Shown here: piece by piece, positions 1 through 32,438 of the stretch | How the letters are laid out: each line of letters begins with the position of its first letter | How positions within the stretch are numbered: the stretch's first letter is position 1 | DNA from: a virus | Lineage: Duplodnaviria > Heunggongvirae > Uroviricota > Caudoviricetes | Direction: 5' to 3' (one strand) | DNA: 32,438 bases | Virus record (IMG/VR): IMGVR_UViG_2534681773_000029 | Notes under the pieces: generated by a model | Told to the model about the DNA's origin: nothing | Seen by the model: the letters and a program-made list of their open reading frames with translations, nothing else | The model's database searches: none | Translations under genes and position numbers: made by a program

Positions 1-981
1 TTATAACGTCACTCCGCCTTTTAGTGGATTCAGAGCGACGGCATTTTGCAGATAGTCAGGCGCAAGGTGCGCATAGGCCATCGTCTGCTGAATGCTCGCA
101 TGTCCCAGAATCTGTTGCAGTGCGATTATATTGCCCCCATTCATCATGAAATGGCTTGCGAATGTATGCCGCAGGATGTGGGTTGCCTGATTGGGTGGTA
201 TATCAGGTTTCACTCTGCGTAAAATCCCGCAAAATTTCTCATAATCAACTTTGAATAATTTGGCGCTGGCCTCCTCTTTAACTTTTTTCTCCAGTTCCTC
301 AGAAATCGGCACGGTTCGCTTTTTACCGTTTTTGGTTTTCAGGAAGGTAACCCTGCAATTTGTAATCTGTGCTGGTTTTAGCGTGGCAACTTCCGTCCAT
401 CTTCCTCCGGTGCTCAGACATAAAAGCGCGACAAGTAAGTCATCACCAGCCAAAACATTTAACAGTTTTTCGATTTCTGCTTTTTCCAGGAACGTCATTT
501 CAGGGTTGGCCTCCGCCAGTGGCGGCAGTCCGTGAATTGGGTGTTGCCCGGAAAATTCATCCAATTGAATTAATTTTGTGAACATGCCGGATAATCGGTA
601 CATGTCACGGTTTATCGTTGCGGCACTGATACCATCACGTAGTCGCATGGAACGATAATCCATCAAAGCCCTTTTGCTCATCCTGCTCACTGGTATATCA
701 CCTATGCCGCTGATGGTTTTGAGTAGATGATTAAACTCTTTTGTTCCATGCTCGTGGTTTTGCCCGTGATATTTCCACCAGATGTCCAGCAACTCACTCA
801 AAGTCCGGCGGTCTGCTCGCTGGCCTCCCCATTCTTTCTGACTGGCATTGGCGATTGTGTATCGCTCAAATGCTAGTGCTTCAGCTTTTCTTTCGAATTT
901 CCTGCGGATGCGTTTTCCGTCGCGACCGCGAGGTCTAATGTCCACTTCATAGCGACCATCATCGAGCTTCTTAATTGCCAT
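1..981 (-). CDS. int: Tyrosine integrase, P2 Int family
   Basis: ORF 1..1011 on minus strand; C-terminal catalytic signature (THILRHTFASHF with HxxR, and MAYAHL tyrosine). Preferred start is the ATG at 981 (MAIKKLDDGRYE) preceded by GGAGGG; the ATG at 1011 has no SD. Stop codon is at window positions 1-3. Confidence 0.9.
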   Translation of the reverse strand: MAIKKLDDGRYEVDIRPRGRDGKRIRRKFERKAEALAFERYTIANASQKEWGGQRADRRTLSELLDIWWKYHGQNHEHGTKEFNHLLKTISGIGDIPVSRMSKRALMDYRSMRLRDGISAATINRDMYRLSGMFTKLIQLDEFSGQHPIHGLPPLAEANPEMTFLEKAEIEKLLNVLAGDDLLVALLCLSTGGRWTEVATLKPAQITNCRVTFLKTKNGKKRTVPISEELEKKVKEEASAKLFKVDYEKFCGILRRVKPDIPPNQATHILRHTFASHFMMNGGNIIALQQILGHASIQQTMAYAHLAPDYLQNAVALNPLKGGVTL

Positions 982-1050
982 AAGAAAGCCCTCCGGCGCT
1001 GTATTCACCATCTTGGTAGCAAATGGTGAAAATGTAATCTTTATATAGAG

Positions 1051-1344
1051 TTAGCCAATCCTTTTCGCGGAGTGGTTGGACTCTGTTGACTCTGGCCCAA
1101 TGTGCGCGAGAGCCGGTGCGATTTGTCCTGCGTCCGGCGCGGTTTTATCTGTCATAAGCCATAGAGCATATTTTTGGAATGTGGGATGCATAGTGATTTT
1201 TAGCAAAGCTGTGCCACCGGGTTCAAAGTTTCCTCCTTCATATTTTTTAAGTGTGCTTAGCGGTAACTCTATGATTTCACAGAATTTTGATTGGCTTAGC
1301 CCTTCAGCCTCACGCAAGGCCTTAATCTTTTCGCTTAATTTCAT
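1051..1344 (-). CDS. C: Immunity repressor, P2 C family
   Basis: 97-aa ORF divergent from cox, directly after int; C-terminal GQIAPALAH motif matches my recollection of P2 C; position is syntenic. Confidence 0.8.
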   Translation of the reverse strand: MKLSEKIKALREAEGLSQSKFCEIIELPLSTLKKYEGGNFEPGGTALLKITMHPTFQKYALWLMTDKTAPDAGQIAPALAHIGPESTESNHSAKRIG

Positions 1345-1465
1345 TTGAAATGGTGCCTATATAGGGACTAAATTCCCTCAAAACTGGAACCTATATAGGT
1401 TCCATTGATTTGAGAATAAACCAGCATCTAAACGGTTTTGAGTGGTTTAGAAAGGGCTGGATCCT
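1345..1465. promoter_or_regulatory. C/cox intergenic switch region with two CCTATATAGG palindromes (1356-1365, 1390-1399; the second is an 18-bp perfect palindrome GGAACCTATATAGGTTCC at 1386-1403)
   Basis: Repeats read directly; they lie between divergent repressor and cox genes, where P2-type operators and Pe/Pc promoters sit. Exact -35/-10 assignment not resolved. Confidence 0.4.
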
Positions 1466-1480
1466 ATGAGGGTACCATAT

Positions 1481-1753
1481 ATGGACGCTGAAAATTATGT
1501 GATTCAGTATCCGCTTGATGCGGTTCATGTGGATAAATTTGCTGATTTATTAGGGAAGCCAAAGACAGCCGTCAGTGAAATGGTGAAGGCAAATAAATTA
1601 CCAATTATTGAATTGCGTGATCCTTGCAAACCGAAGGCTCGTGCCGGTGAAAAATGGGTTTTCATTCCTGAGTTTAATCGCGCTGTACGTGAGGCGTTTT
1701 ATAACCGACCGGTTGAACAGCGTGATGCATGGCTTTTGTGGATGGGGTTGTGA
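1481..1753 (+). CDS. cox: Cox-like excisionase / early-promoter repressor
   Basis: ORF 1466..1753; ATG at 1481 has a GAGGG SD at good spacing and gives a 90-aa product. Resembles the P2 Cox pattern (KLPII..., RAGEKWVFIPEFN, WLLWMGL). Start could be 1466. Confidence 0.75.
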   Translation: MDAENYVIQYPLDAVHVDKFADLLGKPKTAVSEMVKANKLPIIELRDPCKPKARAGEKWVFIPEFNRAVREAFYNRPVEQRDAWLLWMGL

Positions 1754-1755
1754 TT

Positions 1756-1926
1756 ATGAATGAGCCGCGTTGTATTGCTCAGTTATTGCGTAACGAAAGC
1801 CCCAGGGCGATTGACTTCACCATCACCCACGGTAAGGGGCGTAAGGGAATCATTATCCGCACCAAAAAACAGAGTCCGTTAAAAAAGGCTCTGACCTTTC
1901 TGAAAAGCCGGAGGGTATGGAAATGA
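1756..1926 (+). CDS. Hypothetical early-operon protein (small, basic)
   Basis: ORF 1729..1926; ATG at 1756 follows GGGG; lies between cox and B as in P2 early operon. Confidence 0.45.
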   Translation: MNEPRCIAQLLRNESPRAIDFTITHGKGRKGIIIRTKKQSPLKKALTFLKSRRVWK

Positions 1927-2423
1927 CAGTGATGACGCTCAATCTCGTTGAAAAACAGCCAGCAGCTATGCGCCGGATAATTGGCAAGCATCTTGCCGTC
2001 CCTCGCTGGCTGGATACATGTGATTATTATAATCAGATGATGGAGCGCGAACGGCTAACGGTTTGCTTTCATGCACAGTTAAAACAGCGTCACGCAACGA
2101 TGCGTTTTGAAGAAATGAACGACGTCGAACGTGAACGACTGGTTTGTGCAATTGATGAATTGCGTGGCGCATTCTCAAAACGCCGTCAGGTCGGCGCAAG
2201 TGAGTATGCATATATTAGTTTTTTAACAGTCAGTCAGCGTCGTACTTTATTTATGCATGCGGGATTGACAGAAAAAGAATTCAATCAGCCATACTGGCGA
2301 ATTAATGAAGAATCATGTTACTGGCGTGATGCTTTATTCCGTGCATTACGTGAATTATTCAGTCTGTTTGAGTATGCACCGACAATTCTGACGTCGGTAA
2401 AACCAGAGCAATATCTGCATTAA
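1917..2423 (+). CDS. B: P2 gpB-like replication accessory protein (putative)
   Basis: 168-aa ORF with GGAGGG SD; position and size match P2 gene B (about 166 aa). Assignment by synteny only. Confidence 0.55.
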   Translation: MEMTVMTLNLVEKQPAAMRRIIGKHLAVPRWLDTCDYYNQMMERERLTVCFHAQLKQRHATMRFEEMNDVERERLVCAIDELRGAFSKRRQVGASEYAYISFLTVSQRRTLFMHAGLTEKEFNQPYWRINEESCYWRDALFRALRELFSLFEYAPTILTSVKPEQYLH

Positions 2424-2486
2424 ATAATTAACCAGAGTTTTTAACGCACTTAATCGTGCGGGGCTTCTTTTTGCCTGGAGAAAGTC

Positions 2487-2711
2487 ATGCATACAGTTTC
2501 TGAAAATCAGTGCGGTAAATACGCATTACTGCTGCAACAGGCCAGAACCGAAGCACAGGCCGACGCTGCGACGCGCTTTTCTTCTCATCTTGACGCCATG
2601 ATTCGCCACATCACAAAGGCGGAGTTATCCCGCGTGGAGATAGTTGAGCTGCTCAGTCAGGAGTCGGAAAAATTTCACAATATCGGATTGTCTCGCGGGG
2701 AGGTGCTTTGA
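2487..2711 (+). CDS. Hypothetical early-operon protein
   Basis: 74-aa ORF with GGAGAAAG SD; stop overlaps next start (ATGA). Confidence 0.5.
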
Positions 2712-3013
2712 TGTCCTGTTCTCGTTCGGTTGTATTACTGAATAACGCCTTAAAAATCGCCGTTATGAAAAATGGTGATTTGTCTCTTATTCAACTTGGT
2801 ATTGATAAAGAGAAGCGCGAAATAACTGAATCTGTTATCGCGATTTATCAGAGTGAATTAAACCTCCTGTCTGATGTGGTCAATTTACTTGTTAAACGCG
2901 CTGTATTCCACAAGCAAATTTCCTCAGTGGATGAACTGACAAAATTAACGACAGAACTCGCCAGTTATTGCGCTGATGAATTTAAGAAGCTGAACGACAA
3001 AAGGAGCTGGTAA
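2708..3013 (+). CDS. Hypothetical early-operon protein
   Basis: 101-aa ORF with GGGGAGG SD, translationally coupled to neighbours. Confidence 0.5.
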
Positions 3014-3237
3014 TGCCGGACAACGTGGATTTTATTCAGGAACAACAGGCTGAATTACTGGAGCGCCAGATTAACGCGGCAAGGGTAAAACATTGCGGTG
3101 TTTCTGCGCTGGTTTGCGAAGAGTGTGACGCGCCAATACCTGCTGCCCGTCGTGCGGCTTATCCGTCAGCCACGCGTTGTGTTTCCTGTCAGTCAGTCTT
3201 TGAAGCAAAAAACAAACATTACCGGAGAACGGCATGA
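3013..3237 (+). CDS. TraR/DksA-family C4 zinc-finger protein
   Basis: 74-aa ORF with two CxxC pairs (CEEC ... CVSC); AAAGGAG SD; P2-type early operons carry such a gene. Confidence 0.6.
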   Translation: MPDNVDFIQEQQAELLERQINAARVKHCGVSALVCEECDAPIPAARRAAYPSATRCVSCQSVFEAKNKHYRRTA

Positions 3238-3509
3238 GTATTCGTATTGAAATTGGCGAACGTTATGTCGTTACCAGTGACAGCTTTCAGTTTATTCTCC
3301 ACGAGAAAAAGAGAGCGGAAAGCGGTAAAAACGCCGGTCAGGAATGGCTGGCGGTGGTTGGTTATTACCCGAAATTAGGCCAGCTCGTTTCCGGCCTGAT
3401 GCATCACGATATTCTGACCGGAAGCGCAAAATCTTTTGCTGATTTAAACACGCAGGTTGAGCAACTCAGCAAGCGTTGTTCAGAGGCTTTTGGCTCATAT
3501 GGCCGTTAA
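3234..3509 (+). CDS. Hypothetical early-operon protein
   Basis: 91-aa ORF with GGAGAA SD; stop overlaps start region of A. Confidence 0.5.
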   Translation: MSIRIEIGERYVVTSDSFQFILHEKKRAESGKNAGQEWLAVVGYYPKLGQLVSGLMHHDILTGSAKSFADLNTQVEQLSKRCSEAFGSYGR

Positions 3510-5775
3510 AGCCTCCGGGCGTTTTGTCCCTCCGTCAGCATTTACCGCAGGCACCGGTAAGGCGTTTACCGGTGCTTATGCATGGAACGCGCCACGCGAG
3601 GCTGTCGGGCGCGAAAGACCTCTTACACGTGACGAGATGCGTCAGGTGCAAGGTGTTTTATCCACGATTAACCGCCTGCCTTACTTTTTGCGCTCGCTGT
3701 TTACTTCACGCTATGACTACATCCGGCGCAATAAAAGCCCGGTGCACGGGTTTTATTTCCTCACATCTACTTTTCAGCGTCGTTTATGGCCGCGCATTGA
3801 GCGTGTGAATCAGCGCCATGAAATGAACACCGACGCGTCGTTGCTGTTTCTGGCAGAGCGTGACCACTATGCGCGCCTGCCGGGAATGAATGACAAGGAG
3901 CTGAAAAAGTTTGCCGCCCGTATCTCATCGCAGCTTTTCATGATGTATGAGGAACTCTGCGATGCATGGGTTGATGCGCATGGTGAAAAAGAATCGCTGT
4001 TTACGGATGAGGCGCAGGCTCACCTCTATGGTCATGTTGCTGGCGCTGCACGTGCTTTCAATATTTCCCCGCTCTACTGGAAAAAATACCGTAAAGGACA
4101 GATGACCACGAGGCAGGCATATTCTGCCATTGCCCGCCTGTTTAACGATGAGTGGTGGACTCATCAGCTTAAAGGCCAGCGTATGCGCTGGCATGAGGCG
4201 TTACTGATAGCTGTCGGGGAGGTCAATAAAGACCGTTCTCCTTATGCCAGTAAACACGCCATTCGTGATGTGCGTGCGCGCCGCCAGGCAAATCTGGAAT
4301 TTCTTAAATCGTGTGACCTTGAAAACAGGGAAACCGGCGAGCGCATCGACCTTATCAGTAAGGTGATGGGCAGTATTTCTAATCCTGAAATTCGCCGGAT
4401 GGAGCTGATGAACACCATTGCCGGTATTGAGCGTTACGCCGCCGCAGAGGGTGATGTGGGGATGTTTATCACGCTGACCGCGCCGTCAAAGTATCACCCG
4501 ACACGTCAGGTCGGAAAAGGCGAAAGTAAAACCGTTCAGCTTAATCACGGCTGGAACGATGAGGCATTTAATCCAAAGGATGCGCAGCGTTATCTCTGCC
4601 GTATCTGGAGCCTGATGCGCACGGCATTCAAGGATAATGATTTACAGGTCTACGGTTTGCGAGTCGTCGAGCCACACCACGACGGAACGCCGCACTGGCA
4701 TATGATGCTTTTTTGTCATCCACGCCAGCGTAACCAGATTATCGAAATCATGCGTCGCTATGCGCTCAAAGAGGATGGCGACGAAAGAGGAGCCGCGCGA
4801 AACCGTTTTCAGGCAAAACACCTTAACCGGGGCGGTGCTGCGGGATATATCGCGAAATACATTTCAAAAAACATCGACGGCTATGCACTGGATGGTCAGC
4901 TCGATAACGACACCGGCAGGCCGCTGAAAGACACTGCAGCGGCTGTTACCGCATGGGCGTCAACGTGGCGCATTCCGCAATTTAAAACGGTTGGCCTGCC
5001 GACAATGGGGGCTTACCGTGAACTACGCAAATTGCCTCGCGGCGTCAGCATTGCTGATGAGTTTGACGAGCGCGTCGAGGCTGCACGCGCCGCCGCAGAC
5101 AGTGGTGATTTTGCGCTGTATATCAGCGCGCAGGGCGGGGCAAATGTCCCGCGCGATTGTCAGACTGTCAGGGTCGCCCGTAGTCTGTCGGATGACGTTA
5201 ACGAGTACGAGGAAGAAGTCGAGAGAGTGGTCGGCATTTACGCGCCGCATCTCGGCGCGCGTCATATTCATATCACCAGAACGACGGACTGGCGCATTGT
5301 GCCGAAAGTTCCGGTCGTTGAGCCTTTGACTTTAAAAAGCGGCATCGCCGCGCCTCGGAGTCCTGTCAATAACTGTGGAAAGCTCACCGGTGGTGATACT
5401 TCGTTACCGGCTCCCACACCTTCTGAGCACGCCGCAGCAGTGCTTAATCTGGTTGATGACGATGTTATCGAATGGAATGACCCGGAGGTCGTGAGGGCGC
5501 TCAGGGGCGCATTAAAACACGACCGGAGAACGCCAAACCGTCAGCAAAGAAACGGAAGCCCGTTAAAACCGCATGAAATTGCACCATCGGCCAGACTGAC
5601 CCGGTCGGAACGATTGCAAATTACCCGTATCCGCGTTGATCTCGCTCAGAACGGTATCAGGCCGCAACGATGGGAGCTTGAGGCGCTGGCGCGTGGCGCG
5701 ACCGTAAATTATGACGGGAAACCTTTCACTTATCAGGTCGCTGATGATTGGCCGGGATTTTTGTTACCCATTTGA
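3499..5775 (+). CDS. A: Replication initiation endonuclease gpA (HUH rolling-circle initiator)
   Basis: 758-aa ORF from ATG 3499 (MAVKASGRFVPP); HUH motif PHWHMMLF and catalytic-Tyr motif YIAKYISKN visible; matches P2 A. The track start at 3457 overlaps the upstream gene. Confidence 0.9.
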   Translation: MAVKASGRFVPPSAFTAGTGKAFTGAYAWNAPREAVGRERPLTRDEMRQVQGVLSTINRLPYFLRSLFTSRYDYIRRNKSPVHGFYFLTSTFQRRLWPRIERVNQRHEMNTDASLLFLAERDHYARLPGMNDKELKKFAARISSQLFMMYEELCDAWVDAHGEKESLFTDEAQAHLYGHVAGAARAFNISPLYWKKYRKGQMTTRQAYSAIARLFNDEWWTHQLKGQRMRWHEALLIAVGEVNKDRSPYASKHAIRDVRARRQANLEFLKSCDLENRETGERIDLISKVMGSISNPEIRRMELMNTIAGIERYAAAEGDVGMFITLTAPSKYHPTRQVGKGESKTVQLNHGWNDEAFNPKDAQRYLCRIWSLMRTAFKDNDLQVYGLRVVEPHHDGTPHWHMMLFCHPRQRNQIIEIMRRYALKEDGDERGAARNRFQAKHLNRGGAAGYIAKYISKNIDGYALDGQLDNDTGRPLKDTAAAVTAWASTWRIPQFKTVGLPTMGAYRELRKLPRGVSIADEFDERVEAARAAADSGDFALYISAQGGANVPRDCQTVRVARSLSDDVNEYEEEVERVVGIYAPHLGARHIHITRTTDWRIVPKVPVVEPLTLKSGIAAPRSPVNNCGKLTGGDTSLPAPTPSEHAAAVLNLVDDDVIEWNDPEVVRALRGALKHDRRTPNRQQRNGSPLKPHEIAPSARLTRSERLQITRIRVDLAQNGIRPQRWELEALARGATVNYDGKPFTYQVADDWPGFLLPI

Positions 5776-5992
5776 GTAAAAATACAGCGTGATTTTATAT
5801 GTCTTTGAATGGATTATGCGAAGCACCTCTAAGGTAGATGAGGAGCAATAGCGTGTTGAATCAGAAGGCTAAATTGTATTGAATCGTTAGCATGTAATTG
5901 AAGGCAGCTATTTGATTCGAGTCATAAAAGAGCATCTATTTCGGTTAATAAAACCATTGCGAGTGACTTTATGTCGAAGCATAATTCATCTC

Positions 5993-6006
5993 GAGCGAAG
6001 TCTTGC
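5993..6006. repeat. 14-bp direct repeat GAGCGAAGTCTTGC, copy 1
   Basis: Exact match to 6257-6270; copy 1 sits just after a TTGCGA-N17-CATAAT promoter-like element (5957-5985). Confidence 0.7.
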
Positions 6007-6034
6007 TAGTCTTTCATCGGATTGATGACGGGCG

Positions 6035-6066
6035 CAAAAAAACCACCCTGGCAGGTGGTTTTTTTG
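6035..6066. terminator. Bidirectional intrinsic terminator (A-run, ACCACC-loop-GGTGGT hairpin, T7 run)
   Basis: aaaaaaaccaccctggcaggtggttttttt read directly; works on both strands. Confidence 0.6.
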
Positions 6067-6077
6067 TTTGAAGCATA

Positions 6078-6191
6078 CTAAAGAAAAATACTTACATGGA
6101 TATTACTGACGTTTACTGACAAACCACTCGGACTACCATATGGATAGCCAAAGAGGGCCAGAACGAGAATGCAGTAATAGCACTTCTTCAT
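6078..6191 (-). CDS. Candidate 37-aa hydrophobic peptide (MKKCYYCILVLALFGYPYGSPSGLSVNVSNIHVSIFL); possible type I toxin-like or small membrane protein
   Basis: ATG at 6191 preceded by AGGAGG; ends 12 nt before the terminator at 6035-6066; below the ORF-track length cutoff so hand-translated. Not a recognised family. Confidence 0.35.
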   Translation of the reverse strand: MKKCYYCILVLALFGYPYGSPSGLSVNVSNIHVSIFL

Positions 6192-6256
6192 ATCGCCTCC
6201 TGTAAGCAGAGGGCAATTTCCGCCGATATATGCGCTTCTAAGGCGGAGTGACTATT

Positions 6257-6270
6257 GAGCGAAGTCTTGC
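6257..6270. repeat. 14-bp direct repeat GAGCGAAGTCTTGC, copy 2 (in predicted 5' UTR of the small-peptide mRNA)
   Basis: Exact copy of 5993-6006; lies about 66 nt upstream of the peptide start on the minus strand. Confidence 0.7.
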
Positions 6271-6847
6271 CCTGAAATAATGCTCTGTTTAAACGCAAAG
6301 TGATCTGGCATATCACCGAACAGAGGACCTGAACAACACAACATATAGTATGTCGTTGTTTCTGGTTGCATTTTATGTTGTGTAATACTGGTTTTGCATC
6401 AAGGATGTTTGAGCTTTTTTTGATATAGCTCAAAGTAAAAAGCAGAGACTACGGATGATAAGGTCTTGAAAGCAATGTAAATTTTTTAAAGTTGTGAGTG
6501 GCTAGAAATGCACAGTTTCAATATGGCGGATTTAAACAAGTAATTAAAAATAGCGACATAAATTCCAATAAAATCATTAGGTTGCGTTTTCTGTGGAAAC
6601 TTCGGTGACTCTGAAATTTTCTTTTAGTGTCGCTGAGGTTTAACAACTCGCTGCGCAAGTAGTTAGTGTTTTTTTAACTCAATATTCTGATTTATAAGGT
6701 TTTTTATAAATCGTGGGCTGGTTGCGCGTATTCATCTCGTGTTATCAGCAAAGATAAGCTCTATATGCAGAACTGAATGCATATATGATGTCGAAAATGT
6801 TATGGGAAAACGTGGATTAGTGTTATAGTAATGGCTGAAAAACAGCC

Positions 6848-6876
6848 TTGACATAAAATAACAACTGTGATATGGC
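6848..6876 (+). promoter_or_regulatory. Possible promoter for the peptidase gene (TTGACA -35 at 6848-6853; weak -10 TATGGC after 17-nt spacer)
   Basis: Perfect -35 hexamer but poor -10; low confidence. Confidence 0.25.
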
Positions 6877-6912
6877 TGTGCATACTTAACTTTTTTAACG
6901 TAGGAGGCAACC

Positions 6913-7398
6913 ATGAGCTATGCAGCTAAAAAACTGCTTGACCGCTATTGGGATCGCCGACTACCTGTCGATCCGTTTAAGCTTGCTAAAGCGTGGGGTG
7001 CTCGTGTTGAAGCACTTGAGGAATCGGCTTATAACAACGATGGGTTAAGCGGTCTGGCTGTCATCAAAAAGGGTGTCCATAGGATTTATTTTGATTCTAG
7101 TGAACATTCTAATCGTCAACGTTTTACTGTTGCACACGAGTTAGGTCATCATGTGCTGGGGCATACCCAGGACGGAGAGTACCATCGGGATAATGTCGGG
7201 AATTATTCAACAGGTGCTCGTGATTATCGTGAGGTTGAAGCAAACAAGTTTGCTGCTGAGTTGTTAATGCCTGAGTCTGCTATACGTCAATTGGTATCCA
7301 GAGAAGGTATTGATAGCACTTTGAGATTAGCAAGCATCTTTAATGTATCAGAAGCCGCTATGCATTGGCGCTTAAAGAGCTTAGGAATGGCTTATTAA
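6913..7398 (+). CDS. ImmA/IrrE-family (M78-like) Zn metallopeptidase
   Basis: 161-aa ORF with AGGAGG SD; HEXXH motif (AHELGHHVLGH) and downstream EVEANKFAAELLMPE, the signature of ImmA/IrrE peptidases. No HTH partner gene adjacent. Confidence 0.8.
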   Translation: MSYAAKKLLDRYWDRRLPVDPFKLAKAWGARVEALEESAYNNDGLSGLAVIKKGVHRIYFDSSEHSNRQRFTVAHELGHHVLGHTQDGEYHRDNVGNYSTGARDYREVEANKFAAELLMPESAIRQLVSREGIDSTLRLASIFNVSEAAMHWRLKSLGMAY

Positions 7399-7423
7399 TT
7401 AGCCTTTAACTTTTAACCTGTTT

Positions 7424-7464
7424 AAAATCACCTTTACGTTTGTACATGTAAGGGTGATTTTTTT
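7424..7464 (+). terminator. Intrinsic terminator or attenuator downstream of peptidase gene
   Basis: Hairpin ATCACCTTTA / TAAGGGTGAT followed by T7, ending immediately before the ATG at 7465. Confidence 0.5.
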
Positions 7465-8064
7465 ATGGCTGATATTGATTTATCTGGACAGTCCCCAGAG
7501 CAAGGAACCACTCCTAAGGGCGATTTAGATCCTGATATCCTTATAAGGCGAGATAGACGGGATGGTATAGAGCGTAGAAGTATGCGATTAGTGCTCTCTG
7601 CCGTTGTGCTTTGTTTTGCTTGTACATTTCTATGGCAGGGGCTTAACTTTGCTTTGGCTGTTGGAAATGGCTTGCTGGAAGCGAAAAGCAGTATTGCCGC
7701 AGCGATAACACAAAAAGTAGATACACAAACTTGTGTTTCAGCAGAAAAATGTTCTGCTTTATCTTCGGATCCGAAGATGGCTGATGAGAGGATAACACCA
7801 TCTTCAGACACTAATAAAGTTAGAAAATCTATTTCTGGTTTATCCACCGATTGGTTATCGGCCAGTTCTCTAATAGCTATTGTTGCATTCATCCTTGGTG
7901 TGGGTTTAACTTTGCTTTTGACTCTTCTTAAATCAGCATTTCAACACCCGACAGATAAAGACTTTAGAACAAAGTCGACATCTAATACTATTGAGTTGGC
8001 CACGCCAATCAGTGAATTAATAATTGGTGTTCTGAATATAATTAAAGACAAACTATCTAAGTAA
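7465..8064 (+). CDS. Predicted membrane protein with two hydrophobic helices, unknown function
   Basis: 199-aa ORF; hydrophobic stretches RLVLSAVVLCFACTFLWQGLNFALAV and SSLIAIVAFILGVGLTLLLTLL; improbably long open frame for AT-rich DNA. Start uncertain: no good SD at 7465, internal Met at 7582. A minus-strand ORF 7434..7892 overlaps it. Confidence 0.4.
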   Translation: MADIDLSGQSPEQGTTPKGDLDPDILIRRDRRDGIERRSMRLVLSAVVLCFACTFLWQGLNFALAVGNGLLEAKSSIAAAITQKVDTQTCVSAEKCSALSSDPKMADERITPSSDTNKVRKSISGLSTDWLSASSLIAIVAFILGVGLTLLLTLLKSAFQHPTDKDFRTKSTSNTIELATPISELIIGVLNIIKDKLSK

Positions 8065-8106
8065 AGCATTAGTTGTGATTTTTTATTGGTTTTAGTGATA
8101 ATACAT

Positions 8107-8140
8107 CTCCAGTACTTATTGTTACTGGAGAGTATTTTTA
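8107..8140. terminator. Hairpin (CTCCAGTA / TACTGGAG) with T-rich tail between convergent genes
   Basis: Perfect 8-bp inverted repeat with 8-nt loop, followed by AGTATTTTTA. Confidence 0.4.
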
Positions 8141-8247
8141 GTCGTTTTATATTTTTAATGTTAGTGAATGATATTCACGAGAGTTCACGTTCGATGTGAT
8201 GTAATCGGGGGCGTTAACACCAAGAATCGCAACGAGTAATCGGCAAA

Positions 8248-9087
8248 TTAAAGCCTGCATTTGTTGTAATATGTCATCTCCATATTGATAATTGTTAATA
8301 GTGGTAAAGCCAAGTGGTTGACCATGAAACATAGCTTCATGAAAGTTTTCATTGCGGATGTTTGTAATGTTTTTTTGCCTGTAACCCATGATGGTCGTGG
8401 TATTCCATAAGTTTTGCAGATCCACTTCAAGCGCCTGGAGTGATTTAGAGTCTTTTCTGTACACTTGTTCTTTTCTGCCCATGTTAAAGCAAAGCAACTA
8501 TCCAGTGCCATATAAAGATACTGGAATTTTTCGAAGCTAAGGTATTGTGGGTTTTGGGATAAAAATAGTGCATGCACTATTGCTGCTATATTTATTGGTG
8601 CGTGTTTGGTTTTTGTCTCGCTAGACATGTATTTGAGTGCTAATTCTATAACCTCTTTTTCAGAGCACTTGACCAGAATAAAGTCAGTTAATTTGCTGGG
8701 TTTTATTGGGGTTGCGTCTAAAAAACCGGCATCAGTAGTTGTTAATCTTATCCCTTTGAAAAAAGACAGACACCACACAGCAAAATTGAGAGTTTCTAGT
8801 GAAGATGTATTTTTTAATTTTAGTGAGTGTGTTTTGGGTAAGCCAAATACTCGTTGGCTAAAAGGCATTGTGGATATGCCTCCATTGAGGTTATATACTT
8901 CTTGGTTTCCTGGGTATATCCAACCGTTAATAACATTTCTGTGATTGTTTATAAGATTTGTTTTTTCCGCTAGACCGGGTAAAGTAAGTAAAGAAAAATC
9001 ATCAGTTTCAACGTTAACTTCTACTGGATAGTATCCAAACTCAGCTTCAATATCATTGGATTGCTGTTCGTCAACTTTACCTTGCAT
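8248..9087 (-). CDS. Hypothetical protein of unknown family in cargo island; possibly frameshifted (see overlapping ORF 8147..8497)
   Basis: 279-aa minus-strand ORF; a second open frame continues to 8147. One extra A in the A7 run (plus-strand T7 at 8370-8376) would fuse them into about 313 aa. No recognisable catalytic motif. Confidence 0.45.
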   Translation of the reverse strand: MQGKVDEQQSNDIEAEFGYYPVEVNVETDDFSLLTLPGLAEKTNLINNHRNVINGWIYPGNQEVYNLNGGISTMPFSQRVFGLPKTHSLKLKNTSSLETLNFAVWCLSFFKGIRLTTTDAGFLDATPIKPSKLTDFILVKCSEKEVIELALKYMSSETKTKHAPINIAAIVHALFLSQNPQYLSFEKFQYLYMALDSCFALTWAEKNKCTEKTLNHSRRLKWICKTYGIPRPSWVTGKKTLQTSAMKTFMKLCFMVNHLALPLLTIINMEMTYYNKCRL

Positions 9088-9324
9088 ACATTGCTCCGGT
9101 CAAAAATAGGCTCGATAATTCTCGTAAGCCTATCATGTTCGCAAAGTATCCATACCTGTGGATTTTGTAAATTTAAGTTGATTTGTCATTAAATAAGCCG
9201 TTGCATGCAACAAGTGAATGTTTTTGCATGCGTCGGGGATGTCCGTTCAGGCTGCGTGCGGTCAGGACTGGTGCGGATCCATAGTATCTATGCAACTGCA
9301 TTAAAACCGCCCCATGAAGCGGGC

Positions 9325-9343
9325 GGGCGAGGCGGGGAAAGCA
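9325..9343. other. cos: cos site (19-nt cohesive-end sequence GGCGAGGCGGGGAAAGCAC)
   Basis: Exact match to the P2/P4 cohesive-end sequence as I recall it; lies in the expected place upstream of Q. Confidence 0.7.
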
Positions 9344-9486
9344 CTGCGCGCTGGCGGTGGTGCTGATTTTATTTTTTCAGCGTCTGAGCGCGTCGTGATG
9401 GCGTTTAGATTGTTCGCCGGGGCGTTGGTGTGTCTGCGGGCTGTTTTGTGCGGTGGTGAGCGTGTGAGGGCGTGATGGCGGGTTGT

Positions 9487-9508
9487 AAAAAAGCCGCCCG
9501 CAGGCGGC
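9487..9508 (-). terminator. Intrinsic terminator after Q (minus strand)
   Basis: GCCGCC-CGCA-GGCGGC hairpin with T6 on the minus strand, 6 nt past the Q stop. Confidence 0.5.
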
Positions 9509-9513
9509 GATGT

Positions 9514-10503
9514 TCAGCCGTTGTCAGTGTCCAGTGAGTAGTTTTTAAAGCGGATGACCTCCTGACCGAGCCAGCCGTTTATTTCCCGAATCCTGTCCTG
9601 TAACGGGATTAGCTCATTGCGGACAAAGACCTTTGCCACTTTCTCAATATCGCCCAGTGACCCGACGTTCTCCGGCTTGCCACCCATCAACTGAAAGGGG
9701 ATGCGGTGTGCGTCCAGCAGGTCAGCGGCGCTGGCTTTTTTGATATTAAAAAAATCGTCCTTCGTCGCCACTTCACTGAGCGGGATAATTTTAATGCCGT
9801 CGGCTTTCCCCTGCGGGGCATAGAGAAACAGGTTTTTAAAGTTGTTGCGGCCTTTCGACTTCACCATGTTTTCGCGAAGCATTTCGATATCGTTGCGATC
9901 CTGCACGGCATCGGTAACGTACATGATGTATCCGGCATGTGCGCCGTTTTCGTAATACTTGCGGCGGAACAGCGTGGCCGACTCATTCAGCCAGGCAGAG
10001 TTAAGGGCGCTGAGATATTCCGGCAGGCCATACAGCTCCTGATTAATATCCGGCTCCAGCAGGTGAAACACGGAGCCGGGCGTGAAAGGTGTCGGCTCGT
10101 TGAAGGACGGCACCCACCAGTAAACATCCTCCTCCACGCCACGACGGGTATATTTGGCCGGTGAGGTTTCCAGTCTGATGACCTTACCGGTGGTGCTGTA
10201 ACGCTTTTCCAGAAACGCATTACCGAACACCAGAAAATCCAGCACAAAGCGGCTGAAATCCTGCTGGGAAAGCCACGGGTGCGGGATAAACGTTGAGGCC
10301 AGAATATTACGTTTGACGTAAATCGGTGAGCTGTGATGCACGGCAGCACGCAGGCTTTTTGCCAGACCGGTAAAGCTGACCGGTGGCTCATACCATCTGC
10401 CGTTACTGATGCATTCGACGTAATCCAGAATGTCACGGCGGTCGAGTACCGGCACCGGCTCGCCAAAGGTGAATGCCTCCATTTTCGGGGCGCTGGCGGT
10501 CAT
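9514..10503 (-). CDS. Q: Portal protein gpQ
   Basis: 329-aa ORF matching P2 Q. A 15-codon ORF (10500..10547) starts at an ATG overlapping the P stop and would join in frame with one extra homopolymer base, giving 344 aa. Confidence 0.85.
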   Translation of the reverse strand: MTASAPKMEAFTFGEPVPVLDRRDILDYVECISNGRWYEPPVSFTGLAKSLRAAVHHSSPIYVKRNILASTFIPHPWLSQQDFSRFVLDFLVFGNAFLEKRYSTTGKVIRLETSPAKYTRRGVEEDVYWWVPSFNEPTPFTPGSVFHLLEPDINQELYGLPEYLSALNSAWLNESATLFRRKYYENGAHAGYIMYVTDAVQDRNDIEMLRENMVKSKGRNNFKNLFLYAPQGKADGIKIIPLSEVATKDDFFNIKKASAADLLDAHRIPFQLMGGKPENVGSLGDIEKVAKVFVRNELIPLQDRIREINGWLGQEVIRFKNYSLDTDNG

Positions 10504-10546
10504 TGTTTTTGCCGCTGGTCGCGGTGTTTTCCCTTTTTCTTGCTCA

Positions 10547-12319
10547 TCAGTAAAACTCCAGAATGGTGGATGTCAGCGGGGTGCTGATACCCGCGGTGAG
10601 TGGCTCATTTAACAGGGCATGCATGGTCGCCCAGGCGAGGTCGGCGTGGCTGGCTTCCTCGCTGCGGCTGGCCTCATAGGTGGCGCTGCGTCCGCTGCTG
10701 GTCATGGTCTTGCGGATAGCCATAAACGAGCTGGTGATGTCGGTGGCGCTGACGTCATATTCCAGACAGCCACGGCGAATAACGTCTTTTGCCTTGAGCA
10801 CCATTGCGGTTTTCATTTCCGGCGTGTAGCGGATATCGCGCGCGGCGGGATAGAACGAGCGCACGAGCTGGAACACGCCGACACCGAGGCCGGTGGCATC
10901 AATTCCGATGTATTCGACGTTGTATTTTTCGGTGAGTTTGCGGATGGATTCAGCCTGAGTGGCAAAGTCCATGCCTTTCCACTGGTGACGCTCAAGTATT
11001 CTGAATTTGCCACCGGCCACCACCGGCGGTGCCAGCACCACGCATCCGGCACTGTCGCCACGGTGTGACGGGTCGTAACCAATCCATACCGGGCGGGAGC
11101 CGAACGGATTCGCGGCAAACGGCGCATAGTCTTCCCATTCTTCCAGCGTGTCGACCATGCAGCGTTGCAGCTCCTCGAACGGGAACACCGACGCCTTGTC
11201 GTCAACAAATTCACACATGAACAGGTTTTTAAAATCGTCGGCGCTGTTTTCACGTTTGAGCTGCTCAATGTCGAACAGCGTGCAGCCGCCTTTCAGCGCG
11301 TCCTCAATGGTGACAATCTGCCGCCACTGGCCGTCCGCACAGAGAAGACCTCCGGCAAGGGCGTTATGACTGACGTCGATTTCCACGCGTTCGGCGGCGC
11401 TGGCGCGACCCCGGTTGAACAGTTCACCCGACCAGAACGGGTAGGCGTCGTGCGCCAGCGTGGACGGGGTGGAGAAATAGGTCGAGCGCAGGTGACTCTG
11501 TGAGGCCATACCTGATGCCACCTTACGCAGTACCTGAAAATTCGGGATCCAGAAAATCTCATCGACGTACAGGTCGCCGTTATGGCTCTGCGCGGTGTTG
11601 GAGTTGGTGCCGAGAAAAATCAGTTTTGCGCCGTTATTGCCCAGGACAATCGGGTCACCGGTCAGGTCAACGTCAACCAGCCGGGCAAAGGCGATGATGT
11701 ATTCGCGGAACACATACGCCTGCGTTTTACTGGCCGACAGAAAAATCTGGTTATGACCGGTTTTCAGGGCGCGCAGCAGCGCCTCGCGGGAAAAATAAAA
11801 CGTCGCGCCAATCTGGCGGGATTTCAGGATATCGCGGATGCGGTGCTCAAGCCCGGCGCGATACCAGTGCAACTGATATTCGAAAGACTGCTCAAAGAAA
11901 ATCTGCTCCAGCTTTTCGATGGCCTCGTCACTGAAAAAATTCTTTTTCGGTTTGCGACGCCCGCCCTTGTTGCGGTTAGCGACGTTCGGATTAAGGTCTG
12001 CCTCGTTGCCGGTCTGACTGTAACGGTTGACCCGTGCCAGTCGTTCAATCTGGCGTCCGAGCAGGTCAATTTCCTTGAAGTCACCGCCGGTTTTCTGCGG
12101 TTTGATGATGAGCTGGGTCAGCCTCGCTTCCAGACTCATTTCGACACGGCTGATGGGGGCAACGCTGTCCCAGCCGTCGCGCTGTTTCCAGCTCTGCACC
12201 GTCGGGCGTTTCATCTGCAACATGGCGGCAATCTGCGGCACGGAAAACCCCTGCCAGTACAGCAGCGCCGCCTGACGACGCGGATCGTGTAAAAGAGTGG
12301 TGTCTGTGGTGATGGTCAT
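10547..12319 (-). CDS. P: Terminase large subunit (ATPase) gpP
   Basis: ORF 10547..12349; ATG at 12319 (MTITTDTTLLHD) with GAGG SD gives 590 aa, the P2 P length. Confidence 0.9.
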   Translation of the reverse strand: MTITTDTTLLHDPRRQAALLYWQGFSVPQIAAMLQMKRPTVQSWKQRDGWDSVAPISRVEMSLEARLTQLIIKPQKTGGDFKEIDLLGRQIERLARVNRYSQTGNEADLNPNVANRNKGGRRKPKKNFFSDEAIEKLEQIFFEQSFEYQLHWYRAGLEHRIRDILKSRQIGATFYFSREALLRALKTGHNQIFLSASKTQAYVFREYIIAFARLVDVDLTGDPIVLGNNGAKLIFLGTNSNTAQSHNGDLYVDEIFWIPNFQVLRKVASGMASQSHLRSTYFSTPSTLAHDAYPFWSGELFNRGRASAAERVEIDVSHNALAGGLLCADGQWRQIVTIEDALKGGCTLFDIEQLKRENSADDFKNLFMCEFVDDKASVFPFEELQRCMVDTLEEWEDYAPFAANPFGSRPVWIGYDPSHRGDSAGCVVLAPPVVAGGKFRILERHQWKGMDFATQAESIRKLTEKYNVEYIGIDATGLGVGVFQLVRSFYPAARDIRYTPEMKTAMVLKAKDVIRRGCLEYDVSATDITSSFMAIRKTMTSSGRSATYEASRSEEASHADLAWATMHALLNEPLTAGISTPLTSTILEFY

Positions 12320-12492
12320 GAATACCTCGCCGTGATGAATACACGGCAAGGCTACTGAGTCGCGCCCCGCGATTCGCTAAGGTGCTGTTGTGTCAGTGAT
12401 AAGCCATCCGGGACTGATGGCGGAGGATGCGCATCGTCGGGAAACTGATGCCGACATGTGACTCCTCTAATCACTATTCAGGACTCCTGACA

Positions 12493-13347
12493 ATGGCAAA
12501 AAAAGCATCAAAATTCTTTCGTATCGGCGTTGAGGGTGACACCTGTGACGGGCGTGTCATCAGTGCGCAGGATATTCAGGAAATGGCCGAAACCTTTGAC
12601 CCGCGAGTCTATGGTTGCCGCATTAACCTGGAACATCTGCGCGGCATCCTGCCTGACGGCATTTTTAAACGTTATGGCGATGTGGTCGAACTGAAGGCCG
12701 AAAAGATTGATGACGATTCGGCGCTGAAAGGCAAATGGGCGCTGTTTGCGAAAATCACCCCGACCGATGACCTTATCGCGATGAACAAGGCCGCGCAGAA
12801 GGTCTACACCTCAATGGAAATTCAGCCGAACTTTGCCAATACCGGCAAATGTTATCTGGTGGGACTGGCCGTCACCGATGACCCGGCAAGCCTCGGTACG
12901 GAATACCTGGAATTCTGCCGCACGGCAAAACACAACCCCCTGAACCGCTTCAAATTAAGCCCTGAAAACCTGATTTCAGTGGCAACGCCTGTTGAGCTGG
13001 AATTTGAAGACCTGCCTGAAACCGTGTTCACCGCCCTGACCGAAAAGGTGAAATCCATTTTTGGCCGCAAACAGGCCAGCGATGACGCCCGTCTGAATGA
13101 CGTGCATGAAGCGGTGACCGCTGTCGCTGAGCATGTGCAGGAAAAACTGAGCGCCACTGAGCAGCGCCTTGCTGAGATGGAAACCGCCTTTTCCGCACTT
13201 AAGCAGGATGTGACTGACAGGGCGGATGAAACCAGTCAGGCATTCACCCGCCTGAAAAACAGTCTCGACCACACCGAAAGTCTGACCCAGCAGCGCCGCA
13301 GTAAAGCCACCGGCGGTGGCGGTGACGCCCTGATGACGAACTGCTGA
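12493..13347 (+). CDS. O: Capsid scaffolding protein gpO
   Basis: ORF 12427..13347; ATG at 12493 (MAKKASKFFRIGVEGDTCDG) gives 284 aa, matching P2 O. Confidence 0.9.
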   Translation: MAKKASKFFRIGVEGDTCDGRVISAQDIQEMAETFDPRVYGCRINLEHLRGILPDGIFKRYGDVVELKAEKIDDDSALKGKWALFAKITPTDDLIAMNKAAQKVYTSMEIQPNFANTGKCYLVGLAVTDDPASLGTEYLEFCRTAKHNPLNRFKLSPENLISVATPVELEFEDLPETVFTALTEKVKSIFGRKQASDDARLNDVHEAVTAVAEHVQEKLSATEQRLAEMETAFSALKQDVTDRADETSQAFTRLKNSLDHTESLTQQRRSKATGGGGDALMTNC

Positions 13348-13405
13348 CCGGTGTCAGTCAGTCCGGGAAAACCTTCACGATTAACCCTTAATTTCAGGAA
13401 AAACT

Positions 13406-14479
13406 ATGCGCCAGGAAACCCGCTTTAAATTTAATGCCTACCTGTCCCGTGTTGCCGAACTGAACGGCATCGACGCCGGTGATGTGTCGAAAAAATTCAC
13501 CGTTGAACCGTCGGTCACCCAGACCCTGATGAACACCATGCAGGAGTCCTCTGATTTTCTGACCCGCATCAACATTGTGCCGGTCAGCGAAATGAAAGGG
13601 GAAAAAATTGGTATTGGTGTCACCGGCTCCATCGCCAGCACCACCGACACCGCCGGTGGCACCGAGCGTCAGCCGAAGGACTTCTCGAAGCTGGCGTCCA
13701 GTAAGTACGAATGCGACCAGATTAACTTCGATTTTTATATCCGCTACAAAACGCTGGACCTGTGGGCGCGTTATCAGGATTTCCAGCTCCGTGTCCGTAA
13801 CGCCATTATCAAACGTCAGTCCCTTGATTTAATCATGGCCGGTTTTAACGGCGTGAAGCGTGCCGAAACCTCTGACCGCAGCAGCAATCCGATGCTGCAG
13901 GATGTGGCGGTCGGCTGGCTGCAGAAATACCGCAATGAAGCCCCGGCGCGCGTGATGAGCAAGGTTACTGACGAGGAAGGTCACACCACCTCTGAGGTCA
14001 TCCGCGTGGGTAAGGGCGGTGATTATGCCAGCCTCGATGCACTGGTGATGGATGCGACCAACAACCTGATTGAGCCGTGGTATCAGGAAGACCCTGACCT
14101 TGTGGTGATTGTGGGGCGTCAGTTACTGGCGGACAAGTATTTCCCCATCGTTAACAAGGAGCAGGACAACAGCGAAATGCTGGCCGCTGACGTCATCATC
14201 AGCCAGAAACGCATCGGTAACCTACCAGCGGTACGCGTCCCGTACTTCCCGGCGGATGCGATGCTCATCACGAAGCTGGAAAACCTGTCCATCTACTACA
14301 TGGATGACAGCCATCGCCGCGTGATTGAGGAAAACCCGAAACTCGACCGCGTGGAGAACTACGAGTCAATGAACATTGATTACGTGGTGGAAGACTACGC
14401 CGCCGGTTGTCTGGTGGAAAAAATTAAGGTCGGTGATTTCTCCACACTGGCTAAAGCGACCGCAGAGCCGGGAGCGTAA
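13406..14479 (+). CDS. N: Major capsid protein gpN
   Basis: 357-aa ORF, matches P2 N in length and sequence recollection. Confidence 0.9.
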   Translation: MRQETRFKFNAYLSRVAELNGIDAGDVSKKFTVEPSVTQTLMNTMQESSDFLTRINIVPVSEMKGEKIGIGVTGSIASTTDTAGGTERQPKDFSKLASSKYECDQINFDFYIRYKTLDLWARYQDFQLRVRNAIIKRQSLDLIMAGFNGVKRAETSDRSSNPMLQDVAVGWLQKYRNEAPARVMSKVTDEEGHTTSEVIRVGKGGDYASLDALVMDATNNLIEPWYQEDPDLVVIVGRQLLADKYFPIVNKEQDNSEMLAADVIISQKRIGNLPAVRVPYFPADAMLITKLENLSIYYMDDSHRRVIEENPKLDRVENYESMNIDYVVEDYAAGCLVEKIKVGDFSTLAKATAEPGA

Positions 14480-14482
14480 CCG

Positions 14483-15226
14483 ATGACGAGTCCCGCACAG
14501 CGCCACATGATGCGGGTCTCGGCAGCGATGACCGCGCAGCGGGAAGCCGCCCCGCTGCGACATGCAACTGTCTATGAGCAGATGCTGGTCAAGCTGGCCG
14601 CAGACCAGCGCACACTGAAAGCGATTTATTCAAAAGAGCTGAAGGCCGCGAAAAAACGCGAACTGCTGCCGTTCTGGTTGCCGTGGGTGAACGGCGTGCT
14701 GGAGCAGGGCAAAGGTGCACAGGATGACATTCTGATGACGGTCATGCTGTGGCGTCTGGATACCGGCGATATTGCCGGTGCGCTGGAGATTGCCCGTTAT
14801 GCCCTGAAGTACGGTCTGACCATGCCGGGGAAACACCGCCGCACCCCGCCGTACATGTTCACCGAGGAGGTGGCGCTTGCGGCCATGCGTGCTCACGCTG
14901 CCGGTGAGTCTGTGGATACCCGCCTGCTGACGGAGACCCTTGAACTGACCGCCACGGCTGACATGCCTGATGAAGTGCGCGCAAAGCTGCACAAAATCAT
15001 CGGTCTGTTTCTGCGTGACGGTGGTGATGCCGCCGGTGCGCTGGCTCACCTGCAACGTGCGACACAGCTCGACTGTCAGGCAGGCGTCAAAAAAGAGATT
15101 GAACGACTGGAGCGGGAGCTGAAACCGAAGCCGGAGCCGCAGCCCAAAGCGGCCACCCGTACCCTGCGTAAGACCCGGAGCGTGACACCGGCAAAACGTG
15201 GACGCCCGAAAAAGAAAGCCAGTTAA
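14483..15226 (+). CDS. M: Terminase small/endonuclease subunit gpM
   Basis: 247-aa ORF following N; basic C-terminal tail; matches P2 M. Confidence 0.85.
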   Translation: MTSPAQRHMMRVSAAMTAQREAAPLRHATVYEQMLVKLAADQRTLKAIYSKELKAAKKRELLPFWLPWVNGVLEQGKGAQDDILMTVMLWRLDTGDIAGALEIARYALKYGLTMPGKHRRTPPYMFTEEVALAAMRAHAAGESVDTRLLTETLELTATADMPDEVRAKLHKIIGLFLRDGGDAAGALAHLQRATQLDCQAGVKKEIERLERELKPKPEPQPKAATRTLRKTRSVTPAKRGRPKKKAS

Positions 15227-15325
15227 CAACCGAATGCGCCCCGCGCCAGGGCGGCACGCCGGTCAGTGAGGGTGAATCACCTGACACTGCACCGGCGTCC
15301 ACCGCCCGACTTTTCAGAGGTAGTC

Positions 15326-15835
15326 ATGATGACGCTGATTATTCCGCGAAAGGAGGCTCCCGTGTCCGGTGAGGGTACGGTGGTCATCCCGCAACCGGCA
15401 GGCGACGAGCCGGTGATTAAAAACACGTTCTTTTTTCCCGATATCGACCCGAAGCGCGTCCGGGAACGTATGCGCCTTGAGCAGACTGTCGCCCCCGCCC
15501 GTCTGCGTGAGGCCATCAAGTCAGGCATGGCGGAGACGAATGCGGAGCTGTACGAGTACCGCGAACAGAAAATTGCTGCCGGTTTTTCGCGTCTGGCTGA
15601 CGTCCCGGCGGACGACATCGACGGTGAAAGCATCAAAGTTTTTTACTACGAGCGCGCCGTGTGTGCGATGGCGACCGCGTCGCTTTATGAGCGTTATCGC
15701 GGCGTGGATGCCAGTGCGAAAGGCGACAAGAAGGCCGACAGCATTGACAGCACCATTGATGAACTGTGGCGGGATATGCGCTGGGCAGTGGCGCGCATCC
15801 AGGACAAGCCGCGCTGCATCGTGAGTCAAATCTGA
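15326..15835 (+). CDS. L: Head completion protein gpL
   Basis: ORF 15266..15835; ATG at 15326 (MMTLIIPRKE) with GAGG SD gives 169 aa as in P2 L. Confidence 0.85.
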   Translation: MMTLIIPRKEAPVSGEGTVVIPQPAGDEPVIKNTFFFPDIDPKRVRERMRLEQTVAPARLREAIKSGMAETNAELYEYREQKIAAGFSRLADVPADDIDGESIKVFYYERAVCAMATASLYERYRGVDASAKGDKKADSIDSTIDELWRDMRWAVARIQDKPRCIVSQI

Positions 15836-16038
15836 TGAAGACCTTTGCGCTACAGGGCGACACGCTCGACGCCATTTGTGTCCGGTATTACGGGCGCACT
15901 GAGGGCGTGGTTGAGACCGTGCTCGCCGCAAATCCGGGACTGGCTGAACTGGGTGTGGTGCTGCCACACGGCACCGCCGTCGAACTGCCCGACGTTCAGA
16001 CCGCGCCCGTGGCTGAAACTGTCAATCTGTGGGAGTAA
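15835..16038 (+). CDS. X: Tail protein gpX
   Basis: ATG at 15835 overlaps the L stop (TGATG); 67 aa (MKTFALQGDTLDAICVRYYG) as in P2 X. Confidence 0.85.
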   Translation: MKTFALQGDTLDAICVRYYGRTEGVVETVLAANPGLAELGVVLPHGTAVELPDVQTAPVAETVNLWE

Positions 16039-16041
16039 CGC

Positions 16042-16323
16042 ATGACAGCAGAAGAAAAAAGCGTCCTGTCGCTTTTCATGATTGGGGTGCTGATTGTTGT
16101 CGGCAAGGTGCTTGCCGGTGGTGAACCCATCACCCCGCGTCTGTTTATCGGGCGCATGTTGCTCGGTGGTTTTGTCTCGATGGTTGCCGGTGTTGTTCTG
16201 GTGCAGTTTCCTGACCTGTCACTGCCTGCGGTGTGCGGTATCGGCTCCATGCTGGGTATCGCCGGTTATCAGGTGATTGAGATTGCCATTCAGCGCCGTT
16301 TTAAGGGCAGGGGGAAACAGTAA
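16042..16323 (+). CDS. Y: Holin gpY
   Basis: 93-aa ORF with hydrophobic segments and charged C-terminus, directly upstream of the endolysin. Confidence 0.85.
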   Translation: MTAEEKSVLSLFMIGVLIVVGKVLAGGEPITPRLFIGRMLLGGFVSMVAGVVLVQFPDLSLPAVCGIGSMLGIAGYQVIEIAIQRRFKGRGKQ

Positions 16324-16820
16324 TGCCGGTAATTAACACGCATCAGAATATCGCGGCCTTTCTCGACATGCTGGCAGTGTCCGAAGGGACGGCGAATCAT
16401 CCGCTGACGAAAAACCGGGGCTATGACGTGATAGTCACCGGACTGGACGGGAAGCCGGAAATTTTCACCGACTACAGTGACCACCCGTTCGCACATGGCC
16501 GACCGGCGAAGGTGTTTAACCGTCGCGGTGAAAAATCCACGGCCTCCGGTCGCTATCAGCAACTTTACCTGTTCTGGCCGCATTACCGCAAACAGCTTGC
16601 CCTGCCGGATTTCAGTCCGTTGTCACAGGACAGACTTGCCATTCAGTTGATCCGCGAACGCGGTGCACTGGATGACATCCGGGCGGGACGCATTGAGCGC
16701 GCCATTTCACGCTGTCGCAATATCTGGGCGTCCCTGCCGGGTGCCGGTTACGGTCAGCGTGAGCATTCACTGGAAAAACTGGTCACCGTCTGGCGTACCG
16801 CTGGCGGCGTACCGGCTTAA
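16323..16820 (+). CDS. K: Endolysin (lysozyme) gpK
   Basis: 165-aa ORF overlapping the holin stop; matches P2 K. Confidence 0.85.
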   Translation: MPVINTHQNIAAFLDMLAVSEGTANHPLTKNRGYDVIVTGLDGKPEIFTDYSDHPFAHGRPAKVFNRRGEKSTASGRYQQLYLFWPHYRKQLALPDFSPLSQDRLAIQLIRERGALDDIRAGRIERAISRCRNIWASLPGAGYGQREHSLEKLVTVWRTAGGVPA

Positions 16821-16834
16821 ACGGAGTAAACACC

Positions 16835-17260
16835 ATGAAGAAATTATCCCTTTCACTGATGCTGAACGTGTCGCTGGCGCTGATGCTGGCACTGTCCCTG
16901 ATTTATCCGCAGAGCGTGGCCGTCAGTTTTGTCGCTGCCTGGGCGATTCTGGCGACGGTTATCTGTGTGGTTGCCGGTGGTGTCGGCGTGTATGCCACGG
17001 AGTATGTACTGGAACGCTACGGGCGGGAGCTGCCGCCGGAATCGCTGGCCGTGAAGATTGTCACGTCGCTGTTTTTGCAGCCGGTGACGTGGTGCAGACG
17101 GGCGGTGGGTCTGGTGGTGATGGTGGCGACGTTTATCTCGCTGGTCGCTGCCGGGTGGATTTTTACCGCGCTGATTTATCTTGTGGCGTCGCTGTTTTTC
17201 CGGCTGATACGTAAAGCCTGTCGTCAGCGTCTTGAAGGGCGGGAATTATGTCAAAGCTGA
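16835..17260 (+). CDS. lysA: Lysis accessory membrane protein LysA
   Basis: 141-aa strongly hydrophobic ORF in lysis cassette. Confidence 0.8.
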   Translation: MKKLSLSLMLNVSLALMLALSLIYPQSVAVSFVAAWAILATVICVVAGGVGVYATEYVLERYGRELPPESLAVKIVTSLFLQPVTWCRRAVGLVVMVATFISLVAAGWIFTALIYLVASLFFRLIRKACRQRLEGRELCQS

Positions 17261-17673
17261 TGATTGTGCTGGTCGTGTTGTTATCGCTGGCGGTGGCGGG
17301 GCTGTTTCTGGCGAAGCATGAAAACGCCAGCCTGCGCGCCTCGCTGGACAGGGCGAACAACGTCGCCAGCGGGCAGCAGACGACCATCACCATGCTGAAA
17401 AATCAGCTTCATGTTGCCCTCACCAGAGCAGACAAAAACGAGCTGGCGCAGGTGGCACTGCGTCAGGAGCTGGAGAACGCCGCGAAGCGTGAAGCACAGC
17501 GCGAGAAAACCATCACGAGGTTACTTAATGAAAACGAAGATTTTCGCCGCTGGTACGGCGCTGGCCTGCCTGATGCTGTGCGCCGGTTGCACCAGCGCCC
17601 GGCCTGCGCCGACGCCAGTGATTGTCCACAACGCCTGCCCGAAAGTGAGTCTTTGCCCGATGCCGGGCAGTGA
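17248..17673 (+). CDS. lysB: Spanin inner-membrane subunit LysB (Rz-like)
   Basis: 141 aa with N-terminal TM helix and coiled-coil-like remainder. Confidence 0.8.
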   Translation: MSKLMIVLVVLLSLAVAGLFLAKHENASLRASLDRANNVASGQQTTITMLKNQLHVALTRADKNELAQVALRQELENAAKREAQREKTITRLLNENEDFRRWYGAGLPDAVRRLHQRPACADASDCPQRLPESESLPDAGQ

Positions 17674-17818
17674 CCCGGAGACGAACGGCGATTTAAGTGC
17701 CGATATCCGGCAGCTTGAGAACGCGCTGGCACGCTGTGCCAGCCAGGTAAAAATGATTAAACACTGTCAGGACGAAAACGATGCTCAAACCCGACAGCCT
17801 GCGCAGGGCGCTGACTGA
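17528..17818 (+). CDS. lysC: Spanin outer-membrane lipoprotein LysC (Rz1-like), embedded in lysB in another frame
   Basis: ATG at 17528 inside lysB; lipoprotein signal with lipobox (MKTKIFAAGTALACLMLCAGC); 96 aa; 3' end overlaps R. Confidence 0.8.
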   Translation: MKTKIFAAGTALACLMLCAGCTSARPAPTPVIVHNACPKVSLCPMPGSDPETNGDLSADIRQLENALARCASQVKMIKHCQDENDAQTRQPAQGAD

Positions 17819-18248
17819 TGCCGTCACGGTGCTGAAAACCAGTCCAGAGATGCTTCGGATATTCGTGGATAACGGGAGTATTGCCTCCACGCTGGCGACG
17901 TCGCTGTCGTTCGAAAAGCGTTACACGCTCAATGTGATTGTGACCGACTTTACCGGTGATTTTGACCTGCTCATCGTGCCGGTGTTGGCGTGGCTGCGGG
18001 AAAATCAGCCCGACATCATGACCACTGACGAAGGCCAGAAAAAGGGCTTCACGTTTTATGCAGACATCAACAATGACAGCAGCTTTGATATCAGCATCAG
18101 CCTGATGCTGACCGAGCGCACGCTGGTCAGTGAGGTGGACGGCGCACTGCATGTGAAGAACATCCCGGAACCTCCGCCGCCGGAGCCGGTCACCCGCCCG
18201 ATGGAGCTGTATATCAATGGCGAACTGGTGAGCAAGTGGGATGAATGA
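17781..18248 (+). CDS. R: Tail completion protein gpR
   Basis: 155-aa ORF, syntenic with P2 R. Confidence 0.85.
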   Translation: MLKPDSLRRALTDAVTVLKTSPEMLRIFVDNGSIASTLATSLSFEKRYTLNVIVTDFTGDFDLLIVPVLAWLRENQPDIMTTDEGQKKGFTFYADINNDSSFDISISLMLTERTLVSEVDGALHVKNIPEPPPPEPVTRPMELYINGELVSKWDE

Positions 18249-18693
18249 GTTTAAGCGTTTTGAAGACCGGCTGACCGGACTGACTGAATCGCTGTCACCG
18301 TCAGGGCGTCGGCGACTGAGTGCCGAACTGGCGAAACGTCTGCGGCAGAGTCAGCAGCGTCGGGTGATGGCACAGAAAGCCCCGGACGGCACACCCTACG
18401 CGCCACGCCAGCAGCAGAGCGCCAGAAAAAAGACTGGTCGTGTTAAGCGAAAAATGTTTGCGAAACTTATCACCAGTCGTTTTTTGCATATCCGTGCCAG
18501 CCCGGAGCAGGCATCAATGGAATTTTACGGCGGGAAGTCGCCGAAAATCGCCAGTGTGCATCAGTTTGGTCTGTCGGAAGAAAACCGGAAAGACGGTAAG
18601 AAAATTGATTATCCGGCGCGTCCTCTGCTCGGCTTTACCGGTGAGGATGTGCAGATGATTGAAGAGATTATTCTGGCTCACCTCGACCGTTAG
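18241..18693 (+). CDS. S: Tail completion protein gpS
   Basis: 150-aa ORF overlapping the R stop. Confidence 0.85.
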   Translation: MNEFKRFEDRLTGLTESLSPSGRRRLSAELAKRLRQSQQRRVMAQKAPDGTPYAPRQQQSARKKTGRVKRKMFAKLITSRFLHIRASPEQASMEFYGGKSPKIASVHQFGLSEENRKDGKKIDYPARPLLGFTGEDVQMIEEIILAHLDR

Positions 18694-18759
18694 TTGTGCC
18701 ATTCCCGACACCTCATCGTCACATTGCCGCCGGTATGACCCGGCGGCATCCTTCCCGTT

Positions 18760-19395
18760 ATGAACACTCTCGCAAATATCCAGGAACTCGCGCGCGCACT
18801 GCGCAACATGATTCGCACCGGCATTATCGTCGAAACCGACCTTAACGCCGGTCGCTGCCGTGTGCAGACCGGCGGCATGTGCACCGACTGGCTTCAGTGG
18901 CTGACCCATCGTGCCGGACGTTCGCGTACATGGTGGGCACCTTCCGTGGGGGAACAGGTGCTGATTCTGGCCGTGGGCGGTGAACTCGACACGGCGTTCG
19001 TTCTGCCGGGGATTTATTCCGGCGATAACCCCGCGCCGTCTGCGTCGGCGGATGCCCTGCATATCCGTTTCCCTGACGGGGCGGTGATTGAGTATGAACC
19101 CGAAACCAGTGCACTCACGGTAAGCGGAATTAAAACGGCCAGCGTGACGGCTTCTGATTCTGTTACTGCCACGGTGCCGGTGGTCATGGTGAAAGCGTCA
19201 ACCCGCATCACCCTGGACACACCGGAGGTGGTCTGCACCAACAGGCTGATTACCGGCACGCTGGAAGTGCAGAAGGGCGGGACGATGCGCGGCAACATTG
19301 AACACACCGGCGGTGAACTCTCATCAAACGGTAAGGTACTGCATACCCATAAACACCCCGGCGACAGCGGCGGCACAACCGGGAGTCCTCTATGA
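18760..19395 (+). CDS. V: Baseplate spike protein gpV
   Basis: 211-aa ORF, first gene of the baseplate operon. Confidence 0.85.
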   Translation: MNTLANIQELARALRNMIRTGIIVETDLNAGRCRVQTGGMCTDWLQWLTHRAGRSRTWWAPSVGEQVLILAVGGELDTAFVLPGIYSGDNPAPSASADALHIRFPDGAVIEYEPETSALTVSGIKTASVTASDSVTATVPVVMVKASTRITLDTPEVVCTNRLITGTLEVQKGGTMRGNIEHTGGELSSNGKVLHTHKHPGDSGGTTGSPL

Positions 19396-19739
19396 CAGCG
19401 CGTTATCTCGGAATGAATCGCAGTGATGGCCTGACTGTCACTGACCTTGAGCATATCAGCCAGAGTATCGGCGATATCCTGCGCACGCCGGTCGGCTCAC
19501 GGGTGATGCGTCGTGATTACGGCTCGTTGCTGGCGTCAATGATTGACCAGCCGCAGACCCCGGCGCTTGAGTTGCAGATTAAGGTCGCCTGTTACATGGC
19601 GGTGCTGAAATGGGAACCCCGCGTCACCCTGTCATCCGTCACCACTGAGCGCAGTTTTGACGGGCGAATGACGGTCACGTTAACCGGCCAGCACAACGAC
19701 ACCGGCCAGCCACTTTCGTTAACCATCCCTGTGAGTTGA
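19392..19739 (+). CDS. W: Baseplate wedge protein gpW
   Basis: 115-aa ORF overlapping the V stop. Confidence 0.85.
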   Translation: MTARYLGMNRSDGLTVTDLEHISQSIGDILRTPVGSRVMRRDYGSLLASMIDQPQTPALELQIKVACYMAVLKWEPRVTLSSVTTERSFDGRMTVTLTGQHNDTGQPLSLTIPVS

Positions 19740-19743
19740 AACC

Positions 19744-20652
19744 ATGCCGATTATCGACCTGAACCAGCTACCCGCACCGGATGTGGTCGAGGAGCTGGAC
19801 TTTGAAACCATTCTCGCCGAACGCAAGGCGACACTGATTTCCCTTTACCCGGAAGACCAGCAGGAGGCGGTCGCCCGTACCCTGACGCTGGAATCCGAGC
19901 CTCTCGTCAAACTGCTGGAGGAAAATGCTTATCGTGAGCTTATCTGGCGTCAGCGTGTGAATGAGGCCGCACGGGCGGTGATGCTGGCCTGTGCCGCGGG
20001 TAATGACCTTGATGTGATTGGTGCCAATTACAACACCACGCGTCTGACTATCACCCCGGCAGATGATTCGACTATCCCGCCGACACCGGCAGTGATGGAG
20101 TCTGACACCGATTATCGTCTGCGTATTCAGCAGGCGTTTGAGGGCTTAAGCGTCGCCGGGTCGGTGGGTGCCTATCAGTATCATGGTCGCAGTGCCGACG
20201 GGCGTGTCGCGGATATCTCTGTCACCAGTCCGTCTCCGGCCTGCGTCACCATCTCTGTGCTGTCACGTGAGAATAACGGCGTCGCATCCGAAGACCTGCT
20301 GGCCGTGGTGCGTAACGCCCTTAATGGCGAGGACGTCAGGCCGGTGGCCGACCGCGTGACCGTGCAGTCTGCCGCCATCGTTGAATACCAGATAAACGCC
20401 ACGCTTTACCTTTACCCTGGTCCCGAAAGCGAACCCATCCGCGCTGCTGCCGTGAAAAAACTGGAAGCGTACATCACGGCACAGCACCGGCTGGGGCGCG
20501 ACATCCGTCTGTCTGCCATTTATGCCGCTTTGCATGTGGAAGGCGTGCAGCGTGTCGAGCTGGCCGCACCACTGGCCGACATCGTGCTCAACAATACGCA
20601 GGCGTCTTTCTGTACTGAATACAGCGTCGTGACGGGAGGCTCGGATGAGTGA
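19744..20652 (+). CDS. J: Baseplate protein gpJ
   Basis: 302-aa ORF, matches P2 J. Confidence 0.85.
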   Translation: MPIIDLNQLPAPDVVEELDFETILAERKATLISLYPEDQQEAVARTLTLESEPLVKLLEENAYRELIWRQRVNEAARAVMLACAAGNDLDVIGANYNTTRLTITPADDSTIPPTPAVMESDTDYRLRIQQAFEGLSVAGSVGAYQYHGRSADGRVADISVTSPSPACVTISVLSRENNGVASEDLLAVVRNALNGEDVRPVADRVTVQSAAIVEYQINATLYLYPGPESEPIRAAAVKKLEAYITAQHRLGRDIRLSAIYAALHVEGVQRVELAAPLADIVLNNTQASFCTEYSVVTGGSDE

Positions 20653-21256
20653 TTCGCGACTGCTGCCAACCGGCTCATCACCGCTTGAAGTTGCCGCCGC
20701 AAAAGCCTGTGCGGAAATTGAAAAAACACCGGTCAGTATTCGTGAGCTGTGGAACCCGGACACCTGCCCGGCAAATCTGCTGCCGTGGCTGGCGTGGTCA
20801 TTTTCGGTTGACCGCTGGGATGATAAGTGGCCGGAAGCGACAAAACGCGCTGTTATCCGCGATGCGTATTTCATTCACTGCCATAAGGGCACTATAGGCG
20901 CAATCCGGCGTGTGGTGGAGCCGCTCGGCTATCTGATTGAGGTGAGGGAGTGGTGGCAGCTCAACGAGGAGCCGGGGACGTTCCGCATCGTTGTTGGCGT
21001 GCTTGAGCAGGGTATTACCGAGGAAATGTATCAGGAGCTGGAGCGTCTCGTTGCTGATGCAAAACCGGCAAGCCGCCATCTGACGGGACTGGCTATCAGT
21101 TTAAGTACAACCGGCAACATTTTTGCCGGTGCGGGATGCTATCACGGTGACGCCCTGACGGTTTATCCCTACACCCCGGAGGCCATTATTGTCGGAGGGG
21201 ATTATTTCCCAGCCTCGGCCATTCATTTAATTGATAACCTGAGAGTAAACGCATGA
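20645..21256 (+). CDS. I: Baseplate protein gpI
   Basis: 203-aa ORF with GGGAGG SD, overlapping J stop and H start. Confidence 0.8.
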   Translation: MSDSRLLPTGSSPLEVAAAKACAEIEKTPVSIRELWNPDTCPANLLPWLAWSFSVDRWDDKWPEATKRAVIRDAYFIHCHKGTIGAIRRVVEPLGYLIEVREWWQLNEEPGTFRIVVGVLEQGITEEMYQELERLVADAKPASRHLTGLAISLSTTGNIFAGAGCYHGDALTVYPYTPEAIIVGGDYFPASAIHLIDNLRVNA

Positions 21257-22611
21257 CAGTGAAATACTACGCCATTCTGACTAATCAGGGCGCGGCACGG
21301 CTGGCTAACGCGACGATGCTCGGCAGTAAGCTGAATCTGACGCAAATGGCCGTTGGTGATGCGAATGGTGTCTTGCCGACACCAGACCCGGCACAGACAA
21401 AACTGATTAACCAGAAACGCATCGCGCCGCTGAATCTTCTGAGTGTTGACCCGAACAACCAGAGCCAGATTATTGCGGAGCAAATCATCCCTGAGAACGA
21501 GGGCGGATTCTGGATCCGTGAGATTGGGCTTTATGATGATGAAGGCGTACTCATTGCGGTGGCGAACTGCCCGGAAACGTACAAACCGCAGTTGCAGGAA
21601 GGCAGTGGTCGTACCCAGACTATCCGCATGATTCTGGTTGTCACGAATACCGAAGCTATTACGCTGAAAATCGACCCGTCGGTGGTACTGGCGACCCGTA
21701 AATACGTGGATGATGAAGTCCTGGAATTAAGGCTGTATGTGGATGACCAGATGAGAAAACACATTGCCGCACAGGACCCTCATACCCAGTATGCACAGAA
21801 ACATAATCCGACATTTACCGGAGAACCAAAAGCGCCGACGCCTGCCGCAGGAAATAACACCACGCGGATTGCGACCACTGAGTTTGTTCAGGCCGCTATT
21901 ACCGCTCTGATTAACGGCGCGCCAGCCACGCTGGACACACTGAAAGAAATTGCCGCAGCCATTAACAATGACCCGAAATTCAGCGCCACCATTAACAATG
22001 CGCTGTCAGGTAAGCAGCCACTGGATGAGACGCTAACTCATTTGAGTGGGAAGGATGTTGCCGGTCTTCTCGCATACCTTGGTTTGGGAGAAGGTGCTCC
22101 AGCTATTGGCGTTCCGTTCTTCTGGCCGTCCGCAGCAATGCCAGATACCGTAATCGATAGCTGGTCCAGCATGGTGTTTTTGAAGTTCAACGGCGCGAAA
22201 TTCTCTGCCACTGATTACCCTGTGCTGGCGAAAGTGTTTCCGGCGCTGGCATTACCTGACGCACGCGGTGATTTCATTCGTATCTGGGATGACGGGCGCG
22301 GGATTGATGTCGGACGTACCCTACTTTCAGGGCAATCACACACAATTATGGATCATGCACACAATATGGAATTGTGGACGGGGGACGGGCTTGCCGCAGG
22401 AAGTGCACGGGAAGGAGTAAACCCAGGAATACTGGCTACATATGGTGACGGGGGAATAGTTAAAACGGACGAACCCGGTCTTAGGGTGCCTTCCTCACTA
22501 CGAGCTCTTAGCTCGCGTAGTGTTAAACGTTATGGTGAAATTAGTGGAAATGTAGGTACAGAAACCCGTCCACGAAATATTGCATTTAACTTTCTGGTGA
22601 GGGCTAAATAA
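21253..22611 (+). CDS. H: Tail fibre protein gpH (constant N-terminal part plus the variable C-terminal cassette in its current orientation)
   Basis: 452-aa ORF; the crossover site at 22067-22092 lies in frame within it, separating constant and invertible parts. Confidence 0.85.
   Translation: MTVKYYAILTNQGAARLANATMLGSKLNLTQMAVGDANGVLPTPDPAQTKLINQKRIAPLNLLSVDPNNQSQIIAEQIIPENEGGFWIREIGLYDDEGVLIAVANCPETYKPQLQEGSGRTQTIRMILVVTNTEAITLKIDPSVVLATRKYVDDEVLELRLYVDDQMRKHIAAQDPHTQYAQKHNPTFTGEPKAPTPAAGNNTTRIATTEFVQAAITALINGAPATLDTLKEIAAAINNDPKFSATINNALSGKQPLDETLTHLSGKDVAGLLAYLGLGEGAPAIGVPFFWPSAAMPDTVIDSWSSMVFLKFNGAKFSATDYPVLAKVFPALALPDARGDFIRIWDDGRGIDVGRTLLSGQSHTIMDHAHNMELWTGDGLAAGSAREGVNPGILATYGDGGIVKTDEPGLRVPSSLRALSSRSVKRYGEISGNVGTETRPRNIAFNFLVRAK
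22067..22092. repeat. 26-bp invertase crossover site, left (TTCTCGCATACCTTGGTTTGGGAGAA), inside H
   Basis: Imperfect dyad; its right half is the reverse complement of the left half of the site at 23964-23989 (15-bp exact inverted repeat TTGGTTTGGGAGAAG). Confidence 0.75.
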
Positions 22612-23204
22612 TGAAACCTGTTTTTGATGAAAATGGGCTGGCTACAGTACCGGGTAATATGCGTTGTTTTTATTATGAGGCAGTTACGTATGAATATACT
22701 GGCTGGTCTGATGAATATATTAATACTGGCGTAAGTATGCCCGCCTGTTCCACTGGTATTGACCCGGGCGAATACATTCCGGGGAAAGTGGCAGTATTTA
22801 CGGGTAAGGGATGGAGCCATGAAGAAGACCACCGCAATGAGACTGTTTACTCAATCGAAAATGGCGCAGCTGTTACAGTGGATTATATCGGTGCCATCAA
22901 AGACGGTTATGTCACGCTTTCACCGTTAACGCCATACGATAAATGGGATGGTGAGAAATGGGTGACAGATACTGAGGCACAGCATAGTGCCGCAGTAGAC
23001 GCAGCAGAAGCACAGCGCCAGTCGCTGATTGATGCTGCAATGGCTTCCATCAGTCTGATTCAACTGAAATTACAGGCCGGACGGAAGCTGACGCAGGCAG
23101 AAACAACCCGACTTAACGCCGTGCTGGATTACATTGACGCGGTGACGGTAACAGATACCAGCACCGCGCCGGATGTCATCTGGCCTGAACTGCCGGAGGC
23201 GTAG
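22611..23204 (+). CDS. G: Tail fibre assembly protein gpG (cassette in expressed orientation)
   Basis: 197-aa ORF after H; C-terminal motif (DYIDAVTVTDTSTAPDVIWPELP) also present in the minus-strand G' copy. Confidence 0.8.
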   Translation: MKPVFDENGLATVPGNMRCFYYEAVTYEYTGWSDEYINTGVSMPACSTGIDPGEYIPGKVAVFTGKGWSHEEDHRNETVYSIENGAAVTVDYIGAIKDGYVTLSPLTPYDKWDGEKWVTDTEAQHSAAVDAAEAQRQSLIDAAMASISLIQLKLQAGRKLTQAETTRLNAVLDYIDAVTVTDTSTAPDVIWPELPEA

Positions 23205-23616
23205 GCCATTCAATATCTGGCGCACCGGAAGTATCGACCAGTTCCAGTGCGTCCAGATAATCCAGCCACAAATTATATTGCGCCAGTTCCTCACCTTTCA
23301 GGCGACCAATCGCCGCTTTACCAGGCCATTGCTTACTGTTTATGTATTCGTTGACCTGATTAATCAATTGCTGCTTTTCCAGTTCGGCTGCGGCAATTTG
23401 TTCCTCATGAGTTGGCGGTGGAATATCAATCCATGCAGGCATTCCGTCGATGACACCTCTGTATTTTCCTTCTGGTGCTTCCTTCATAAATTCGGCGGCA
23501 ACAGTGTCGTCAATTTCGATTCCATCATCGGGCCATTCGCCGGATTCCTGATAAGCGATTTTAAGCTCCACAGGGAAAAACGCATTTTTATCGGCGCTGA
23601 AAATATATTTCTGCAT
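23176..23616 (-). CDS. Alternative tail fibre assembly protein (G'), silent orientation
   Basis: 146-aa minus-strand ORF convergent with G, 3' ends overlapping; tail-fibre-chaperone-like C-terminus (DYLDALELVDTSGAPDIEWPTPP). Confidence 0.75.
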   Translation of the reverse strand: MQKYIFSADKNAFFPVELKIAYQESGEWPDDGIEIDDTVAAEFMKEAPEGKYRGVIDGMPAWIDIPPPTHEEQIAAAELEKQQLINQVNEYINSKQWPGKAAIGRLKGEELAQYNLWLDYLDALELVDTSGAPDIEWPTPPAVQAR

Positions 23617-23618
23617 TT

Positions 23619-23977
23619 CTACCGTCCTATCGAAATATAACTGAATCTGTATTGCTGTGAGATATCACTGGTTGCCACACGCCACGCTGAATTACTGATA
23701 TGTTCAAAATTTACAGACAAAACCTGCGGGGCAGGATTCGACGGGTCTGACTGAACGGCATCAGACATAACACTGACTGAAACCATCGGCTGATTAGGGA
23801 ATGGTATAGGGAAGTGTCCACTGATAAAGCGGGTCGAGTTTCCTGCAAAAGTGCCAAACTGAACAATATATCCACCTGGTAGCCTGAACCATCCCGAACC
23901 AGAAGCGAATGCTCCCATATCCGGTATCTGATTATCTCCTGTGCCCACATTCCGTTTTGCCGCTTCTCCCAAACCAA
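23619..23977 (-). CDS. Alternative tail fibre C-terminal cassette (Hc'), promoterless until inversion
   Basis: Minus-strand frame 23619..24017 shares the in-frame junction GLGE with H at the crossover site; would fuse to the constant H N-terminus after inversion. Confidence 0.7.
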
Positions 23978-23989
23978 CGTTTATGAAAA
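23964..23989. repeat. 26-bp invertase crossover site, right (TTCTCCCAAACCAACGTTTATGAAAA)
   Basis: Inverted relative to the 22067-22092 site; sits about 55 bp upstream of the invertase gene; hix/gix/cix-like dyad with central AA. Confidence 0.75.
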
Positions 23990-24044
23990 TGCAGAGATAA
24001 CGGGCAACTGGCATCATCTCCGGTTTTTATTCAGGGGGATGCTC

Positions 24045-24638
24045 ATGCTTATTGGCTATGTACGCGTGTCAACAAATGACCAGAACACGGAATTGCAGCG
24101 TAACGCGCTGGAGTGTGCAGGATGTGAGCTGATTTTTGAGGATAAAATCAGCGGCACGAAGTCCGACCGACCGGGACTGAAAAAACTGCTCAGAACATTA
24201 TCAGCAGGTGACACTCTGGTGGTCTGGAAGCTGGACAGGCTGGGGCGTAGTATGCGGCATCTGGTCATTCTGGTTGAGGAACTGCGCGAACGCGGCGTTA
24301 ATTTTCGCAGCCTGACGGATGCCATTGATACCAGCACGCCGATGGGACGTTTTTTCTTTCATGTGATGGGTGCCCTGGCTGAAATGGAACGAGAACTCAT
24401 TGTCGAGCGGACTCGCGCCGGACTGGAAGCGGCCAGAGCCAAAGGTCGTATTGGTGGCAGACGTCCGAAACTCACCGCGAGTGAGTGGGAGCAGGTCGGA
24501 CGGTTGCTGGCTCCGGGGGAATCTCGTCAACGCGTGGCACTGATTTTTGATATTGGCCTGTCCACGCTCTATAAAAAATTTCCCTCATCAGCGACAAAGA
24601 ATAAATTGTGTCATCCCTTAGCCAACCGGGACAAATAG
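24045..24638 (+). CDS. Serine DNA invertase, Gin/Hin/Cin/Pin family
   Basis: N-terminus MLIGYVRVSTNDQNTELQRNAL with catalytic serine context and C-terminal HTH region; start at 24045 preferred (GGGGG SD) over 24039. Confidence 0.9.
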   Translation: MLIGYVRVSTNDQNTELQRNALECAGCELIFEDKISGTKSDRPGLKKLLRTLSAGDTLVVWKLDRLGRSMRHLVILVEELRERGVNFRSLTDAIDTSTPMGRFFFHVMGALAEMERELIVERTRAGLEAARAKGRIGGRRPKLTASEWEQVGRLLAPGESRQRVALIFDIGLSTLYKKFPSSATKNKLCHPLANRDK

Positions 24639-24697
24639 CCTGACATCTCCGGCACAACTGAAAATATCACTCACCCATTAACCACGGAGTTAAACGG

Positions 24698-25888
24698 ATG
24701 AGTGACTATCATCACGGCGTGCAGGTGCTGGAGATTAACGACGGCACCCGCGTCATTTCCACCGTATCCACTGCCATTGTTGGCATGGTCTGCACGGCCA
24801 GCGATGCGGATGCGGAAACCTTCCCCCTCAATAAACCGGTGCTGATTACCAATGTGCAGAGCGCAATTGCAAAGGCCGGTAAAAAAGGCACGCTGGCGGC
24901 ATCGTTGCAGGCCATCGCCGACCAGTCAAAACCGGTCACCGTTGTCGTGCGTGTGGAAGATGGCACCGGTGACGACGAGGAAACGAAACTCGCGCAGACC
25001 GTTTCCAATATCATCGGCACCACCGACGAAAACGGTCAGTACACCGGACTGAAAGCCCTGCTGGCGGCGGAGTCGGTAACCGGTGTTAAACCGCGCATTC
25101 TCGGTGTGCCGGGACTGGACACCAAAGAGGTGGCTGTTGCACTGGCATCAGTCTGTCAGAAGCTGCGCGCTTTCGGGTATATCAGCGCATGGGGCTGTAA
25201 AACCATTTCCGAGGTGAAAGCCTACCGCCAGAATTTCAGCCAGCGTGAGCTGATGGTCATCTGGCCGGATTTCCTCGCATGGGATACGGTCACCAGTACC
25301 ACCGCCACCGCGTATGCCACCGCCCGTGCGCTGGGTCTGCGCGCTAAAATCGACCAGGAGCAGGGCTGGCATAAAACGCTGTCCAACGTTGGGGTGAACG
25401 GTGTTACCGGCATCAGCGCCTCTGTATTCTGGGATTTGCAGGAGTCCGGCACCGATGCTGACCTGCTTAACGAGTCAGGCGTCACAACGCTGATTCGCCG
25501 TGACGGTTTCCGCTTCTGGGGTAACCGTACCTGCTCTGATGACCCGCTGTTCCTCTTTGAAAACTACACCCGCACCGCGCAGGTGCTGGCCGATACGATG
25601 GCTGAGGCGCACATGTGGGCGGTGGACAAGCCCATCACCGCAACGCTGATTCGCGACATCGTTGACGGCATCAATGCCAAATTCCGTGAGCTGAAAACAA
25701 ACGGCTATATCGTGGATGCGACCTGCTGGTTCAGCGAAGAATCCAACGATGCGGAAACCCTTAAGGCCGGAAAACTGTATATCGACTACGACTATACCCC
25801 GGTGCCTCCTCTTGAAAACCTGACCCTGCGCCAGCGTATTACCGATAAATATCTGGCAAATCTGGTCACCTCGGTTAACAGCAATTAA
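24698..25888 (+). CDS. FI: Tail sheath protein gpFI
   Basis: 396-aa ORF, matches P2 FI length and position. Confidence 0.9.
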   Translation: MSDYHHGVQVLEINDGTRVISTVSTAIVGMVCTASDADAETFPLNKPVLITNVQSAIAKAGKKGTLAASLQAIADQSKPVTVVVRVEDGTGDDEETKLAQTVSNIIGTTDENGQYTGLKALLAAESVTGVKPRILGVPGLDTKEVAVALASVCQKLRAFGYISAWGCKTISEVKAYRQNFSQRELMVIWPDFLAWDTVTSTTATAYATARALGLRAKIDQEQGWHKTLSNVGVNGVTGISASVFWDLQESGTDADLLNESGVTTLIRRDGFRFWGNRTCSDDPLFLFENYTRTAQVLADTMAEAHMWAVDKPITATLIRDIVDGINAKFRELKTNGYIVDATCWFSEESNDAETLKAGKLYIDYDYTPVPPLENLTLRQRITDKYLANLVTSVNSN

Positions 25889-25900
25889 GGAGCCTGACCG

Positions 25901-26419
25901 ATGGCAATGCCGCGCAAACTCAAGTTAATGAACGTCTTTCTGAACGGCTACAGCTATCAGGGCGTTGCAAAGTCCGTCACGCTGCCAAAACTGACCCGTA
26001 AGCTCGAAAACTATCGCGGTGCGGGGATGAACGGCAGCGCACCGGTAGACCTCGGTCTTGATGACGATGCGCTGTCAATGGAGTGGTCGCTCGGTGGCTT
26101 CCCGGATTCGGTTATCTGGGAGCTTTACGCCGCAACCGGTGTGGATGCTGTGCCGATTCGTTTTGCAGGCTCTTACCAGCGTGACGATACCGGCGAAACG
26201 GTGGCCGTCGAAGTGGTCATGCGTGGACGTCAGAAAGAAATCGACACCGGCGAGGGTAAACAGGGAGAAGACACTGAGTCGAAAATCTCCGTGGTCTGCA
26301 CCTATTTCCGGCTGACGATGGACGGTAAGGAGCTGGTCGAAATCGACACCATCAACATGATTGAGAAGGTGAACAGCGTCGACCGGCTGGAGCAACACCG
26401 CCGCAATATCGGCCTGTGA
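25901..26419 (+). CDS. FII: Tail tube protein gpFII
   Basis: 172-aa ORF after the sheath gene. Confidence 0.9.
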   Translation: MAMPRKLKLMNVFLNGYSYQGVAKSVTLPKLTRKLENYRGAGMNGSAPVDLGLDDDALSMEWSLGGFPDSVIWELYAATGVDAVPIRFAGSYQRDDTGETVAVEVVMRGRQKEIDTGEGKQGEDTESKISVVCTYFRLTMDGKELVEIDTINMIEKVNSVDRLEQHRRNIGL

Positions 26420-26475
26420 TTTTCATCCGGTCAGCCAGGCTGACCGGTTAACCCTGATTCAGAAGTGAGAAAACC

Positions 26476-26751
26476 ATGAACAAAGAAAATGTGATTACCC
26501 TGGACAATCCGGTCAAGCGTGGTGAGCAGGTCATCGAACAGGTCACGCTGATGAAACCCAATGCCGGGACGCTGCGCGGTGTCAGTCTGGCAGCGGTCGC
26601 GAACTCCGAAGTCGATGCACTGATTAAGGTGCTGCCGCGCATGACGGCACCGATGCTGACCGAGCAGGAAGTCGCCGCGCTGGAACTGCCTGACCTTGTG
26701 GCGCTGGCCGGTAAGGTGGTCGGTTTTTTGTCGCCGAACTCGGTTCAGTGA
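26476..26751 (+). CDS. E: Tail assembly chaperone gpE
   Basis: 91-aa ORF ending just after a TTTTTTG slippery heptamer. Confidence 0.85.
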   Translation: MNKENVITLDNPVKRGEQVIEQVTLMKPNAGTLRGVSLAAVANSEVDALIKVLPRMTAPMLTEQEVAALELPDLVALAGKVVGFLSPNSVQ

Positions 26752-26903
26752 CGTTTCCGAAAAATCTGTCGGTCGATGACCTGATGGCGGATGTGGCAGT
26801 GATATTTCACTGGCCGCCATCAGAACTGTATCCCATGAGCCTGACCGAACTCATCACATGGCGCGAAAAGGCGCTCCGGCGAAGCGGAAACACGAATGAG
26901 TGA
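26476..26903 (+). CDS. gpE+E' fusion made by programmed -1 ribosomal frameshift at slippery site 26724-26730
   Basis: The -1 frame is open from the slip site to TGA at 26901-26903, overlapping the T start; hand-translated extension VAELGSVTFPKNL...WREKALRRSGNTNE. Confidence 0.75.
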
Positions 26904-29343
26904 CAATGTAAAATTACAGGTATTGCTCAGGGCTGTTGACCAGGCATCCCGCCCGTTTAAATCCATCCGCACAGCGAGCAAATCGCTGTCGGGGGATATC
27001 CGGGAAACACAAAAATCACTGCGCGAGCTGAACGGTCAGGCATCCCGTATTGAGGGATTCCGCAAGACCAGTGCACAGCTCGCCGTGACTGGTCATGCAC
27101 TTGAAAAGGCTCGGCAGGAGGCCGAAGCCCTTGCCACACAGTTTAAAAATACCGAACGTCCGACACGTGCTCAGGCGAAAGTGCTGGAATCCGCAAAGCG
27201 TGCGGCGGAGGACTTACAGGCGAAATATAACCGCCTGACGGATTCCGTTAAACGCCAGCAGCGGGAACTGGCCGCTGTGGGAATTAATACCCGCAATCTT
27301 GCACATGATGAGCAGGGACTGAAAAACCGTATCAGTGAAACCACCGCACAGCTTAACCGTCAGCGTGACGCACTAGCGCGTGTCAGTGCACAACAGGCAA
27401 AACTTAACGCAGTAAAACAGCGTTATCAGGCCGGAAAGGAGCTGGCCGGAAATATGGCCTCAGTGGGCGCTGCCGGTGTGGGGATTGCGGCGGCGGGAAC
27501 GATGGCCGGTGTTAAGCTGCTGATGCCCGGTTATGAGTTTGCGCAGAAAAACTCAGAATTGCAGGCCGTGCTAGGTGTGGCAAAAGACTCCGCCGAAATG
27601 GCCGCGCTCCGCAAACAGGCGCGTCAGCTTGGCGACAATACCGCCGCCTCGGCAGATGATGCAGCCGGTGCGCAGATTATTATTGCGAAAGCCGGTGGGG
27701 ATGTTGATGCCATTCAGGCGGCAACGCCGGTCACGCTGAATATGGCGCTGGCGAACCGTCGCACGATGGAAGAAAACGCCGCCCTGCTGATGGGGATGAA
27801 ATCCGCCTTTCAGCTTTCAAACGATAAGGTCGCTCATATCGGGGATGTTCTCTCCATGACGATGAACAAAACCGCCGCCGATTTTGACGGTATGAGCGAT
27901 GCGCTGACCTATGCCGCACCTGTGGCAAAAAATGCCGGTGTCAGCATTGAAGAAACCGCCGCAATGGTCGGGGCGCTGCATGATGCAAAAATCACAGGCT
28001 CAATGGCGGGGACGGGAAGCCGTGCCGTGTTAAGTCGCCTGCAGGCACCAACGGGAAAAGCATGGGATGCACTCAAAGAGCTTGGCGTGAAAACCTCAGA
28101 CAGTAAGGGGAATACCCGACCAATATTTACCATTCTGAAAGAAATGCAGGCCAGTTTTGAGAAAAACCGGCTCGGTACTGCCCAGCAGGCTGAATACATG
28201 AAAACTATTTTCGGGGAGGAGGCCAGCTCAGCCGCCGCCGTGCTGATGACTGCCGCCTCAACCGGAAAGCTGGACAAACTGACCGCTGCGTTTAAAGCCT
28301 CAGACGGGAAGACCGCCGAGCTGGTAAATATCATGCAGGACAACCTAGGCGGTGACTTTAAAGAGTTTCAGTCCGCTTATGAGGCGGTGGGGACTGACCT
28401 GTTTGACCAGCAGGAAGGCGCACTGCGTAAGCTCACGCAGACGGCCACAAAGTATGTGTTAAAACTCGACGGCTGGATCCAGAAAAACAAATCACTGGCG
28501 TCAACCATCGGCCTTATTGTCGGTGGTGCACTGGCACTGACTGGTGTCATCGGTGCCATTGGCCTCGTAGCCTGGCCGGTTATCACCGGCATCAATGCCA
28601 TCATCGCGGCAGCAGGCGCAATGGGGGCAATCTTCACGACGGTTGGCAGTGCTGTTATGACGGCCATCGGGGCGATTAGCTGGCCGGTTGTGGCCGTGGT
28701 GGCTGCAATTGTCGCCGGGGCGTTGCTTATCCGTAAATACTGGGAGCCTGTCAGCGCATTCTTTGGCGGTGTGGTTGAAGGGCTGAAGGCAGCATTTGCG
28801 CCAGTGGGGGAACTGTTCACGCCACTTAAGCCGGTGTTTGACTGGCTGGGTGAAAAGTTACAGGCCGCGTGGCAGTGGTTTAAAAACCTGATTGCCCCGG
28901 TCAAAGCTACCCAGGACACCCTGAACCGTTGCCGTGACACGGGCGTCATGTTCGGGCAGGCACTGGCTGACGCGCTGATGCTGCCGCTTAATGCGTTCAA
29001 CAAACTGCGCAGTGGTATTGACTGGGTACTGGAAAAACTCGGTGTTATCAACAAAGAGTCTGACGCACTTGACCAGACTGCCGCCAGAACTCATGCCGCC
29101 ACGTATGGCACCGGTGGGTATATTCCGGCGACCAGTTCTTATGCAGGCTATCAGGCTTATCAGCCGGTCACGGCACCGGCTGGCCGCTCTTATGTGGACC
29201 AGAGTAAAAACGAATATCACATAAGCCTGACGGGGGGGACTGCGCCGGGGACACAGCTTGACCGCCAGTTACAGGATGCGCTCGAAAAATACGAGCGGGA
29301 TAAACGTGCGCGCGCCCGTGCCAGCATGATGCATGACGGTTAA
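26896..29343 (+). CDS. T: Tail tape measure protein gpT
   Basis: 815-aa ORF, coiled-coil N-terminus and Gly/Ala-rich hydrophobic middle, matches P2 T length. Confidence 0.9.
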   Translation: MSDNVKLQVLLRAVDQASRPFKSIRTASKSLSGDIRETQKSLRELNGQASRIEGFRKTSAQLAVTGHALEKARQEAEALATQFKNTERPTRAQAKVLESAKRAAEDLQAKYNRLTDSVKRQQRELAAVGINTRNLAHDEQGLKNRISETTAQLNRQRDALARVSAQQAKLNAVKQRYQAGKELAGNMASVGAAGVGIAAAGTMAGVKLLMPGYEFAQKNSELQAVLGVAKDSAEMAALRKQARQLGDNTAASADDAAGAQIIIAKAGGDVDAIQAATPVTLNMALANRRTMEENAALLMGMKSAFQLSNDKVAHIGDVLSMTMNKTAADFDGMSDALTYAAPVAKNAGVSIEETAAMVGALHDAKITGSMAGTGSRAVLSRLQAPTGKAWDALKELGVKTSDSKGNTRPIFTILKEMQASFEKNRLGTAQQAEYMKTIFGEEASSAAAVLMTAASTGKLDKLTAAFKASDGKTAELVNIMQDNLGGDFKEFQSAYEAVGTDLFDQQEGALRKLTQTATKYVLKLDGWIQKNKSLASTIGLIVGGALALTGVIGAIGLVAWPVITGINAIIAAAGAMGAIFTTVGSAVMTAIGAISWPVVAVVAAIVAGALLIRKYWEPVSAFFGGVVEGLKAAFAPVGELFTPLKPVFDWLGEKLQAAWQWFKNLIAPVKATQDTLNRCRDTGVMFGQALADALMLPLNAFNKLRSGIDWVLEKLGVINKESDALDQTAARTHAATYGTGGYIPATSSYAGYQAYQPVTAPAGRSYVDQSKNEYHISLTGGTAPGTQLDRQLQDALEKYERDKRARARASMMHDG

Positions 29344-29357
29344 GGAGGTGACGAAAA

Positions 29358-29836
29358 ATGATGCTCGCGTTAGGTATGTTTGTTTTTATGCGCCAGACGC
29401 TGCCACACCAGACCATGCAGCGTGAATCAGATTATCGCTGGCCGTCAAATTCCCGTATCGGCAAACGGGATGCCTTTCAGTTTCTCGGTGTTGGCGAGGA
29501 AAATATCACGCTTGCCGGTGTGCTTTATCCAGAGCTGACCGGCGGCAAGCTGACGATGACCACGCTCAGGCTGATGGCTGAGGAAGGCCGGGCGTGGCCG
29601 TTGCTGGATGGCACCGGCATGATTTACGGCATGTATGTCATCAGCAGGGTGAGTGAAACAGGGAGTATTTTTTTGCAGACGGCACACCCCGGAAAATTGA
29701 TTTTACGCTGTCGCTCACCCGCGTTGATGAATCACTGGCCGCGCTTTATGGCGATATCGGTAAACAGGCGGAATCGCTCATCGGTAAGGCTGGCAGTATG
29801 GCGACTAAATTCACGGATATGACGGGGGCGGGATAA
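29358..29836 (+). pseudogene. U: Tail protein gpU, disrupted by a frameshift in a T7 homopolymer (29668-29674)
   Basis: Frame from 29358 runs into Arg/Ser-rich sequence and stops at 29822; an adjacent frame (29657..29836) encodes protein-like FADGTPRKIDFTLSLTRVDESL... and ends TAATG overlapping D. One extra T restores 159 aa. Confidence 0.6.
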
Positions 29837-30999
29837 TGCTGGATGCACTGACATTTGATGCAGGCAGTACGCTGACGCCGGATTACATGCTGATGCTCGA
29901 CAGCAGGGATATTACCGGCAATATCAGCGACCGTCTGATGAGCATGACCCTGACGGATAGTCGGGGTTTTGAGGCTGACCAGCTTGATATTGAACTGAAC
30001 GATGCCGACGGGCAGGTCGGGATGCCGGTTCGTGGTGCTGTTCTGACGGTGTATATCGGCTGGAAAGGTTTTGCCCTGGTATGCAAAGGGAAATTCACCG
30101 TTGATGAGGTTGAACACCGGGGCGTGCCGGATGTTGTCACCATCCGCGCCCGGAGTGCAGATTTTCGCGGGACGCTCAATTCCCGCCGGGAAGGCTCCTG
30201 GCATGACACCACGCTCGGTGCGATTGTTGAGGCGATAGCCACCCGTAACAGGCTGGAAGCCAGTGTCGCTCCGTCACTGGCCGAAATAAAAATTCCACAC
30301 ATCGACCAGTCGCAGGAGTCTGATGCGAAATTCCTGACCCGTCTTGCAGAACGCAACGGCGGTGAGGTGTCGGTAAAAATGGGAAAACTGTTGTTTCTCA
30401 AAGCGGGGCAGGGAGTGACGGCCAGCGGTAAAAAAATCCCGCAGGTCACCATAACCCGCAGCGACGGCGACCGCCATCATTTTGCGATTGCTGACCGTGG
30501 AGCCTACACCGGTGTAACGGCAAAATGGCTACACACTAAAGACCCGAAGCCGCAAAAGCAGAAGGTAAAACTGAAACGCAAAAAGAAAGAGAAACACCTG
30601 CGTGCACTGGAGCACCCGAAAGCGAAACCGGTCAGGCAGAAGAAAGCGCCAAAAGTACCGGAAGCGCGCGAAGGTGAATACATGGCCGGTGAGGCTGACA
30701 ACGTTTTTGCCCTGACCACGGTATATGCCACGAAAGCGCAGGCCATGCGCGCCGCTCAGGCGAAGTGGGACAAACTGCAACGGGGTGTGGCGGAGTTCTC
30801 CATCAGCCTGGCTACCGGTCGGGCAGATATTTACACGGAAACGCCGGTCAAAGTGTCAGGCTTTAAGCGCGTCATAGACGAGCAGGACTGGACAATCACT
30901 AAGGTGACACATTTTCTGAATAATAGCGGCTTCACGACGTCCTTGGAGCTTGAGGTCAGGCTTTCCGATGTGGAGTACGAAACAGAAGATGATGAGTGA
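29836..30999 (+). CDS. D: Tail protein gpD
   Basis: 387-aa ORF, matches P2 D length; start overlaps the restored U stop. Confidence 0.9.
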   Translation: MLDALTFDAGSTLTPDYMLMLDSRDITGNISDRLMSMTLTDSRGFEADQLDIELNDADGQVGMPVRGAVLTVYIGWKGFALVCKGKFTVDEVEHRGVPDVVTIRARSADFRGTLNSRREGSWHDTTLGAIVEAIATRNRLEASVAPSLAEIKIPHIDQSQESDAKFLTRLAERNGGEVSVKMGKLLFLKAGQGVTASGKKIPQVTITRSDGDRHHFAIADRGAYTGVTAKWLHTKDPKPQKQKVKLKRKKKEKHLRALEHPKAKPVRQKKAPKVPEAREGEYMAGEADNVFALTTVYATKAQAMRAAQAKWDKLQRGVAEFSISLATGRADIYTETPVKVSGFKRVIDEQDWTITKVTHFLNNSGFTTSLELEVRLSDVEYETEDDE

Positions 31000-31080
31000 T
31001 ATGATTTGTTTATCCGTTTGTTTTATAAGGATAAATTAACTAAAATGGCATCATCAACAAAACCGGAAGAGGTGCTCGCG

Positions 31081-31299
31081 ATGTTTCATTGTCCTTTATG
31101 CCAGCATGCCGCACATGCGCGTACAAGTCGCTATATCACTGACACGACAAAAGAGCGTTATCACCAGTGCCAGAACGTGAATTGCAGCGCCACGTTCATC
31201 ACTTATGAGTCGGTACAGCGATACATCGTGAAGCCGGGAGAAGTCCACGCCGTGAGGCCGCACCCGTTGCCGTCAGGGCAGCAAATTATGTGGATGTGA
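31081..31299 (+). CDS. ogr: Late-gene transcriptional activator Ogr (zinc finger)
   Basis: ATG at 31081 (MFHCPLCQHAAHARTSRY...CQNVNC) with GAGG SD gives 72 aa, matching P2 Ogr; the track start at 31006 is an upstream extension. Confidence 0.9.
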   Translation: MFHCPLCQHAAHARTSRYITDTTKERYHQCQNVNCSATFITYESVQRYIVKPGEVHAVRPHPLPSGQQIMWM

Positions 31300-31309
31300 T
31301 CACAAAAAT

Positions 31310-31337
31310 AGCCCCTCAGTTGAGGGGCTTTATTTAT
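31310..31337 (+). terminator. ogr terminator hairpin; probable prophage right attachment region
   Basis: AGCCCCTCA-GT-TGAGGGGCT followed by TTATTTAT; in P2 the att core overlaps the ogr terminator. The exact core cannot be fixed without the left junction. Confidence 0.5.
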
Positions 31338-31427
31338 GGTCGATGTGGACGCTATGTGGACAGTGCTTGATATAAATCCATTTATATCATCAGGTTAGGT
31401 GCTTTTTTGTGACACCATCCCTGTCTT

Positions 31428-31454
31428 CCCCCACATGATGTGGGGGTTTTTTTT
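31428..31454 (+). terminator. Intrinsic terminator (CCCCCAC-ATGAT-GTGGGGG then T8), probably host, upstream of fieF
   Basis: Read directly; likely terminator of the host gene upstream of fieF. Confidence 0.55.
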
Positions 31455-31535
31455 ATCCTCAATTTGCCTGCTGCTTAATGCATTGCAGATGATTTGCTTC
31501 CGTTATACTAGCGTCAGTTGATAGCGGGAGTATTT

Positions 31536-32438
31536 ATGAATCAATCTTATGGACGGCTGGTCAGTCGGGCGGCGATTGCTGCGACGGCGATGGCTTCGTT
31601 GCTATTGCTGATTAAAATTTTTGCATGGTGGTATACCGGGTCGGTGAGTATTCTCGCCGCGCTGGTGGATTCGCTGGTGGATATCGGCGCGTCGTTGACG
31701 AATTTACTGGTGGTGCGATATTCCCTGCAACCTGCCGACGATAATCACTCGTTTGGTCACGGTAAAGCAGAGTCCCTCGCGGCGCTGGCGCAAAGTATGT
31801 TTATCTCCGGTTCGGCACTATTCCTGTTTTTGACGGGTATTCAACATCTGATATCTCCAACACCGATGACAGATCCAGGCGTCGGGGTTATCGTGACAAT
31901 TGTGGCGCTAATTTGTACGATTATCCTTGTCTCGTTTCAGCGTTGGGTGGTGCGCCGGACGCAAAGCCAGGCGGTGCGGGCTGATATGCTACATTACCAG
32001 TCTGATGTTATGATGAACGGCGCAATTCTGCTGGCGCTGGGGTTGTCCTGGTACGGCTGGCATCGCGCCGATGCTCTGTTTGCATTGGGAATCGGCATCT
32101 ATATTTTATATAGCGCGTTACGCATGGGATATGAGGCGGTACAGTCATTACTGGATCGCGCATTGCCTGATGAGGAACGGCAAGAAATTATTGATATCGT
32201 GACTTCCTGGCCGGGTGTTAGCGGCGCTCACGATCTTCGCACGCGGCAGTCAGGGCCGACCCGCTTTATTCAGATTCATTTGGAAATGGAAGACTCTCTG
32301 CCTTTGGTTCAGGCACATATGGTGGCGGATCAGGTAGAGCAGGCTATTTTACGGCGTTTTCCGGGATCGGATGTAATTATCCATCAGGACCCCTGTTCCG
32401 TCGTACCCAGGGAGGGTAAACGGTCTATGCTTTCATAA
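31536..32438 (+). CDS. fieF: Cation-diffusion-facilitator Fe/Zn efflux transporter FieF (YiiP)
   Basis: 300-aa product [36 protein letters not shown]... recognised as enterobacterial FieF; ATG at 31536 with GGGAG SD (track start 31518 is a TTG extension). Confidence 0.9.

Follow-up and report, generated by a model that had tools for sequence, protein, structure and literature searches.

Positions 5776–9324 of a 32,438-nucleotide viral sequence (IMGVR_UViG_2534681773_000029, analysed whole and hereafter called the window) lie between the replication endonuclease gene A and the P2 cohesive-end sequence cos, beyond which come portal gene Q and terminase gene P (Table 1). This interval is the P2 gpA–gpQ (tin/old) hotspot, a known carrier of defence genes (PMC9122126). 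The cos string matches P2 exactly (0 of 100 shuffles) and is also present in the P4 clones of Rousset et al. (Table S2A). GC content is 38.9% within the segment and 53.9% in the rest of the window, making it the lowest-GC 3.5-kb stretch of the window; among all stretches of that length, the minimum starts at 5701. Other cargo occupies the same site in P2DC1, P2-EC67, OHT76 and E. coli 11PC. Base composition, position and the differing cargo of related phages bear out an earlier sequence-only reading, which had placed about 3.5 kb of AT-rich accessory DNA in this variable slot. Its claim that the genes here are unrelated to tin and old also holds, as PADLOC, Pfam and NCBIfam gave no Old-like (ABC ATPase plus TOPRIM) or Tin-like match to any island protein.

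The segment comprises a small-protein/sRNA pair (module A), an ImmA/IrrE (M78) peptidase followed by a two-helix (2TM) membrane protein (module B), and a HEPN-like protein, ORF313, on the opposite strand (module C). Each component named from the sequence alone is present: the peptidase, the membrane protein with its two hydrophobic stretches, the small-peptide/sRNA locus, and an opposite-strand protein put at about 280–310 aa, which reads 279 aa here and 313 aa when intact.

Table 1. Features of the segment and its borders, in window coordinates.
Feature	Position	Strand	Remarks
Gene A (replication endonuclease)	ends 5775		left border
Module A, small-protein/sRNA pair	5957–6489		
Promoter-like site of candidate sRNA	5957–5985	+	TTGCGA, 17-bp spacer, CATAAT; found by scan
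Candidate sRNA, ~76 nt	5992–6067	+	5' seed, internal stem-loop, poly-U terminator
sRNA seed GAGCGAAGUCUUGC	5993–6006	+	14 nt; invariant in 6 homologues
Bidirectional intrinsic terminator	6035–6066	.	13-bp perfect inverted repeat between A7 and T7
37-codon ORF MKKCYYCILVLALFGYPYGSPSGLSVNVSNIHVSIFL	6078–6191	-	AGGAGG Shine-Dalgarno
Inferred 5'UTR of small-ORF mRNA	6192–6363	-	~170 nt; transcription start inferred
sRNA target GCAAGACUUCGCUC in 5'UTR	6257–6270		encoded 66 nt upstream of ATG
nrdDG-promoter-like block	6368–6489	-	-10 TAAAAT at 6375–6370
FNR-type box TTGATGCAAAACCA	6402–6389	-	
FNR-type box TTGAGCTATATCAA	6433–6420	-	
Hairpin and terminator-like element	6589–6677	+	within 280-bp spacer; seen in sequence
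Module B, M78 peptidase and 2TM protein	6848–8131		with promoter and terminator; genes 6913–8064
Promoter-like site of M78 operon	6848–6876	+	TTGACA, 17-bp spacer, TATGGC; from sequence
ImmA/IrrE (M78) metallopeptidase core, 161 aa	6913–7398	+	PF06114, phrog_87
Terminator-like hairpin with U-run	7424–7464	+	ends directly at 2TM ATG
2TM membrane protein, 199 aa	7465–8064	+	phrog_8096; 53 homologues
Bidirectional terminator	8106–8131	.	between convergent 2TM and ORF313 genes
Module C, ORF313, HEPN-like	8147–9087	-	intact 313 aa; frameshifted here
RNENFH motif of ORF313	8356–8339	-	out of frame in window copy
P2 cos cohesive-end sequence GGCGAGGCGGGGAAAGCAC	9326–9344	+	right hotspot border
Portal Q	9514–10503	-	past cos
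Terminase P	10547–12349	-	past portal Q

Comparison with other P2-like prophages, which the sequence-only reading had proposed, shows which modules travel together and which separate. Module A adjoins cos by itself in E. coli 11PC and is found in 152 of 5426 E. coli genomes, compared with 46 genomes for the island as a whole; its small ORF also appears by tblastn in 392 plasmids, nearly all from Klebsiella. The M78–2TM pair occurs without ORF313 in P2DC1 and OHT76, as well as on a plasmid contig of Enterobacter, in a recombinase-bearing element of Vibrio harveyi and chromosomally in Serratia. Conversely, ORF313 lacks the M78 gene in P2-EC67 and Yersinia phages, and stands as a lone gene beside a Gabija-like pair in a Pseudomonas aeruginosa island and, again alone, in Aeromonas. 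All three modules thus exist outside P2, and because each occurs separately elsewhere we treat them as three modules and not one system. An integrated multi-gene defence system in which all parts cooperate would suit their contiguity, their similar AT-richness (GC 0.35–0.40) and their joint presence at 99.8% identity in the 46 E. coli genomes and one phage. We hold it to be highly improbable, since each part has been found on its own, in P2 hotspots as well as outside them, the parts have separate promoters and terminators, and Rousset et al. divide the protein genes into two systems. The idea of a single island-wide system is accordingly dropped.

Intact ORF313 would act as a single protein whose N-terminal domain is alpha/beta and whose C-terminal domain, helical and HEPN-like, contains RNDxxHE. 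The conserved Rx4–6H motif expected of HEPN proteins is present: R245-N-(D/E)-x-x-H250-E251, of the Rx4H type, is invariant in 32 aligned sequences that are 44–79% identical to the first, and 662 cluster representatives share the ~300-aa architecture. The structural model is confident (pLDDT 81, pTM 0.83), its fold matches to HEPN are weak, and the UniRef name "Apea-like HEPN" is attached to one member only. Pfam returned no match in 42 full-length members and six C-terminal domains, and PADLOC no ApeA or PD-T7-3 match for ORF313.

Like ApeA, DARNA (PD-T7-3) and Tha, ORF313 is a stand-alone protein of prophages and defence islands; its helical domain bears an Rx4H-type motif, and a non-catalytic domain could be a sensor. 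ApeA, however, has ~580 aa in three mostly helical domains and a Pfam family of its own, DARNA has 456 aa with the HEPN domain at its N-terminus, and Tha comes from staphylococcal phages with an antisense inhibitor gene, whereas ORF313, 313 aa long, begins with an alpha/beta domain and matches nothing in Pfam or PADLOC. We propose that it may be an RNase turned on by infection. In the window it reads 279 aa (8248–9087, minus strand) because one T of a T8 run is missing at 8370–8376. This 1-bp deletion truncates the protein just before the motif, so the window copy is predicted to be inactive.

The frameshift, together with more than 1 kb of DNA free of annotated genes (none across 5776–6912 in RefSeq records), could mean that the island is decaying and non-functional. 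Such decay seems very improbable: the deletion is private to the window, as all 47 E. coli genomes, and the phage too, have ORF313 intact; the protein families are kept across orders; and the "empty" kilobase holds a conserved ORF, promoters, a terminator and a covarying RNA stem.

In module A, on the plus strand, both hexamers of the putative sRNA promoter are kept in P2 and Klebsiella-plasmid homologues that are ~75% identical overall. The candidate sRNA folds with a minimum free energy of -31.6 kcal/mol, and five pairs of its internal stem stay paired despite changes on both sides (RNAalifold consensus); no Rfam family reached its gathering score for this RNA. The terminator, invariant in all homologues, is common to the sRNA and to the convergent small-ORF transcript. 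Annotated in phage MET_P1_103_31 only, the small ORF keeps its 37-codon length and Shine-Dalgarno sequence in P2DC1, E. coli 11PC and Klebsiella plasmids, and its differences from the plasmid copy fall 4/9/17 by codon position, a third-position bias. The encoded peptide has a signal-peptide-like N-terminus and no full-length transmembrane helix, and NCBIfam holds no match to it. Its hydrophobic core of ~11–13 residues (KD 1.2 over 19 residues) falls short of that usual for type I toxins, an observation that goes against a type I reading. Farther along, the hairpin in the 280-bp spacer before module B is common to P2DC1-type islands only.

Seed and target form a 14-nt exact direct repeat in the DNA. 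A repeated 14-mer of any kind arose in 10 of 2000 shuffles, while the seed–UTR duplex of -31 kcal/mol was reached in 0 of 1000. In plasmid copies the repeat extends to 17 nt at both sites, and seed and target are invariant where their flanks have diverged. The promoter block of the small ORF is ~85% identical to the treC–nrdD intergenic region, which is found in all 5426 E. coli genomes. Its -10 element and FNR-type boxes are kept in plasmid homologues; the literature gives box positions of -64.5 and -33.5. FNR activates nrdDG (PMC2892513).

We propose that the nrdDG-homologous promoter with its two FNR-type boxes would yield a minus-strand mRNA with a long 5'UTR and the 37-codon ORF, and that the sRNA would run towards it and stop at the same bidirectional terminator. 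The 5' seed of the sRNA would pair with the UTR and, given this complementarity, would be expected to repress or destabilise the mRNA. Judged from sequence, the layout is like that of a type I toxin–antitoxin locus: computationally, the locus has a candidate sRNA complementary to its predicted mRNA, with an invariant 14–17-nt seed/target, a conserved promoter and terminator, and a covarying stem.

In the par locus of pAD1 (Fst/RNA II), transcription is convergent, a bidirectional terminator is shared and complementarity arises via a direct repeat. Module A shares with par, tisB/istR-1 and zorO/orzO a small ORF behind a long, structured 5'UTR, and an sRNA able to base-pair through its 5' end with that UTR, ahead of the ribosome-binding site; like type I loci it is borne on plasmids and prophages. 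It differs from these three loci in lacking any sequence or Rfam match to them and in a peptide without a full-length transmembrane helix, and its promoter looks FNR-dependent, not LexA-dependent or constitutive. Across type I families (Hok, Ldr, Ibs, ShoB, TisB, DinQ, ZorO, Fst and others), no relevant Rfam match was found at E values up to 1.

Module A could instead be a host-physiology "moron" in which an sRNA regulates a small protein, membrane-bound or exported, that is made under anaerobiosis, or its sRNA could act mainly on host or phage mRNAs. The FNR-type promoter held in common with nrdDG, the signal-peptide-like N-terminus in place of a full transmembrane helix and a peptide outside known type I toxin families all lean this way, and we regard it as possible, at odds well short of even. 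Against it, the locus is carried in prophage hotspots and on large conjugative plasmids, which typically house addiction modules; its convergent layout, common terminator and direct-repeat complementarity mirror par; and seed and target are co-conserved.

Module B opens with an M78 protein that matches PF06114 with an E value of 3.8e-21 (75.6 bits against a gathering cut-off of 22) and has the HELGH...EANxFAxxLLMP motif intact, with HELGH and EANKFAAELLMP both present. It consists of the peptidase core alone, with neither an HTH domain nor a C-terminal sensor domain. CapP is both its best PADLOC match (1.1e-30), followed by RmrA, and its nearest solved structure (7t5t, E 7.6e-7), followed by IrrE. 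About 100 bp upstream of its ATG are kept among three E. coli variants. Across six contexts its sole constant partner is the 2TM protein, and the pairing and the ~70-bp spacer are kept in the Enterobacter, Vibrio and Serratia cassettes.

By hydropathy, the hydrophobic stretches of the 2TM protein span about residues 38–66 and 126–160. From its N-terminus it comprises a disordered tail rich in P, S, T and Q, a basic juxtamembrane segment, TM1, a two-Cys loop, TM2 and a C-terminal amphipathic helix; in TM2 the alignment shows AFILGVGLTLxLTLLK to be invariant. Its AF2 model has low confidence (pLDDT 63), and PADLOC, Pfam and NCBIfam returned no match to this protein.

Immediately before the 2TM gene stands a hairpin (-20.9 kcal/mol, z -4.55) whose 3' arm holds the only Shine-Dalgarno-like bases. 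Hairpins equivalent to it are likewise positioned in the Enterobacter and Serratia cassettes and, with an unrelated sequence, in that of Vibrio; hairpins at the 2TM ATG have z scores of -4.2 to -5.0, and none of 200 shuffles folds equally well. We propose that the minimal zinc peptidase is made first and that the 2TM protein would come second, its expression limited by a terminator hairpin in which the ribosome-binding site is buried as well. The 2TM protein may be a toxic effector under proteolytic control by the peptidase, probably via its cytoplasmic N-terminal tail, and module B would then be a toxin–antitoxin or abortive-infection device. Related M78 domains are at work in RosmerTA (RmrA profiles), CapP and PD-lambda-2B.

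The lysogeny modules of many temperate phages of Gram-positive bacteria place a COG2856 peptidase and an exclusion gene next to each other. Module B might accordingly be a lysogeny-type pair, its ImmA-like peptidase cleaving a repressor (its own or a competitor's) and its membrane protein providing superinfection exclusion. That arrangement is a precedent, and the characterised relatives ImmA, IrrE and CapP, the last being the best profile and structure match, all cleave HTH repressors. We nevertheless find this reading rather unlikely: no HTH (Xre-type) gene lies beside the M78 pair in any of the six contexts, the pair is also found on a plasmid contig and a chromosome away from phage repressors, and a Shine-Dalgarno-occluding hairpin at the ATG fits a scarce product better than a constitutive exclusion protein. 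With ImmA/ImmR, IrrE/DdrO, CapP/CapH, RosmerTA RmrA and PD-lambda-2B, module B shares the zinc-peptidase core and its intact HExxH...EANxFA; there the peptidase is in every case either fused to an HTH repressor or accompanied by one, and several carry a sensor domain, whereas here a bare 161-aa core is constantly accompanied by the 2TM protein alone.

Taken as a whole, we consider it probable (roughly 0.6) that the segment is a mosaic of three autonomous accessory modules, inserted next to one another in the cos-proximal hotspot of a P2-like phage, with the functions proposed above. Anatomy, conservation and mutual independence of the modules are observed; their functions are proposals. Its novelty is modest, as the modules resemble known kinds. 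Table S5B of Rousset et al. 2022 lists ORF313 as system #11 (218 occurrences) and Peptidase_M78 with the 2TM protein as system #21 (148 occurrences), neither being among the systems tested in that study (PMC9122126). The M78 sequence is identical to that of #21, and the 2TM protein differs by a few residues and was given a start 40 residues later; ORF313, frameshifted in the window, is identical to #11 save for one residue in the compared part, and #11 is listed without a domain. The catalogue is protein-based and omits the RNA/small-ORF module. The cargo at this site, where an undescribed system had been expected, is therefore not wholly undescribed.

We tentatively put forward, as a minority expectation, that module A is a new oxygen-regulated (FNR-activated) type I toxin–antitoxin or addiction family and module B a protease-gated membrane effector. 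If so, the module A family would span P2 hotspots as well as large conjugative plasmids of Klebsiella, and protein-based surveys would have missed it. Likewise, a bare ImmA/IrrE peptidase that targets the 2TM protein directly, with no repressor, would represent a new M78 wiring in phage defence or toxin–antitoxin systems.

The genome is P2-like (Peduovirus), and the cargo that it carries between gene A and cos is a mosaic of three modules, not one system. Positions 5776–9324 have a GC content of 38.9%, against 53.9% in the rest of the window, and form its lowest-GC 3.5-kb stretch, which confirms the AT-rich cargo island noticed in the sequence-only reading. All four items listed there were confirmed: the ImmA/IrrE peptidase, a membrane protein that shows two hydrophobic stretches, a large gene on the opposite strand and a small-ORF/RNA locus. 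The cargo was also said to be unrelated to tin and old, and PADLOC, NCBIfam and Pfam indeed yielded nothing resembling Old or Tin. Profile searches, likewise proposed from the sequence, identified the peptidase in Pfam and returned no match in PADLOC, NCBIfam or Pfam for the membrane protein, the opposite-strand product or the small peptide. Where a single island had been described, however, there are three separate modules, one of them broken in the window copy. Module A (5957–6489) combines a 37-codon ORF with a convergent candidate small RNA (sRNA), module B (6848–8131) an M78 (ImmA/IrrE) peptidase gene with the gene for the two-helix membrane protein (2TM), and module C (8147–9087, minus strand) is ORF313, a HEPN-like candidate.

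Features of the cargo region and its surroundings (window coordinates unless stated)
Feature	Position	Strand	Remarks
Gene A (replication endonuclease)	end at 5775
Promoter-like site TTGCGA-17-CATAAT	5957–5985	plus	module A
Bidirectional terminator	6035–6066		separates convergent units
37-codon ORF	6078–6191	minus	AGGAGG Shine-Dalgarno sequence
−10 element TAAAAT	6375–6370	minus	conserved; alignment to treC-nrdD region reaches here
ImmA/IrrE (M78) peptidase	6913–7398		Pfam PF06114, E 3.8e-21
Terminator-like hairpin with U-run	7424–7464		~3955–4000 in cassette loci L018, L021 and L024
Membrane protein, two hydrophobic stretches	7465–8064
Bidirectional terminator	8106–8131		separates convergent units
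P2 cohesive-end sequence GGCGAGGCGGGGAAAGCAC	9326–9344
Portal gene	leftward from 10503
Terminase gene	leftward from 12349

Comparison with other P2-like prophages, another proposal of the sequence-only reading, finds that the parts partly co-occur but separate elsewhere. Of 5426 complete E. coli genomes, 46 carry the whole island at 99.8% identity, as does Salmonella phage MET_P1_103_31. The opening ~730 bp of the island run straight into the cos region in E. coli 11PC. The 'P2' isolate P2DC1 and E. coli OHT76 have cos immediately after the peptidase and membrane genes, with no ORF313 in between, and in P2-EC67 and several Yersinia phages ORF313 is accompanied by other genes. Each part also has promoter-like sites of its own. 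Modules A and B are separated by a 280-bp spacer (6511–6790, GC 0.35), whose plus strand contains a long hairpin (6589–6652) and a terminator-like element. This spacer is common only to P2DC1-type islands; a search with 6500–6800 found no relatives outside such islands, and none elsewhere in E. coli.

The expectation of an undescribed system at this site was reasonable in that the cargo is uncharacterised and lies in a defence hotspot, but two of the modules had already been catalogued. A survey by Rousset et al. 2022 (PMC9122126), covering the gpA–gpQ locus of 18,150 prophages of E. coli, lists a 313-aa protein with no domain as system #11 (218 occurrences) and, as system #21 (148 occurrences), 'Peptidase_M78' together with a '2 TM' protein (both in Table S5B). 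Because the ORF313 and M78/2TM sequences are absent from the tested-system tables of that paper, the cargo is catalogued yet functionally untouched. The earliest record of the 313-aa gene is ORF313 of P2-EC67 (AM157369), and full-text literature searches on the accessions, the peptide or the seed turned up no paper. We rejected identity of the island with the survey's 'three hypothetical proteins' system, which is active against P1: according to PMC9122126, those proteins lack a clear predicted domain, the island proteins are missing from the tested-system tables, and the 2TM protein and ORF313 lack a PADLOC match. For all three modules, we infer functions as follows.

The 'empty' kilobase beside gene A is a conserved candidate sRNA/small-protein locus that gene-based catalogues have overlooked. 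RefSeq records hold no annotation in the region. Module A occurs in 152 of 5426 complete E. coli genomes (2.8%), unannotated every time, and tblastn matches to the peptide lie in 392 plasmids, nearly all from Klebsiella, mostly conjugative and unannotated too. The Klebsiella plasmid copies are ~75% identical in DNA; there, as in P2DC1 and 11PC, the 37-codon ORF keeps its length, start, stop and Shine-Dalgarno sequence, and its differences from a plasmid copy number 4/9/17 at codon positions 1/2/3. An upstream 39-codon ORF (6252–6371, minus strand) was rejected as coding, being interrupted in two homologues.

The plus-strand RNA of module A would start at ~5992 and end at the terminator shared with the small ORF. 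Its first 14 nt (GAGCGAAGUCUUGC, 5993–6006) are repeated directly in the DNA at 6257–6270, giving the two convergent RNAs a stretch of complementarity that lies 66 nt before the start codon of the small ORF. Chance produced a 14-mer repeat in 10 of 2000 shuffles, and no seed among 1000 shuffled ones equalled the seed–UTR duplex of −31 kcal/mol. The plasmid copies have a 17-nt repeat at both sites despite diverged flanks; there, the terminator and promoter hexamers are conserved, and the internal stem-loop of the sRNA differs in sequence with its pairing kept, five pairs having changed on both sides. This layout is that of a type I toxin–antitoxin locus, a role that module A may share. The closest design is par of pAD1, in which convergent RNAs share a terminator and direct repeats provide the complementarity. 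Neither Rfam nor NCBIfam gave a match to a type I family; Rfam searches at gathering scores and at E up to 1 returned only chance-level, terminator-driven matches (RNAI, Phe leader, mir-644). A non-toxic small protein under sRNA regulation is a serious alternative, for which the peptide's hydrophobic core of only ~11–13 residues speaks. On plasmid pJ53-KPC_Vir (L026), a module A homologue lies between IS elements ~1 kb from the annotated type I toxin gene dinQ (2501–2918 and 3901–4038 in that locus), so small-toxin loci may cluster at this site.

The putative promoter of the small ORF resembles that of nrdDG. Window positions 6393–6489 are ~85% identical to the treC–nrdD intergenic region, in nrdD orientation, a region found in 5426 of 5426 E. 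coli genomes; inside the phage cargo, this nrdDG-like block (6368–6489) is directed at the small ORF. Relative to the inferred transcription start (~6363), two FNR-type boxes lie ~32.5 and 63.5 bp upstream, in agreement with the positions of the nrdDG FNR sites, −33.5 and −64.5. The plasmid copies have FNR-type boxes as well, partly in better form. nrdDG is activated by FNR, and a NrdR box overlaps one of its FNR sites (PMC2892513); the NrdR boxes are not conserved in the phage copy. The FNR-type promoter suggests oxygen-dependent control of mobile-element cargo.

The peptidase of module B consists of a 161-aa core in which the HELGH and EANKFAAELLMP motifs are intact. Its best PADLOC profile is capP (1.1e-30), followed by RmrA of RosmerTA, and its nearest solved structures are CapP 7t5t (E 7.6e-7) and IrrE. 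Unlike CapP, RmrA and IrrE, it has neither an HTH domain nor a sensor domain, and no HTH partner was found beside the gene in the window or in the Enterobacter, Vibrio and Serratia contexts. The membrane protein falls in phrog_8096, and its 53 homologues come from Enterobacterales, Vibrio and Acinetobacter. Its N-terminal tail, which is variable, disordered and P/S/T/Q-rich, leads through a basic juxtamembrane segment into TM1, followed by a two-cysteine loop, an invariant TM2 (AFILGVGLTLxLTLLK) and, at the C-terminus, an amphipathic helix. From the positive charges, both termini are predicted to be cytoplasmic; the AF2 model is poor. Its start differs between RefSeq (MADIDL, 199 aa) and the Rousset table (MRLVL, 159 aa), the region concerned being 7465–7584. 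Conservation of the N-terminal extension in many homologues favours the longer form.

Peptidase gene, ~70-bp spacer and membrane gene recur in this order on a plasmid contig from Enterobacter, on a recombinase-flanked element of Vibrio harveyi and on a Serratia chromosome, where they adjoin a RosmerTA-like pair. That pair, a 223-aa protein and a 371-aa HTH_3 plus Peptidase_M78 protein, lies ~1.8 kb downstream of M78+2TM (L024/L025, 6463–8246), placing two M78-based modules side by side. A stable hairpin and 5–7 U close the spacer in each of the six cassettes examined, abutting the ATG of the membrane gene, whose sole SD-like bases lie in the hairpin's 3' arm. The structure is kept across E. 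coli, Enterobacter, Serratia and Vibrio with differing sequence, unrelated in Vibrio, and its folding z-scores run from −4.2 to −5.0 (0 of 200 shuffles fold as well). This arrangement points to low production of the membrane protein compared with the peptidase, much as for a toxin behind its antitoxin. The membrane protein would be a toxic effector under proteolytic control by the peptidase, which cleavage might either activate or destroy. The main rival is a role in lysogeny or exclusion.

The large opposite-strand gene, ORF313, is the broken module. The window ORF has 279 aa, whereas the intact gene, as in E. coli TST3, gives 313 aa: a T8 run (8370–8376) is one T short in the window, ~six codons ahead of an RNDxxHE motif. 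The window has T7; T8 is present in all 47 complete E. coli genomes with the same allele, and the gene is intact in phage MET_P1_103_31, so the lesion is either private to the window sequence or a homopolymer sequencing error, and the window copy should not be presumed functional. Members of the family (603 matches in one search, 662 representatives at 50% identity in another) are ~300–325 aa long and occur in Enterobacterales, Aeromonas, Pseudomonas, Acinetobacter and Stenotrophomonas. Elsewhere the homologue is a lone gene; in Pseudomonas aeruginosa it lies in an island, adjoining a Gabija-like ATPase/helicase pair. In Aeromonas (L013–L017, 4684–6963), it is invariably found 105 bp downstream of a same-strand AlkZ-like (PF06224) gene, and may therefore have a partner there.

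Across a 32-member alignment, R245-N246 and H250-E251 are invariant, forming a HEPN-type motif (RN[D/E]xxHE), and one family member bears the UniRef name 'Apea-like HEPN'. Pfam HEPN families matched none of 42 full-length members or six isolated C-terminal domains. The AlphaFold model (pLDDT 81, pTM 0.83 overall, weak around the motif) had no Foldseek match among viral structures or the PDB. We assign ORF313 to HEPN at a probability of about 0.6 and infer, with less confidence, an infection-triggered RNase. Identity with ApeA (~580 aa, three domains) or DARNA/PD-T7-3 (N-terminal HEPN, 456 aa) was rejected on size, domain order and absent profile matches; the resemblance to Tha of staphylococcal prophages is one of function, not of descent. 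The only PDB match to the ORF313 profile was weak (E 0.015), aligning the motif region (residues ~240–280, window ~8250–8370) with residues 1–45 of E. coli NrdB (...KNDQLKEPMFFGQPV...); it is probably chance, though odd beside an nrdD-like promoter in the same island.

Further work is most likely to be rewarding on the sRNA/small-protein locus with its nrdDG-like FNR-type promoter and on the cassette of peptidase and membrane protein, whose hairpin is conserved. Anti-phage systems are known to come from the P2 hotspot, where the two protein modules stand 11th and 21st by abundance without an assigned function. Our analysis offers each a testable mechanism: for ORF313, a candidate HEPN-type RNase with named putative catalytic residues, and for module B, a proposed peptidase-controlled membrane effector behind a conserved terminator/SD-occluding hairpin.

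Follow-up and report, generated by a model that had tools for sequence, protein, structure and literature searches.

A standalone M78 metallopeptidase paired with a two-helix membrane protein: a two-gene module of the P2 cargo hotspot and other mobile elements

Introduction

What does an M78 metallopeptidase act upon when the repressor that it would be expected to cut is missing from its side? The characterised relatives in this family all cleave HTH repressors (PMC13228613), and in the ImmR/ImmA, CapH/CapP and DdrO/IrrE pairs the substrate is an XRE-type HTH repressor encoded by an adjacent gene. The question is raised here by a stretch of viral DNA of 32,438 nucleotides (IMG/VR record IMGVR_UViG_2534681773_000029), to which we refer in its full length as the window. 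An initial annotation of this DNA, made from its letters, had noticed a peptidase gene of the ImmA/IrrE type without its usual HTH partner, followed by a hairpin and by an ORF with two hydrophobic helices, and had suggested that the layout is that of an abortive-infection or toxin-like module.

We have followed up this locus computationally, through homologue searches, structure models, RNA folding and the comparison of its genomic contexts. The peptidase turns out to be coupled to the membrane protein wherever we have looked, and we propose, tentatively, that a membrane protein has come to occupy the place that a repressor holds in the known systems.

Results

The window is a P2-like (Peduovirus) prophage. 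Apart from the gpA and portal genes (Table 1), it carries the usual P2 late genes, and the peptidase and membrane-protein genes lie between gpA and portal in an insert of low GC content (33-44%, versus 52-60% in the flanks). This is the arrangement of the P2 gpA-gpQ hotspot, in which a variable low-GC insert separates replication gene A from the cos/portal gene Q, and other P2 genomes carry different cargo at the same site. The gpA-gpQ or 'old/tin' hotspot has been described as a reservoir of anti-phage and other cargo, including many validated defence systems (Rousset et al., 2022, PMC9122126), and the accession of the window's peptidase, WP_000119270, is present in Table S5A of that study. 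The identity of the locus as this hotspot had been missed in the initial annotation. The whole 3.7-kb insert is found at an identity of at least 99% in 46 complete E. coli genomes, ST131 strains among them, and in Salmonella phage MET_P1_103_31. The module itself is rare in E. coli, where 50 of 5426 complete genomes have it, again including ST131 strains.

Table 1. Features of the module and of its flanks in the window
Feature	Coordinates	Strand	Basis and remarks
gpA replication endonuclease	3457..5775		Pfam Phage_GPA, 2.8e-124
Putative promoter and leader, travelling with the module	6794..6912	+	blastn, alignment A3
M78 (ImmA/IrrE/CapP-type) zinc metallopeptidase, standalone, 161 aa	6913..7398	+	Pfam, PADLOC, AF2 model
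Intrinsic-terminator-like hairpin and T7 run	7424..7464	+	Fold energy, recurrence
Two-TM membrane protein, 199 aa, phrog_8096	7465..8064	+	Alignments A1 and A4, hydropathy, charge counts, AF2 model
Terminator-like hairpin, bidirectional	8106..8131	both	Terminator scan, 9-bp stem; marks the end of the module, ahead of the convergent ORF313
Portal protein	9514..10503	minus	

The peptidase ORF contains FTVAHELGHHVLGH and EVEANKFAAELLMPE, and the full signature that had been claimed for it holds: HELGH is found at residues 75-79 together with E107, and the match to Pfam Peptidase_M78 (PF06114) reaches 75.6 bits against a cut-off of 22 (3.8e-21). The residues of the HEXXH motif and the downstream glutamate ligand (H75, E76, H79 and E107) are invariant in 51 homologues, and on this basis the peptidase is expected to be active. 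In PADLOC the best model was capP (1.1e-30, profile positions 8-153 of 242 matched), and only capP, RmrA and PD-Lambda-2_B were matched, in each case via their peptidase domains. The AF2 model (pLDDT 85.5) shows a peptidase domain followed by a C-terminal three-helix HTH-like subdomain, after which it stops. The top PDB match of this model in Foldseek is CapP (7t5t, E = 3.6e-6), with IrrE/PprI at E ~2e-5 (8sln, 3dti); the likeness spans the peptidase domain and the HTH-like subdomain and is also seen at the sequence level. In family and fold, the window's protein matches the peptidases of ImmA/ImmR (ICEBs1 and temperate phages), CapP/CapH (regulators of CBASS) and IrrE(PprI)/DdrO (Deinococcus). 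ImmA is a similarly small protein.

The resemblance to CapP and IrrE has its limits. These two proteins sense ssDNA through a groove that the C-terminal GAF domain forms, and CapP also has a cysteine-switch loop (PMC13228613). The window's peptidase has no GAF domain, being 161 aa long with a capP match that ends at profile position 153 of 242, and there is no cysteine in its loop of residues 85-104. A ssDNA groove of the CapP/IrrE type is therefore incomplete in this protein, and because the GAF domain and the cysteine switch are both missing, no trigger can be proposed for it. It differs as well from PD-lambda-2 and from the Xre-M78 protein RmrA of PADLOC, which are HTH-peptidase fusions of 360-400 aa accompanied by a HigB-like partner and a third gene: the window's protein, at 161 aa, has no N-terminal HTH_3 and matches only the C-terminal parts of their profiles, and the flank comparison described below found no HigB-like neighbour.

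The surroundings of the peptidase gene bear out the missing HTH partner. The gap upstream had been described as some 470 bp of non-coding AT-rich DNA, and its AT-richness stands (GC 33-44%), but not its length, since the 470 bp extend only as far as a shadow-like ORF of 81 codons. The stretch to which RefSeq copies assign no gene at all is in fact one of 1137 bp, between the gpA stop (5775) and 6913, and four small ORFs that we tested there (81, 37, 60 and 46 aa) gave no match in Pfam. We have discarded a hidden HTH gene or other third gene on the strength of these four ORFs and of an all-vs-all comparison of flanks in which nothing else is shared. The upstream 1.1 kb was likewise set aside as a part of the module, its conservation across contexts being limited to about 120 nt; the block at 5776-6460 stands ahead of different cargo in LY180, and 150 genomes have it, against 50 with the module. 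On the other side, ORF313 (8147..9087, minus strand), which is frameshifted in the window, was rejected as a third component, for it has other partners in P2-EC67 and is absent from the copies outside E. coli. We also rejected as a gene the antisense ORF of 152 aa at 7434..7892, whose length is as expected after synonymous-codon shuffling (P = 0.25; the same test at other loci gave P = 0.09-1.0). A search of the region against Rfam returned sub-threshold matches only.

Between unrelated contexts, blastn finds shared upstream sequence only in the roughly 120 nt before the peptidase ATG. This short stretch comprises a -35 TTGACA (6848-6853), a 17-nt spacer and a TG-extended, -10-like TATGGC (6871-6876); AACGTAGGAGGCAACCATG is kept even in the Serratia and plasmid copies, and the SD of the peptidase, AGGAGG at 6902-6907, is invariant. 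By our own reading of the letters this element may be a promoter. It is absent from the promoter scan, which was silent on the site because the hexamer ends in C.

We then come to the partner. Relatives of the membrane protein were gathered through exact-protein look-ups and in IMG/VR, and the contexts that we read were those of Leclercia (P2-like hotspot), Pectobacterium (end of a different prophage), Serratia (chromosomal island), Vibrio harveyi (island with recombinases), Acinetobacter (DUF927-primase element), an Enterobacter plasmid and 16 IMG/VR contigs. At 18 of 18 loci with a homologue of the membrane protein, an ORF of 161-164 aa with HEXXH lies directly upstream on the same strand. 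A recurrence at 18 independent loci puts this arrangement far outside what chance would give. The carriers are P2-like, Mu-like and other prophages, a plasmid and islands, and the hosts are Enterobacterales, Vibrio, Aeromonas, Acinetobacter, Pseudomonas and Cupriavidus, to which a coral-metagenome contig is added. The pairing also extends beyond the detectable relatives of the membrane protein. A search with the peptidase gave 283 clusters at E < 1e-10, and its clusters (at least 283 at 90% identity) come from Gamma- and Betaproteobacteria and from a Desulfovibrio-like contig. Five of the distant peptidases (42-51% identity) were sampled, from Aeromonas (Mu-like prophage), a P. aeruginosa prophage, Klebsiella grimontii, the coral-metagenome contig and Cupriavidus, and all five are followed by a two-TM protein of 130-236 aa that has the same design, although sequence search does not link these partners to the membrane protein of the window. 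The copy in the Mu-like phage sits between mor and the lysis genes, and that of P. aeruginosa adjoins a cI-type (S24) repressor within its prophage.

The two genes also diverge together. Their pairwise identities correlate with r = 0.94 over 120 pairs, the membrane protein being the faster-evolving of the two (63-68% identity where the peptidase has 84-90%). In an all-vs-all blastp of the ORFs within +/-3 kb, the peptidase and the membrane protein were the only ones common to unrelated contexts. The same flanks show no HTH gene conserved nearby in any context, and small neighbour genes at other loci had no match in Pfam. Strict pairing, co-divergence and the status of sole shared genes argue that we are facing a distinct mobile two-gene module and not an ImmR/ImmA unit minus its repressor; as judged from sequence, it is self-contained, horizontally mobile and about 1.3 kb long. 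The coupling of the peptidase to the membrane ORF that the initial annotation had drawn from one locus is thus recovered at all loci examined. The homologue check that it had proposed, whether the peptidase always pairs with a regulator that has been lost here, had the opposite outcome, for what the peptidase pairs with is the membrane protein. Where ImmR/ImmA, CapH/CapP and DdrO/IrrE have an HTH repressor, the conserved neighbour at these 18 loci is a two-TM protein, the partner gene being downstream and predicted to be attenuated.

These data weigh directly on a different account of the locus, in which the peptidase would act in trans on an HTH repressor encoded elsewhere, as an anti-repressor or induction switch in the manner of ImmA, CapP or IrrE, and the membrane protein would be a neighbouring moron; in a variant of it, the pair would be a decayed ImmR/ImmA unit. 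Such a role would agree with what all the characterised M78 relatives do, and with the retention of the HTH-like subdomain, the very one that lines the ssDNA groove in IrrE and CapP. It is difficult, however, to square with strict pairing and co-divergence over 18 loci or more, from several proteobacterial classes, with the lack of a conserved HTH gene in any of the contexts, or with a peptidase devoid of a GAF domain, and a common target in trans is unlikely across such diverse hosts and elements. We consider this account very unlikely.

The 199-codon ORF does encode two hydrophobic helices, as had been stated, with TM segments predicted by hydropathy at residues ~43-65 and 128-155. The protein begins with a disordered, acidic and Pro-rich tail that has a DLSG motif at residues 5-8, and continues with a basic patch, RRDRRDGIERRSMR, before TM1. 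This first helix is followed by a variable loop of 62 residues with two Cys, by a nearly invariant TM2, AFILGVGLTLLLTLLK, and, after a short linker, by a C-terminal amphipathic helix (ELATPxSELI…K.KxSK). Its AF2 model (pLDDT 66) places helices at residues 23-88, 116-159 and 182-198. The basic patch, under the positive-inside rule, and the cysteines of the loop suggest an N-in/C-in topology, in which the tails would be cytoplasmic. The motif of the N-terminal tail is a hydrophobic residue and then D-L-S-G, with xxP after it in many cases; its looser form, D[LFYM][SAGT][GAEDQNSH], occurs in 54 of the 86 full-length family members, versus 6.5 +/- 2.3 in shuffled tails. The distant partners from Aeromonas, Pseudomonas, Cupriavidus and the coral contig have it too, the last two in variant form. 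That the N-terminal Met and this motif are conserved speaks for the ATG at 7465 being the genuine start, which is also the one used by RefSeq; the P2DC1 annotation and the table of Rousset et al. start from an internal Met.

Known protein families offer little to compare it with. The membrane protein has no match in Pfam or PADLOC, its model has none in the PDB at E <= 0.001, it bears no similarity to any known exclusion protein, and its sole match is to phrog_8096, to which no function is assigned. The family is small, with 53 clusters in a first search and 56 representatives among 1.84 billion in a profile search. A scan of genome contigs with the membrane-protein alignment gave 80 pattern matches, none of which was confirmed.

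Between the stop of the peptidase and the next ATG there are 66 nt, and they hold the hairpin with a T7 run ending at the ATG that had been noticed at the outset. The stem has 16 bp, with arms at 7424-7439 and 7446-7461 and a 6-nt loop at 7440-7445, and the T7 run at 7458-7464 abuts the start codon. The region 7396-7480 folds at -25.1 kcal/mol (z = -5.5), and none of 200 shuffles folds as well. Within the 3' arm lies an SD-like AAGGGTGA (7450-7457). The layout recurs in 14 of 16 distinct loci, where a gap of 66-74 nt contains a stable hairpin (z from -3.1 to -7.7) and 4-8 T before the ATG. The stems fall in at least four unrelated classes (ATCACC…GGTGAT with internal compensatory changes, GCCCTCA/TGAGGGC, AGCCACC/GGTGGCT, and variants), and a purine-rich, SD-like stretch is present in the 3' arm of every one. 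That unrelated stem sequences adopt the same layout indicates that selection preserves structure and position.

The consequences for expression can be read from this layout with some caution. The promoter scan found no sigma-70-like site inside the peptidase gene, and the membrane gene would thus depend on read-through of the terminator, in transcripts in which its SD would be paired. On this design the peptidase should be plentiful and the membrane protein very scarce. No hairpin is found in Pseudomonas, Cupriavidus, Acinetobacter or the coral contig, where the gap is short. The module can therefore do without attenuation, which is best seen as an addition in the copies from enterobacteria, Vibrio and Aeromonas and in related ones from IMG/VR.

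The design of the membrane protein and its control also allow us to weigh the idea that it is a superinfection-exclusion or lysogenic-conversion protein acting at the envelope, for instance by blocking the entry of DNA from related phages, with a dedicated peptidase for its maturation or turnover. Several prophage sites of the module should be active in lysogens (the P2 hotspot, the neighbourhood of the cI-type repressor in P. aeruginosa, the site between mor and lysis genes in the Mu-like phage), and a variable loop between the TM helices in a protein that diverges faster than its peptidase is what would be expected of a phage-facing surface. Also, a panel of unrelated phages would miss such an activity. 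But a terminator and a buried SD would be needless for a constitutive exclusion protein, some copies are found on a plasmid or among chromosomal genes with no phage or mobile gene called within the 2.5-kb flanks, and no exclusion protein known resembles this one. We judge an exclusion role to be improbable.

A variant of the pair has already been put to an experimental test. The clone, pFR104, bears the label 'Peptidase + TM'; it comes from E. coli TA280 and includes the upstream DNA of the native locus (Rousset et al., 2022, PMC9122126). In that work pFR104 appears only among the 'additional tested systems' of Table S2B, and not in the list of validated systems, after a test with eight phages; three other P2 systems are named as active in the text, and no mechanism is proposed for pFR104 (PMC9122126). 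It is the same module in the same gpA-gpQ hotspot as in the window, but a different allele: its peptidase is identical to the P2DC1/L002 variant and 88% identical to that of the window, and the membrane proteins are ~63% identical. The membrane protein of pFR104 was annotated from an internal Met with '1 TM', whereas the conserved N-tail and its motif favour the longer, two-TM form, so that the clone may have been mis-annotated. PADLOC has no model for the peptidase-membrane pair as a system, and our literature searches by accession and keyword found no functional study beyond Rousset et al. (2022), nor any paper on the conserved attenuator, on the tail motif or on how strictly peptidase and TM protein are paired across taxa. 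What is already known is the cassette itself, catalogued as an unvalidated candidate.

Discussion

We favour, among the accounts of this module, that of a protease-gated membrane effector of either a defensive (abortive) or a toxin-antitoxin-like kind, because the peptidase lacks its canonical substrate, a tail motif is inherited with the pair, the design would keep the membrane protein scarce and mobile elements carry the module in their cargo hotspots. We hold it as possible, if still short of probable. In such a module, a cytoplasmic zinc peptidase would have as its partner and probable substrate a co-encoded two-TM protein of the inner membrane, in replacement of the HTH repressor. The peptidase would be made from a strong promoter and SD, and the membrane protein would be kept scarce by the need for transcripts to pass a terminator hairpin that also buries its SD. 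We infer that the N-terminal tail of the membrane protein is the substrate, which the peptidase would dock on or cut at the DLSG-type motif; that the cut would switch the activity of the membrane protein, be it membrane permeabilisation or exclusion; and that the output would be toxicity or defence, the pair being used in conflicts between mobile elements as an abortive-infection system against phages or as a toxin-antitoxin-like one.

There are precedents for parts of this scheme. PD-lambda-2 is a validated, TA-like, abortive defence system with an M78 domain, and in it the toxic component is the M78 fusion protein and not its partner (Vassallo et al., 2022). An M78 domain can hence act outside repressor switching. 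Bacterial gasdermins offer a second parallel, in that a protease gene adjoins that of a membrane-acting effector, and the logic of tail cleavage proposed here would be alike, with the cleavage being hypothetical in our case. The likeness does not extend to the proteins, for the membrane protein of the window has no gasdermin fold but is a two-TM helical hairpin that matches nothing in the PDB at E <= 0.001 or in Pfam, and the protease belongs to a different family.

Some considerations go against the protease-gated effector, among them the lack of the GAF domain and cysteine switch and the lineages without a hairpin. The sole experiment that we found does not support defence, since pFR104 is not among the validated systems; the module may have a narrow-spectrum or differently triggered defence activity. 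Also, a dosage in which the peptidase comes first and is abundant fits a neutralising 'antitoxin' at least as well as an activating role. The matter of dosage leads to an addiction scenario, in which a membrane toxin would be continuously neutralised (degraded or bound) by abundant peptidase, the payoff being retention of the element and not defence. A strong upstream gene over an attenuated downstream one is the classic dosage of antitoxin over toxin, and the presence of the module on a plasmid, in prophages and in islands, its lack of validation against eight phages and the occurrence of M78 domains in TA-like systems, such as PD-lambda-2, all go in the same direction. However, the peptidase is not obviously labile, the toxicity of PD-lambda-2 came from the M78 fusion rather than from the partner, and the dosage bias is missing in the lineages that have a 5-13-nt gap and no hairpin. 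We regard addiction as unlikely, while taking it seriously.

For experiments, the locus offers several handles: an E76Q change in the peptidase, the DLSG motif of its partner, the hairpin between the two genes, and the start codon now assigned to the membrane protein. It is also conceivable, although we remain doubtful of it, that the whole clade of standalone M78 peptidases of ~160 aa with their two-TM partners forms a widespread class of conflict modules. In these the protease would have exchanged a DNA-binding repressor for a membrane effector as its target, recognising the tail of the latter via a DLSxGxxP-like motif, and the outcome would be a protease-gated membrane switch. Such a switch could be a new type of abortive-infection or TA system whose trigger was absent from the panel of eight phages.

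The characterised ImmA, IrrE and CapP peptidases are switches that cut HTH repressors, and the clade to which the window's peptidase belongs, having lost the repressor altogether, is instead locked to a membrane protein in many hosts and kinds of mobile element. If the tail of this protein is the substrate, the repertoire of the family would extend from transcriptional control to the direct control of membrane effectors, and a compact module of two genes in ~1.3 kb would join the list of cargo carried in phage hotspots.

Sequence elements within and beside the module

Between the M78 peptidase gene and the two-TM membrane protein gene that make up the module, an A/T-rich hexamer with the look of a -10 box lies at the foot of the terminator-like hairpin, and homologues carry TAGAAT or TATAAA at the same position (coordinates of this and the other features are collected in the table). 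We found no good -35 box for it, and it may merely be the A-tract of the terminator. If it did act as a promoter, transcription starting 6-8 nt 3' of the hexamer would yield a transcript without most of the 5' arm of the hairpin, so that termination would not occur and the Shine-Dalgarno stretch of the membrane gene would not be hidden.

The ORF antisense to the membrane gene is also present in several homologues. We rejected it as a gene and consider it a shadow ORF, because shuffling of synonymous codons gives such openness by chance (P = 0.25).

The Serratia loci that carry module homologues (L007/L008) also hold another M78 system, in this case a fused one, at 7463-9246 of those loci, ~1.8 kb 3' of the module copy. 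Its first protein has 223 aa and the next is an HTH_3-Peptidase_M78 protein of 371 aa, an architecture that resembles RmrA/PD-lambda-2B.

Features in and around the module
Feature	Coordinates	Strand	Remarks
Unannotated block	5776-6480		immediately 3' of gpA
Bidirectional terminator	6033-6066	both	within post-gpA block
37-aa hydrophobic ORF	6078..6191	-	MKKCYYCILVLALFG…; GGAGG 4 nt 5' of ATG
81-codon ORF	6188..6433	-	within post-gpA block
-10-like hexamer TAAAAT	7423-7428	+	5' foot of intergenic hairpin
Antisense ORF, 152 aa	7434-7892	-	overlaps membrane gene
ORF313	8147-9087	-	phrog_5937, function not assigned
GC-rich stretch	9300-9513		adjoins portal gene
Strong terminator-like hairpin	9326-9307	-	within 9300-9513
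Strong terminator-like hairpin	9508-9493	-	within 9300-9513

Flanking regions

ORF313, convergent with the module, is intact in other strains (313 aa, WP_001161722). Here, 1 nt is deleted in a T8/A8 homopolymer (T-run at 8370-8376), which breaks the frame into ORFs of 279 and 116 aa. The deletion either reflects a genuine frameshift or phase variant or arose as an error in sequencing. Since P2-EC67 carries ORF313 beside other partner genes, we regard it as a separate cargo gene. Further on, the GC-rich stretch ahead of the portal gene is the portion of the insert common to most P2-like phages, is also found in the cloned hotspot inserts of Table S2 of Rousset et al., 2022, and probably contains the cos region.

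On the gpA side, positions 5880-6480 are 92-100% identical between two variants of the cassette whose peptidase and TM genes share only 62-88% identity. A query of 5776-6460 matches 150 E. coli genomes; the module itself occurs in 50. What follows the block in LY180 is different cargo, an AAA ATPase and a hypothetical protein. The 81-codon ORF shows five non-synonymous codon differences versus one synonymous, a pattern that is not protein-like. Possible roles for the post-gpA block are those of a small toxin or sRNA unit, or of a scaffold for recombination.

Follow-up and report, generated by a model that had tools for sequence, protein, structure and literature searches.

A candidate HEPN defence gene carried as cargo by a P2-like prophage and frameshifted by one base

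Does the minus strand at 8147-9087 of this viral DNA encode two overlapping proteins, one protein that is read through a built-in change of frame, or one protein whose gene has been broken, and what would this protein do? To answer this question we analysed the complete stretch of 32,438 nucleotides (IMG/VR record IMGVR_UViG_2534681773_000029, Caudoviricetes), which we call the window. The initial annotation had described two overlapping frames at this locus, and both are present in the list of open reading frames: an ATG at 9087 opens an ORF of 279 aa (9087..8248), and a second ORF of 116 aa (8147..8497) lies in the -1 frame relative to it and is open to a TAA at 8147-8149. Their overlap spans a run of seven A residues (A7; T7 on the plus strand) in the context ACAGGC-AAAAAAA-CATTA. 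If one A is added to this run in silico, both frames fuse into a single ORF of 313 codons that ends at the same TAA, just as had been supposed. The second frame was also rightly suspected to hold the true C-terminus, as its protein sequence is conserved in all relatives that were examined, and alignment of both frames to homologues identified the fused 313-aa protein as the intact form. No intact homologue was found to end at the stop of the 279-aa ORF or to keep the two-frame layout, and the 40-residue out-of-frame tail of this ORF has no counterpart in any homologue compared. An identical start is annotated in two related loci (L001, L002) and in ORF313 of phage P2-EC67, the latter also with an annotated ribosome binding site. 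The region 8147-9087 is one gene, split by a one-base homopolymer change (Table 1).

The sequences of close relatives reveal what was changed. A megablast search with positions 8050-9200 against 5,426 complete Escherichia coli genomes matched 47 genomes at 99% identity or more, and among the top matches listed most cover 1152 bases, compared with 1151 bases of the query. Using a 69-base probe centred on the A-run, all 47 close E. coli genomes matched over 70 bases, while the exact A7 form was found in none of these 47 complete genomes. Their locus is a single CDS of 942 nt, annotated as 'hypothetical protein' (WP_001161722.1). With one A added, the gene of the window is 100% nucleotide-identical to this CDS and to the copy of Salmonella phage MET_P1_103_31 as well. 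In the intact allele the run comprises eight A residues (A8), read as AAA AAA AAC for K238, K239 and N240. Exact look-ups in a large protein collection returned the 313-aa sequence on at least 1000 public contigs and the 279-aa product (WP_001435665.1) on about 10-17 contigs; A8 accounts for approximately 98-99% of public copies and A7 for approximately 1-2%. Other disrupted alleles occur in the same protein cluster (P0272, P0277, P0278). An A9 allele (P0278, WP_249516152.1) encodes 246 aa ending in ...GKKKHYKHPQ, a 132-aa frameshift product is another truncated allele, and a truncated product of 144 aa was found on 16 contigs of Salmonella Infantis. In the A7 product the first 239 residues are native and the following 40 unrelated, while the last 74 of the intact protein are lost. 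The 313-aa protein is the normal form and the window carries a rare one-base contraction from A8 to A7. The frameshift itself is ordinary and routine, and nothing suggests that the two-frame arrangement, which belongs to a rare allele, is a designed feature.

Table 1. Coordinates of the features at and around the split gene (positions in the window)
Feature	Position	Strand	Remarks
Ribosome binding site and start	9085..9097	-	GGAG 9097-9094, 6-nt spacer, ATG 9087-9085
Native N-terminal part, 239 codons (M1-K239)	8371..9087	-	Approximately 140-aa alpha/beta domain and first helices of the predicted HEPN domain; identical to WP_001161722.1
A7 run, site of the frameshift	8370..8376	-	A8 in intact alleles
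40 out-of-frame codons and stop closing the 279-aa ORF	8248..8370	-	Non-native protein sequence
Native C-terminal part, 74 codons (N240-I313) and TAA	8147..8371	-	-1 frame; catalytic end of the predicted HEPN domain
HEPN signature R245-N-E-N-F-H250	8339..8356	-	CGC AAT GAA AAC TTT CAT
Hairpin between convergent genes	8106..8131	.	9-bp stem, -17 kcal/mol, z = -6.2 against shuffles
P2-type cos 19-mer GGCGAGGCGGGGAAAGCAC	9326..9344	+	Separates the cargo gene from gene Q (portal); exact match, with no match expected by chance

The window represents a P2-like prophage, and the gene is part of its cargo. A close relative of this prophage is inserted beside cpxP and shows the full P2 gene order. The 19-mer at 9326-9344 matches the cos sequence of P2 exactly. 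The cargo gene starts approximately 240 nt from this site and is read away from it, towards the replication gene A; judged by cos, the gene thus occupies the right end of the phage map, the place of old in P2. Next to cos, it falls into the gpA-gpQ interval (replication gene to portal gene), which is a hotspot of anti-phage systems (PMC9122126; PMC9519451). The GC content amounts to 35-41% over positions 6000-9000, compared with 51-61% in the flanking phage genes.

The hairpin that the initial annotation had noted near the end of the gene begins 15 nt past the stop codon. Since its T-rich tail is found on the plus strand only, it mainly terminates the operon at 6913-8064 that converges on the cargo gene, and it may also stop the minus-strand gene. 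Upstream of the cargo gene only weak promoter-like matches were detected. Together with its own ribosome binding site and a terminator-like site after portal gene Q, these suggest that the gene is independently transcribed, as it appears from the sequence. Terminator-like hairpins are located at 9307-9326 and 9493-9510. The convergent plus-strand operon (6913-8064) comprises two genes, one for a 161-aa ImmA/IrrE protein (Peptidase_M78) and one for a 199-aa protein with two hydrophobic segments that belongs to phrog_8096 and to no other family. Both genes are part of the same low-GC cargo block, are absent from other phages that carry the 313-aa gene and could represent a second, independent cargo or defence module.

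To which family does the intact protein belong? The initial annotation had left this point unassigned, which stands insofar as no profile of Pfam, NCBIfam or PADLOC detects the fused protein, even at permissive thresholds. Scans of 35 + 46 + 8 homologues against the same three collections gave no meaningful family either, the best HEPN profile match being HEPN_RiboL-PSP in 1 of 46 members (E = 0.074). The protein is matched over its full length by phrog_5937 (E = 3e-205), whose function is annotated as unknown, while the match of phrog_34836 is confined to the last 76 aa, as would be consistent with the derivation of this PHROG from a split C-terminal fragment. A word-indexed search gave 603 matches from Salmonella, Citrobacter, Klebsiella, Enterobacter, Aeromonas, Acinetobacter, Pseudomonas and Stenotrophomonas. 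An exhaustive profile search yielded 654 representatives at 50% identity from Gamma-, Beta- and Alphaproteobacteria, of which those of full length comprise approximately 290-325 aa, in addition to shorter fragments.

At the superfamily level, however, the protein can be assigned, and the statement that it shows no known catalytic motif had to be given up. In an alignment of 46 family members reaching down to 25% identity, residues T86, H87, G112, E186, P232, R245, H250, G260, R283 and Y296 are invariant, and N246 and E251 are conserved in at least 90% of the members. The signature of the HEPN superfamily is Rx4-6H (PMC3710099). The sequence R245-N-x3-H250-E fits this signature, including a polar residue after the arginine, and starts five residues past the frameshift. 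An AlphaFold2 model of the fused 313-aa form, the structure prediction that had been proposed at the outset, comprises an N-terminal domain of approximately 140 aa with mixed alpha/beta structure, followed by a C-terminal helical domain with a HEPN-like predicted fold. The latter is modelled as an all-alpha up-down helical bundle as is typical of the superfamily. Taken together, the C-terminal half very probably belongs to the HEPN superfamily. HEPN RNases act independently of metals and form a composite active site in the dimer.

Structural searches with Foldseek against the PDB returned only noise. The UniRef name 'Apea-like HEPN' of one family member (P0063) was not reproduced by profile searches. 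For the N-terminal domain, which carries the invariant motif L-P-K-T86-H87, no convincing match was obtained in profile searches. In a PDB search a first profile (A1) matched E. coli NrdB at its N-terminus (E ~0.005), but this match vanished with the more diverse profile A2 and is treated as spurious. The first ~55 residues of profile A2 matched bacterial RyR-domain proteins marginally (6uhi, 3nrt; E 0.003-0.6).

Several known systems resemble the 313-aa protein in their presumed mode of action. One of them is ApeA, reportedly described by Gao et al. in 2020, which is likewise encoded by a single gene and combines a sensor-like domain at the N-terminus with a HEPN domain at the C-terminus that carries Rx4H. 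This tRNA nuclease acts in abortive infection and is activated by a ligand that binds away from the active site (bioRxiv 10.64898/2026.01.26.701840). However, its N-terminal domain spans approximately 300 aa and is mostly beta (PMC3710099), compared with the approximately 140 aa of mixed alpha/beta structure modelled here, and our protein gave no match to PADLOC ApeA, Pfam HEPN_Apea or ApeA_NTD1, even at E <= 10. HepS of the Salmonella prophage Gifsy-1, a constitutively expressed HEPN protein that cleaves tRNA anticodon loops to abort infection (PMC13043305), is prophage-encoded and standalone as well. Yet its homologues are single-domain proteins of less than 250 aa on a lambdoid prophage, whereas the protein studied here has 313 aa, an additional N-terminal domain and a P2-like host element; no sequence similarity to HepS was detected, and we rejected this identity on architecture. 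The same holds true for DARNA/PD-T7-3, a HEPN system of the E. coli pangenome in which a single protein provides defence by abortive infection and cuts the anticodon loops of tRNAs (bioRxiv 10.64898/2026.02.22.705581). In DARNA the HEPN domain is N-terminal (R117x4H122) and a ssDNA-sensing domain is C-terminal, the opposite order to that of the 313-aa protein, for which PADLOC reported no match to DARNA/PD-T7-3. Since no profile matches and either domain order or size differs, the protein falls outside of ApeA, HepS and DARNA, however similar its action may be.

Within P2-like phages the obvious counterparts are old and tin. The gene shares with them the position beside cos and the expected role, namely exclusion of other phages by the lysogen, while the proteins are unrelated: Old is an ATPase-TOPRIM nuclease, in contrast to the HEPN RNase predicted here. 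A true homologue at the same locus is ORF313 of P2-EC67 (AM157369, CAJ43160.1), which is 78% nucleotide-identical, encodes 313 aa, was deposited in the mid-2000s and is annotated as hypothetical.

The neighbourhoods of homologues were compared next to these similarities. In the lineage of the window the gene faces the convergent operon of ImmA/IrrE peptidase and 199-aa protein, in P2-EC67 it faces ORF226 and ORF73, and in Yersinia phage vB_YpM_46 and phage 613R3 other small genes. On an island of Pseudomonas aeruginosa the homologue is found beside Gabija-like genes, in Aeromonas it is a lone insert between housekeeping genes, and in Acinetobacter it neighbours a gene with DUF4238, a validated defence domain of the P2 hotspot (PMC9122126). 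At all 23 diverse genome loci the homologue is a single ORF. In a tally with no matched control, the 127 nearest neighbours at these 23 loci include integrases, resolvases, T4SS proteins, phage structural genes and PADLOC matches to Avs3a, Hhe, AbiEii, PtuB, DpdC, Mokosh and several PDC candidates. The gene travels alone, and its relatives reside on mobile elements, often beside defence genes. In Achromobacter, Albidiferax and Thauera (L030, L033, L038) the homologue is flanked on one side by ORFs of 159, 174 and 418 aa, and two of these three loci have an ORF of 422 aa on its other side; these common flanks suggest a common mobile element.

A function of the intact protein has been predicted by others before. 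DefensePredictor lists WP_001161722.1 as a 'Predicted novel defense gene' (PMC13092281), with mean log-odds of 9.68 compared with a strict cutoff of 4. The sequence motifs of the protein do not occur in the DefensePredictor supplement of tested sequences, we found no published test of WP_001161722.1 as a defence gene, and a literature search returned no mention of WP_001161722, P2-EC67 ORF313 or CAJ43160. A 311-aa DefensePredictor system built on WP_097419291.1 was considered and rejected as unrelated in sequence. The 313-aa protein is a predicted HEPN protein that stands alone within a defence hotspot of prophages, and for its defence role a computational prediction is already available. We consider it probable that this cargo gene of a P2-like prophage encodes a HEPN RNase for defence and is frameshifted here by one base.

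ApeA, HepS and DARNA are all anticodon nucleases, each of which is turned on by an infection cue via a separate sensing surface and an oligomeric change. By analogy with these systems we infer an RNase activity, an anti-phage role and a trigger. The 313-aa protein would be made constitutively in the lysogen and kept inactive until an infecting phage provides a cue. This cue, perceived by the N-terminal domain or via a change of the oligomeric state, would then switch on the HEPN RNase, which would cut tRNA or mRNA and thereby abort the infection. In the window allele, translation would leave the native frame after K239, add 40 residues and stop at 279 aa. Since this product lacks R245 and H250 together with the last 74 native residues, the A7 copy is predicted to be catalytically dead, apart from traces of the full-length protein that could still arise by slippage on A7.

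The cargo gene is not the only one in this prophage with a one-base change. In portal gene Q (minus strand, 10503-10545) one A is gone from the A6 run at 10534-10539 (ATGAGCAAGAAAAAGGG; AAAAAA in relatives). Consequently, the normal ORF of 344 aa breaks at codon 5, and the longest ORF, starting at the ATG at 10503, comprises 329 aa. This portal indel is common to four other A7 assemblies (CP121426, CP121419 and CP121427, together with L007) and is absent from two further ones (L006, L008); it points either to a defective prophage or to a second undercalled homopolymer. In the same prophage, the three assemblies CP121426, CP121419 and CP121427 contain several homopolymer indels of a single base, with the terminase split into 129 + 441 aa and the portal protein into 271 + 57 aa, and due to these indels their A7 call is unreliable.

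Is the missing base then real? We judge a real mutation somewhat likelier than an artefact, and it is well conceivable that the genome truly carries A8 with an intact 313-aa gene and that the homopolymer was undercalled in assembly. The window differs from the intact allele by a single base with no secondary decay, the second one-base loss, 2.2 kb away, breaks the start of the portal gene, three of the A7-bearing assemblies are error-prone at homopolymers as just described, and the nearest relative of the window is an older draft assembly (GCA_000250175.2). However, only two window-specific one-base indels occur in 22 kb aligned to a prophage of 98.5% identity, although the window holds 12 homopolymer runs of at least seven bases. 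Furthermore, A7 is also found in the two assemblies with an intact portal gene, one of them a Logan contig from 7 samples (L006), and its product has a RefSeq protein of its own. A7 is present on two flanking SNP haplotypes, each of which has A8 representatives too; thus the change arose more than once, be it biologically or technically. As regards the intact protein, a HEPN fold in a role other than defence, for example as a prophage-stabilising toxin or a non-catalytic nucleotide-binding protein, is unlikely. Nothing relevant was found in a search upstream of the gene for a ToxI/AbiF-like repeat array as RNA antitoxin, and there is no conserved antitoxin-like partner; the neighbours differ between the loci compared. 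The invariant R-N-x3-H-E motif moreover argues for catalysis, and the hotspot, the defence neighbours and the DefensePredictor score point to defence.

If the base is really missing, the A-run might be more than a site of ordinary mutation. One might speculate that it is a contingency tract, a phase-variable switch that toggles a costly abortive-infection toxin within lysogen populations: A7, A8 and A9 alleles all exist, A7 on two SNP haplotypes with A8 members suggests recurrent slippage, and the tract is located just upstream of the catalytic motif. Such a switch would let P2 lysogens silence the costly RNase, for example when it is triggered by a co-resident phage, and reversion or transcriptional or translational slippage on A7 would restore some full-length protein; the gene would then represent a standalone HEPN defence family that is new and has a hitherto undescribed N-terminal sensor domain. 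We regard this scenario as a whole as quite improbable. A8 makes up nearly all copies, the tract is missing in the Yersinia phage allele and in the homologues from Pseudomonas, Aeromonas and Acinetobacter, and the loss-of-function alleles of 132 aa and 144 aa are due to changes at other places of the gene, as ordinary mutation would produce them, while the recurrence of A7 can be explained equally by recurrent sequencing error. In addition, with only eight bases the run is short if it is to switch efficiently in enterobacteria proficient in mismatch repair. A role in phase variation is weakly supported. Programmed recoding, by which -1 ribosomal frameshifting or transcriptional slippage on A7 would normally yield the 313-aa protein beside the 279-aa one, is very unlikely. 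It is true that exactly the native 313-aa sequence would result if tRNA-Lys slipped by -1 on AAA AAA A or if the transcript gained one A. Nevertheless, the in-frame A8 is the overwhelming norm, every homologue is a single ORF and none keeps the two-frame layout, the tract is confined to one enterobacterial clade and the alternative tail of 40 aa is without conservation. No stimulatory RNA structure was found downstream of the A-run at a spacing of 5-9 nt (z = -0.6, first pairing 28 nt away), and A7 is below the run length for efficient slippage of bacterial RNA polymerase.

For annotation our results mean that positions 8147-9087 should be recorded as a single gene, marked as disrupted, in place of two ORFs. 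Beyond this single allele, the intact gene, which sits in the old/tin slot of P2-like prophages, represents a widespread family of single-gene proteins with a HEPN motif that lies outside the coverage of Pfam, NCBIfam and PADLOC. Should its defence role prove true, a further standalone HEPN effector, equipped with a new sensor domain, would be gained, and the A7 allele would provide a natural null control.

Follow-up and report, generated by a model that had tools for sequence, protein, structure and literature searches.

Single-base contractions of homopolymer runs are familiar as under-calls in 454, Ion Torrent and ONT data, and homopolymeric tracts are also found in phase-variable contingency genes. 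Cryptic P2-like prophages of E. coli can be inactivated by point lesions. Phage P2 itself exploits a T run, since the heptamer TTTTTTG serves the programmed -1 shift of the E/E+E' pair, for which no downstream structure is known (PMC3091744), and compensatory frameshifting at run indels has also been described (PMC5009743). The P2 protein gpU is the tail tube-initiator protein, and the mature form of the portal, Q*, has been modelled from residue 27 (bioRxiv 10.64898/2026.09.14.750843).

The sequence analysed here, referred to as the window, is a stretch of 32,438 nucleotides (IMG/VR virus record IMGVR_UViG_2534681773_000029) holding a P2-like element with frame breaks in three genes, the tail gene U, the portal gene Q and a cargo-island gene. 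Two causes probably account for them: an inherited mutation in U, and homopolymer under-calls at Q and the cargo gene in the 2011 data of E. coli strains DEC11C and DEC11D.

The prophage and its three shortened runs

The window corresponds to contig AIGZ01000027.1 of E. coli DEC11D, with 100% identity over 19,087 bases; the U product, too, is catalogued under E. coli DEC11D. The prophage occupies the cpxP/fieF interval of the DEC11D chromosome. The gene order of P2 is kept (int ... A, cargo, Q, P, O-N-M-L ... FI-FII-E-T-U-D-ogr). A scan of the prophage revealed no deletions, IS elements or stop codons, and the other genes are full length. Decay is limited: U aside, the phage genes are intact, and one lesion is certain. 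The features discussed are collected in Table 1.

Table 1. Coordinates of the genes and runs considered in the window
Feature	Position	Strand	Remarks
Cargo gene, 313 aa when intact, WP_001161722.1	8147..9087	-	
T7 run (coding-strand A7) in cargo gene	8370..8376	+	T8 in relatives and sister assemblies; probable under-call
Q, portal gene, 344 aa when intact; here 15-codon leader plus 329-aa ORF	9514..10547	-	
15-codon leader ORF produced by the Q shift (MSKKKGKHRDQRQKQ, then stop)	10500..10547	-	
T5 run (coding-strand A5, Q codons 4-5)	10534..10538	+	T6 in relatives and sister assemblies; probable under-call
TTTTTTG slippery site, programmed -1 shift of E/E+E' (GGT TTT TTG)	26724..26730	+	Comparison for U T7
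U, tail gene (tube-initiator protein gpU), frameshifted	29358..29836	+	Pfam Phage_P2_GpU 1e-35; translation compared with P2 U
T7 run in U, T8→T7 contraction	29668..29674	+	T8 in closest sisters (ATT TTT TTT GCA)
Control run, T8	31447..31454	+	Full length in window assembly; identical in sister DAJXQS010000024.1

At each of 8370-8376, 10534-10538 and 29668-29674 the window lacks one base that its relatives have (BLAST lengths of 601 versus 602, 501 versus 502 and 3701 versus 3702 bases), and when the sequences are aligned base by base the gap falls within precisely these runs. Each indel alters run length alone, with T8→T7 in the cargo gene, T6→T5 in Q and T8→T7 in U relative to the closest relatives. 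Beyond these sites, no frame-breaking indel was found in the 32 kb. Over positions 1-10973, the indels at 8370 and 10534 are the only ones separating the window from four close intact relatives. Over 6439-32438, comparison with E. coli EC1 gave the three focal sites and, between genes at 8079, a T6/T5 polymorphism; the remaining indels are noise at alignment edges in the variable tail-fibre region.

The preliminary description, made from the sequence alone, had located disruptions at the T7 runs 8370-8376 and 29668-29674 and in the T4/C3/T5 stretch 10527-10538; the runs are confirmed there. Its proposal that one added base mends each break agrees with the extra T that relatives carry at each run, and the frameshift it had suspected in the island gene is present, the 313-aa cargo gene being one base short and reading as 279 aa. 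Runs of 5, 6, 7 and 8 bases number 118, 41, 11 and 1 in the window, and about 2.8% of its bases sit in runs of at least 5. Three random single-base deletions would all fall in such runs with P ~2e-5, so the pattern is not due to chance.

Tail gene U

The U frame is normal through residue 105 of 159 and is then shifted to a TGA at 29820-29822, which yields a 154-aa product whose Pfam GpU match ends at residue 112. In the wild-type frame, the stop would be a TAA (29834-29836) that overlaps the start of D. Six copies of gpU are needed per tail.

The site reads T4-C-T3 in most relatives, namely in P2, in 120 of the 120 IMG/VR loci read and in a base-checked RefSeq genome, and T8 only in the closest sisters. 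Neither T7 nor T8 was found at U in the IMG/VR contigs; among the 1,415 RefSeq genomes carrying the region, one has T8 and none has T7. The exact 154-aa product is encoded on 11 contigs. Direct inspection showed T7 in DAJXQS010000024.1, JAXUFZ010000023.1 and ACAROW010000049.1, in the Logan assemblies ERR162636, ERR180841 and SRR096435, and in metagenome contig ERZ27254721; taken together, no fewer than three other NCBI assemblies, a further three read sets and one metagenome contig repeat the allele. ERZ27254721 is identical to the window for its first 1,069 nt, including U, and then shows 26 substitutions within D, so it represents a different mosaic.

As judged by exact-copy counts, two proteins are lineage-specific and served as markers, small terminase M on 9 contigs and tape-measure T on 14, while terminase P and replication A were unusable, with exact proteins in 26,576 and 604 blocks. 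ABSTDG010000012.1 and SRR29259184 share the tape-measure protein of the window, differ by one SNP over ~8 kb and carry U T8, with an intact 159-aa U. Carriers of U T7 differ by 0-1 SNP and lie between cpxP and fieF wherever the flank was seen. Since T7 appears in independent assemblies and read sets that call the other runs at full length, and a T8 ancestor was found, an artefact at U is refuted. As judged by sequence comparison, U T7 is a genuine, inherited mutation, passed on in its clade.

The allele series indicates how this lesion arose. A synonymous TTC→TTT change in the phage lineage converted T4-C-T3 to T8, replication slippage later contracted T8 to T7, and the resulting allele has since been transmitted within a bacterial clone. 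Direct loss of the C from T4-C-T3 was considered and rejected, as the closest sisters carry T8. The contraction replaces the final third of gpU, at its C-terminus; gpU is a structural component of the tail. U is essential for the phage. From the replaced third we infer that the prophage is probably unable to make infectious particles and has probably lost its viability as a phage.

Portal gene Q and the cargo gene

In the cargo gene, the frame shifts at codon 238 and the 279-aa product ends at 8248. Searches of the 313-aa and 199-aa cargo proteins gave no Pfam, PADLOC or NCBIfam match. In Q, the leader ORF opens at the first ATG of the gene, 10547, and its TGA shares bases with the ATG at 10503 (ATGA), which lies in the Q frame, corresponds to Met16 of Q and starts the 329-aa ORF.

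Sister prophages carry both runs at full length. DAJXQS010000024.1, with U T7 on the same contig and 2 SNPs in 20.7 kb from the window, has cargo T8 and Q T6, and its cargo and Q genes encode 313 aa and 344 aa. ACAROW010000035.1, at 1 SNP from the window, has the same two alleles; SRR29259184, at 3 SNPs, has Q T6 on a contig that ends short of the island. The U-T7 assemblies checkable at both the island and Q (DAJXQS010000024.1 and GCA_052646055.1) read cargo T8 and Q T6. These sister prophages were taken from among the matches listed, beside which ten further similar places exist, and they represent other isolates rather than DEC11D re-sequenced. Cargo T7 and Q T5 occur together only in AIGY, AIGZ, SRR096435 and SRR096436. 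In the IMG/VR scan, the cargo tract is A8 in all 8 contigs found, and Q-A5 is present in four contigs.

Both contractions also appear in a Salmonella-type prophage. Cargo A7 is present in ABWTHT010000014.1 and in 5 similar places, with Q intact there, and A8 is present in the same prophage type in CP148883 and CP148785. The presence of A7 in other assemblies suggests that the cargo run may mutate in nature. Q-T5 was seen in the error-rich genomes CP121419-27 and is absent from the sister draft ABWTHT01.

In the DEC11 data, the Logan reassembly of SRR096435 matches the window at every base, and the window assembly gets the T8 at 31447-31454 and ten other 7-runs right. For DEC11C, AIGY and the Logan assembly of SRR096436 conflict at 6059-65, 6482-87 and 9748-54, always by contraction. 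SRR446843, a different haplotype at 2 SNPs from an intact relative, again shows the island T7 and the 6482-87 contraction. Within the T7 clade, later assemblies differ by ~4 SNPs and 0 indels, and the DEC11 assemblies by 1 SNP and 3-4 indels. In host sequence on the left side, 127 nt beyond the prophage, the DEC11C and DEC11D assemblies have A7 against A8 in four other genomes; A7 is also found in 2 of the 530 RefSeq records covering that site, so the A8→A7 change there does not settle artefact against mutation. In 2012, other E. coli genomes from the centre that sequenced these strains were produced with 454 Titanium and assembled with Celera (PMC3491183), and a literature search on the DEC11 strain names returned nothing on the sequencing platform.

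From these allele distributions we infer that Q T5 and cargo T7 are most likely homopolymer under-calls, and that both genes are probably intact in the strain itself. Several considerations weigh against under-calling, among them the full-length T8 and 7-runs of the window assembly and the cargo A7 of other assemblies. DEC11C and DEC11D share both contractions, which would be rare for random errors; either systematic error or a clade of the two strains with real mutations would be needed to explain it. In addition, once U was broken, further slippage mutations in the prophage are expected to be neutral.

Alternative accounts and comparison with known systems

The preliminary description had offered sequencing artefact or prophage decay as alternatives for all three sites. 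The evidence separates U from Q and the cargo gene, so each alternative is right for different sites. At U the slippage mutation stands and the artefact falls, given T7 in independent assemblies and read sets. At Q and the cargo gene an artefact is favoured, short of proof, by contractions specific to DEC11C/D and by full-length sister prophages. That all three contractions are artefacts, leaving the prophage fully intact in the strain, would suit the fact that every site is a T run mended by one added T; it is effectively refuted by the many independent assemblies, read sets and metagenome contig with U T7, and by the full-length cargo T8 and Q T6 of the carriers checkable there. A more serious competitor, though clearly the less probable account, is progressive decay in which all three contractions are real, U first, in the clade ancestor, and then Q and cargo slippage in an ancestor shared by DEC11C and DEC11D. 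The sharing of both alleles by two separately sequenced strains agrees with it, as do the matching Logan reassembly of SRR096435, the correct calling of another T8 and ten other 7-runs, the genuine slippage already seen in the lineage at U and the cargo A7 of the Salmonella-type prophage. It would, however, require a DEC11C and DEC11D clade without SNP support, on a branch with 2-3 indels and 0 substitutions where other branches have substitutions only. Against it stand also the conflicting run lengths in assemblies of the same reads, the return of two of the same contractions in the unrelated haplotype SRR446843, and the occurrence of the Salmonella-type Q-T5 in the error-rich CP121419-27 but not in its sister draft.

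It is also conceivable, although improbable, that the lesions are real yet leaky and the phage is not dead, through a -1 slip in U and re-initiation in Q. U T7 reads ATT TTT TTG, which sets the heptamer T_TTT_TTG in the register of E/E+E', and a simulated -1 slip yields a 159-aa gpU equal to that of P2 save for one polymorphic residue, the local sequence being wild-type. The known P2 shift at TTTTTTG and compensatory frameshifting at run indels lend this account precedent. Should the Q change be genuine, ribosomes could re-initiate at the ATGA overlap and so get round it; the product would lack residues 1-15 only, which fall within the 26 residues cut from the mature portal. However, the slippery site in U is not conserved but derived in one clade, and carriers differing by 0-1 SNP, at one host site wherever the flank was seen, are better explained by a dead prophage handed down vertically than by infection. 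Unstimulated slippage usually reaches a few percent, which counts against sufficient leakage. The U heptamer is preceded by an AGGGAG at a distance of only 3 nt, a spacing that, by comparison with dnaX and prfB, would not favour -1 shifting. We regard as slightly more doubtful still the specific possibility that a -1 slip restores gpU and leaves the prophage attenuated rather than dead. If true, an essential tail gene would have come under compensatory frameshifting through one silent TTC→TTT substitution and the later contraction of the run.

Under the preferred reading, with a mutation at U and under-calls at Q and the cargo gene, the latter two genes should probably not be annotated as pseudogenes in this record. 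The cargo gene occupies a slot that holds anti-phage defence genes in related prophages. U, as a genuine pseudogene, makes it probable that the prophage is not inducible to infectious phage. More generally, look-alike T-run frameshifts in one window can differ in cause, and sister assemblies can tell such causes apart without reads. The finding is ordinary; the history of U offers a neat, unsurprising example of silent changes creating fragile sites.

Comparison with known systems places the three sites differently. The Q and cargo breaks resemble 454, Ion Torrent or ONT under-calls: in each, an A/T run of 6-8 has lost one base, the loss is limited to particular data sets, sister assemblies read the run at full length, and further run lengths in the data are inconsistent. 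Contractions of this type recur at many runs in the error-rich complete genomes CP121419-27. The Q and cargo breaks differ from typical under-calls in that two separately sequenced strains share them. The U site looks like an under-call but is not an artefact. The cargo gene also recalls phase-variable contingency genes in its coding A8 tract, with A8 and A7 alleles in close prophages, although some of the A7 calls are probably errors and the alleles are compared between strains only. The U T7 heptamer shares sequence and codon register with the programmed -1 site of P2 E/E+E', 2.9 kb upstream in the same operon; unlike that site, it is unconserved, having originated as a mutation within a single clade, and a second functional product would not be expected. 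As a whole, the element is comparable to cryptic P2-like prophages of E. coli, likewise integrated in the host with the full P2 order and an inherited tail-gene frameshift in related isolates, and is distinguished from them by minimal decay, with one certain lesion.

Three shortened runs in a P2-like prophage

The ORF map, Pfam and BLAST identify the window as a complete P2-like (Peduovirus) prophage, inserted between cpxP and fieF, with the gene order listed in the table. Contig AIGZ01000027.1 (GCA_000250195.2) matches it at 100% identity across 19,087 bases, and NCBI gives E. coli DEC11D as the source of the frameshifted U product. Position 17985 carries a T private to DEC11D, every sister prophage including that of DEC11C having C; this is the sole SNP between the window and several sisters over about 20 kb.

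Features of the prophage, in gene order, with the shortened runs
Feature	Coordinates	Strand	Remarks
Integrase	1-1011	minus	followed by immunity and early genes, then replication gene A
Cargo island	5800-9500		3.7 kb, between replication gene A and cos/Q
CapP-like ImmA/IrrE metallopeptidase	6913-7398		PADLOC capP, 1e-30
199-aa protein	7465-8064		without family match
313-aa protein (cargo gene, intact length)	8147-9087	minus	without family match
Shortened run, cargo gene	8370-8376
Portal Q, terminase P		minus	after the cargo island
Shortened run, Q	10534-10538
Late operons			O-N-M-L-X-Y-K-lysABC-R-S-V-W-J-I-H-G
Invertible tail-fibre segment	23176-24638		after the late operons
Inverted tail-fibre C-terminus and chaperone cassettes	23176-23616, 23619-24017	minus	adjoin the invertase
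Serine invertase	24039-24638		Resolvase/HTH_7
FI-FII-E/E'-T-U-D, ogr			final block
Programmed -1 site of E/E+E'	26724-26730		normal TTTTTTG, in register (GGT TTT TTG)
Shortened run, U	29668-29674

The preliminary description had reported frame disruptions at three homopolymer runs, and all three lie where it placed them. In all three regions the window lacks one base that every relative has (601 vs 602, 501 vs 502 and 3701 vs 3702), and base-level alignment maps the missing bases to the runs in the table. The window's exact 81-mer at any of these sites was absent from the RefSeq complete E. coli genomes carrying the regions (U in 1,415 genomes, Q in 1,544, the island in 47). An indel census found no frame-breaking indels beyond the focal sites: comparison of 1-10973 with four intact close relatives gave two focal indels and no others, while comparison of 6439-32438 with strain EC1 gave all three, besides which there were a T6/T5 length polymorphism between genes at 8079 and noise at alignment edges in the variable fibre region. 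Runs of at least 5 bases account for about 2.8% of the window, and the chance of three random deletions all hitting such runs is about 2 in 100,000. At the E/E+E' site the reading frame genuinely changes within a T-run, and this site is not to be counted as a lesion.

The consequences differ among the genes. In U, codons 1-105 of 159 are correct and the rest are out of frame, so that the product has 154 aa. In the P2 virion structure, gpU is the tube initiator, present in six copies in the baseplate hub, and its C-terminal helix touches the wedge (bioRxiv 10.64898/2026.09.14.750843). The frameshift replaces residues 106-159, and therefore the U lesion very probably blocks tail assembly. The cargo gene is shifted at codon 238, and its product has 279 aa in place of 313. 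In Q the shift falls at codons 4-5, so that the ORF from the first ATG ends after 15 codons at a TGA; this stop overlaps the in-frame ATG of Met16 (as ATGA), from which a 329-aa ORF remains. The model of the mature portal, Q*, begins at residue 27 (bioRxiv 10.64898/2026.09.14.750843), and re-initiation at Met16 is favoured by the ATGA overlap; on both grounds the Q change, if real, might be of little consequence.

Inherited loss of one base in U

The T7 state of U is a real mutation that has been inherited. Exact copies of the 154-aa product lie on 11 contigs, and T7 was read directly in NCBI contigs DAJXQS010000024.1, JAXUFZ010000023.1 and ACAROW010000049.1, in the Logan read-set assemblies ERR162636, ERR180841 and SRR096435, and in the ENA metagenome contig ERZ27254721. 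The last of these equals the window over a stretch of 1,069 nt that covers U, beyond which 26 positions in D differ; it derives from a different mosaic phage.

T4-C-T3 stands at this site in P2, in 120 of the 120 IMG/VR loci that were read and in one RefSeq genome inspected at base level. Loss of the C from that state was ruled out as the origin of the lesion, since the closest intact-U sisters have T8. Retrieved by look-up with the lineage-specific tape-measure protein, these sisters (ABSTDG010000012.1 and SRR29259184) encode an intact 159-aa U with T8 (ATT TTT TTT GCA), 1 SNP from the window over about 8 kb. T8 occurs in 1 of 1,415 RefSeq genomes (strain GN04592, where U is annotated as intact in a different mosaic) and in none of the IMG/VR contigs scanned. 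Because the closest intact-U sisters carry this rare state, the history runs from T4-C-T3 through T8 to T7: a synonymous TTC to TTT change created T8, which slippage then shortened.

A more speculative reading, which we consider very improbable, is that a -1 ribosomal slip at T7 restores gpU. The T7 allele, ATT TTT TTG, offers T_TTT_TTG in the register of the E/E+E' site (GGT TTT TTG, 26722-26730), which works without known downstream structure (PMC3091744); a simulated slip yields gpU with the exact wild-type local sequence, and compensatory frameshifting at run indels is documented in other systems (PMC5009743). However, the slip site is derived rather than conserved, and the carriers are 0-1 SNP apart and lie between cpxP and fieF wherever the flank is seen, as expected if a dead prophage is inherited vertically.

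Run lengths in Q and the cargo gene

Sister prophages were retrieved with the window's small-terminase protein M, which is lineage-specific and present on 9 contigs by exact-copy count. On DAJXQS010000024.1, which also carries U T7 and is separated from the window by 2 substitutions in 20.7 kb, the cargo run is T8 and the Q run T6, and the two genes encode 313 and 344 aa. Both runs are full-length in ACAROW010000035.1 (1 substitution), and SRR29259184 (3 substitutions) has T6 in Q, its contig ending short of the island; these are the sister matches listed, there being ten further similar places. Among the matches listed, cargo T7 and Q T5 occur together only in the 2011 DEC11C/DEC11D material (AIGY, AIGZ, SRR096435, which matches the window, and SRR096436).

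These two contractions are likely to be sequencing artefacts. In the U-T7 clade, later assemblies show about 4 SNPs and 0 indels, and the DEC11 assemblies 1 SNP and 3-4 contractions; all discrepancies are contractions of A/T runs. The 2011 data are noisy at other runs as well. The DEC11C GenBank assembly has T6 at 6059-65 vs T7 in the window, and in Logan SRR096436 (DEC11C haplotype) the run at 6482-87 is T5 and that at 9748-54 is A6, which splits Q a second time. SRR446843, a different haplotype 2 SNPs from an intact relative, repeats cargo T7 and the 6482-87 contraction. The same sequencing centre used 454 Titanium and the Celera assembler in a 2012 paper on other E. coli genomes (PMC3491183). 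Real mutations specific to a DEC11C/D clade are a distinctly less probable explanation, to which several observations nevertheless lend weight: both calls are common to DEC11C and DEC11D, so that the errors would have to be systematic or the calls shared by descent; the DEC11D assembly has another T8 (31447-54) and the remaining 7-runs correct; decay is unconstrained in a prophage whose U is already broken; and the cargo A7 allele (coding strand) accompanies an intact Q in ABWTHT010000014.1 and five similar places.

A further run discrepancy lies outside the prophage, 127 nt to the left of window position 1, where both DEC11 assemblies read A7 and four other genomes A8; this run (locus coordinates 19200-19215) lies between the prophage end and cpxP and precedes a G+C-rich hairpin. 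A7 was found there in 2 of 530 RefSeq records covering the site, nearly all other genomes having A8.

The Q leader is a frequent point of difference among error-rich assemblies. Its codons 1-15 (10500-10547) are A-rich and of low complexity (AAGAAAAAAGGGAAAACACC...GGCAAAAACAATG), many public assemblies carry varied one-base run changes there, and the 329-aa form of Q occurs in 57 blocks of the searched collection. The leader is thus a hotspot of error, mutation or both. The Salmonella-type version of this prophage occurs, at 98.3% identity, in four complete genomes (CP121419-CP121427) with many split genes; the Q run there is T5, with C2T6 in one of them, against T6 in the sister draft ABWTHT010000014.1. 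Which phage genes are split (among N, O, P, A, L and S) varies by assembly in these four genomes, and all the indels responsible are run contractions, a clear case of assembly-level homopolymer error.

The preliminary description had proposed either artefact or a prophage decaying by slippage, and the two alternatives each hold for different sites. Artefact fails for U, where T7 recurs in independent assemblies, and probably holds for Q and the cargo gene, where sisters have T6 and T8; slippage mutation accounts for U, with T7 inherited and sisters at T8, and probably does not apply to the other two. Miscalled homopolymers and the pseudogenisation of a prophage gene by slippage are both known phenomena. 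U should be annotated as a pseudogene; both Q and the cargo gene are probably intact.

Cargo island and invertible fibre segment

In other P2-like prophages, the slot of the cargo island holds retron Ec48, GmrSD with HEPN, AAA_15/21 ATPases, or a Fic or CDT toxin. Because such systems occupy the same slot, the island may be an uncharacterised defence cassette. The invertible fibre segment is akin to the host-range switches Gin, Cin and Min.

Follow-up and report, generated by a model that had tools for sequence, protein, structure and literature searches.

The window, by which we mean the whole stretch of 32,438 nucleotides analysed here, is an integrated P2-type (Peduovirus) prophage in an E. 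coli clone, with the gene order int...A, cargo, Q-P, O-N-M-L..., ogr and then a host gene. Q lies downstream of P in one operon, and the features of their junction are collected in Table 1. The P stop codon TGA (10549-10547, minus strand) overlaps an ATG (10547-10545) as TGATG. The first-pass annotation had read a 15-codon ORF opening at this ATG directly from the sequence, and this ORF is indeed there; its TGA (10502-10500), which had been placed one nucleotide before the Q start, in fact overlaps the ATG of the 329-aa portal (10503-10501) as ATGA. The readable portal ORF begins 44 nt past the P stop, while the start codon of a P2-family portal gene is expected to overlap this stop. Its homology to gpQ extends across the portal fold (tblastn identity = 98.2% over aa 3-343 of P2 gpQ, aligned in one frame from 10542 to 9520), and the exact 329-aa product is recorded as a member of Pfam PF04860 (Phage_portal). 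The GGAG motif is invariant in an alignment of the window with P2, L-413C, E. coli AZ159 and APEC O1, and no Shine-Dalgarno motif was found before Met16, the first residue of the readable ORF.

Table 1 Features of the P-Q junction and run-length sites elsewhere in the prophage (positions of the window)
Feature	Position	Strand	Description
Terminase large subunit gene P	10547-12319	minus	590 aa, intact; tblastn 99.8% to P2 gpP, single frame
GGAG Shine-Dalgarno motif	10556-10559	minus	8 nt 5' of the true Q start codon; invariant in alignment
15-codon leader ORF, MSKKKGKHRDQRQKQ and stop	10547-10500	minus	Out of the Q frame; codons 1-5 are the true Q start
A5 run, Q codons 4-5 (site of the deficit)	10534-10538	minus (T5 on plus)	A6 in relatives, AAG AAA AAA GGG
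Orphaned Q codons 6-15 (GKTPRPAAKT)	10504-10533	minus	Q frame open, no start codon
Portal ORF Q', 329 aa	9514-10503	minus	Starts at Met16 of the full-length protein; 98% identity to P2 gpQ; Pfam Phage_portal
Second homopolymer deficit (site 8369)	8370-8376	minus	T7 in the window, T8 in DAJXQS/ACAROW
T7 run in tail gene U (29358-29822)	29668-29674	plus	C lost from TTTTCTTT

The true Q start at the overlap with P is out of frame because of a 1-nt deficit. It had been proposed from the sequence that Q lacks its first 15 codons for this reason, and the comparison with relatives bears this out: the plus-strand runs are those originally described (T4 at 10527-10530, C3 at 10531-10533, T5 at 10534-10538), and the T5 run is a T6 run in relatives. 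On the coding strand, P2, L-413C, AZ159 and APEC O1 all have A6 in the alignment where the window has A5. In AZ159 and APEC O1 this base is the only difference from the window between 10300 and 10800 (99.8% identity), and the gap is placed at 10533/10534 against seven further contigs (L029, L031, L171, L175, L176, L178 and L180). When one base is read twice after codon 5, the product (MSKKKGKTPRPAAKTMTASAPK...) is identical to a 344-aa protein (P0016) whose final 329 residues are the window ORF. This repaired portal is the APEC O1/AZ159 allele and is present on 350 contigs. The suggested fusion of MSKKKGKTPRPAAKT to MTASAPK... accordingly exists as a portal of 344 aa whose start codon lies in the TGATG junction with P. 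The P2 Q length, which had been given as 344 aa, is correct (NP_046757.1).

The N-terminal alignment that had been put forward as a check was carried out with P2, L-413C, 186, PSP3 and phiCTX. All five keep a basic tag before the internal Met (a Val in phiCTX), and none of them starts Q at that position. The tag, MSK(K/R)(K/R)..., precedes a (K/R)xEAFTFG core in P2, AZ159, 186, PSP3 and phiCTX; its conservation spans P2 to 186, PSP3 and phiCTX (50-79% identity) and speaks for its importance. The window ORF has no such tag, and one added base restores it. The exact A5 junction sequence is absent from the 73-75 phage-collection records. As for the fate of this segment, Rishovd et al. are said to have reported in 1994 that 26 residues are taken off P2 gpQ. 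The portal of the P2 virion is Q*, whose atomic model begins at residue 27 (bioRxiv 10.64898/2026.09.14.750843), and gpN, gpO and gpQ are cleaved in maturation, presumably by gpO (PMC7552001). The 15 lost residues are within the 26-residue propeptide cleaved from the mature P2 portal, if its boundary is taken from the start of the model and from the reported removal of 26 residues.

The distribution of the deficit was followed among the clone-mates of the prophage, which were found through its exact M protein, as the exact P allele is too common (26,576 index blocks). In this lineage, A5 is limited to the window, AIGY01000051.1 and the Logan contigs of SRR096435 and SRR096436, and SNP 17985 (T versus C) splits these carriers into the window and SRR096435 on one side and AIGY01 and SRR096436 on the other. 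The A6 assemblies of the lineage are newer and 1-5 SNPs away from the window over 12-20 kb. The 6-mer is present in the same-lineage contigs L175, L176, L178 and L180. DAJXQS010000024.1, compared with window positions 4485-25226, differs only by two SNPs (5523 and 17985) and in the homopolymer runs of the junction and of 8369, and it has A6 and a 344-aa Q, as do ACAROW010000035.1, ABSTDG010000012.1 and the Logan assembly of SRR29259184. At least four A6 contigs were checked directly, and 10-13 further A6 places of the lineage were grouped with them as similar. The window is identical neither to AIGY01000051.1, from which it differs in the length of the run at 6059 and at SNP 17985, nor to DAJXQS010000024.1, given the A6 of the latter.

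Homopolymer noise is evident in the A5 datasets: a -1 at 6059 is private to AIGY01, two others, at 6482 and 9748, are private to SRR096436, and the Logan contigs of SRR096435 and SRR096436 are both interrupted at the 6059 run. Together with the deficit at 8369, all these run-length discrepancies go in the direction of an undercall. Likewise, the indels that separate the window from L175, L176, L178 and L180 are all deficits of the window (8369 and the junction), and the branch that carries A5 has these two homopolymer deficits and zero SNPs in about 20 kb. The read data behind A5 look like pyrosequencing-era reads of about 2010-11.

In complete genomes of E. coli, about 99.7% of 1,774 places have A6 (-1 allele in 5/1,774), and IMG/VR holds at least 120 A6 records versus 3 with A5. 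A5 is a rare minority allele, and it occurs on at least four SNP backgrounds. Among the fetched loci, the neighboring Q/P/O/N genes have additional -1 frameshifts in 11/28 cases with A5 and in 8/145 with A6 (odds ratio = 11, p = 9e-6; 9/23 A5 loci after deduplication, p = 4e-5); those of the A5 loci fall at the runs 12507, 11934 and 9748. Even sibling "complete" genomes conflict at the junction, which reads A5G3 in CP121426 and CP121427 and A6G2 in CP121419. The junction could have been a mutational hotspot or a tolerated site, an idea that was rejected: the -1 allele is not significantly less frequent in equal-length control runs (0/420 for an A6 within Q and 1/872 for a T6 within P, together 1/1,292; Fisher p = 0.41), so that no enrichment of -1 at the junction can be claimed. 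The exact 329-aa product is present on 31 contigs, some of them from Salmonella. An argument that A5 must be real as it occurs in ordinary short-read surveillance assemblies was dropped, because the cases of a rarer 329-aa variant proved to be contig-edge truncations in NCBI (L187, L189) or, in Logan, to come with split neighbouring genes.

Two other sites in the prophage are relevant to the interpretation. The frameshifted product of the tail gene U has exact matches in independent assemblies and runs (NCBI, Logan, ENA), and this frameshift is genuine and inherited in the prophage lineage; purifying selection on its virion genes is therefore already relaxed. Because of the deficit at 8369, the cargo gene (8248-9087) encodes 279 aa in place of 313; among the contigs of this lineage, this deficit has the same dataset distribution as the one in Q. 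The 279-aa form is also found in L029 and L031, members of a different lineage (85 SNPs away) that have no other frame-breaking indel, so this site is genuinely polymorphic. In the window itself, no other frame-breaking indel was found in Q, P, O or N.

In the recorded sequence, which is one A short in the A6 run, codons 1-5 of Q enter a 15-codon dead-end frame, and gene calling resorts to Met16 with 329 aa. The most likely interpretation is that the reads or the consensus lack a base that the DNA has. In that case, Q would be an ordinary 344-codon gene whose start lies in the TGATG junction with P. The base would have been lost during the sequencing or assembly of the strain, whose actual DNA would make normal gpQ. 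An artefact of this kind should not recur when the same clone is assembled independently, and A5 is indeed absent from L175, L176, L178 and L180; it should also come with other run-length discrepancies in the same datasets, which here are all undercalls. We consider it probable that A5 is such a homopolymer undercall and that the real DNA would have A6. Nevertheless, A5 is common to two datasets that differ at SNP 17985, so that a random error would need to have recurred, or the error would need to be systematic. Moreover, the co-distributed deficit at 8369 is truly polymorphic elsewhere, and under the relaxed selection indicated by the U frameshift a true loss of the base could have occurred. 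A real, recent slippage from A6 to A5, fixed in a small sub-clone that is represented by the window and AIGY01 and whose protein names indicate E. coli DEC11 strains, in a prophage already in decay, with a portal made from Met16, is possible, if somewhat doubtful. Full-length gpQ would then no longer be the main product, and the Met16 portal, synthesized by termination-reinitiation at the ATGA after the leader, would lack 15 of the 26 residues of a propeptide that is removed in any case; since Q* begins at residue 27, the mature portal would stay unchanged. The arrangement of TGATG, 15 codons and ATGA has the classical geometry of translational coupling, the presence of A5 in two datasets one SNP apart is what inheritance from a common ancestor predicts, the lineage already carries a real lesion in an essential tail gene, and the window's Q, P, O and N are otherwise in frame. 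Yet such a mutation requires a branch with two homopolymer indels and zero substitutions, in datasets that are demonstrably noisy at homopolymers, and A5 calls generally go with indel-rich assemblies. The A6 of at least four directly checked contigs and of the 10-13 grouped ones, the missing Shine-Dalgarno motif before Met16 and the conservation of the basic tag from P2 to phiCTX also speak against it.

If A5 is real, it might still allow the synthesis of the complete protein. A_AAG, read by the single tRNA-Lys of E. coli, is a shift-prone motif known from dnaX and IS elements. Relative to the leader, Q lies in the -1 frame, and a slip of one base back on AAA-AAG yields exactly MSKKKGKTPRPAAKT..., so that -1 slippage on AAG AAA AAG (G_AAA_AAG) could make the 344-aa gpQ in addition to the product from Met16. 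This would be a regulated means of expressing, at a low level, a portal of which only 12 copies per virion are required. Functional recoding of this type is nevertheless very hard to credit. The heptamer is in phase, but its first position is non-canonical; no stimulatory RNA structure was detected downstream of the slip site (MFE = -31.5 kcal/mol versus a shuffle mean of -33.3 kcal/mol, z = 0.49), 134/200 shuffles folding at least as well; and GGAG lies 17 nt 5' of the P-site codon AAA, as compared to a stimulatory spacing of about 10 nt in dnaX. Neither is the A5 arrangement conserved, as roughly 0.3% of the prophage copies in E. coli carry it, on scattered backgrounds and in association with poor assemblies, and its 5/1,774 in complete genomes is not significantly above the control runs. 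A programmed frameshift was thus rejected for want of both structure and conservation. Alternatively, A5 could be real in the sub-clone and silent or leaky, with reinitiation at ATGA giving a portal whose 11-residue stub is cleaved to normal Q* and a minority of -1 slips on AAA-AAG giving wild-type gpQ, a combination that we regard as improbable. Were it true, the basic tag conserved at the N-terminus of P2-family portals would be dispensable and, considering also the U lesion, it would suggest that single-base losses within runs are intrinsically leaky in phage late genes.

With the undercall as the favored explanation, the junction is mainly a point of quality control, as the record leads to a 329-aa "portal" or to a pseudogene call. 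RefSeq handles identical cases in both ways: some are annotated as "phage portal protein" with 329 aa, others are pseudogenes labelled "missing N-terminus". The same, probably spurious 329-aa product is deposited on dozens of contigs. The Q start should be taken as unverified when the prophage is judged intact or defective or when portal alignments are built; the biologically meaningful damage in this prophage is the U frameshift and not the start of Q. A real deficit would amount to a natural experiment, on a small scale, on whether the P2 portal needs its cleaved N-terminal tag.

The closest known systems are P2 gpQ (NP_046757.1), to which the window ORF is 98% identical and with which it shares the gene order, the overlap of the P stop and the Q start codon in TGATG, and the GGAG motif, and the APEC O1 "Phage protein Q" (A0A0H2Z0G1; WP_000038201.1), whose residues 16-344 are the window ORF (100%). 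In contrast to both, the window is one A short in codons 4-5 and residues 1-15 are not in frame. With respect to the maturation of P2 gpQ to Q* (h6), the 15 missing residues belong to the N-terminal segment that is absent from the virion portal, although the predicted Met16 product would carry only an 11-residue stub. The deficit also resembles the homopolymer undercalls of pyrosequencing and nanopore assemblies, as a single base is missing from a 6-mer in certain datasets only, together with other -1 run errors and in strong association with indel-rich assemblies, but the A5 of the window is common to two related datasets, unlike a purely random error. Finally, the programmed -1 frameshift of P2 E/E' (T_TTT_TTG) resembles both lesions, as the one in Q leaves an in-phase, slippery-like lysine motif and the one in U recreates the very heptamer of the annotated E/E' site, also in phase. 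Unlike E/E', the Q and U sites are not conserved and have no stimulatory element, and their slippery motifs are by-products of the loss of a base within a run, not evolved signals.

In the window, the portal gene Q is an ordinary P2 portal gene that is one base short in a homopolymer at codons 4-5, and it is not a novel type of feature. The first-pass annotation had described a 15-codon ORF whose ATG overlaps the stop of P, the terminase large-subunit gene, as well as T4, C3 and T5 runs at plus-strand 10527-10538. Both are present as described, but the TGA of the ORF, which had been placed one nucleotide short of the Q start, overlaps the ATG of the 329-aa portal ORF (ATGA). A megablast of window 10300-10800 found matches in 88 phage and 1,645 E. 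coli records, the listed relatives having 502 bases versus the 501 of the query. The nucleotide alignment of the P/Q junction reads AAG AAA AAA GGG in P2, L-413C, AZ159 and APEC O1 versus AAG AAA AAG GG in the window, and its gap reduces a coding-strand run of six A (A6) to five (A5; plus-strand T5 at 10534-10538). This is the one-nucleotide deficit that had been proposed to cost Q its first 15 codons. Apart from this run, AZ159 and APEC O1 are identical to the window over 501 bases. Reading one base again after codon 5 gives MSKKKGKTPRPAAKTMTASAPK..., and the repaired product is exactly P0016, the 344-aa portal of APEC O1 and AZ159, which is recorded on 350 contigs and whose residues 16-344 are the 329-aa ORF of the window. 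The P2 Q protein also has 344 aa, the length given in the first-pass annotation. The proposed reconstruction is therefore right in all details.

Features of the window discussed in the text
Feature	Position	Strand	Details
Terminase large-subunit gene P	10547-12319	minus	stop TGA 10549-10547
ATG overlapping the P stop as TGATG	10547-10545	minus	GGAG 8 nt upstream
15-codon ORF MSKKKGKHRDQRQKQ	ATG 10547-10545 to TGA 10502-10500	minus	
329-aa portal ORF	ATG 10503-10501, end 9514	minus	
Frameshifted essential tail gene U	29358-29822	plus	T7 run 29668-29674; C of TTTTCTTT lost
AT-rich cargo gene adjoining Q	8248-9087	minus	run 8370-8376 (position 8369 in comparisons)
Variable cargo hotspot	about 5800-9500		between replication gene A and Q

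Prophage contigs of the same lineage were fetched using the exact M protein of the window as a clone-specific marker. Sequences similar to the DAJXQS contig were found in 10-13 more places and grouped with it. The window corresponds to neither AIGY01 nor DAJXQS, its match being SRR096435. Position 17985 is a private SNP of the window (T versus C in all other contigs of the lineage), and the SRR096435 and SRR096436 Logan contigs both end at the 6059 run.

Run lengths and other differences in contigs of the window's lineage
Sequence	Junction run (coding strand)	Run at 8369 (plus strand)	Other differences from the window
Window	A5	T7	reference
Logan SRR096435	A5	T7	0 over 6060-15412
AIGY01000051.1	A5	T7	SNP 17985; private undercall 6059
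Logan SRR096436	A5	T7	SNP 17985; private undercalls 6482, 9748
DAJXQS010000024.1	A6	T8	SNPs 5523, 17985 (over 4485-25226)
ACAROW010000035.1	A6	T8	SNP 17985
ABSTDG010000012.1	A6	cargo differs, run not comparable	5 SNPs
Logan SRR29259184	A6	outside coverage	3 SNPs

A5 is rare in wider collections. A 60-mer spanning the run found 1,774 places in 5,426 complete E. coli genomes: four are exact A5 copies, ETEC1730 has A5 with one SNP and the remainder have A6, aligning with a one-base gap. Among IMG/VR viral contigs, 3 have A5 and at least 120 have A6, while the 73-75 matching records of the phage collection include no exact A5 match (60/60 listed rows are A6 or full length). The 10 places listed with the exact P allele of the window (26,576 index blocks) all encode a Q of 339-344 aa whose start lies at the P stop, and none has the A5/329-aa form. 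RefSeq labels A5 copies either as a 329-aa 'phage portal protein' or as a pseudogene 'missing N-terminus'. A5 occurs on at least four SNP backgrounds, so the allele arose, or was called, more than once; its frequency is not significantly higher than that of -1 alleles at two equal-length control runs in Q (0/420) and P (1/872; Fisher p = 0.41).

When further frame-breaking indels were counted in the neighbouring Q, P, O and N of each fetched locus spanning the junction, at least one was found in 11 of 28 A5 loci (9/23 without duplicate contigs) versus 8 of 145 A6 loci (odds ratio 11, p = 9e-6; 4e-5 deduplicated). These indels map to long runs elsewhere (12507, 11934, 9748), sibling 'complete' genomes conflict at the junction stretch (A5G3 versus A6G2) and a second 329-aa variant is either truncated by a contig edge or a neighbour of split genes. 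The 329-aa portal calls are therefore largely a signature of homopolymer-error-prone assemblies. In other assemblies, the A-rich stretch of Q codons 1-15 accumulates run-length discrepancies: loci L009 and L014 have CAAAAAAATG in place of the longer CAAAAACAATG, GGG becomes GG within the 45-nt leader region in L027, and a C-to-A change there creates an A8 run (CAAAAAAAATG) in L006, L034 and L035. Short-read contigs often start a few bases from the junction or from Met16 (L181, L187, L189), which produces complete-looking 329-aa calls that are in fact contig-edge truncations and makes the short form look more frequent than it is. One possible cause of these breaks is divergence points among multiple P2-like prophages per genome (median one copy, maximum three, by the megablast of 10300-10800).

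According to a tblastn of all 42 P2 proteins, the shared genes are intact in the window except Q and U. The P2 genes orf30 and fun(Z) are absent. The U product has 154 aa versus 159 aa. The exact 154-aa product also occurs in GCA_026221475.1 (DAJXQS010000024.1), Logan ERR162636 and SRR096435, an ENA metagenome contig and E. coli DEC11D-named proteins, and the wild-type product in at least 1,000 contigs. The presence of the frameshifted product in independent data shows that the U lesion is genuine and inherited, and the prophage is probably tail-defective. The same test gives the opposite answer for Q, which has A6 in the DAJXQS, ACAROW, ABSTDG and SRR29259184 contigs. The deletion in U changes ATT TTC TTT G (window 29666-29675) to ATT TTT TTG, creating an in-phase heptamer, T_TTT_TTG, that shares sequence and phase with the annotated E/E' -1 frameshift site of P2 (GGT TTT TTG, P2 19678-19684). 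A -1 slip there would restore U with one F-to-L change, in which case the lesion could be leaky.

The missing Q base may have been dropped from A6 during the sequencing of an ordinary portal gene. We consider such an artefact probable, if far from certain, because A5 is limited to a few old homopolymer-noisy datasets in a near-identical lineage, co-distributes with a second run deficit, defines a branch without any substitution and generally follows indel-rich assemblies. A real sub-clone mutation, trivial and recent, in a prophage already damaged in U is a less probable but serious alternative. Two datasets distinguished by a SNP have A5 in common, and the U frameshift in the same prophage is real, so that selection on virion genes is relaxed. 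Moreover, the co-distributed 8369 deficit concerns a genuinely polymorphic site: the coding-strand run is A7 in the window (279 aa) versus A8 in DAJXQS and ACAROW (313 aa), and both lengths are found in different lineages, with the 279-aa form also present in contigs of another lineage that otherwise lack frame-breaking indels. This run may be a truly hypervariable stretch of a hotspot gene.

If A5 were real, the lost residues 1-15 would fall inside the N-terminal segment of the P2 portal that, according to a preprint (bioRxiv 10.64898/2026.09.14.750843), is missing from the virion portal. Judging from the sequence, the geometry of TGATG, 15 codons and ATGA would allow termination-reinitiation at Met16, and a -1 slip on AAA-AAG would give back wild-type gpQ. 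A designed device is disfavored by the lack of a Shine-Dalgarno motif ahead of Met16 in the window, of supported RNA structure at the junction (z = 0.49) and of conservation. The alignment of P2-family portal N-termini, a comparison already proposed in the first-pass annotation, reveals a basic tag, MSK(K/R)(K/R), kept in 186, PSP3 and phiCTX at identities as low as 50%, and its conservation suggests that it is probably functional. Since the tag is kept and phiCTX has Val at the position of Met16, functional relatives do not use the internal Met as an alternative start; a Q starting there, which would have spoken against a lost N-terminus, was found in none of these three phages.

Within the cargo hotspot, a 161-aa Peptidase_M78 protein matches PADLOC capP (E = 1e-30) and also RmrA models; neither the 279/313-aa protein nor a 199-aa protein matches anything in Pfam or PADLOC. 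In other prophages with the same P/Q, this position is occupied by different cargo: retron Ec48, GmrSD, protein kinases, AAA_15/21 ATPases, Fic, a DEAD helicase or a methyltransferase, and the A-Q interval looks like a hotspot for defence genes. The integrase, repressor and cox share only 43-52% identity with their P2 counterparts, indicating that the P2 late-gene backbone here carries a different module for immunity and integration. The prophage is integrated (window ends 1-1750 and 31536-32438); the right end enters a host cation-efflux gene (fieF-like), beyond which DAJXQS has pfkA, sbp, cdh and tpiA. The tail-fibre region (about 22600-24640) is unlike P2 H/G: its Caudo_TAP and fibre C-terminal ORFs lie in opposite orientations, and a resolvase/HTH_7 gene (about 24045-24638) comes after them. 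This arrangement resembles the invertible host-range segments of the Gin/Cin type.

Follow-up and report, generated by a model that had tools for sequence, protein, structure and literature searches.

A probable Pin/Gin-type invertible tail-fibre segment in place of the H-G-Z/fun block of a P2-like prophage

What occupies the tail-fibre slot of this prophage, between gene I of a P2-type tail operon and the sheath gene FI, and does the DNA found there act as a switch? The earlier note on this DNA had proposed an invertible tail-fibre segment served by a Gin/Hin-type invertase. We analysed the window, that is, the whole stretch of 32,438 nucleotides, and compared it with related prophages and with the known inversion systems. 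Very probably the slot holds, instead of the H-G-Z/fun block of P2, a working site-specific inversion switch of the Pin/Gin type for the specificity of the tail fibre.

The P2 backbone and the replaced block

The prophage is P2-like (Peduovirus): its first 25 kb match a Peduovirus record at 98.2% identity over 97% of their length, P2-type phages give a coverage of 72-80%, and integrase, gpA, Ogr, gpI and sheath domains are present. The backbone and the gene order are those of canonical P2 (NC_001895). Homology to this phage, at 92.7%, extends up to window position 21081, where the alignment lies in the 3' part of P2 gene I; it is back only at 24618, halfway through the binding site of the P2 activator (Ogr), and from the pF promoter on it amounts to 97.7%. 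What has been replaced relative to P2 is the H-G-Z/fun block, as far as the middle of this pF activator site. In the same interval P2 has a fixed 669-aa H, one G, the V-operon terminator and, on the minus strand between G and FI, Z/fun, in agreement with what the earlier note had said of canonical P2, and it carries neither an invertase nor crossover sites. The constant part of H in the window is 42% identical to the N-terminus of P2 H. At the other border, the invertase stop codon (24636-24638) falls within the pF promoter region, and a TGT at 24607-24609 stands in the same register as that of P2. The features of the region are collected in Table 1.

Table 1. Features of the invertible segment and its neighbours, in window coordinates.
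Feature	Position	Strand	Evidence or remark
H constant part, codons 1-275, up to the crossover core	21253..22078	+	PF12571 tail-collar fibre N-terminus, E = 1.5e-62
Left crossover site	22067-22092		Inside the H coding sequence; TTCTCGCATACC-TT-GGTTTGGGAGAA
Hc, expressed fibre C-terminal cassette in the window orientation	22081..22611	+	phrog_523 tail collar fibre, E = 5.6e-49
G, assembly chaperone paired with Hc, 197 aa	22611..23204	+	PF02413 Caudo_TAP, E = 6.8e-27; phrog_105, E = 3.8e-83
G', alternative chaperone, 146 aa, silent here	23176..23616	-	PF02413, E = 1.2e-34; phrog_188
Hc', alternative fibre C-terminal cassette, silent here	23619..23975	-	PF21882 Gp53-like_C, E = 2.5e-9
Right crossover site	23964-23989		TTCTCCCAAACC-AA-CGTTTATGAAAA; first position 81 nt before the invertase ATG
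Pin/Gin-type serine DNA invertase, 197 aa	24045..24638	+	Resolvase PF00239 (E = 3.2e-52) and HTH_7 PF02796
Homologue of the recombinational (Fis) enhancer	24063..24130		Inside the invertase gene; position and sequence homology to P7 cin and Hin
P2-type late promoter pF region ahead of FI	24601..24697	+	P2 annotation; 98% alignment from 24618
FI, tail sheath, right-hand neighbour of the slot	24698..25888	+	Phage_sheath_1, sheath_1C, Gp18_domIII_N

Crossover sites and fibre cassettes

In each crossover site a 2-bp core is flanked by 12-bp half-sites that form an imperfect inverted repeat, and the inverted pair of sites spans 1.9 kb. When reverse-complemented, the right site reads TTTTCATAAACG-TT-GGTTTGGGAGAA against TTCTCGCATACC-TT-GGTTTGGGAGAA on the left; the two have 21 of their 26 positions in common, including an identical stretch of 14 bp, and their inner half-sites and cores are the same. 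The half-sites fit TTNTCNNAAACC, and the core is TT in both sites when these are read in the same sense. The earlier claim of two inverted 26-bp sites around this segment was borne out in two ways. The intervals 22067-22093 and 23963-23989 form the top and longest inverted pair of the region (27 nt, 81% complementary), and the consensus of DNA-invertase sites has only two matches in the 32.4-kb window, which are the left and right sites, as compared with 0 matches in 100 dinucleotide-preserving shuffles of the window. Both sites fit 17 of the 18 specified positions of the family consensus. Dyad symmetry is poor in the outer half of the right site (8/12), yet this half is conserved across the family. 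A search of the window for a third crossover site, as in shufflons or in multi-site systems of the p15B Min type, found none, the next-best 26-mers having mismatches at 6 of 18 positions. Positions 22076-22094 of the window give a 19-nt match to the inverted repeat of e14 (Goldberg 2014, Table S1, PMC4272514), core and inner half-site being identical to those of the e14 repeat, and the right site is one base off an EPEC site whose inversion was measured (PMC4272514).

The two cassettes lie on opposite strands, Hc and G on the plus strand and Hc' and G' on the minus strand, an arrangement that had been proposed before and with which the Pfam domain assignments agree. The shared reading of H runs on beyond the core through LGLGE, at residue 280, and the two orientations have the first 280 residues in common; in the window orientation H has 452 aa. 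The 3' ends of G and G' overlap by 29 nt. Similarity was not detectable when Hc and Hc' were compared, and the identity of G' to G (35%) is limited to the C-terminal 80 aa. We simulated the inversion of 22079-23977, after which Hc' joins H in frame following residue 280 (...LGLGE) and yields a protein of 394 aa; the idea that both cassettes are read in frame with the constant part of H through a GLGE junction thus held. In E. coli CE0021a, which has the flipped form, an annotated CDS agrees in length (1185 nt) and in position with the simulated 394-aa H'. The layout of a host-range module of the Mu G, P1 C and e14 P type is present, with two C-termini that have their own chaperones, lie on opposite strands and are in frame with a constant N-terminus across one site.

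The invertase, its predicted enhancer and the known systems

The gene just outside the right site encodes a serine invertase, as the earlier note had read it. The protein matches the Gin crystal-structure sequence 3uj3 with E = 1e-93, matches 4m6f full-length as well, and matches phrog_125 (DNA invertase) with E = 3e-100. A start at 24039 was set aside in favour of the likely ATG at 24045, as RefSeq annotates the homologues. Amino acid identity is 84.8% to PinE of e14, 78% to Cin, 77% to Gin of Mu and 65% to Hin; the label Gin/Hin-type is right as far as the Gin/Cin/Pin/Hin group goes, while the closest named relative is the e14 Pin with its P segment and not Gin or Hin. Residues S9, R7, D64, R65 and R68 are identical to those of Gin, Cin, Pin and Hin. 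The protein also carries wild-type H106 and M114, positions at which hyperactive, Fis-independent invertase mutants differ from the wild type. The Fis-contact set is present (Q150, R153 and L154, with K46, K47 and R50 in a basic helix B); in Hin, Q151, R154 and L155 and the basic helix B (47, 48, 51) were reported to be specific to Fis-dependent invertases (PMC3798978). A PADLOC scan of the invertase for a role in defence systems gave no match.

The enhancers of Hin and Gin follow the rule of two Fis sites about 48 bp apart. An enhancer had been suggested to lie in the 5' part of the invertase gene, and a homologue by position and sequence is found there, at gene nt 19-86 (68 nt), the same gene positions as the enhancer annotated in P7 cin. 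Two 15-bp Fis cores are predicted at 24067-24081 and 24115-24129, 48 bp apart, a spacing with which the eLife description agrees (PMC3798978). These predicted cores share 14/15 and 14/15 positions with Mu gin and 14/15 and 11/15 with hin, and the distance from the site to the proximal predicted core is within 1 bp of that in Mu. In an alignment, the stretch corresponds to the Hin segment in which ATTTA and TAATG lie between two Fis sites (PMC3798978). Synonymous-codon diversity among 65 distinct invertase genes is lower in the 5' half of the gene, without a sharp trough over the putative enhancer, nor do the third codon positions of the window gene, gin and hin show a clear rise in identity over it. 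Because synonymous-site conservation is only weakly above background, the enhancer assignment rests on position and sequence homology, from which Fis would be expected to bind at the predicted cores. The best matches to a relaxed Fis motif (GNNBRWWWWWYVNNC), at gene nt 94-108 and 131-145 (24138-24152 and 24175-24189) and 37 bp apart, were rejected as they are not at the positions of the Hin and P7 cin enhancers; they may be chance matches, since about 1% of the positions in the window reach that threshold.

The P segment of e14 in E. coli K-12, with its invertase PinE, has a like layout, stf-tfa on one strand and tfa-stf on the other followed by the invertase, and the core is TT in both. However, e14 is a defective cryptic prophage remnant with several pseudogenes, whereas the window module sits between I and FI in a complete P2-type tail operon, and the cassettes differ in part. 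The P2-like locus of EPEC E2348/69 (PMC4272514) occupies the same slot and has a like order, site-Hc-G-G'-Hc'-site with the invertase directly before FI, and its invertase is about 80% identical to that of the window in pairwise comparison, but that prophage is a truncated remnant in which an integrase fragment abuts the left site. A second EPEC locus, with three repeats, takes four states (PMC4272514), whereas the window has two sites only.

In the Mu G segment, too, the left site is where a constant fibre N-terminus meets one of two C-termini, each with its chaperone behind it, and Gin likewise stands beyond the right site, with transcription directed away from that site. The enhancer of Mu is in the 5' end of the invertase gene, as predicted for the window. 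The distance from the site centre to the invertase ATG is 68 bp in the window and 67 bp in Mu. The two systems differ in the core (TT against GA/TC in gix), in segment length (1.9 kb against about 3 kb) and in the backbone, which is that of P2 and not of Mu; of the comparisons of the cassettes with Mu S, S', U and U', just one scored, that of G' with U', and weakly (31% over 73 aa). The assignment to the type of the Mu G and P1 C switches, made in the earlier note, is supported by the invertase family, by 12-2-12 sites like gix and hix, by the in-frame fusions and by the Mu-like geometry. The enhancer-to-site geometry differs from that of P7, because cin is placed on the opposite side there and cixL overlaps the 3' end of the gene. 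Salmonella Hin belongs to the same family and acts on a 26-bp site whose core is likewise AA/TT; its enhancer, located in the 5' end of the gene at about 100 bp from the site (PMC3798978), has a predicted counterpart in the window. Hin, however, flips a flagellin promoter (phase variation) whereas the window switch would swap tail-fibre coding exons.

Inversion among relatives and its interpretation

Among complete E. coli genomes with 97.4-98.0% identity, five show full collinearity with the window as it stands and four with the simulated inversion. In CE0021a the inversion breakpoints fall at 22079-22093 and 23963-23980 of the window. ETEC B7A and 503025 are 99.95% identical save for the clean flip of a related segment, in which the outer half-sites stay and the inner half-sites move, as expected for exchange at the core; a SNP in the inner half-site moves with the segment, and the crossover therefore lies at positions 13-19 of the 26-mer. 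Natural flip pairs such as this one locate the crossover without experiment. The two-site architecture is exactly as in the window in 54 of 58 related viral loci, three-site relatives (L040 and L057) exist, and a site lies at -80 or -81 from the invertase in every locus listed among the 58. In the P2 prophage of EPEC E2348/69 inversion endpoints were measured at 2977580-2979467 (PMC4272514, Table S1), and these coincide with the core dinucleotides of sites homologous to those of the window; PCR revealed mixed orientations in clonal cultures at homologous loci (PMC4272514). These data point to a segment that inverts with exchange at the core, as seen on relatives and not on the window prophage itself, for which a single assembled sequence presents a single orientation.

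By homology with Gin and Hin, we infer that invertase dimers would bind both 26-bp sites and that the sites would come together in synapsis on a Fis-bound enhancer in the first 90 nt or so of the invertase gene. Ser9 would then cut both sites at the central TT, one pair of subunits would rotate by 180 degrees, and the DNA would be religated. The flip would exchange the cassette behind the constant 280-residue N-terminus of H, so that the window orientation would give H (452 aa) and G, and the inverted one H' (394 aa, with a gp53-like tip) and G'. Given two alternative states of H and its chaperone, a lysogen population would release particles with two receptor-binding tips. The dependence on Fis and the switching rate are likewise presumed, and the two tips may recognise different receptors, the sole ground for this being their dissimilarity.

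The same anatomy could belong to a frozen relic, in which switching was lost through an unexpressed or subtly defective invertase and the prophage is fixed in the H(452)/G state. A scan for sigma-70-like promoters from the right site to the invertase ATG found none, the one orientation visible in the single assembled sequence fits such a state, and fibre genes have decayed in some relatives, the H of B7A being annotated as pseudogene pieces. Yet the invertase ORF is intact with all key residues kept, the sites are close to the consensus, and relatives about 98% identical occur in both orientations, all of which make this reading very unlikely. Invertases of the Gin/Cin/Pin/Hin family complement each other and act in trans, so a co-resident invertase could also flip the window segment. 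Even the truncated EPEC remnant flips (PMC4272514).

We give hardly any credence to the idea that the orientation differences arose by RecA-dependent recombination at short inverted repeats, or as assembly artefacts, and not by the invertase. The sites do share their 14-bp identical stretch, and assemblers can collapse or flip repeats, but 14 bp is far below efficient RecA substrates, and the breakpoints are always at the same 26-bp sites beside the invertase gene in dozens of otherwise different loci. The fixed outer and mobile inner half-sites indicate core exchange, and the mixed orientations at homologous loci were obtained by PCR from clonal cultures (PMC4272514). It is just as improbable that the recombinase serves mainly another purpose, such as resolution of phage multimers or control of host genes, with fibre inversion as an incidental effect. 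Membership of the resolvase/invertase superfamily would allow it; however, the window has no res-like array of directly repeated sites, only the two inverted ones, the residues specific to Fis contact by invertases are present, and the position and spacing of the invertase relative to the segment are conserved in the related loci listed among the 58. A working inversion switch accordingly remains the reading that we prefer.

A more tentative suggestion, which we hold to be rather unlikely, is that the site-Hc-G-G'-Hc'-site-invertase unit is a portable module whose cassettes are swapped between unrelated backbones at the crossover site, maybe by invertase catalysis between co-resident prophages rather than only by homologous recombination, and that its invertase might also flip the segments of other prophages in the same cell. 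The following observations hint in this direction: the block replaced in the nearest phage (98% identical elsewhere) starts exactly where the left site ends; individual cassettes recur in varying combinations; a differently organised ETEC prophage carries the same module; and the core and inner half-site are shared with the e14 repeat. The suggestion is only mildly new, because modular evolution of such regions was proposed earlier for P1 and p15B.

Invertible fibre segments in P2-like prophages are common and already documented, and they are a well-known kind of host-range switch; the importance of the present case beyond correct annotation is little. An annotation should present the silent gp53-like ORF, together with the second chaperone, as the alternative exon set of gene H and name the 'recombinase family protein' as the invertase of the segment. 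Any prediction of host range for this prophage should allow for two fibre tips, and users of P2-like phages or tailocins have in the two cassettes a ready pair of receptor-binding modules that can be swapped.

Crossover sites and cassettes

Among the inverted repeats of the region, the pair 22067-22093/23963-23989 ranks first; it holds the two inverted 26-bp sites claimed in the earlier note. The consensus for invertase crossover sites matched only these two sites in the 32.4-kb window and gave no match in 100 shuffles of the sequence, and the next-best 26-mers in the window mismatch at 6 of the 18 specified positions. The repeat pair is real and not a product of chance. Both sites have a 12 + 2 + 12 architecture, the shape of gix of Mu and hixL of Salmonella; the left site reads TTCTCGCATACC-TT-GGTTTGGGAGAA and the right site, reverse-complemented, TTTTCATAAACG-TT-GGTTTGGGAGAA, with no difference between them in the inner half-sites and core. 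A multi-site (Min or shufflon) variant was ruled out.

Features of the invertible region and of the prophage around it (window coordinates)
Feature	Position	Strand	Length	Annotation
Integrase	1-1011	-		Prophage left end, followed by gpA, capsid and tail genes
M78/ImmA-type peptidase	6913-7398			Pfam E = 3.8e-21; PADLOC capP E = 1e-30
phrog_8096 protein	7465-8064	+		Unknown function
phrog_5937 protein	8248-9087	-		Unknown function
H, tail fibre	21253-22611	+	452 aa	ORF; N-terminus of the tail-collar fibre family (Pfam)
Left crossover site	22067-22092		26 bp	
G, chaperone	22611-23204	+	197 aa	Caudo_TAP (Pfam)
G', chaperone	23176-23616	-	146 aa	Caudo_TAP (Pfam); between G and recombinase
Hc', short fibre C-terminus	23619-23975	-		Gp53-like_C (Pfam); between G and recombinase
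Right crossover site	23964-23989		26 bp	
Recombinase	24045-24638	+	197 aa	Resolvase + HTH_7 (Pfam); PHROGs DNA invertase, E = 3e-100
Predicted Fis core	24067-24081			TGTCAACAAATGACC
Predicted Fis core	24115-24129			GTGCAGGATGTGAGC
FI, tail sheath	24698-25888	+		Gene call
Ogr	31006-31299			Prophage right end
Host cation-efflux gene	from 31518			ORF to window end; Cation_efflux + ZT_dimer domains

The PHROGs assignments for the genes of the region agree with those of Pfam. Reversal of 22079-23977 in silico left both sites unaltered and placed H residues 1-280 (ending ...AYLGLGE) in frame with Hc' in a 394-aa protein, with the start of G' two bases past its stop. The flipped form in E. coli CE0021a carries an annotated CDS of this same length, followed by a 146-aa chaperone. 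Both cassettes join the constant N-terminus of H in frame. G and G' are convergent, with a 29-nt overlap of their 3' ends (23176-23204), and another inverted repeat, I6, is explained by the similarity of their C-terminal peptides (…LDYIDA… in G and …LDYLDA… in G'). A weak terminator-like hairpin with a T-run (24006-24025) lies outside the invertible segment, between the right site and the invertase start, and could end late-operon read-through in both orientations.

The nearest phage record, OQ383618, diverges to 20-70% identity over 22095-22923, with about 97-98% on both flanks. The divergent block runs from exactly where the left crossover site ends to a point within G. It is a cassette swap that took in Hc and the N-terminal two-thirds of the chaperone, and one of its boundaries coincides with the recombination site.

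Both orientations in related genomes

All complete E. coli genomes were searched with the window form and with the simulated inverted form. The window form is collinear over all 3448 bases in five of them (97.8-98.0% identity) and the inverted form in four (97.4-97.9%), and one genome contains two copies, H37 and H61, in opposite states. Blocks of CE0021a switch strand at window positions 22079-22093 and 23963-23980, that is, within the sites. ETEC B7A and ETEC 503025 carry a related module, about 93% identical to the window, and are 99.95% identical to each other over nine kb save for a 1.83-kb flip bounded by the two sites. One base that differs in the inner half-site moves along with the flipped DNA, and the outer half-sites are stationary; the exchange therefore took place at positions 13-19 of the 26-mer, central TT included. 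In these two loci (L087 and L088) the prophage gene order is different: the invertase is directly followed, on the opposite strand, by genes for a tail protein and the tape measure. The annotation of B7A splits the fibre gene into two pseudogene pieces, although just two bases differ from 503025 upstream of the segment.

The P2 prophage of EPEC E2348/69 (locus 2977580-2979467) showed mixed orientations in clonal cultures, 93% of them forward (Goldberg et al., PMC4272514). Its order, site-Hc-G-G'-Hc'-site-invertase-FI, is that of the window, its right site differs from ours by one base, and the published inversion endpoints coincide with the core dinucleotides of both sites. This individual prophage copy very probably still switches.

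Of 5426 complete E. coli genomes, 3549 have some match to the region. It is also matched by 124 phage records, and in many of these a DNA invertase and a pair of tail-fibre assembly genes are annotated. We surveyed 58 IMG/VR loci with an invertase 80-99% identical and sufficient upstream DNA. Exactly two sites are present in 54 of them, the proximal one, with core AA, starting 80-81 nt ahead of the ATG and the distal one, with core TT, lying 1.2-2.6 kb upstream, and the cassettes recur in varied combinations and in both orientations. Two loci (L040 and L057) have three sites upstream of the invertase (e.g. at -4173, -2228 and -80), the multi-state layout reported for one EPEC P2 prophage. The module is already known, because near-identical loci are in public records and the same P2-like arrangement has been experimentally shown to invert.

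Invertase and probable enhancer

The serine invertase expected just outside the right site was recovered by its domains and by a full-length match to the crystallised Gin sequence (E = 1e-93). Amino acid identity is highest to e14 PinE (84.8%), followed by the invertase of the EPEC P2-like prophage (80%), P7 Cin (78%), Mu Gin (77%) and Hin (65%). The nucleophile S9 and R7, D64, R65 and R68 are all kept, and H106 and M114 are wild-type. The protein also retains the counterparts of Hin Q151, R154 and L155 and of the basic positions in helix B, which are reported to be specific to Fis-dependent invertases (McLean et al., PMC3798978).

For the enhancer, the window was compared with hin, including hixL, and with a P7 record that annotates an enhancer at cin nt 19-86. 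In Hin, ATTTA and TAATG lie between two Fis sites, the proximal one about 100 bp from hixL (PMC3798978), which therefore places the Fis cores at nt 26-40 and 74-88 of hin. Their homologues in the window, spaced 48 bp, are identical to Mu gin at 14/15 and 14/15 bases and to hin at 14/15 and 11/15. The distance from site centre to the predicted proximal core is 97.5 bp in the window, 96.5 bp in Mu and 106.5 bp in Hin, and that to the invertase ATG is 68, 67 and 74 bp, respectively. Positional homology with Mu and Hin is good, and it is not independent proof, since the conserved catalytic N-terminus is encoded by the same stretch and synonymous-site tests over it gave a weak signal. The Fis enhancer sought in the 5' part of the invertase gene is probably present, as a homologous stretch at matching positions that would be predicted to bind Fis. 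Downstream of it, still within the invertase gene, a relaxed Fis consensus is well matched at 24138-24152 and at 24175-24189, with a spacing of 37 bp and with the second match conserved in 98% of 65 related genes; they may reflect chance or coding constraint.

Place in the prophage and fibre switching

The window spans an entire P2-like prophage, whose right end falls between ogr and the host cation-efflux gene (region 31006-32438). The first 25 kb are 98.2% identical to Salmonella phage MET_P1_103_31 (Peduovirus) over 97% of their length. DNA homology to P2 ends about 21081, aligned to the 3' part of gene I, and restarts at 24618, midway through the activator-binding site that is annotated for late promoter pF. 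P2 has H, G, the V-operon terminator and Z/fun in this slot, whereas the window carries another H allele together with the invertible segment and the invertase gene; the alignment and annotation of P2 show that the earlier note was correct about Z/fun. The last codons and stop of the invertase fall within the P2-type pF (24601-24638), where TGT at 24607-24609 is in register with the P2 half-site and the flanking sequence differs; only 59 bp separate this stop from the FI start. Block 5776-9500, between replication gene A and ORFs 9514-12349 (taken as portal Q and terminase P by P2 gene order), occupies the slot of tin and old in P2. This cargo block contains the M78/ImmA-type peptidase and the phrog_8096 and phrog_5937 proteins, and its role may be anti-phage or regulatory.

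The sites, in-frame cassettes, invertase and both orientations in relatives bear out the reading as a host-range inversion switch. By mechanism and membership the feature is classified as a Pin/Gin-type host-range inversion module, in which Fis would be expected to bind. Hc and Hc' have no detectable similarity, and G and G' share 35% identity confined to the last 80 residues. The two orientations therefore display distinct tips on the fibre, and each tip has a chaperone of its own.

Follow-up and report, generated by a model that had tools for sequence, protein, structure and literature searches.

Gene U in a P2-like prophage

The tail gene U begins with the ATG at 29358 on the plus strand of the window, by which we mean the whole stretch of 32,438 nt that was analysed. 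In its zero frame the gene stays open to a TGA at 29820-29822 and encodes a product of 154 aa (29358..29822), as assigned from the ORF list and translation, from Pfam family PF06995 (Phage_P2_GpU) and from the match to P2 gpU. Read directly from the sequence, a run of exactly seven T occupies 29668..29674 on the plus strand, flanked by A29667 and G29675. The zero-frame product comprises 105 authentic gpU residues, followed by Leu106 and 48 more out-of-frame residues; after residue 105 it reads LQTAHPGKLILRCRSPALMNHWPRFMAISVNRRNRSSVRLAVWRLNSRI, an Arg/Ser-rich sequence unlike gpU. The 3′ part of the gene was found in the −1 frame (29676..29836, plus strand), where the translation ADGTPRKIDF...MTGAG corresponds to intact gpU residues 107-159. 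This frame reads FFADGTPRKIDFTLSLTRVDESLAALYGDIGKQAESLIGKAGSMATKFTDMTGAG and stops at the TAA at 29834-29836, which overlaps the D start codon (ATG, 29836-29838) as TAATG. A first-pass annotation, made from the letters of the window, had described a T7 run, a U frame that passes through it into Arg/Ser-rich sequence and stops at 29822, and a protein-like adjacent frame that ends in the TAATG overlap with D. The sequence and the ORF translation agreed with all of this, and the adjacent frame holds P2 gpU residues 105-159.

Comparison with P2 gave the same picture. In a tblastn search, P2 gpU (NP_046783.1) residues 1-114 matched 29358-29699 at 93.9% identity, and residues 105-159 matched 29669-29833 in the other frame at 96.4% identity, which puts the amino acid identity at 94% for the first half and 96% for the second. 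The P2 record gives U as 480 nt and 159 aa. Restoration of one base in the window also produced 159 aa, the P2 length given in the first-pass annotation, with the same TAATG overlap with the D start; relative to P2, the window lacks one base, the C of codon 105, and is left with the 154-aa zero-frame product. Both versions belonged to PF06995 (cut-off 27.5 bits), the zero-frame product with 122.4 bits and the restored product with 149.7 bits, though the restored product covered positions 1-120 of 120 and the zero-frame product only 1-107 of 120. No single uninterrupted ORF spanned the whole gpU domain (about 159 aa) in the window, the remainder lying in the −1 frame. The pattern is the split of a well-conserved gene and not a chance arrangement.

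The window is a P2-like prophage. A tblastn search with every annotated P2 protein recovered the whole complement, arranged as in P2: B, A, Q, P, O, N, M, L, X, Y, K, lysA/B/C, R, S, V, W, J, I, FI, FII, E, T, U, D and ogr. The same search showed divergence from P2 in the integrase, repressor, cox, tail fibre and cargo genes. U lies at its expected place in the FETUD operon, between the tape-measure gene T (26896-29343; ORF list and tblastn) and the baseplate hub gene D (29836..30999, plus strand; ORF list), and the order T-U-D-ogr is common to P2 and the window. D is intact, with 387 aa, and was matched by P2 gpD residues 1-387 at 98.7% identity. The prophage ends just after ogr (31081-31296), and the host gene fieF begins at 31518, with Pfam Cation_efflux and PFK domains among the neighbours. 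The host is E. coli, and the integration site adjoins fieF. The closest relative among complete E. coli genomes was only about 97.7% identical to the prophage over 25 kb.

Ancestral sequence and predicted effect on gpU

Intact homologs read ATTTTCTTTG at the site of the T7 run, that is, T4-C-T3, with codons ATT TTC TTT followed by GCA. When 5,426 complete E. coli genomes and a phage collection were searched, the close matches all spanned 482 bases against the 481-base query, equivalent to one extra base. The T4-C-T3 form was present in P2 itself and in 80/80 gpU loci fetched from IMG/VR. The U gene of strain E302 was base-for-base identical to that of the window except for the added C. Alleles were counted with queries of 90-100 nt, read by identity bands. 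With the flanks of the window, the T4-C-T3 allele (91-mer) was exact in 456 complete-genome records and the T8 allele (100-mer) in one, GN04592, which encodes an intact 159-aa gpU; the T7 allele of the window (90-mer) was exact in 0/1432 matching complete-genome records. Among complete E. coli genomes, an uninterrupted T8 was found in GN04592 (NZ_CP095538.1, 1242-1721) alone, where it arises by a synonymous TTC-to-TTT change. Exact pattern scans of IMG/VR for the T7 version and for the T8 version gave zero matches each, and the U deletion occurred in 0/40 phage records among those listed (the best 40 of 74 matched).

Since the homologs carry T4-C-T3, the lesion amounts to a missing C in Phe codon 105 (TTC), whose loss itself creates the T7 run. 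The first-pass annotation had taken the missing base to be an eighth T, which does not agree with the C found in P2, in the IMG/VR loci and in the complete-genome records. T8 is not the common allele and was present in one genome only. As nearly all homologs carry T4-C-T3, the site was not a homopolymer hot spot before the mutation, and the T7 run is the product of the mutation rather than its substrate. The T8 allele of GN04592 could represent an intermediate toward T7. A two-step route is thus possible, in which a synonymous C-to-T change gave a short-lived T8 and replication slippage then gave T7.

The gpU domain was compared with its only solved relative by sequence, PA0626 of pyocin R2 (PDB 6U5B). 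The domain aligned to PA0626 residues 159-286 (E = 5e-13), through gpU residue 126 in the restored frame. The alignment takes in the conserved G-PRK--F-L stretch, which is now out of frame in the window. PA0626, the 'ripcord' or tube initiator of R-type pyocins, differs from P2 gpU in having an extra N-terminal ripcord domain. P2 gpU is itself the tube initiator, present in six copies per virion on the gpD hub trimer, and it touches the wedge triplex through a C-terminal helix that was modelled as far as T150 (bioRxiv 10.64898/2026.09.14.750843). In the P2 record, U is given as an essential tail protein. The frameshift takes away the last conserved beta-strands of the gpU fold together with the C-terminal helix. 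Because these elements are lost and U is essential in P2, their removal should abolish function. The lysogen would then be unable to build normal tails, leaving the prophage defective or nearly so. D may well be spared: with the premature stop only 13 nt upstream of the D ATG, reinitiation on D is probably little affected.

We consider it highly probable that the T7 allele is a genuine, heritable one-base deletion that inactivates the essential tail gene U of this P2-like prophage and that has been inherited vertically. An otherwise identical intact allele (ATT TTC TTT GCA) would have lost the C of Phe codon 105, either directly or by way of a rare synonymous T8 intermediate and replication slippage. 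Translation leaves the conserved frame after residue 105, adds 49 unrelated residues and ends 13 nt before D. The truncated gpU, deprived of its last conserved beta-strands and of the wedge-contacting C-terminal helix, would not support normal tails. The deletion allele is passed on vertically among isolates resembling DEC11D, a small lineage of E. coli. An occasional −1 slip of the ribosome, or stuttering of RNA polymerase at the T7 run, would remake gpU at an estimated level of the order of 0.1%, as an undesigned consequence of the deletion.

A lesion of this kind, a frameshift in an essential tail gene of a prophage, is an ordinary one. It means that a prophage that looks complete by gene content nevertheless has a broken essential tail gene, and a tool that called it intact would be in error.

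The slippery heptamer created by the deletion

The deletion created a T_TTT_TTG heptamer at 29669..29675 on the plus strand, in phase with the U zero frame (atT TTT TTG; phase counted from 29358). It has the X_XXY_YYZ form in the upstream phase, with codons ATT TTT TTG. P2 frameshifts at TTTTTTG (PMC3091744), and the −1 frameshift that yields E and E+E′ was described by Christie et al. 2002 and by Xu, Hendrix & Duda 2004, as cited in PMC3091744. In the window, the programmed −1 heptamer of gene E (ggT TTT TTG), identified from sequence and phase, lies at 26724..26730 on the plus strand, and the P2 record marks the same motif. The E/E′ and U sites therefore share the same heptamer in the same codon phase. 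Both also have a Shine–Dalgarno (SD)-like purine block a few bases upstream, and neither has a downstream hairpin. The block at the E/E′ site is AAGGTGG (26713-26719), 3-4 nt upstream of the heptamer; that at the U site is AGGGAG (29660-29665), 3 nt before the heptamer and 4 nt from the P-site codon. The E site, however, is conserved in P2-like phages and gives two needed proteins, whereas the heptamer in U belongs to a rare mutant allele that P2 and nearly all relatives lack, and the zero-frame product of that allele has no conserved counterpart. The feature in U is ordinary prophage decay, and the heptamer it shares with E/E′ is a coincidence.

A slip at the new heptamer would nevertheless remake the protein. 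A simulated tandem −1 slip gave a 159-aa gpU with the single change F106L, and a simulated P-site slip gave a gpU identical to the intact protein of E302. An extra U added by RNA polymerase at the T7 run would also give wild-type gpU. This raises the alternative that the frameshift is leaky or compensated, such that ribosomal −1 slips or polymerase U addition yield useful gpU and the prophage is viable. In favour of this, the heptamer lies in phase and does not differ from the −1 site that the phage itself uses in E, and six copies of gpU suffice per virion (bioRxiv 10.64898/2026.09.14.750843). E. coli often bypasses indels that shift the frame within homonucleotide runs, more so as the run lengthens (Rockah-Shmuel et al. 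2013, PMC3812077), and compensated 'savior' indels are an established concept (Atkins et al. 2016, PMC5009743). The U deletion is likewise a one-base indel that leaves a mononucleotide run; against the bypassed cases stands a slip expected at only about 0.1%, from the published efficiency of the heptamer.

That efficiency weighs against a useful level of rescue. In E. coli, UUUUUUG alone gave 0.118% −1 frameshifting over a background of about 0.055%, rising to 0.25% with the IS911 stimulators and to 0.77% with the IS3 pseudoknot (PMC4066793). No stimulatory element, whether a downstream structure or an SD-like sequence at 10-14 nt, was found at the U site: folds of the 60 and 100 nt downstream of the heptamer had z-scores of +0.8 and +1.2 relative to shuffles, with no stable structure. 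In dnaX and prfB, −1 shifts are stimulated at an SD spacing of 10-14 nt and +1 shifts are favoured at short spacing. AGGGAG is too close to the U heptamer for the former, and at its spacing a +1 shift is favoured over a −1 shift. The runs for which transcriptional slippage has been documented are of about nine, compared with seven at U. The absence of the deletion from the phage records listed also speaks against leakage. Since bypass of indels in such runs is known, a trickle of full-length gpU is plausible, though the published efficiencies make functional rescue unlikely. Given the in-phase heptamer and the T7 run, the U defect may be leaky, and with only six gpU needed per virion the loss of tail formation may be less than complete. 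Overall, we regard rescue by leakage as unlikely. If it were true, this would be a natural structural-gene frameshift rescued by a slippery motif that the phage uses deliberately elsewhere.

The distribution of the allele was considered in the same light. The sequence backgrounds that carried T7 numbered at least three, and the attachment sites two. The window-type background lies at the fieF site. A contig of metagenome assembly ERZ27254721 (k141_59586, L004) carries the same U as the window with a different D, and a second contig of that assembly (k141_60208, L097; U at 6231-6695) is a 2.4% divergent P2-like prophage beside pflB/focA that also carries T7. Both contigs come from one metagenome. 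Three backgrounds would not be expected of a dead allele confined to one clone, and the spread could reflect recombination or gene conversion among co-resident P2-like prophages, recurrent mutation, or transfer by viable phage. The last of these touches a further variant, in which the deletion is tolerated: the new T_TTT_TTG copy and stuttering at U7 would give enough gpU for the prophage to remain viable and mobile, which would explain the three haplotypes and two attachment sites. We judge this unlikely. An inactivating deletion remains the reading that we prefer.

Copies of the allele and other regions of the prophage

Independent NCBI, Logan and ENA assemblies together gave 11 public contigs that encode the exact 154-aa product, and every copy fetched carried T7. 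These included GCA_026221475.1 (NCBI), identical to the window over the 6.1 kb compared, GCA_000250175.2 (NCBI), ERR162636 (a Logan assembly of a raw run) and ERZ27254721 (an ENA metagenome assembly with k141_ contigs). The pipelines behind them differ, comprising a GenBank draft (AIGY01), a third-party NCBI assembly (DAJXQS01), Logan and ENA. The protein has been deposited as EHX05144.1, EHX15588.1, ELE4891990.1 and ELI3104382.1, with one source named 'phage P2 GpU family protein [Escherichia coli DEC11D]'. The 154-aa 'GpU family protein' of GenBank is thus a frameshift product, which is a matter for its annotation. Intact gpU of the same sequence belongs to a cluster of 4142 members and was seen on 1000 contigs or more. 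The intact 159-aa gpU is thus the common form, and the only homologs of the zero-frame tail lie in a six-member cluster made up of frameshift alleles. With its frame broken relative to intact homologs, and the same break in independent assemblies, U has the character of a frameshift pseudogene.

These copies bear directly on the possibility of a sequencing or assembly error, in which the true genome would have an intact U and a base was dropped in a T-rich stretch. In favour of an error, none of the complete (finished) E. coli genomes contained the exact 90-mer of the window. In addition, one noisy assembly of long reads (L096) has a different one-base deletion at the same spot, together with many broken genes, and shows that errors of this kind exist in public data. 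Different laboratories and assemblers, however, agree on the identical T7 sequence, and what is missing is a C that separates two T runs and no unit of a homopolymer, which makes a one-off error unlikely for the T7 allele. We therefore consider an error improbable. Among the three options offered in the first-pass annotation, the inactivating mutation was supported and the sequencing indel was not; the slippage-prone site stood only as an accidental by-product, the T7 run and its T_TTT_TTG being created by the deletion, and the site is unconserved and gave no sign of use.

Other one-base deletions, independent of this one and all within about 30 nt, were found in the small cluster of the 154-aa product. 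In these frameshift alleles a C was lost from CCCC (P0002), a T from T4 (P0003) and an A (P0005). A further member (P0006) lost a T from T3, giving T4-C-T2, in an assembly with many fragmented genes. It had been considered as a second T7 background and was set aside, the deletion being a different one and the broken genes pointing to probable sequencing noise.

The weakest alternative, an evolved recoding or phase-variation site in which the T tract is kept as a frameshift signal or as an on/off switch for the tail, has in its favour the in-phase heptamer and the occurrence of both T7 and T8 in nature, yet it is very improbable, since the tract is C-interrupted in P2, in 80/80 IMG/VR loci and in 456 records (all reading ATTTTCTTTG in frame, without the heptamer and two-frame layout), T8 was seen once and T7 on about a dozen contigs, the zero-frame tail lacks homologs beyond the six-member cluster, and the search for a stimulatory element at the heptamer was empty. 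Programmed recoding and phase variation at U were both rejected because the site is not conserved; nor was an uninterrupted tract maintained with varying length among close relatives, as at a phase-variation locus.

Apart from U, the P2 morphogenetic, lysis and replication genes were all full length by tblastn, with the sole exception of the 5′ end of the portal gene Q on the minus strand. There, at 10500-10548, the window reads ATGAGCAAGAAAAAGGG, with A5 in place of the A6 of P2 and of all 60 phage records listed. As a result, Q loses its frame at codon 5, and a 15-codon remnant ends at a TGA that overlaps the ATG of Met16 (ATGA), from which a 329-aa ORF provides the remainder of Q (9514-10503, minus strand). 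The same deletion was present in the DEC11D contig and in several unrelated genomes, and in further genomes this A-rich leader had lost one base in other ways. In P2 the N-terminus is cleaved from the mature portal, for which the model begins at residue 27 (bioRxiv 10.64898/2026.09.14.750843). As the mature portal lacks this N-terminus, the Q truncation may be harmless and tolerated. That would probably leave U as the one clearly disabling lesion of the prophage.

Two other regions differ from P2 in content. The segment at 21253-24638 occupies the place of fun(Z) in P2 and resembles an invertible tail-fibre module. It contains a tail-fibre gene (21253-22611), a tail-fibre assembly gene (22611-23204, plus strand), a second, inverted tail-fibre assembly gene (23176-23616, minus strand), an additional ORF (23619-24017, minus strand) and a Hin/Gin-type serine invertase with Resolvase and HTH_7 domains (24039-24638). 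In P2-like phages, accessory and defence genes are known to collect between A and Q, which is a hot spot for them. In the window this interval holds a cargo region at 5776-9500 that replaces P2 orf91, tin and old, and that encodes an IrrE-like M78 peptidase (6913-7398) and two ORFs with no Pfam match, of 199 aa (7465-8064) and 279 aa (8248-9087, minus strand).
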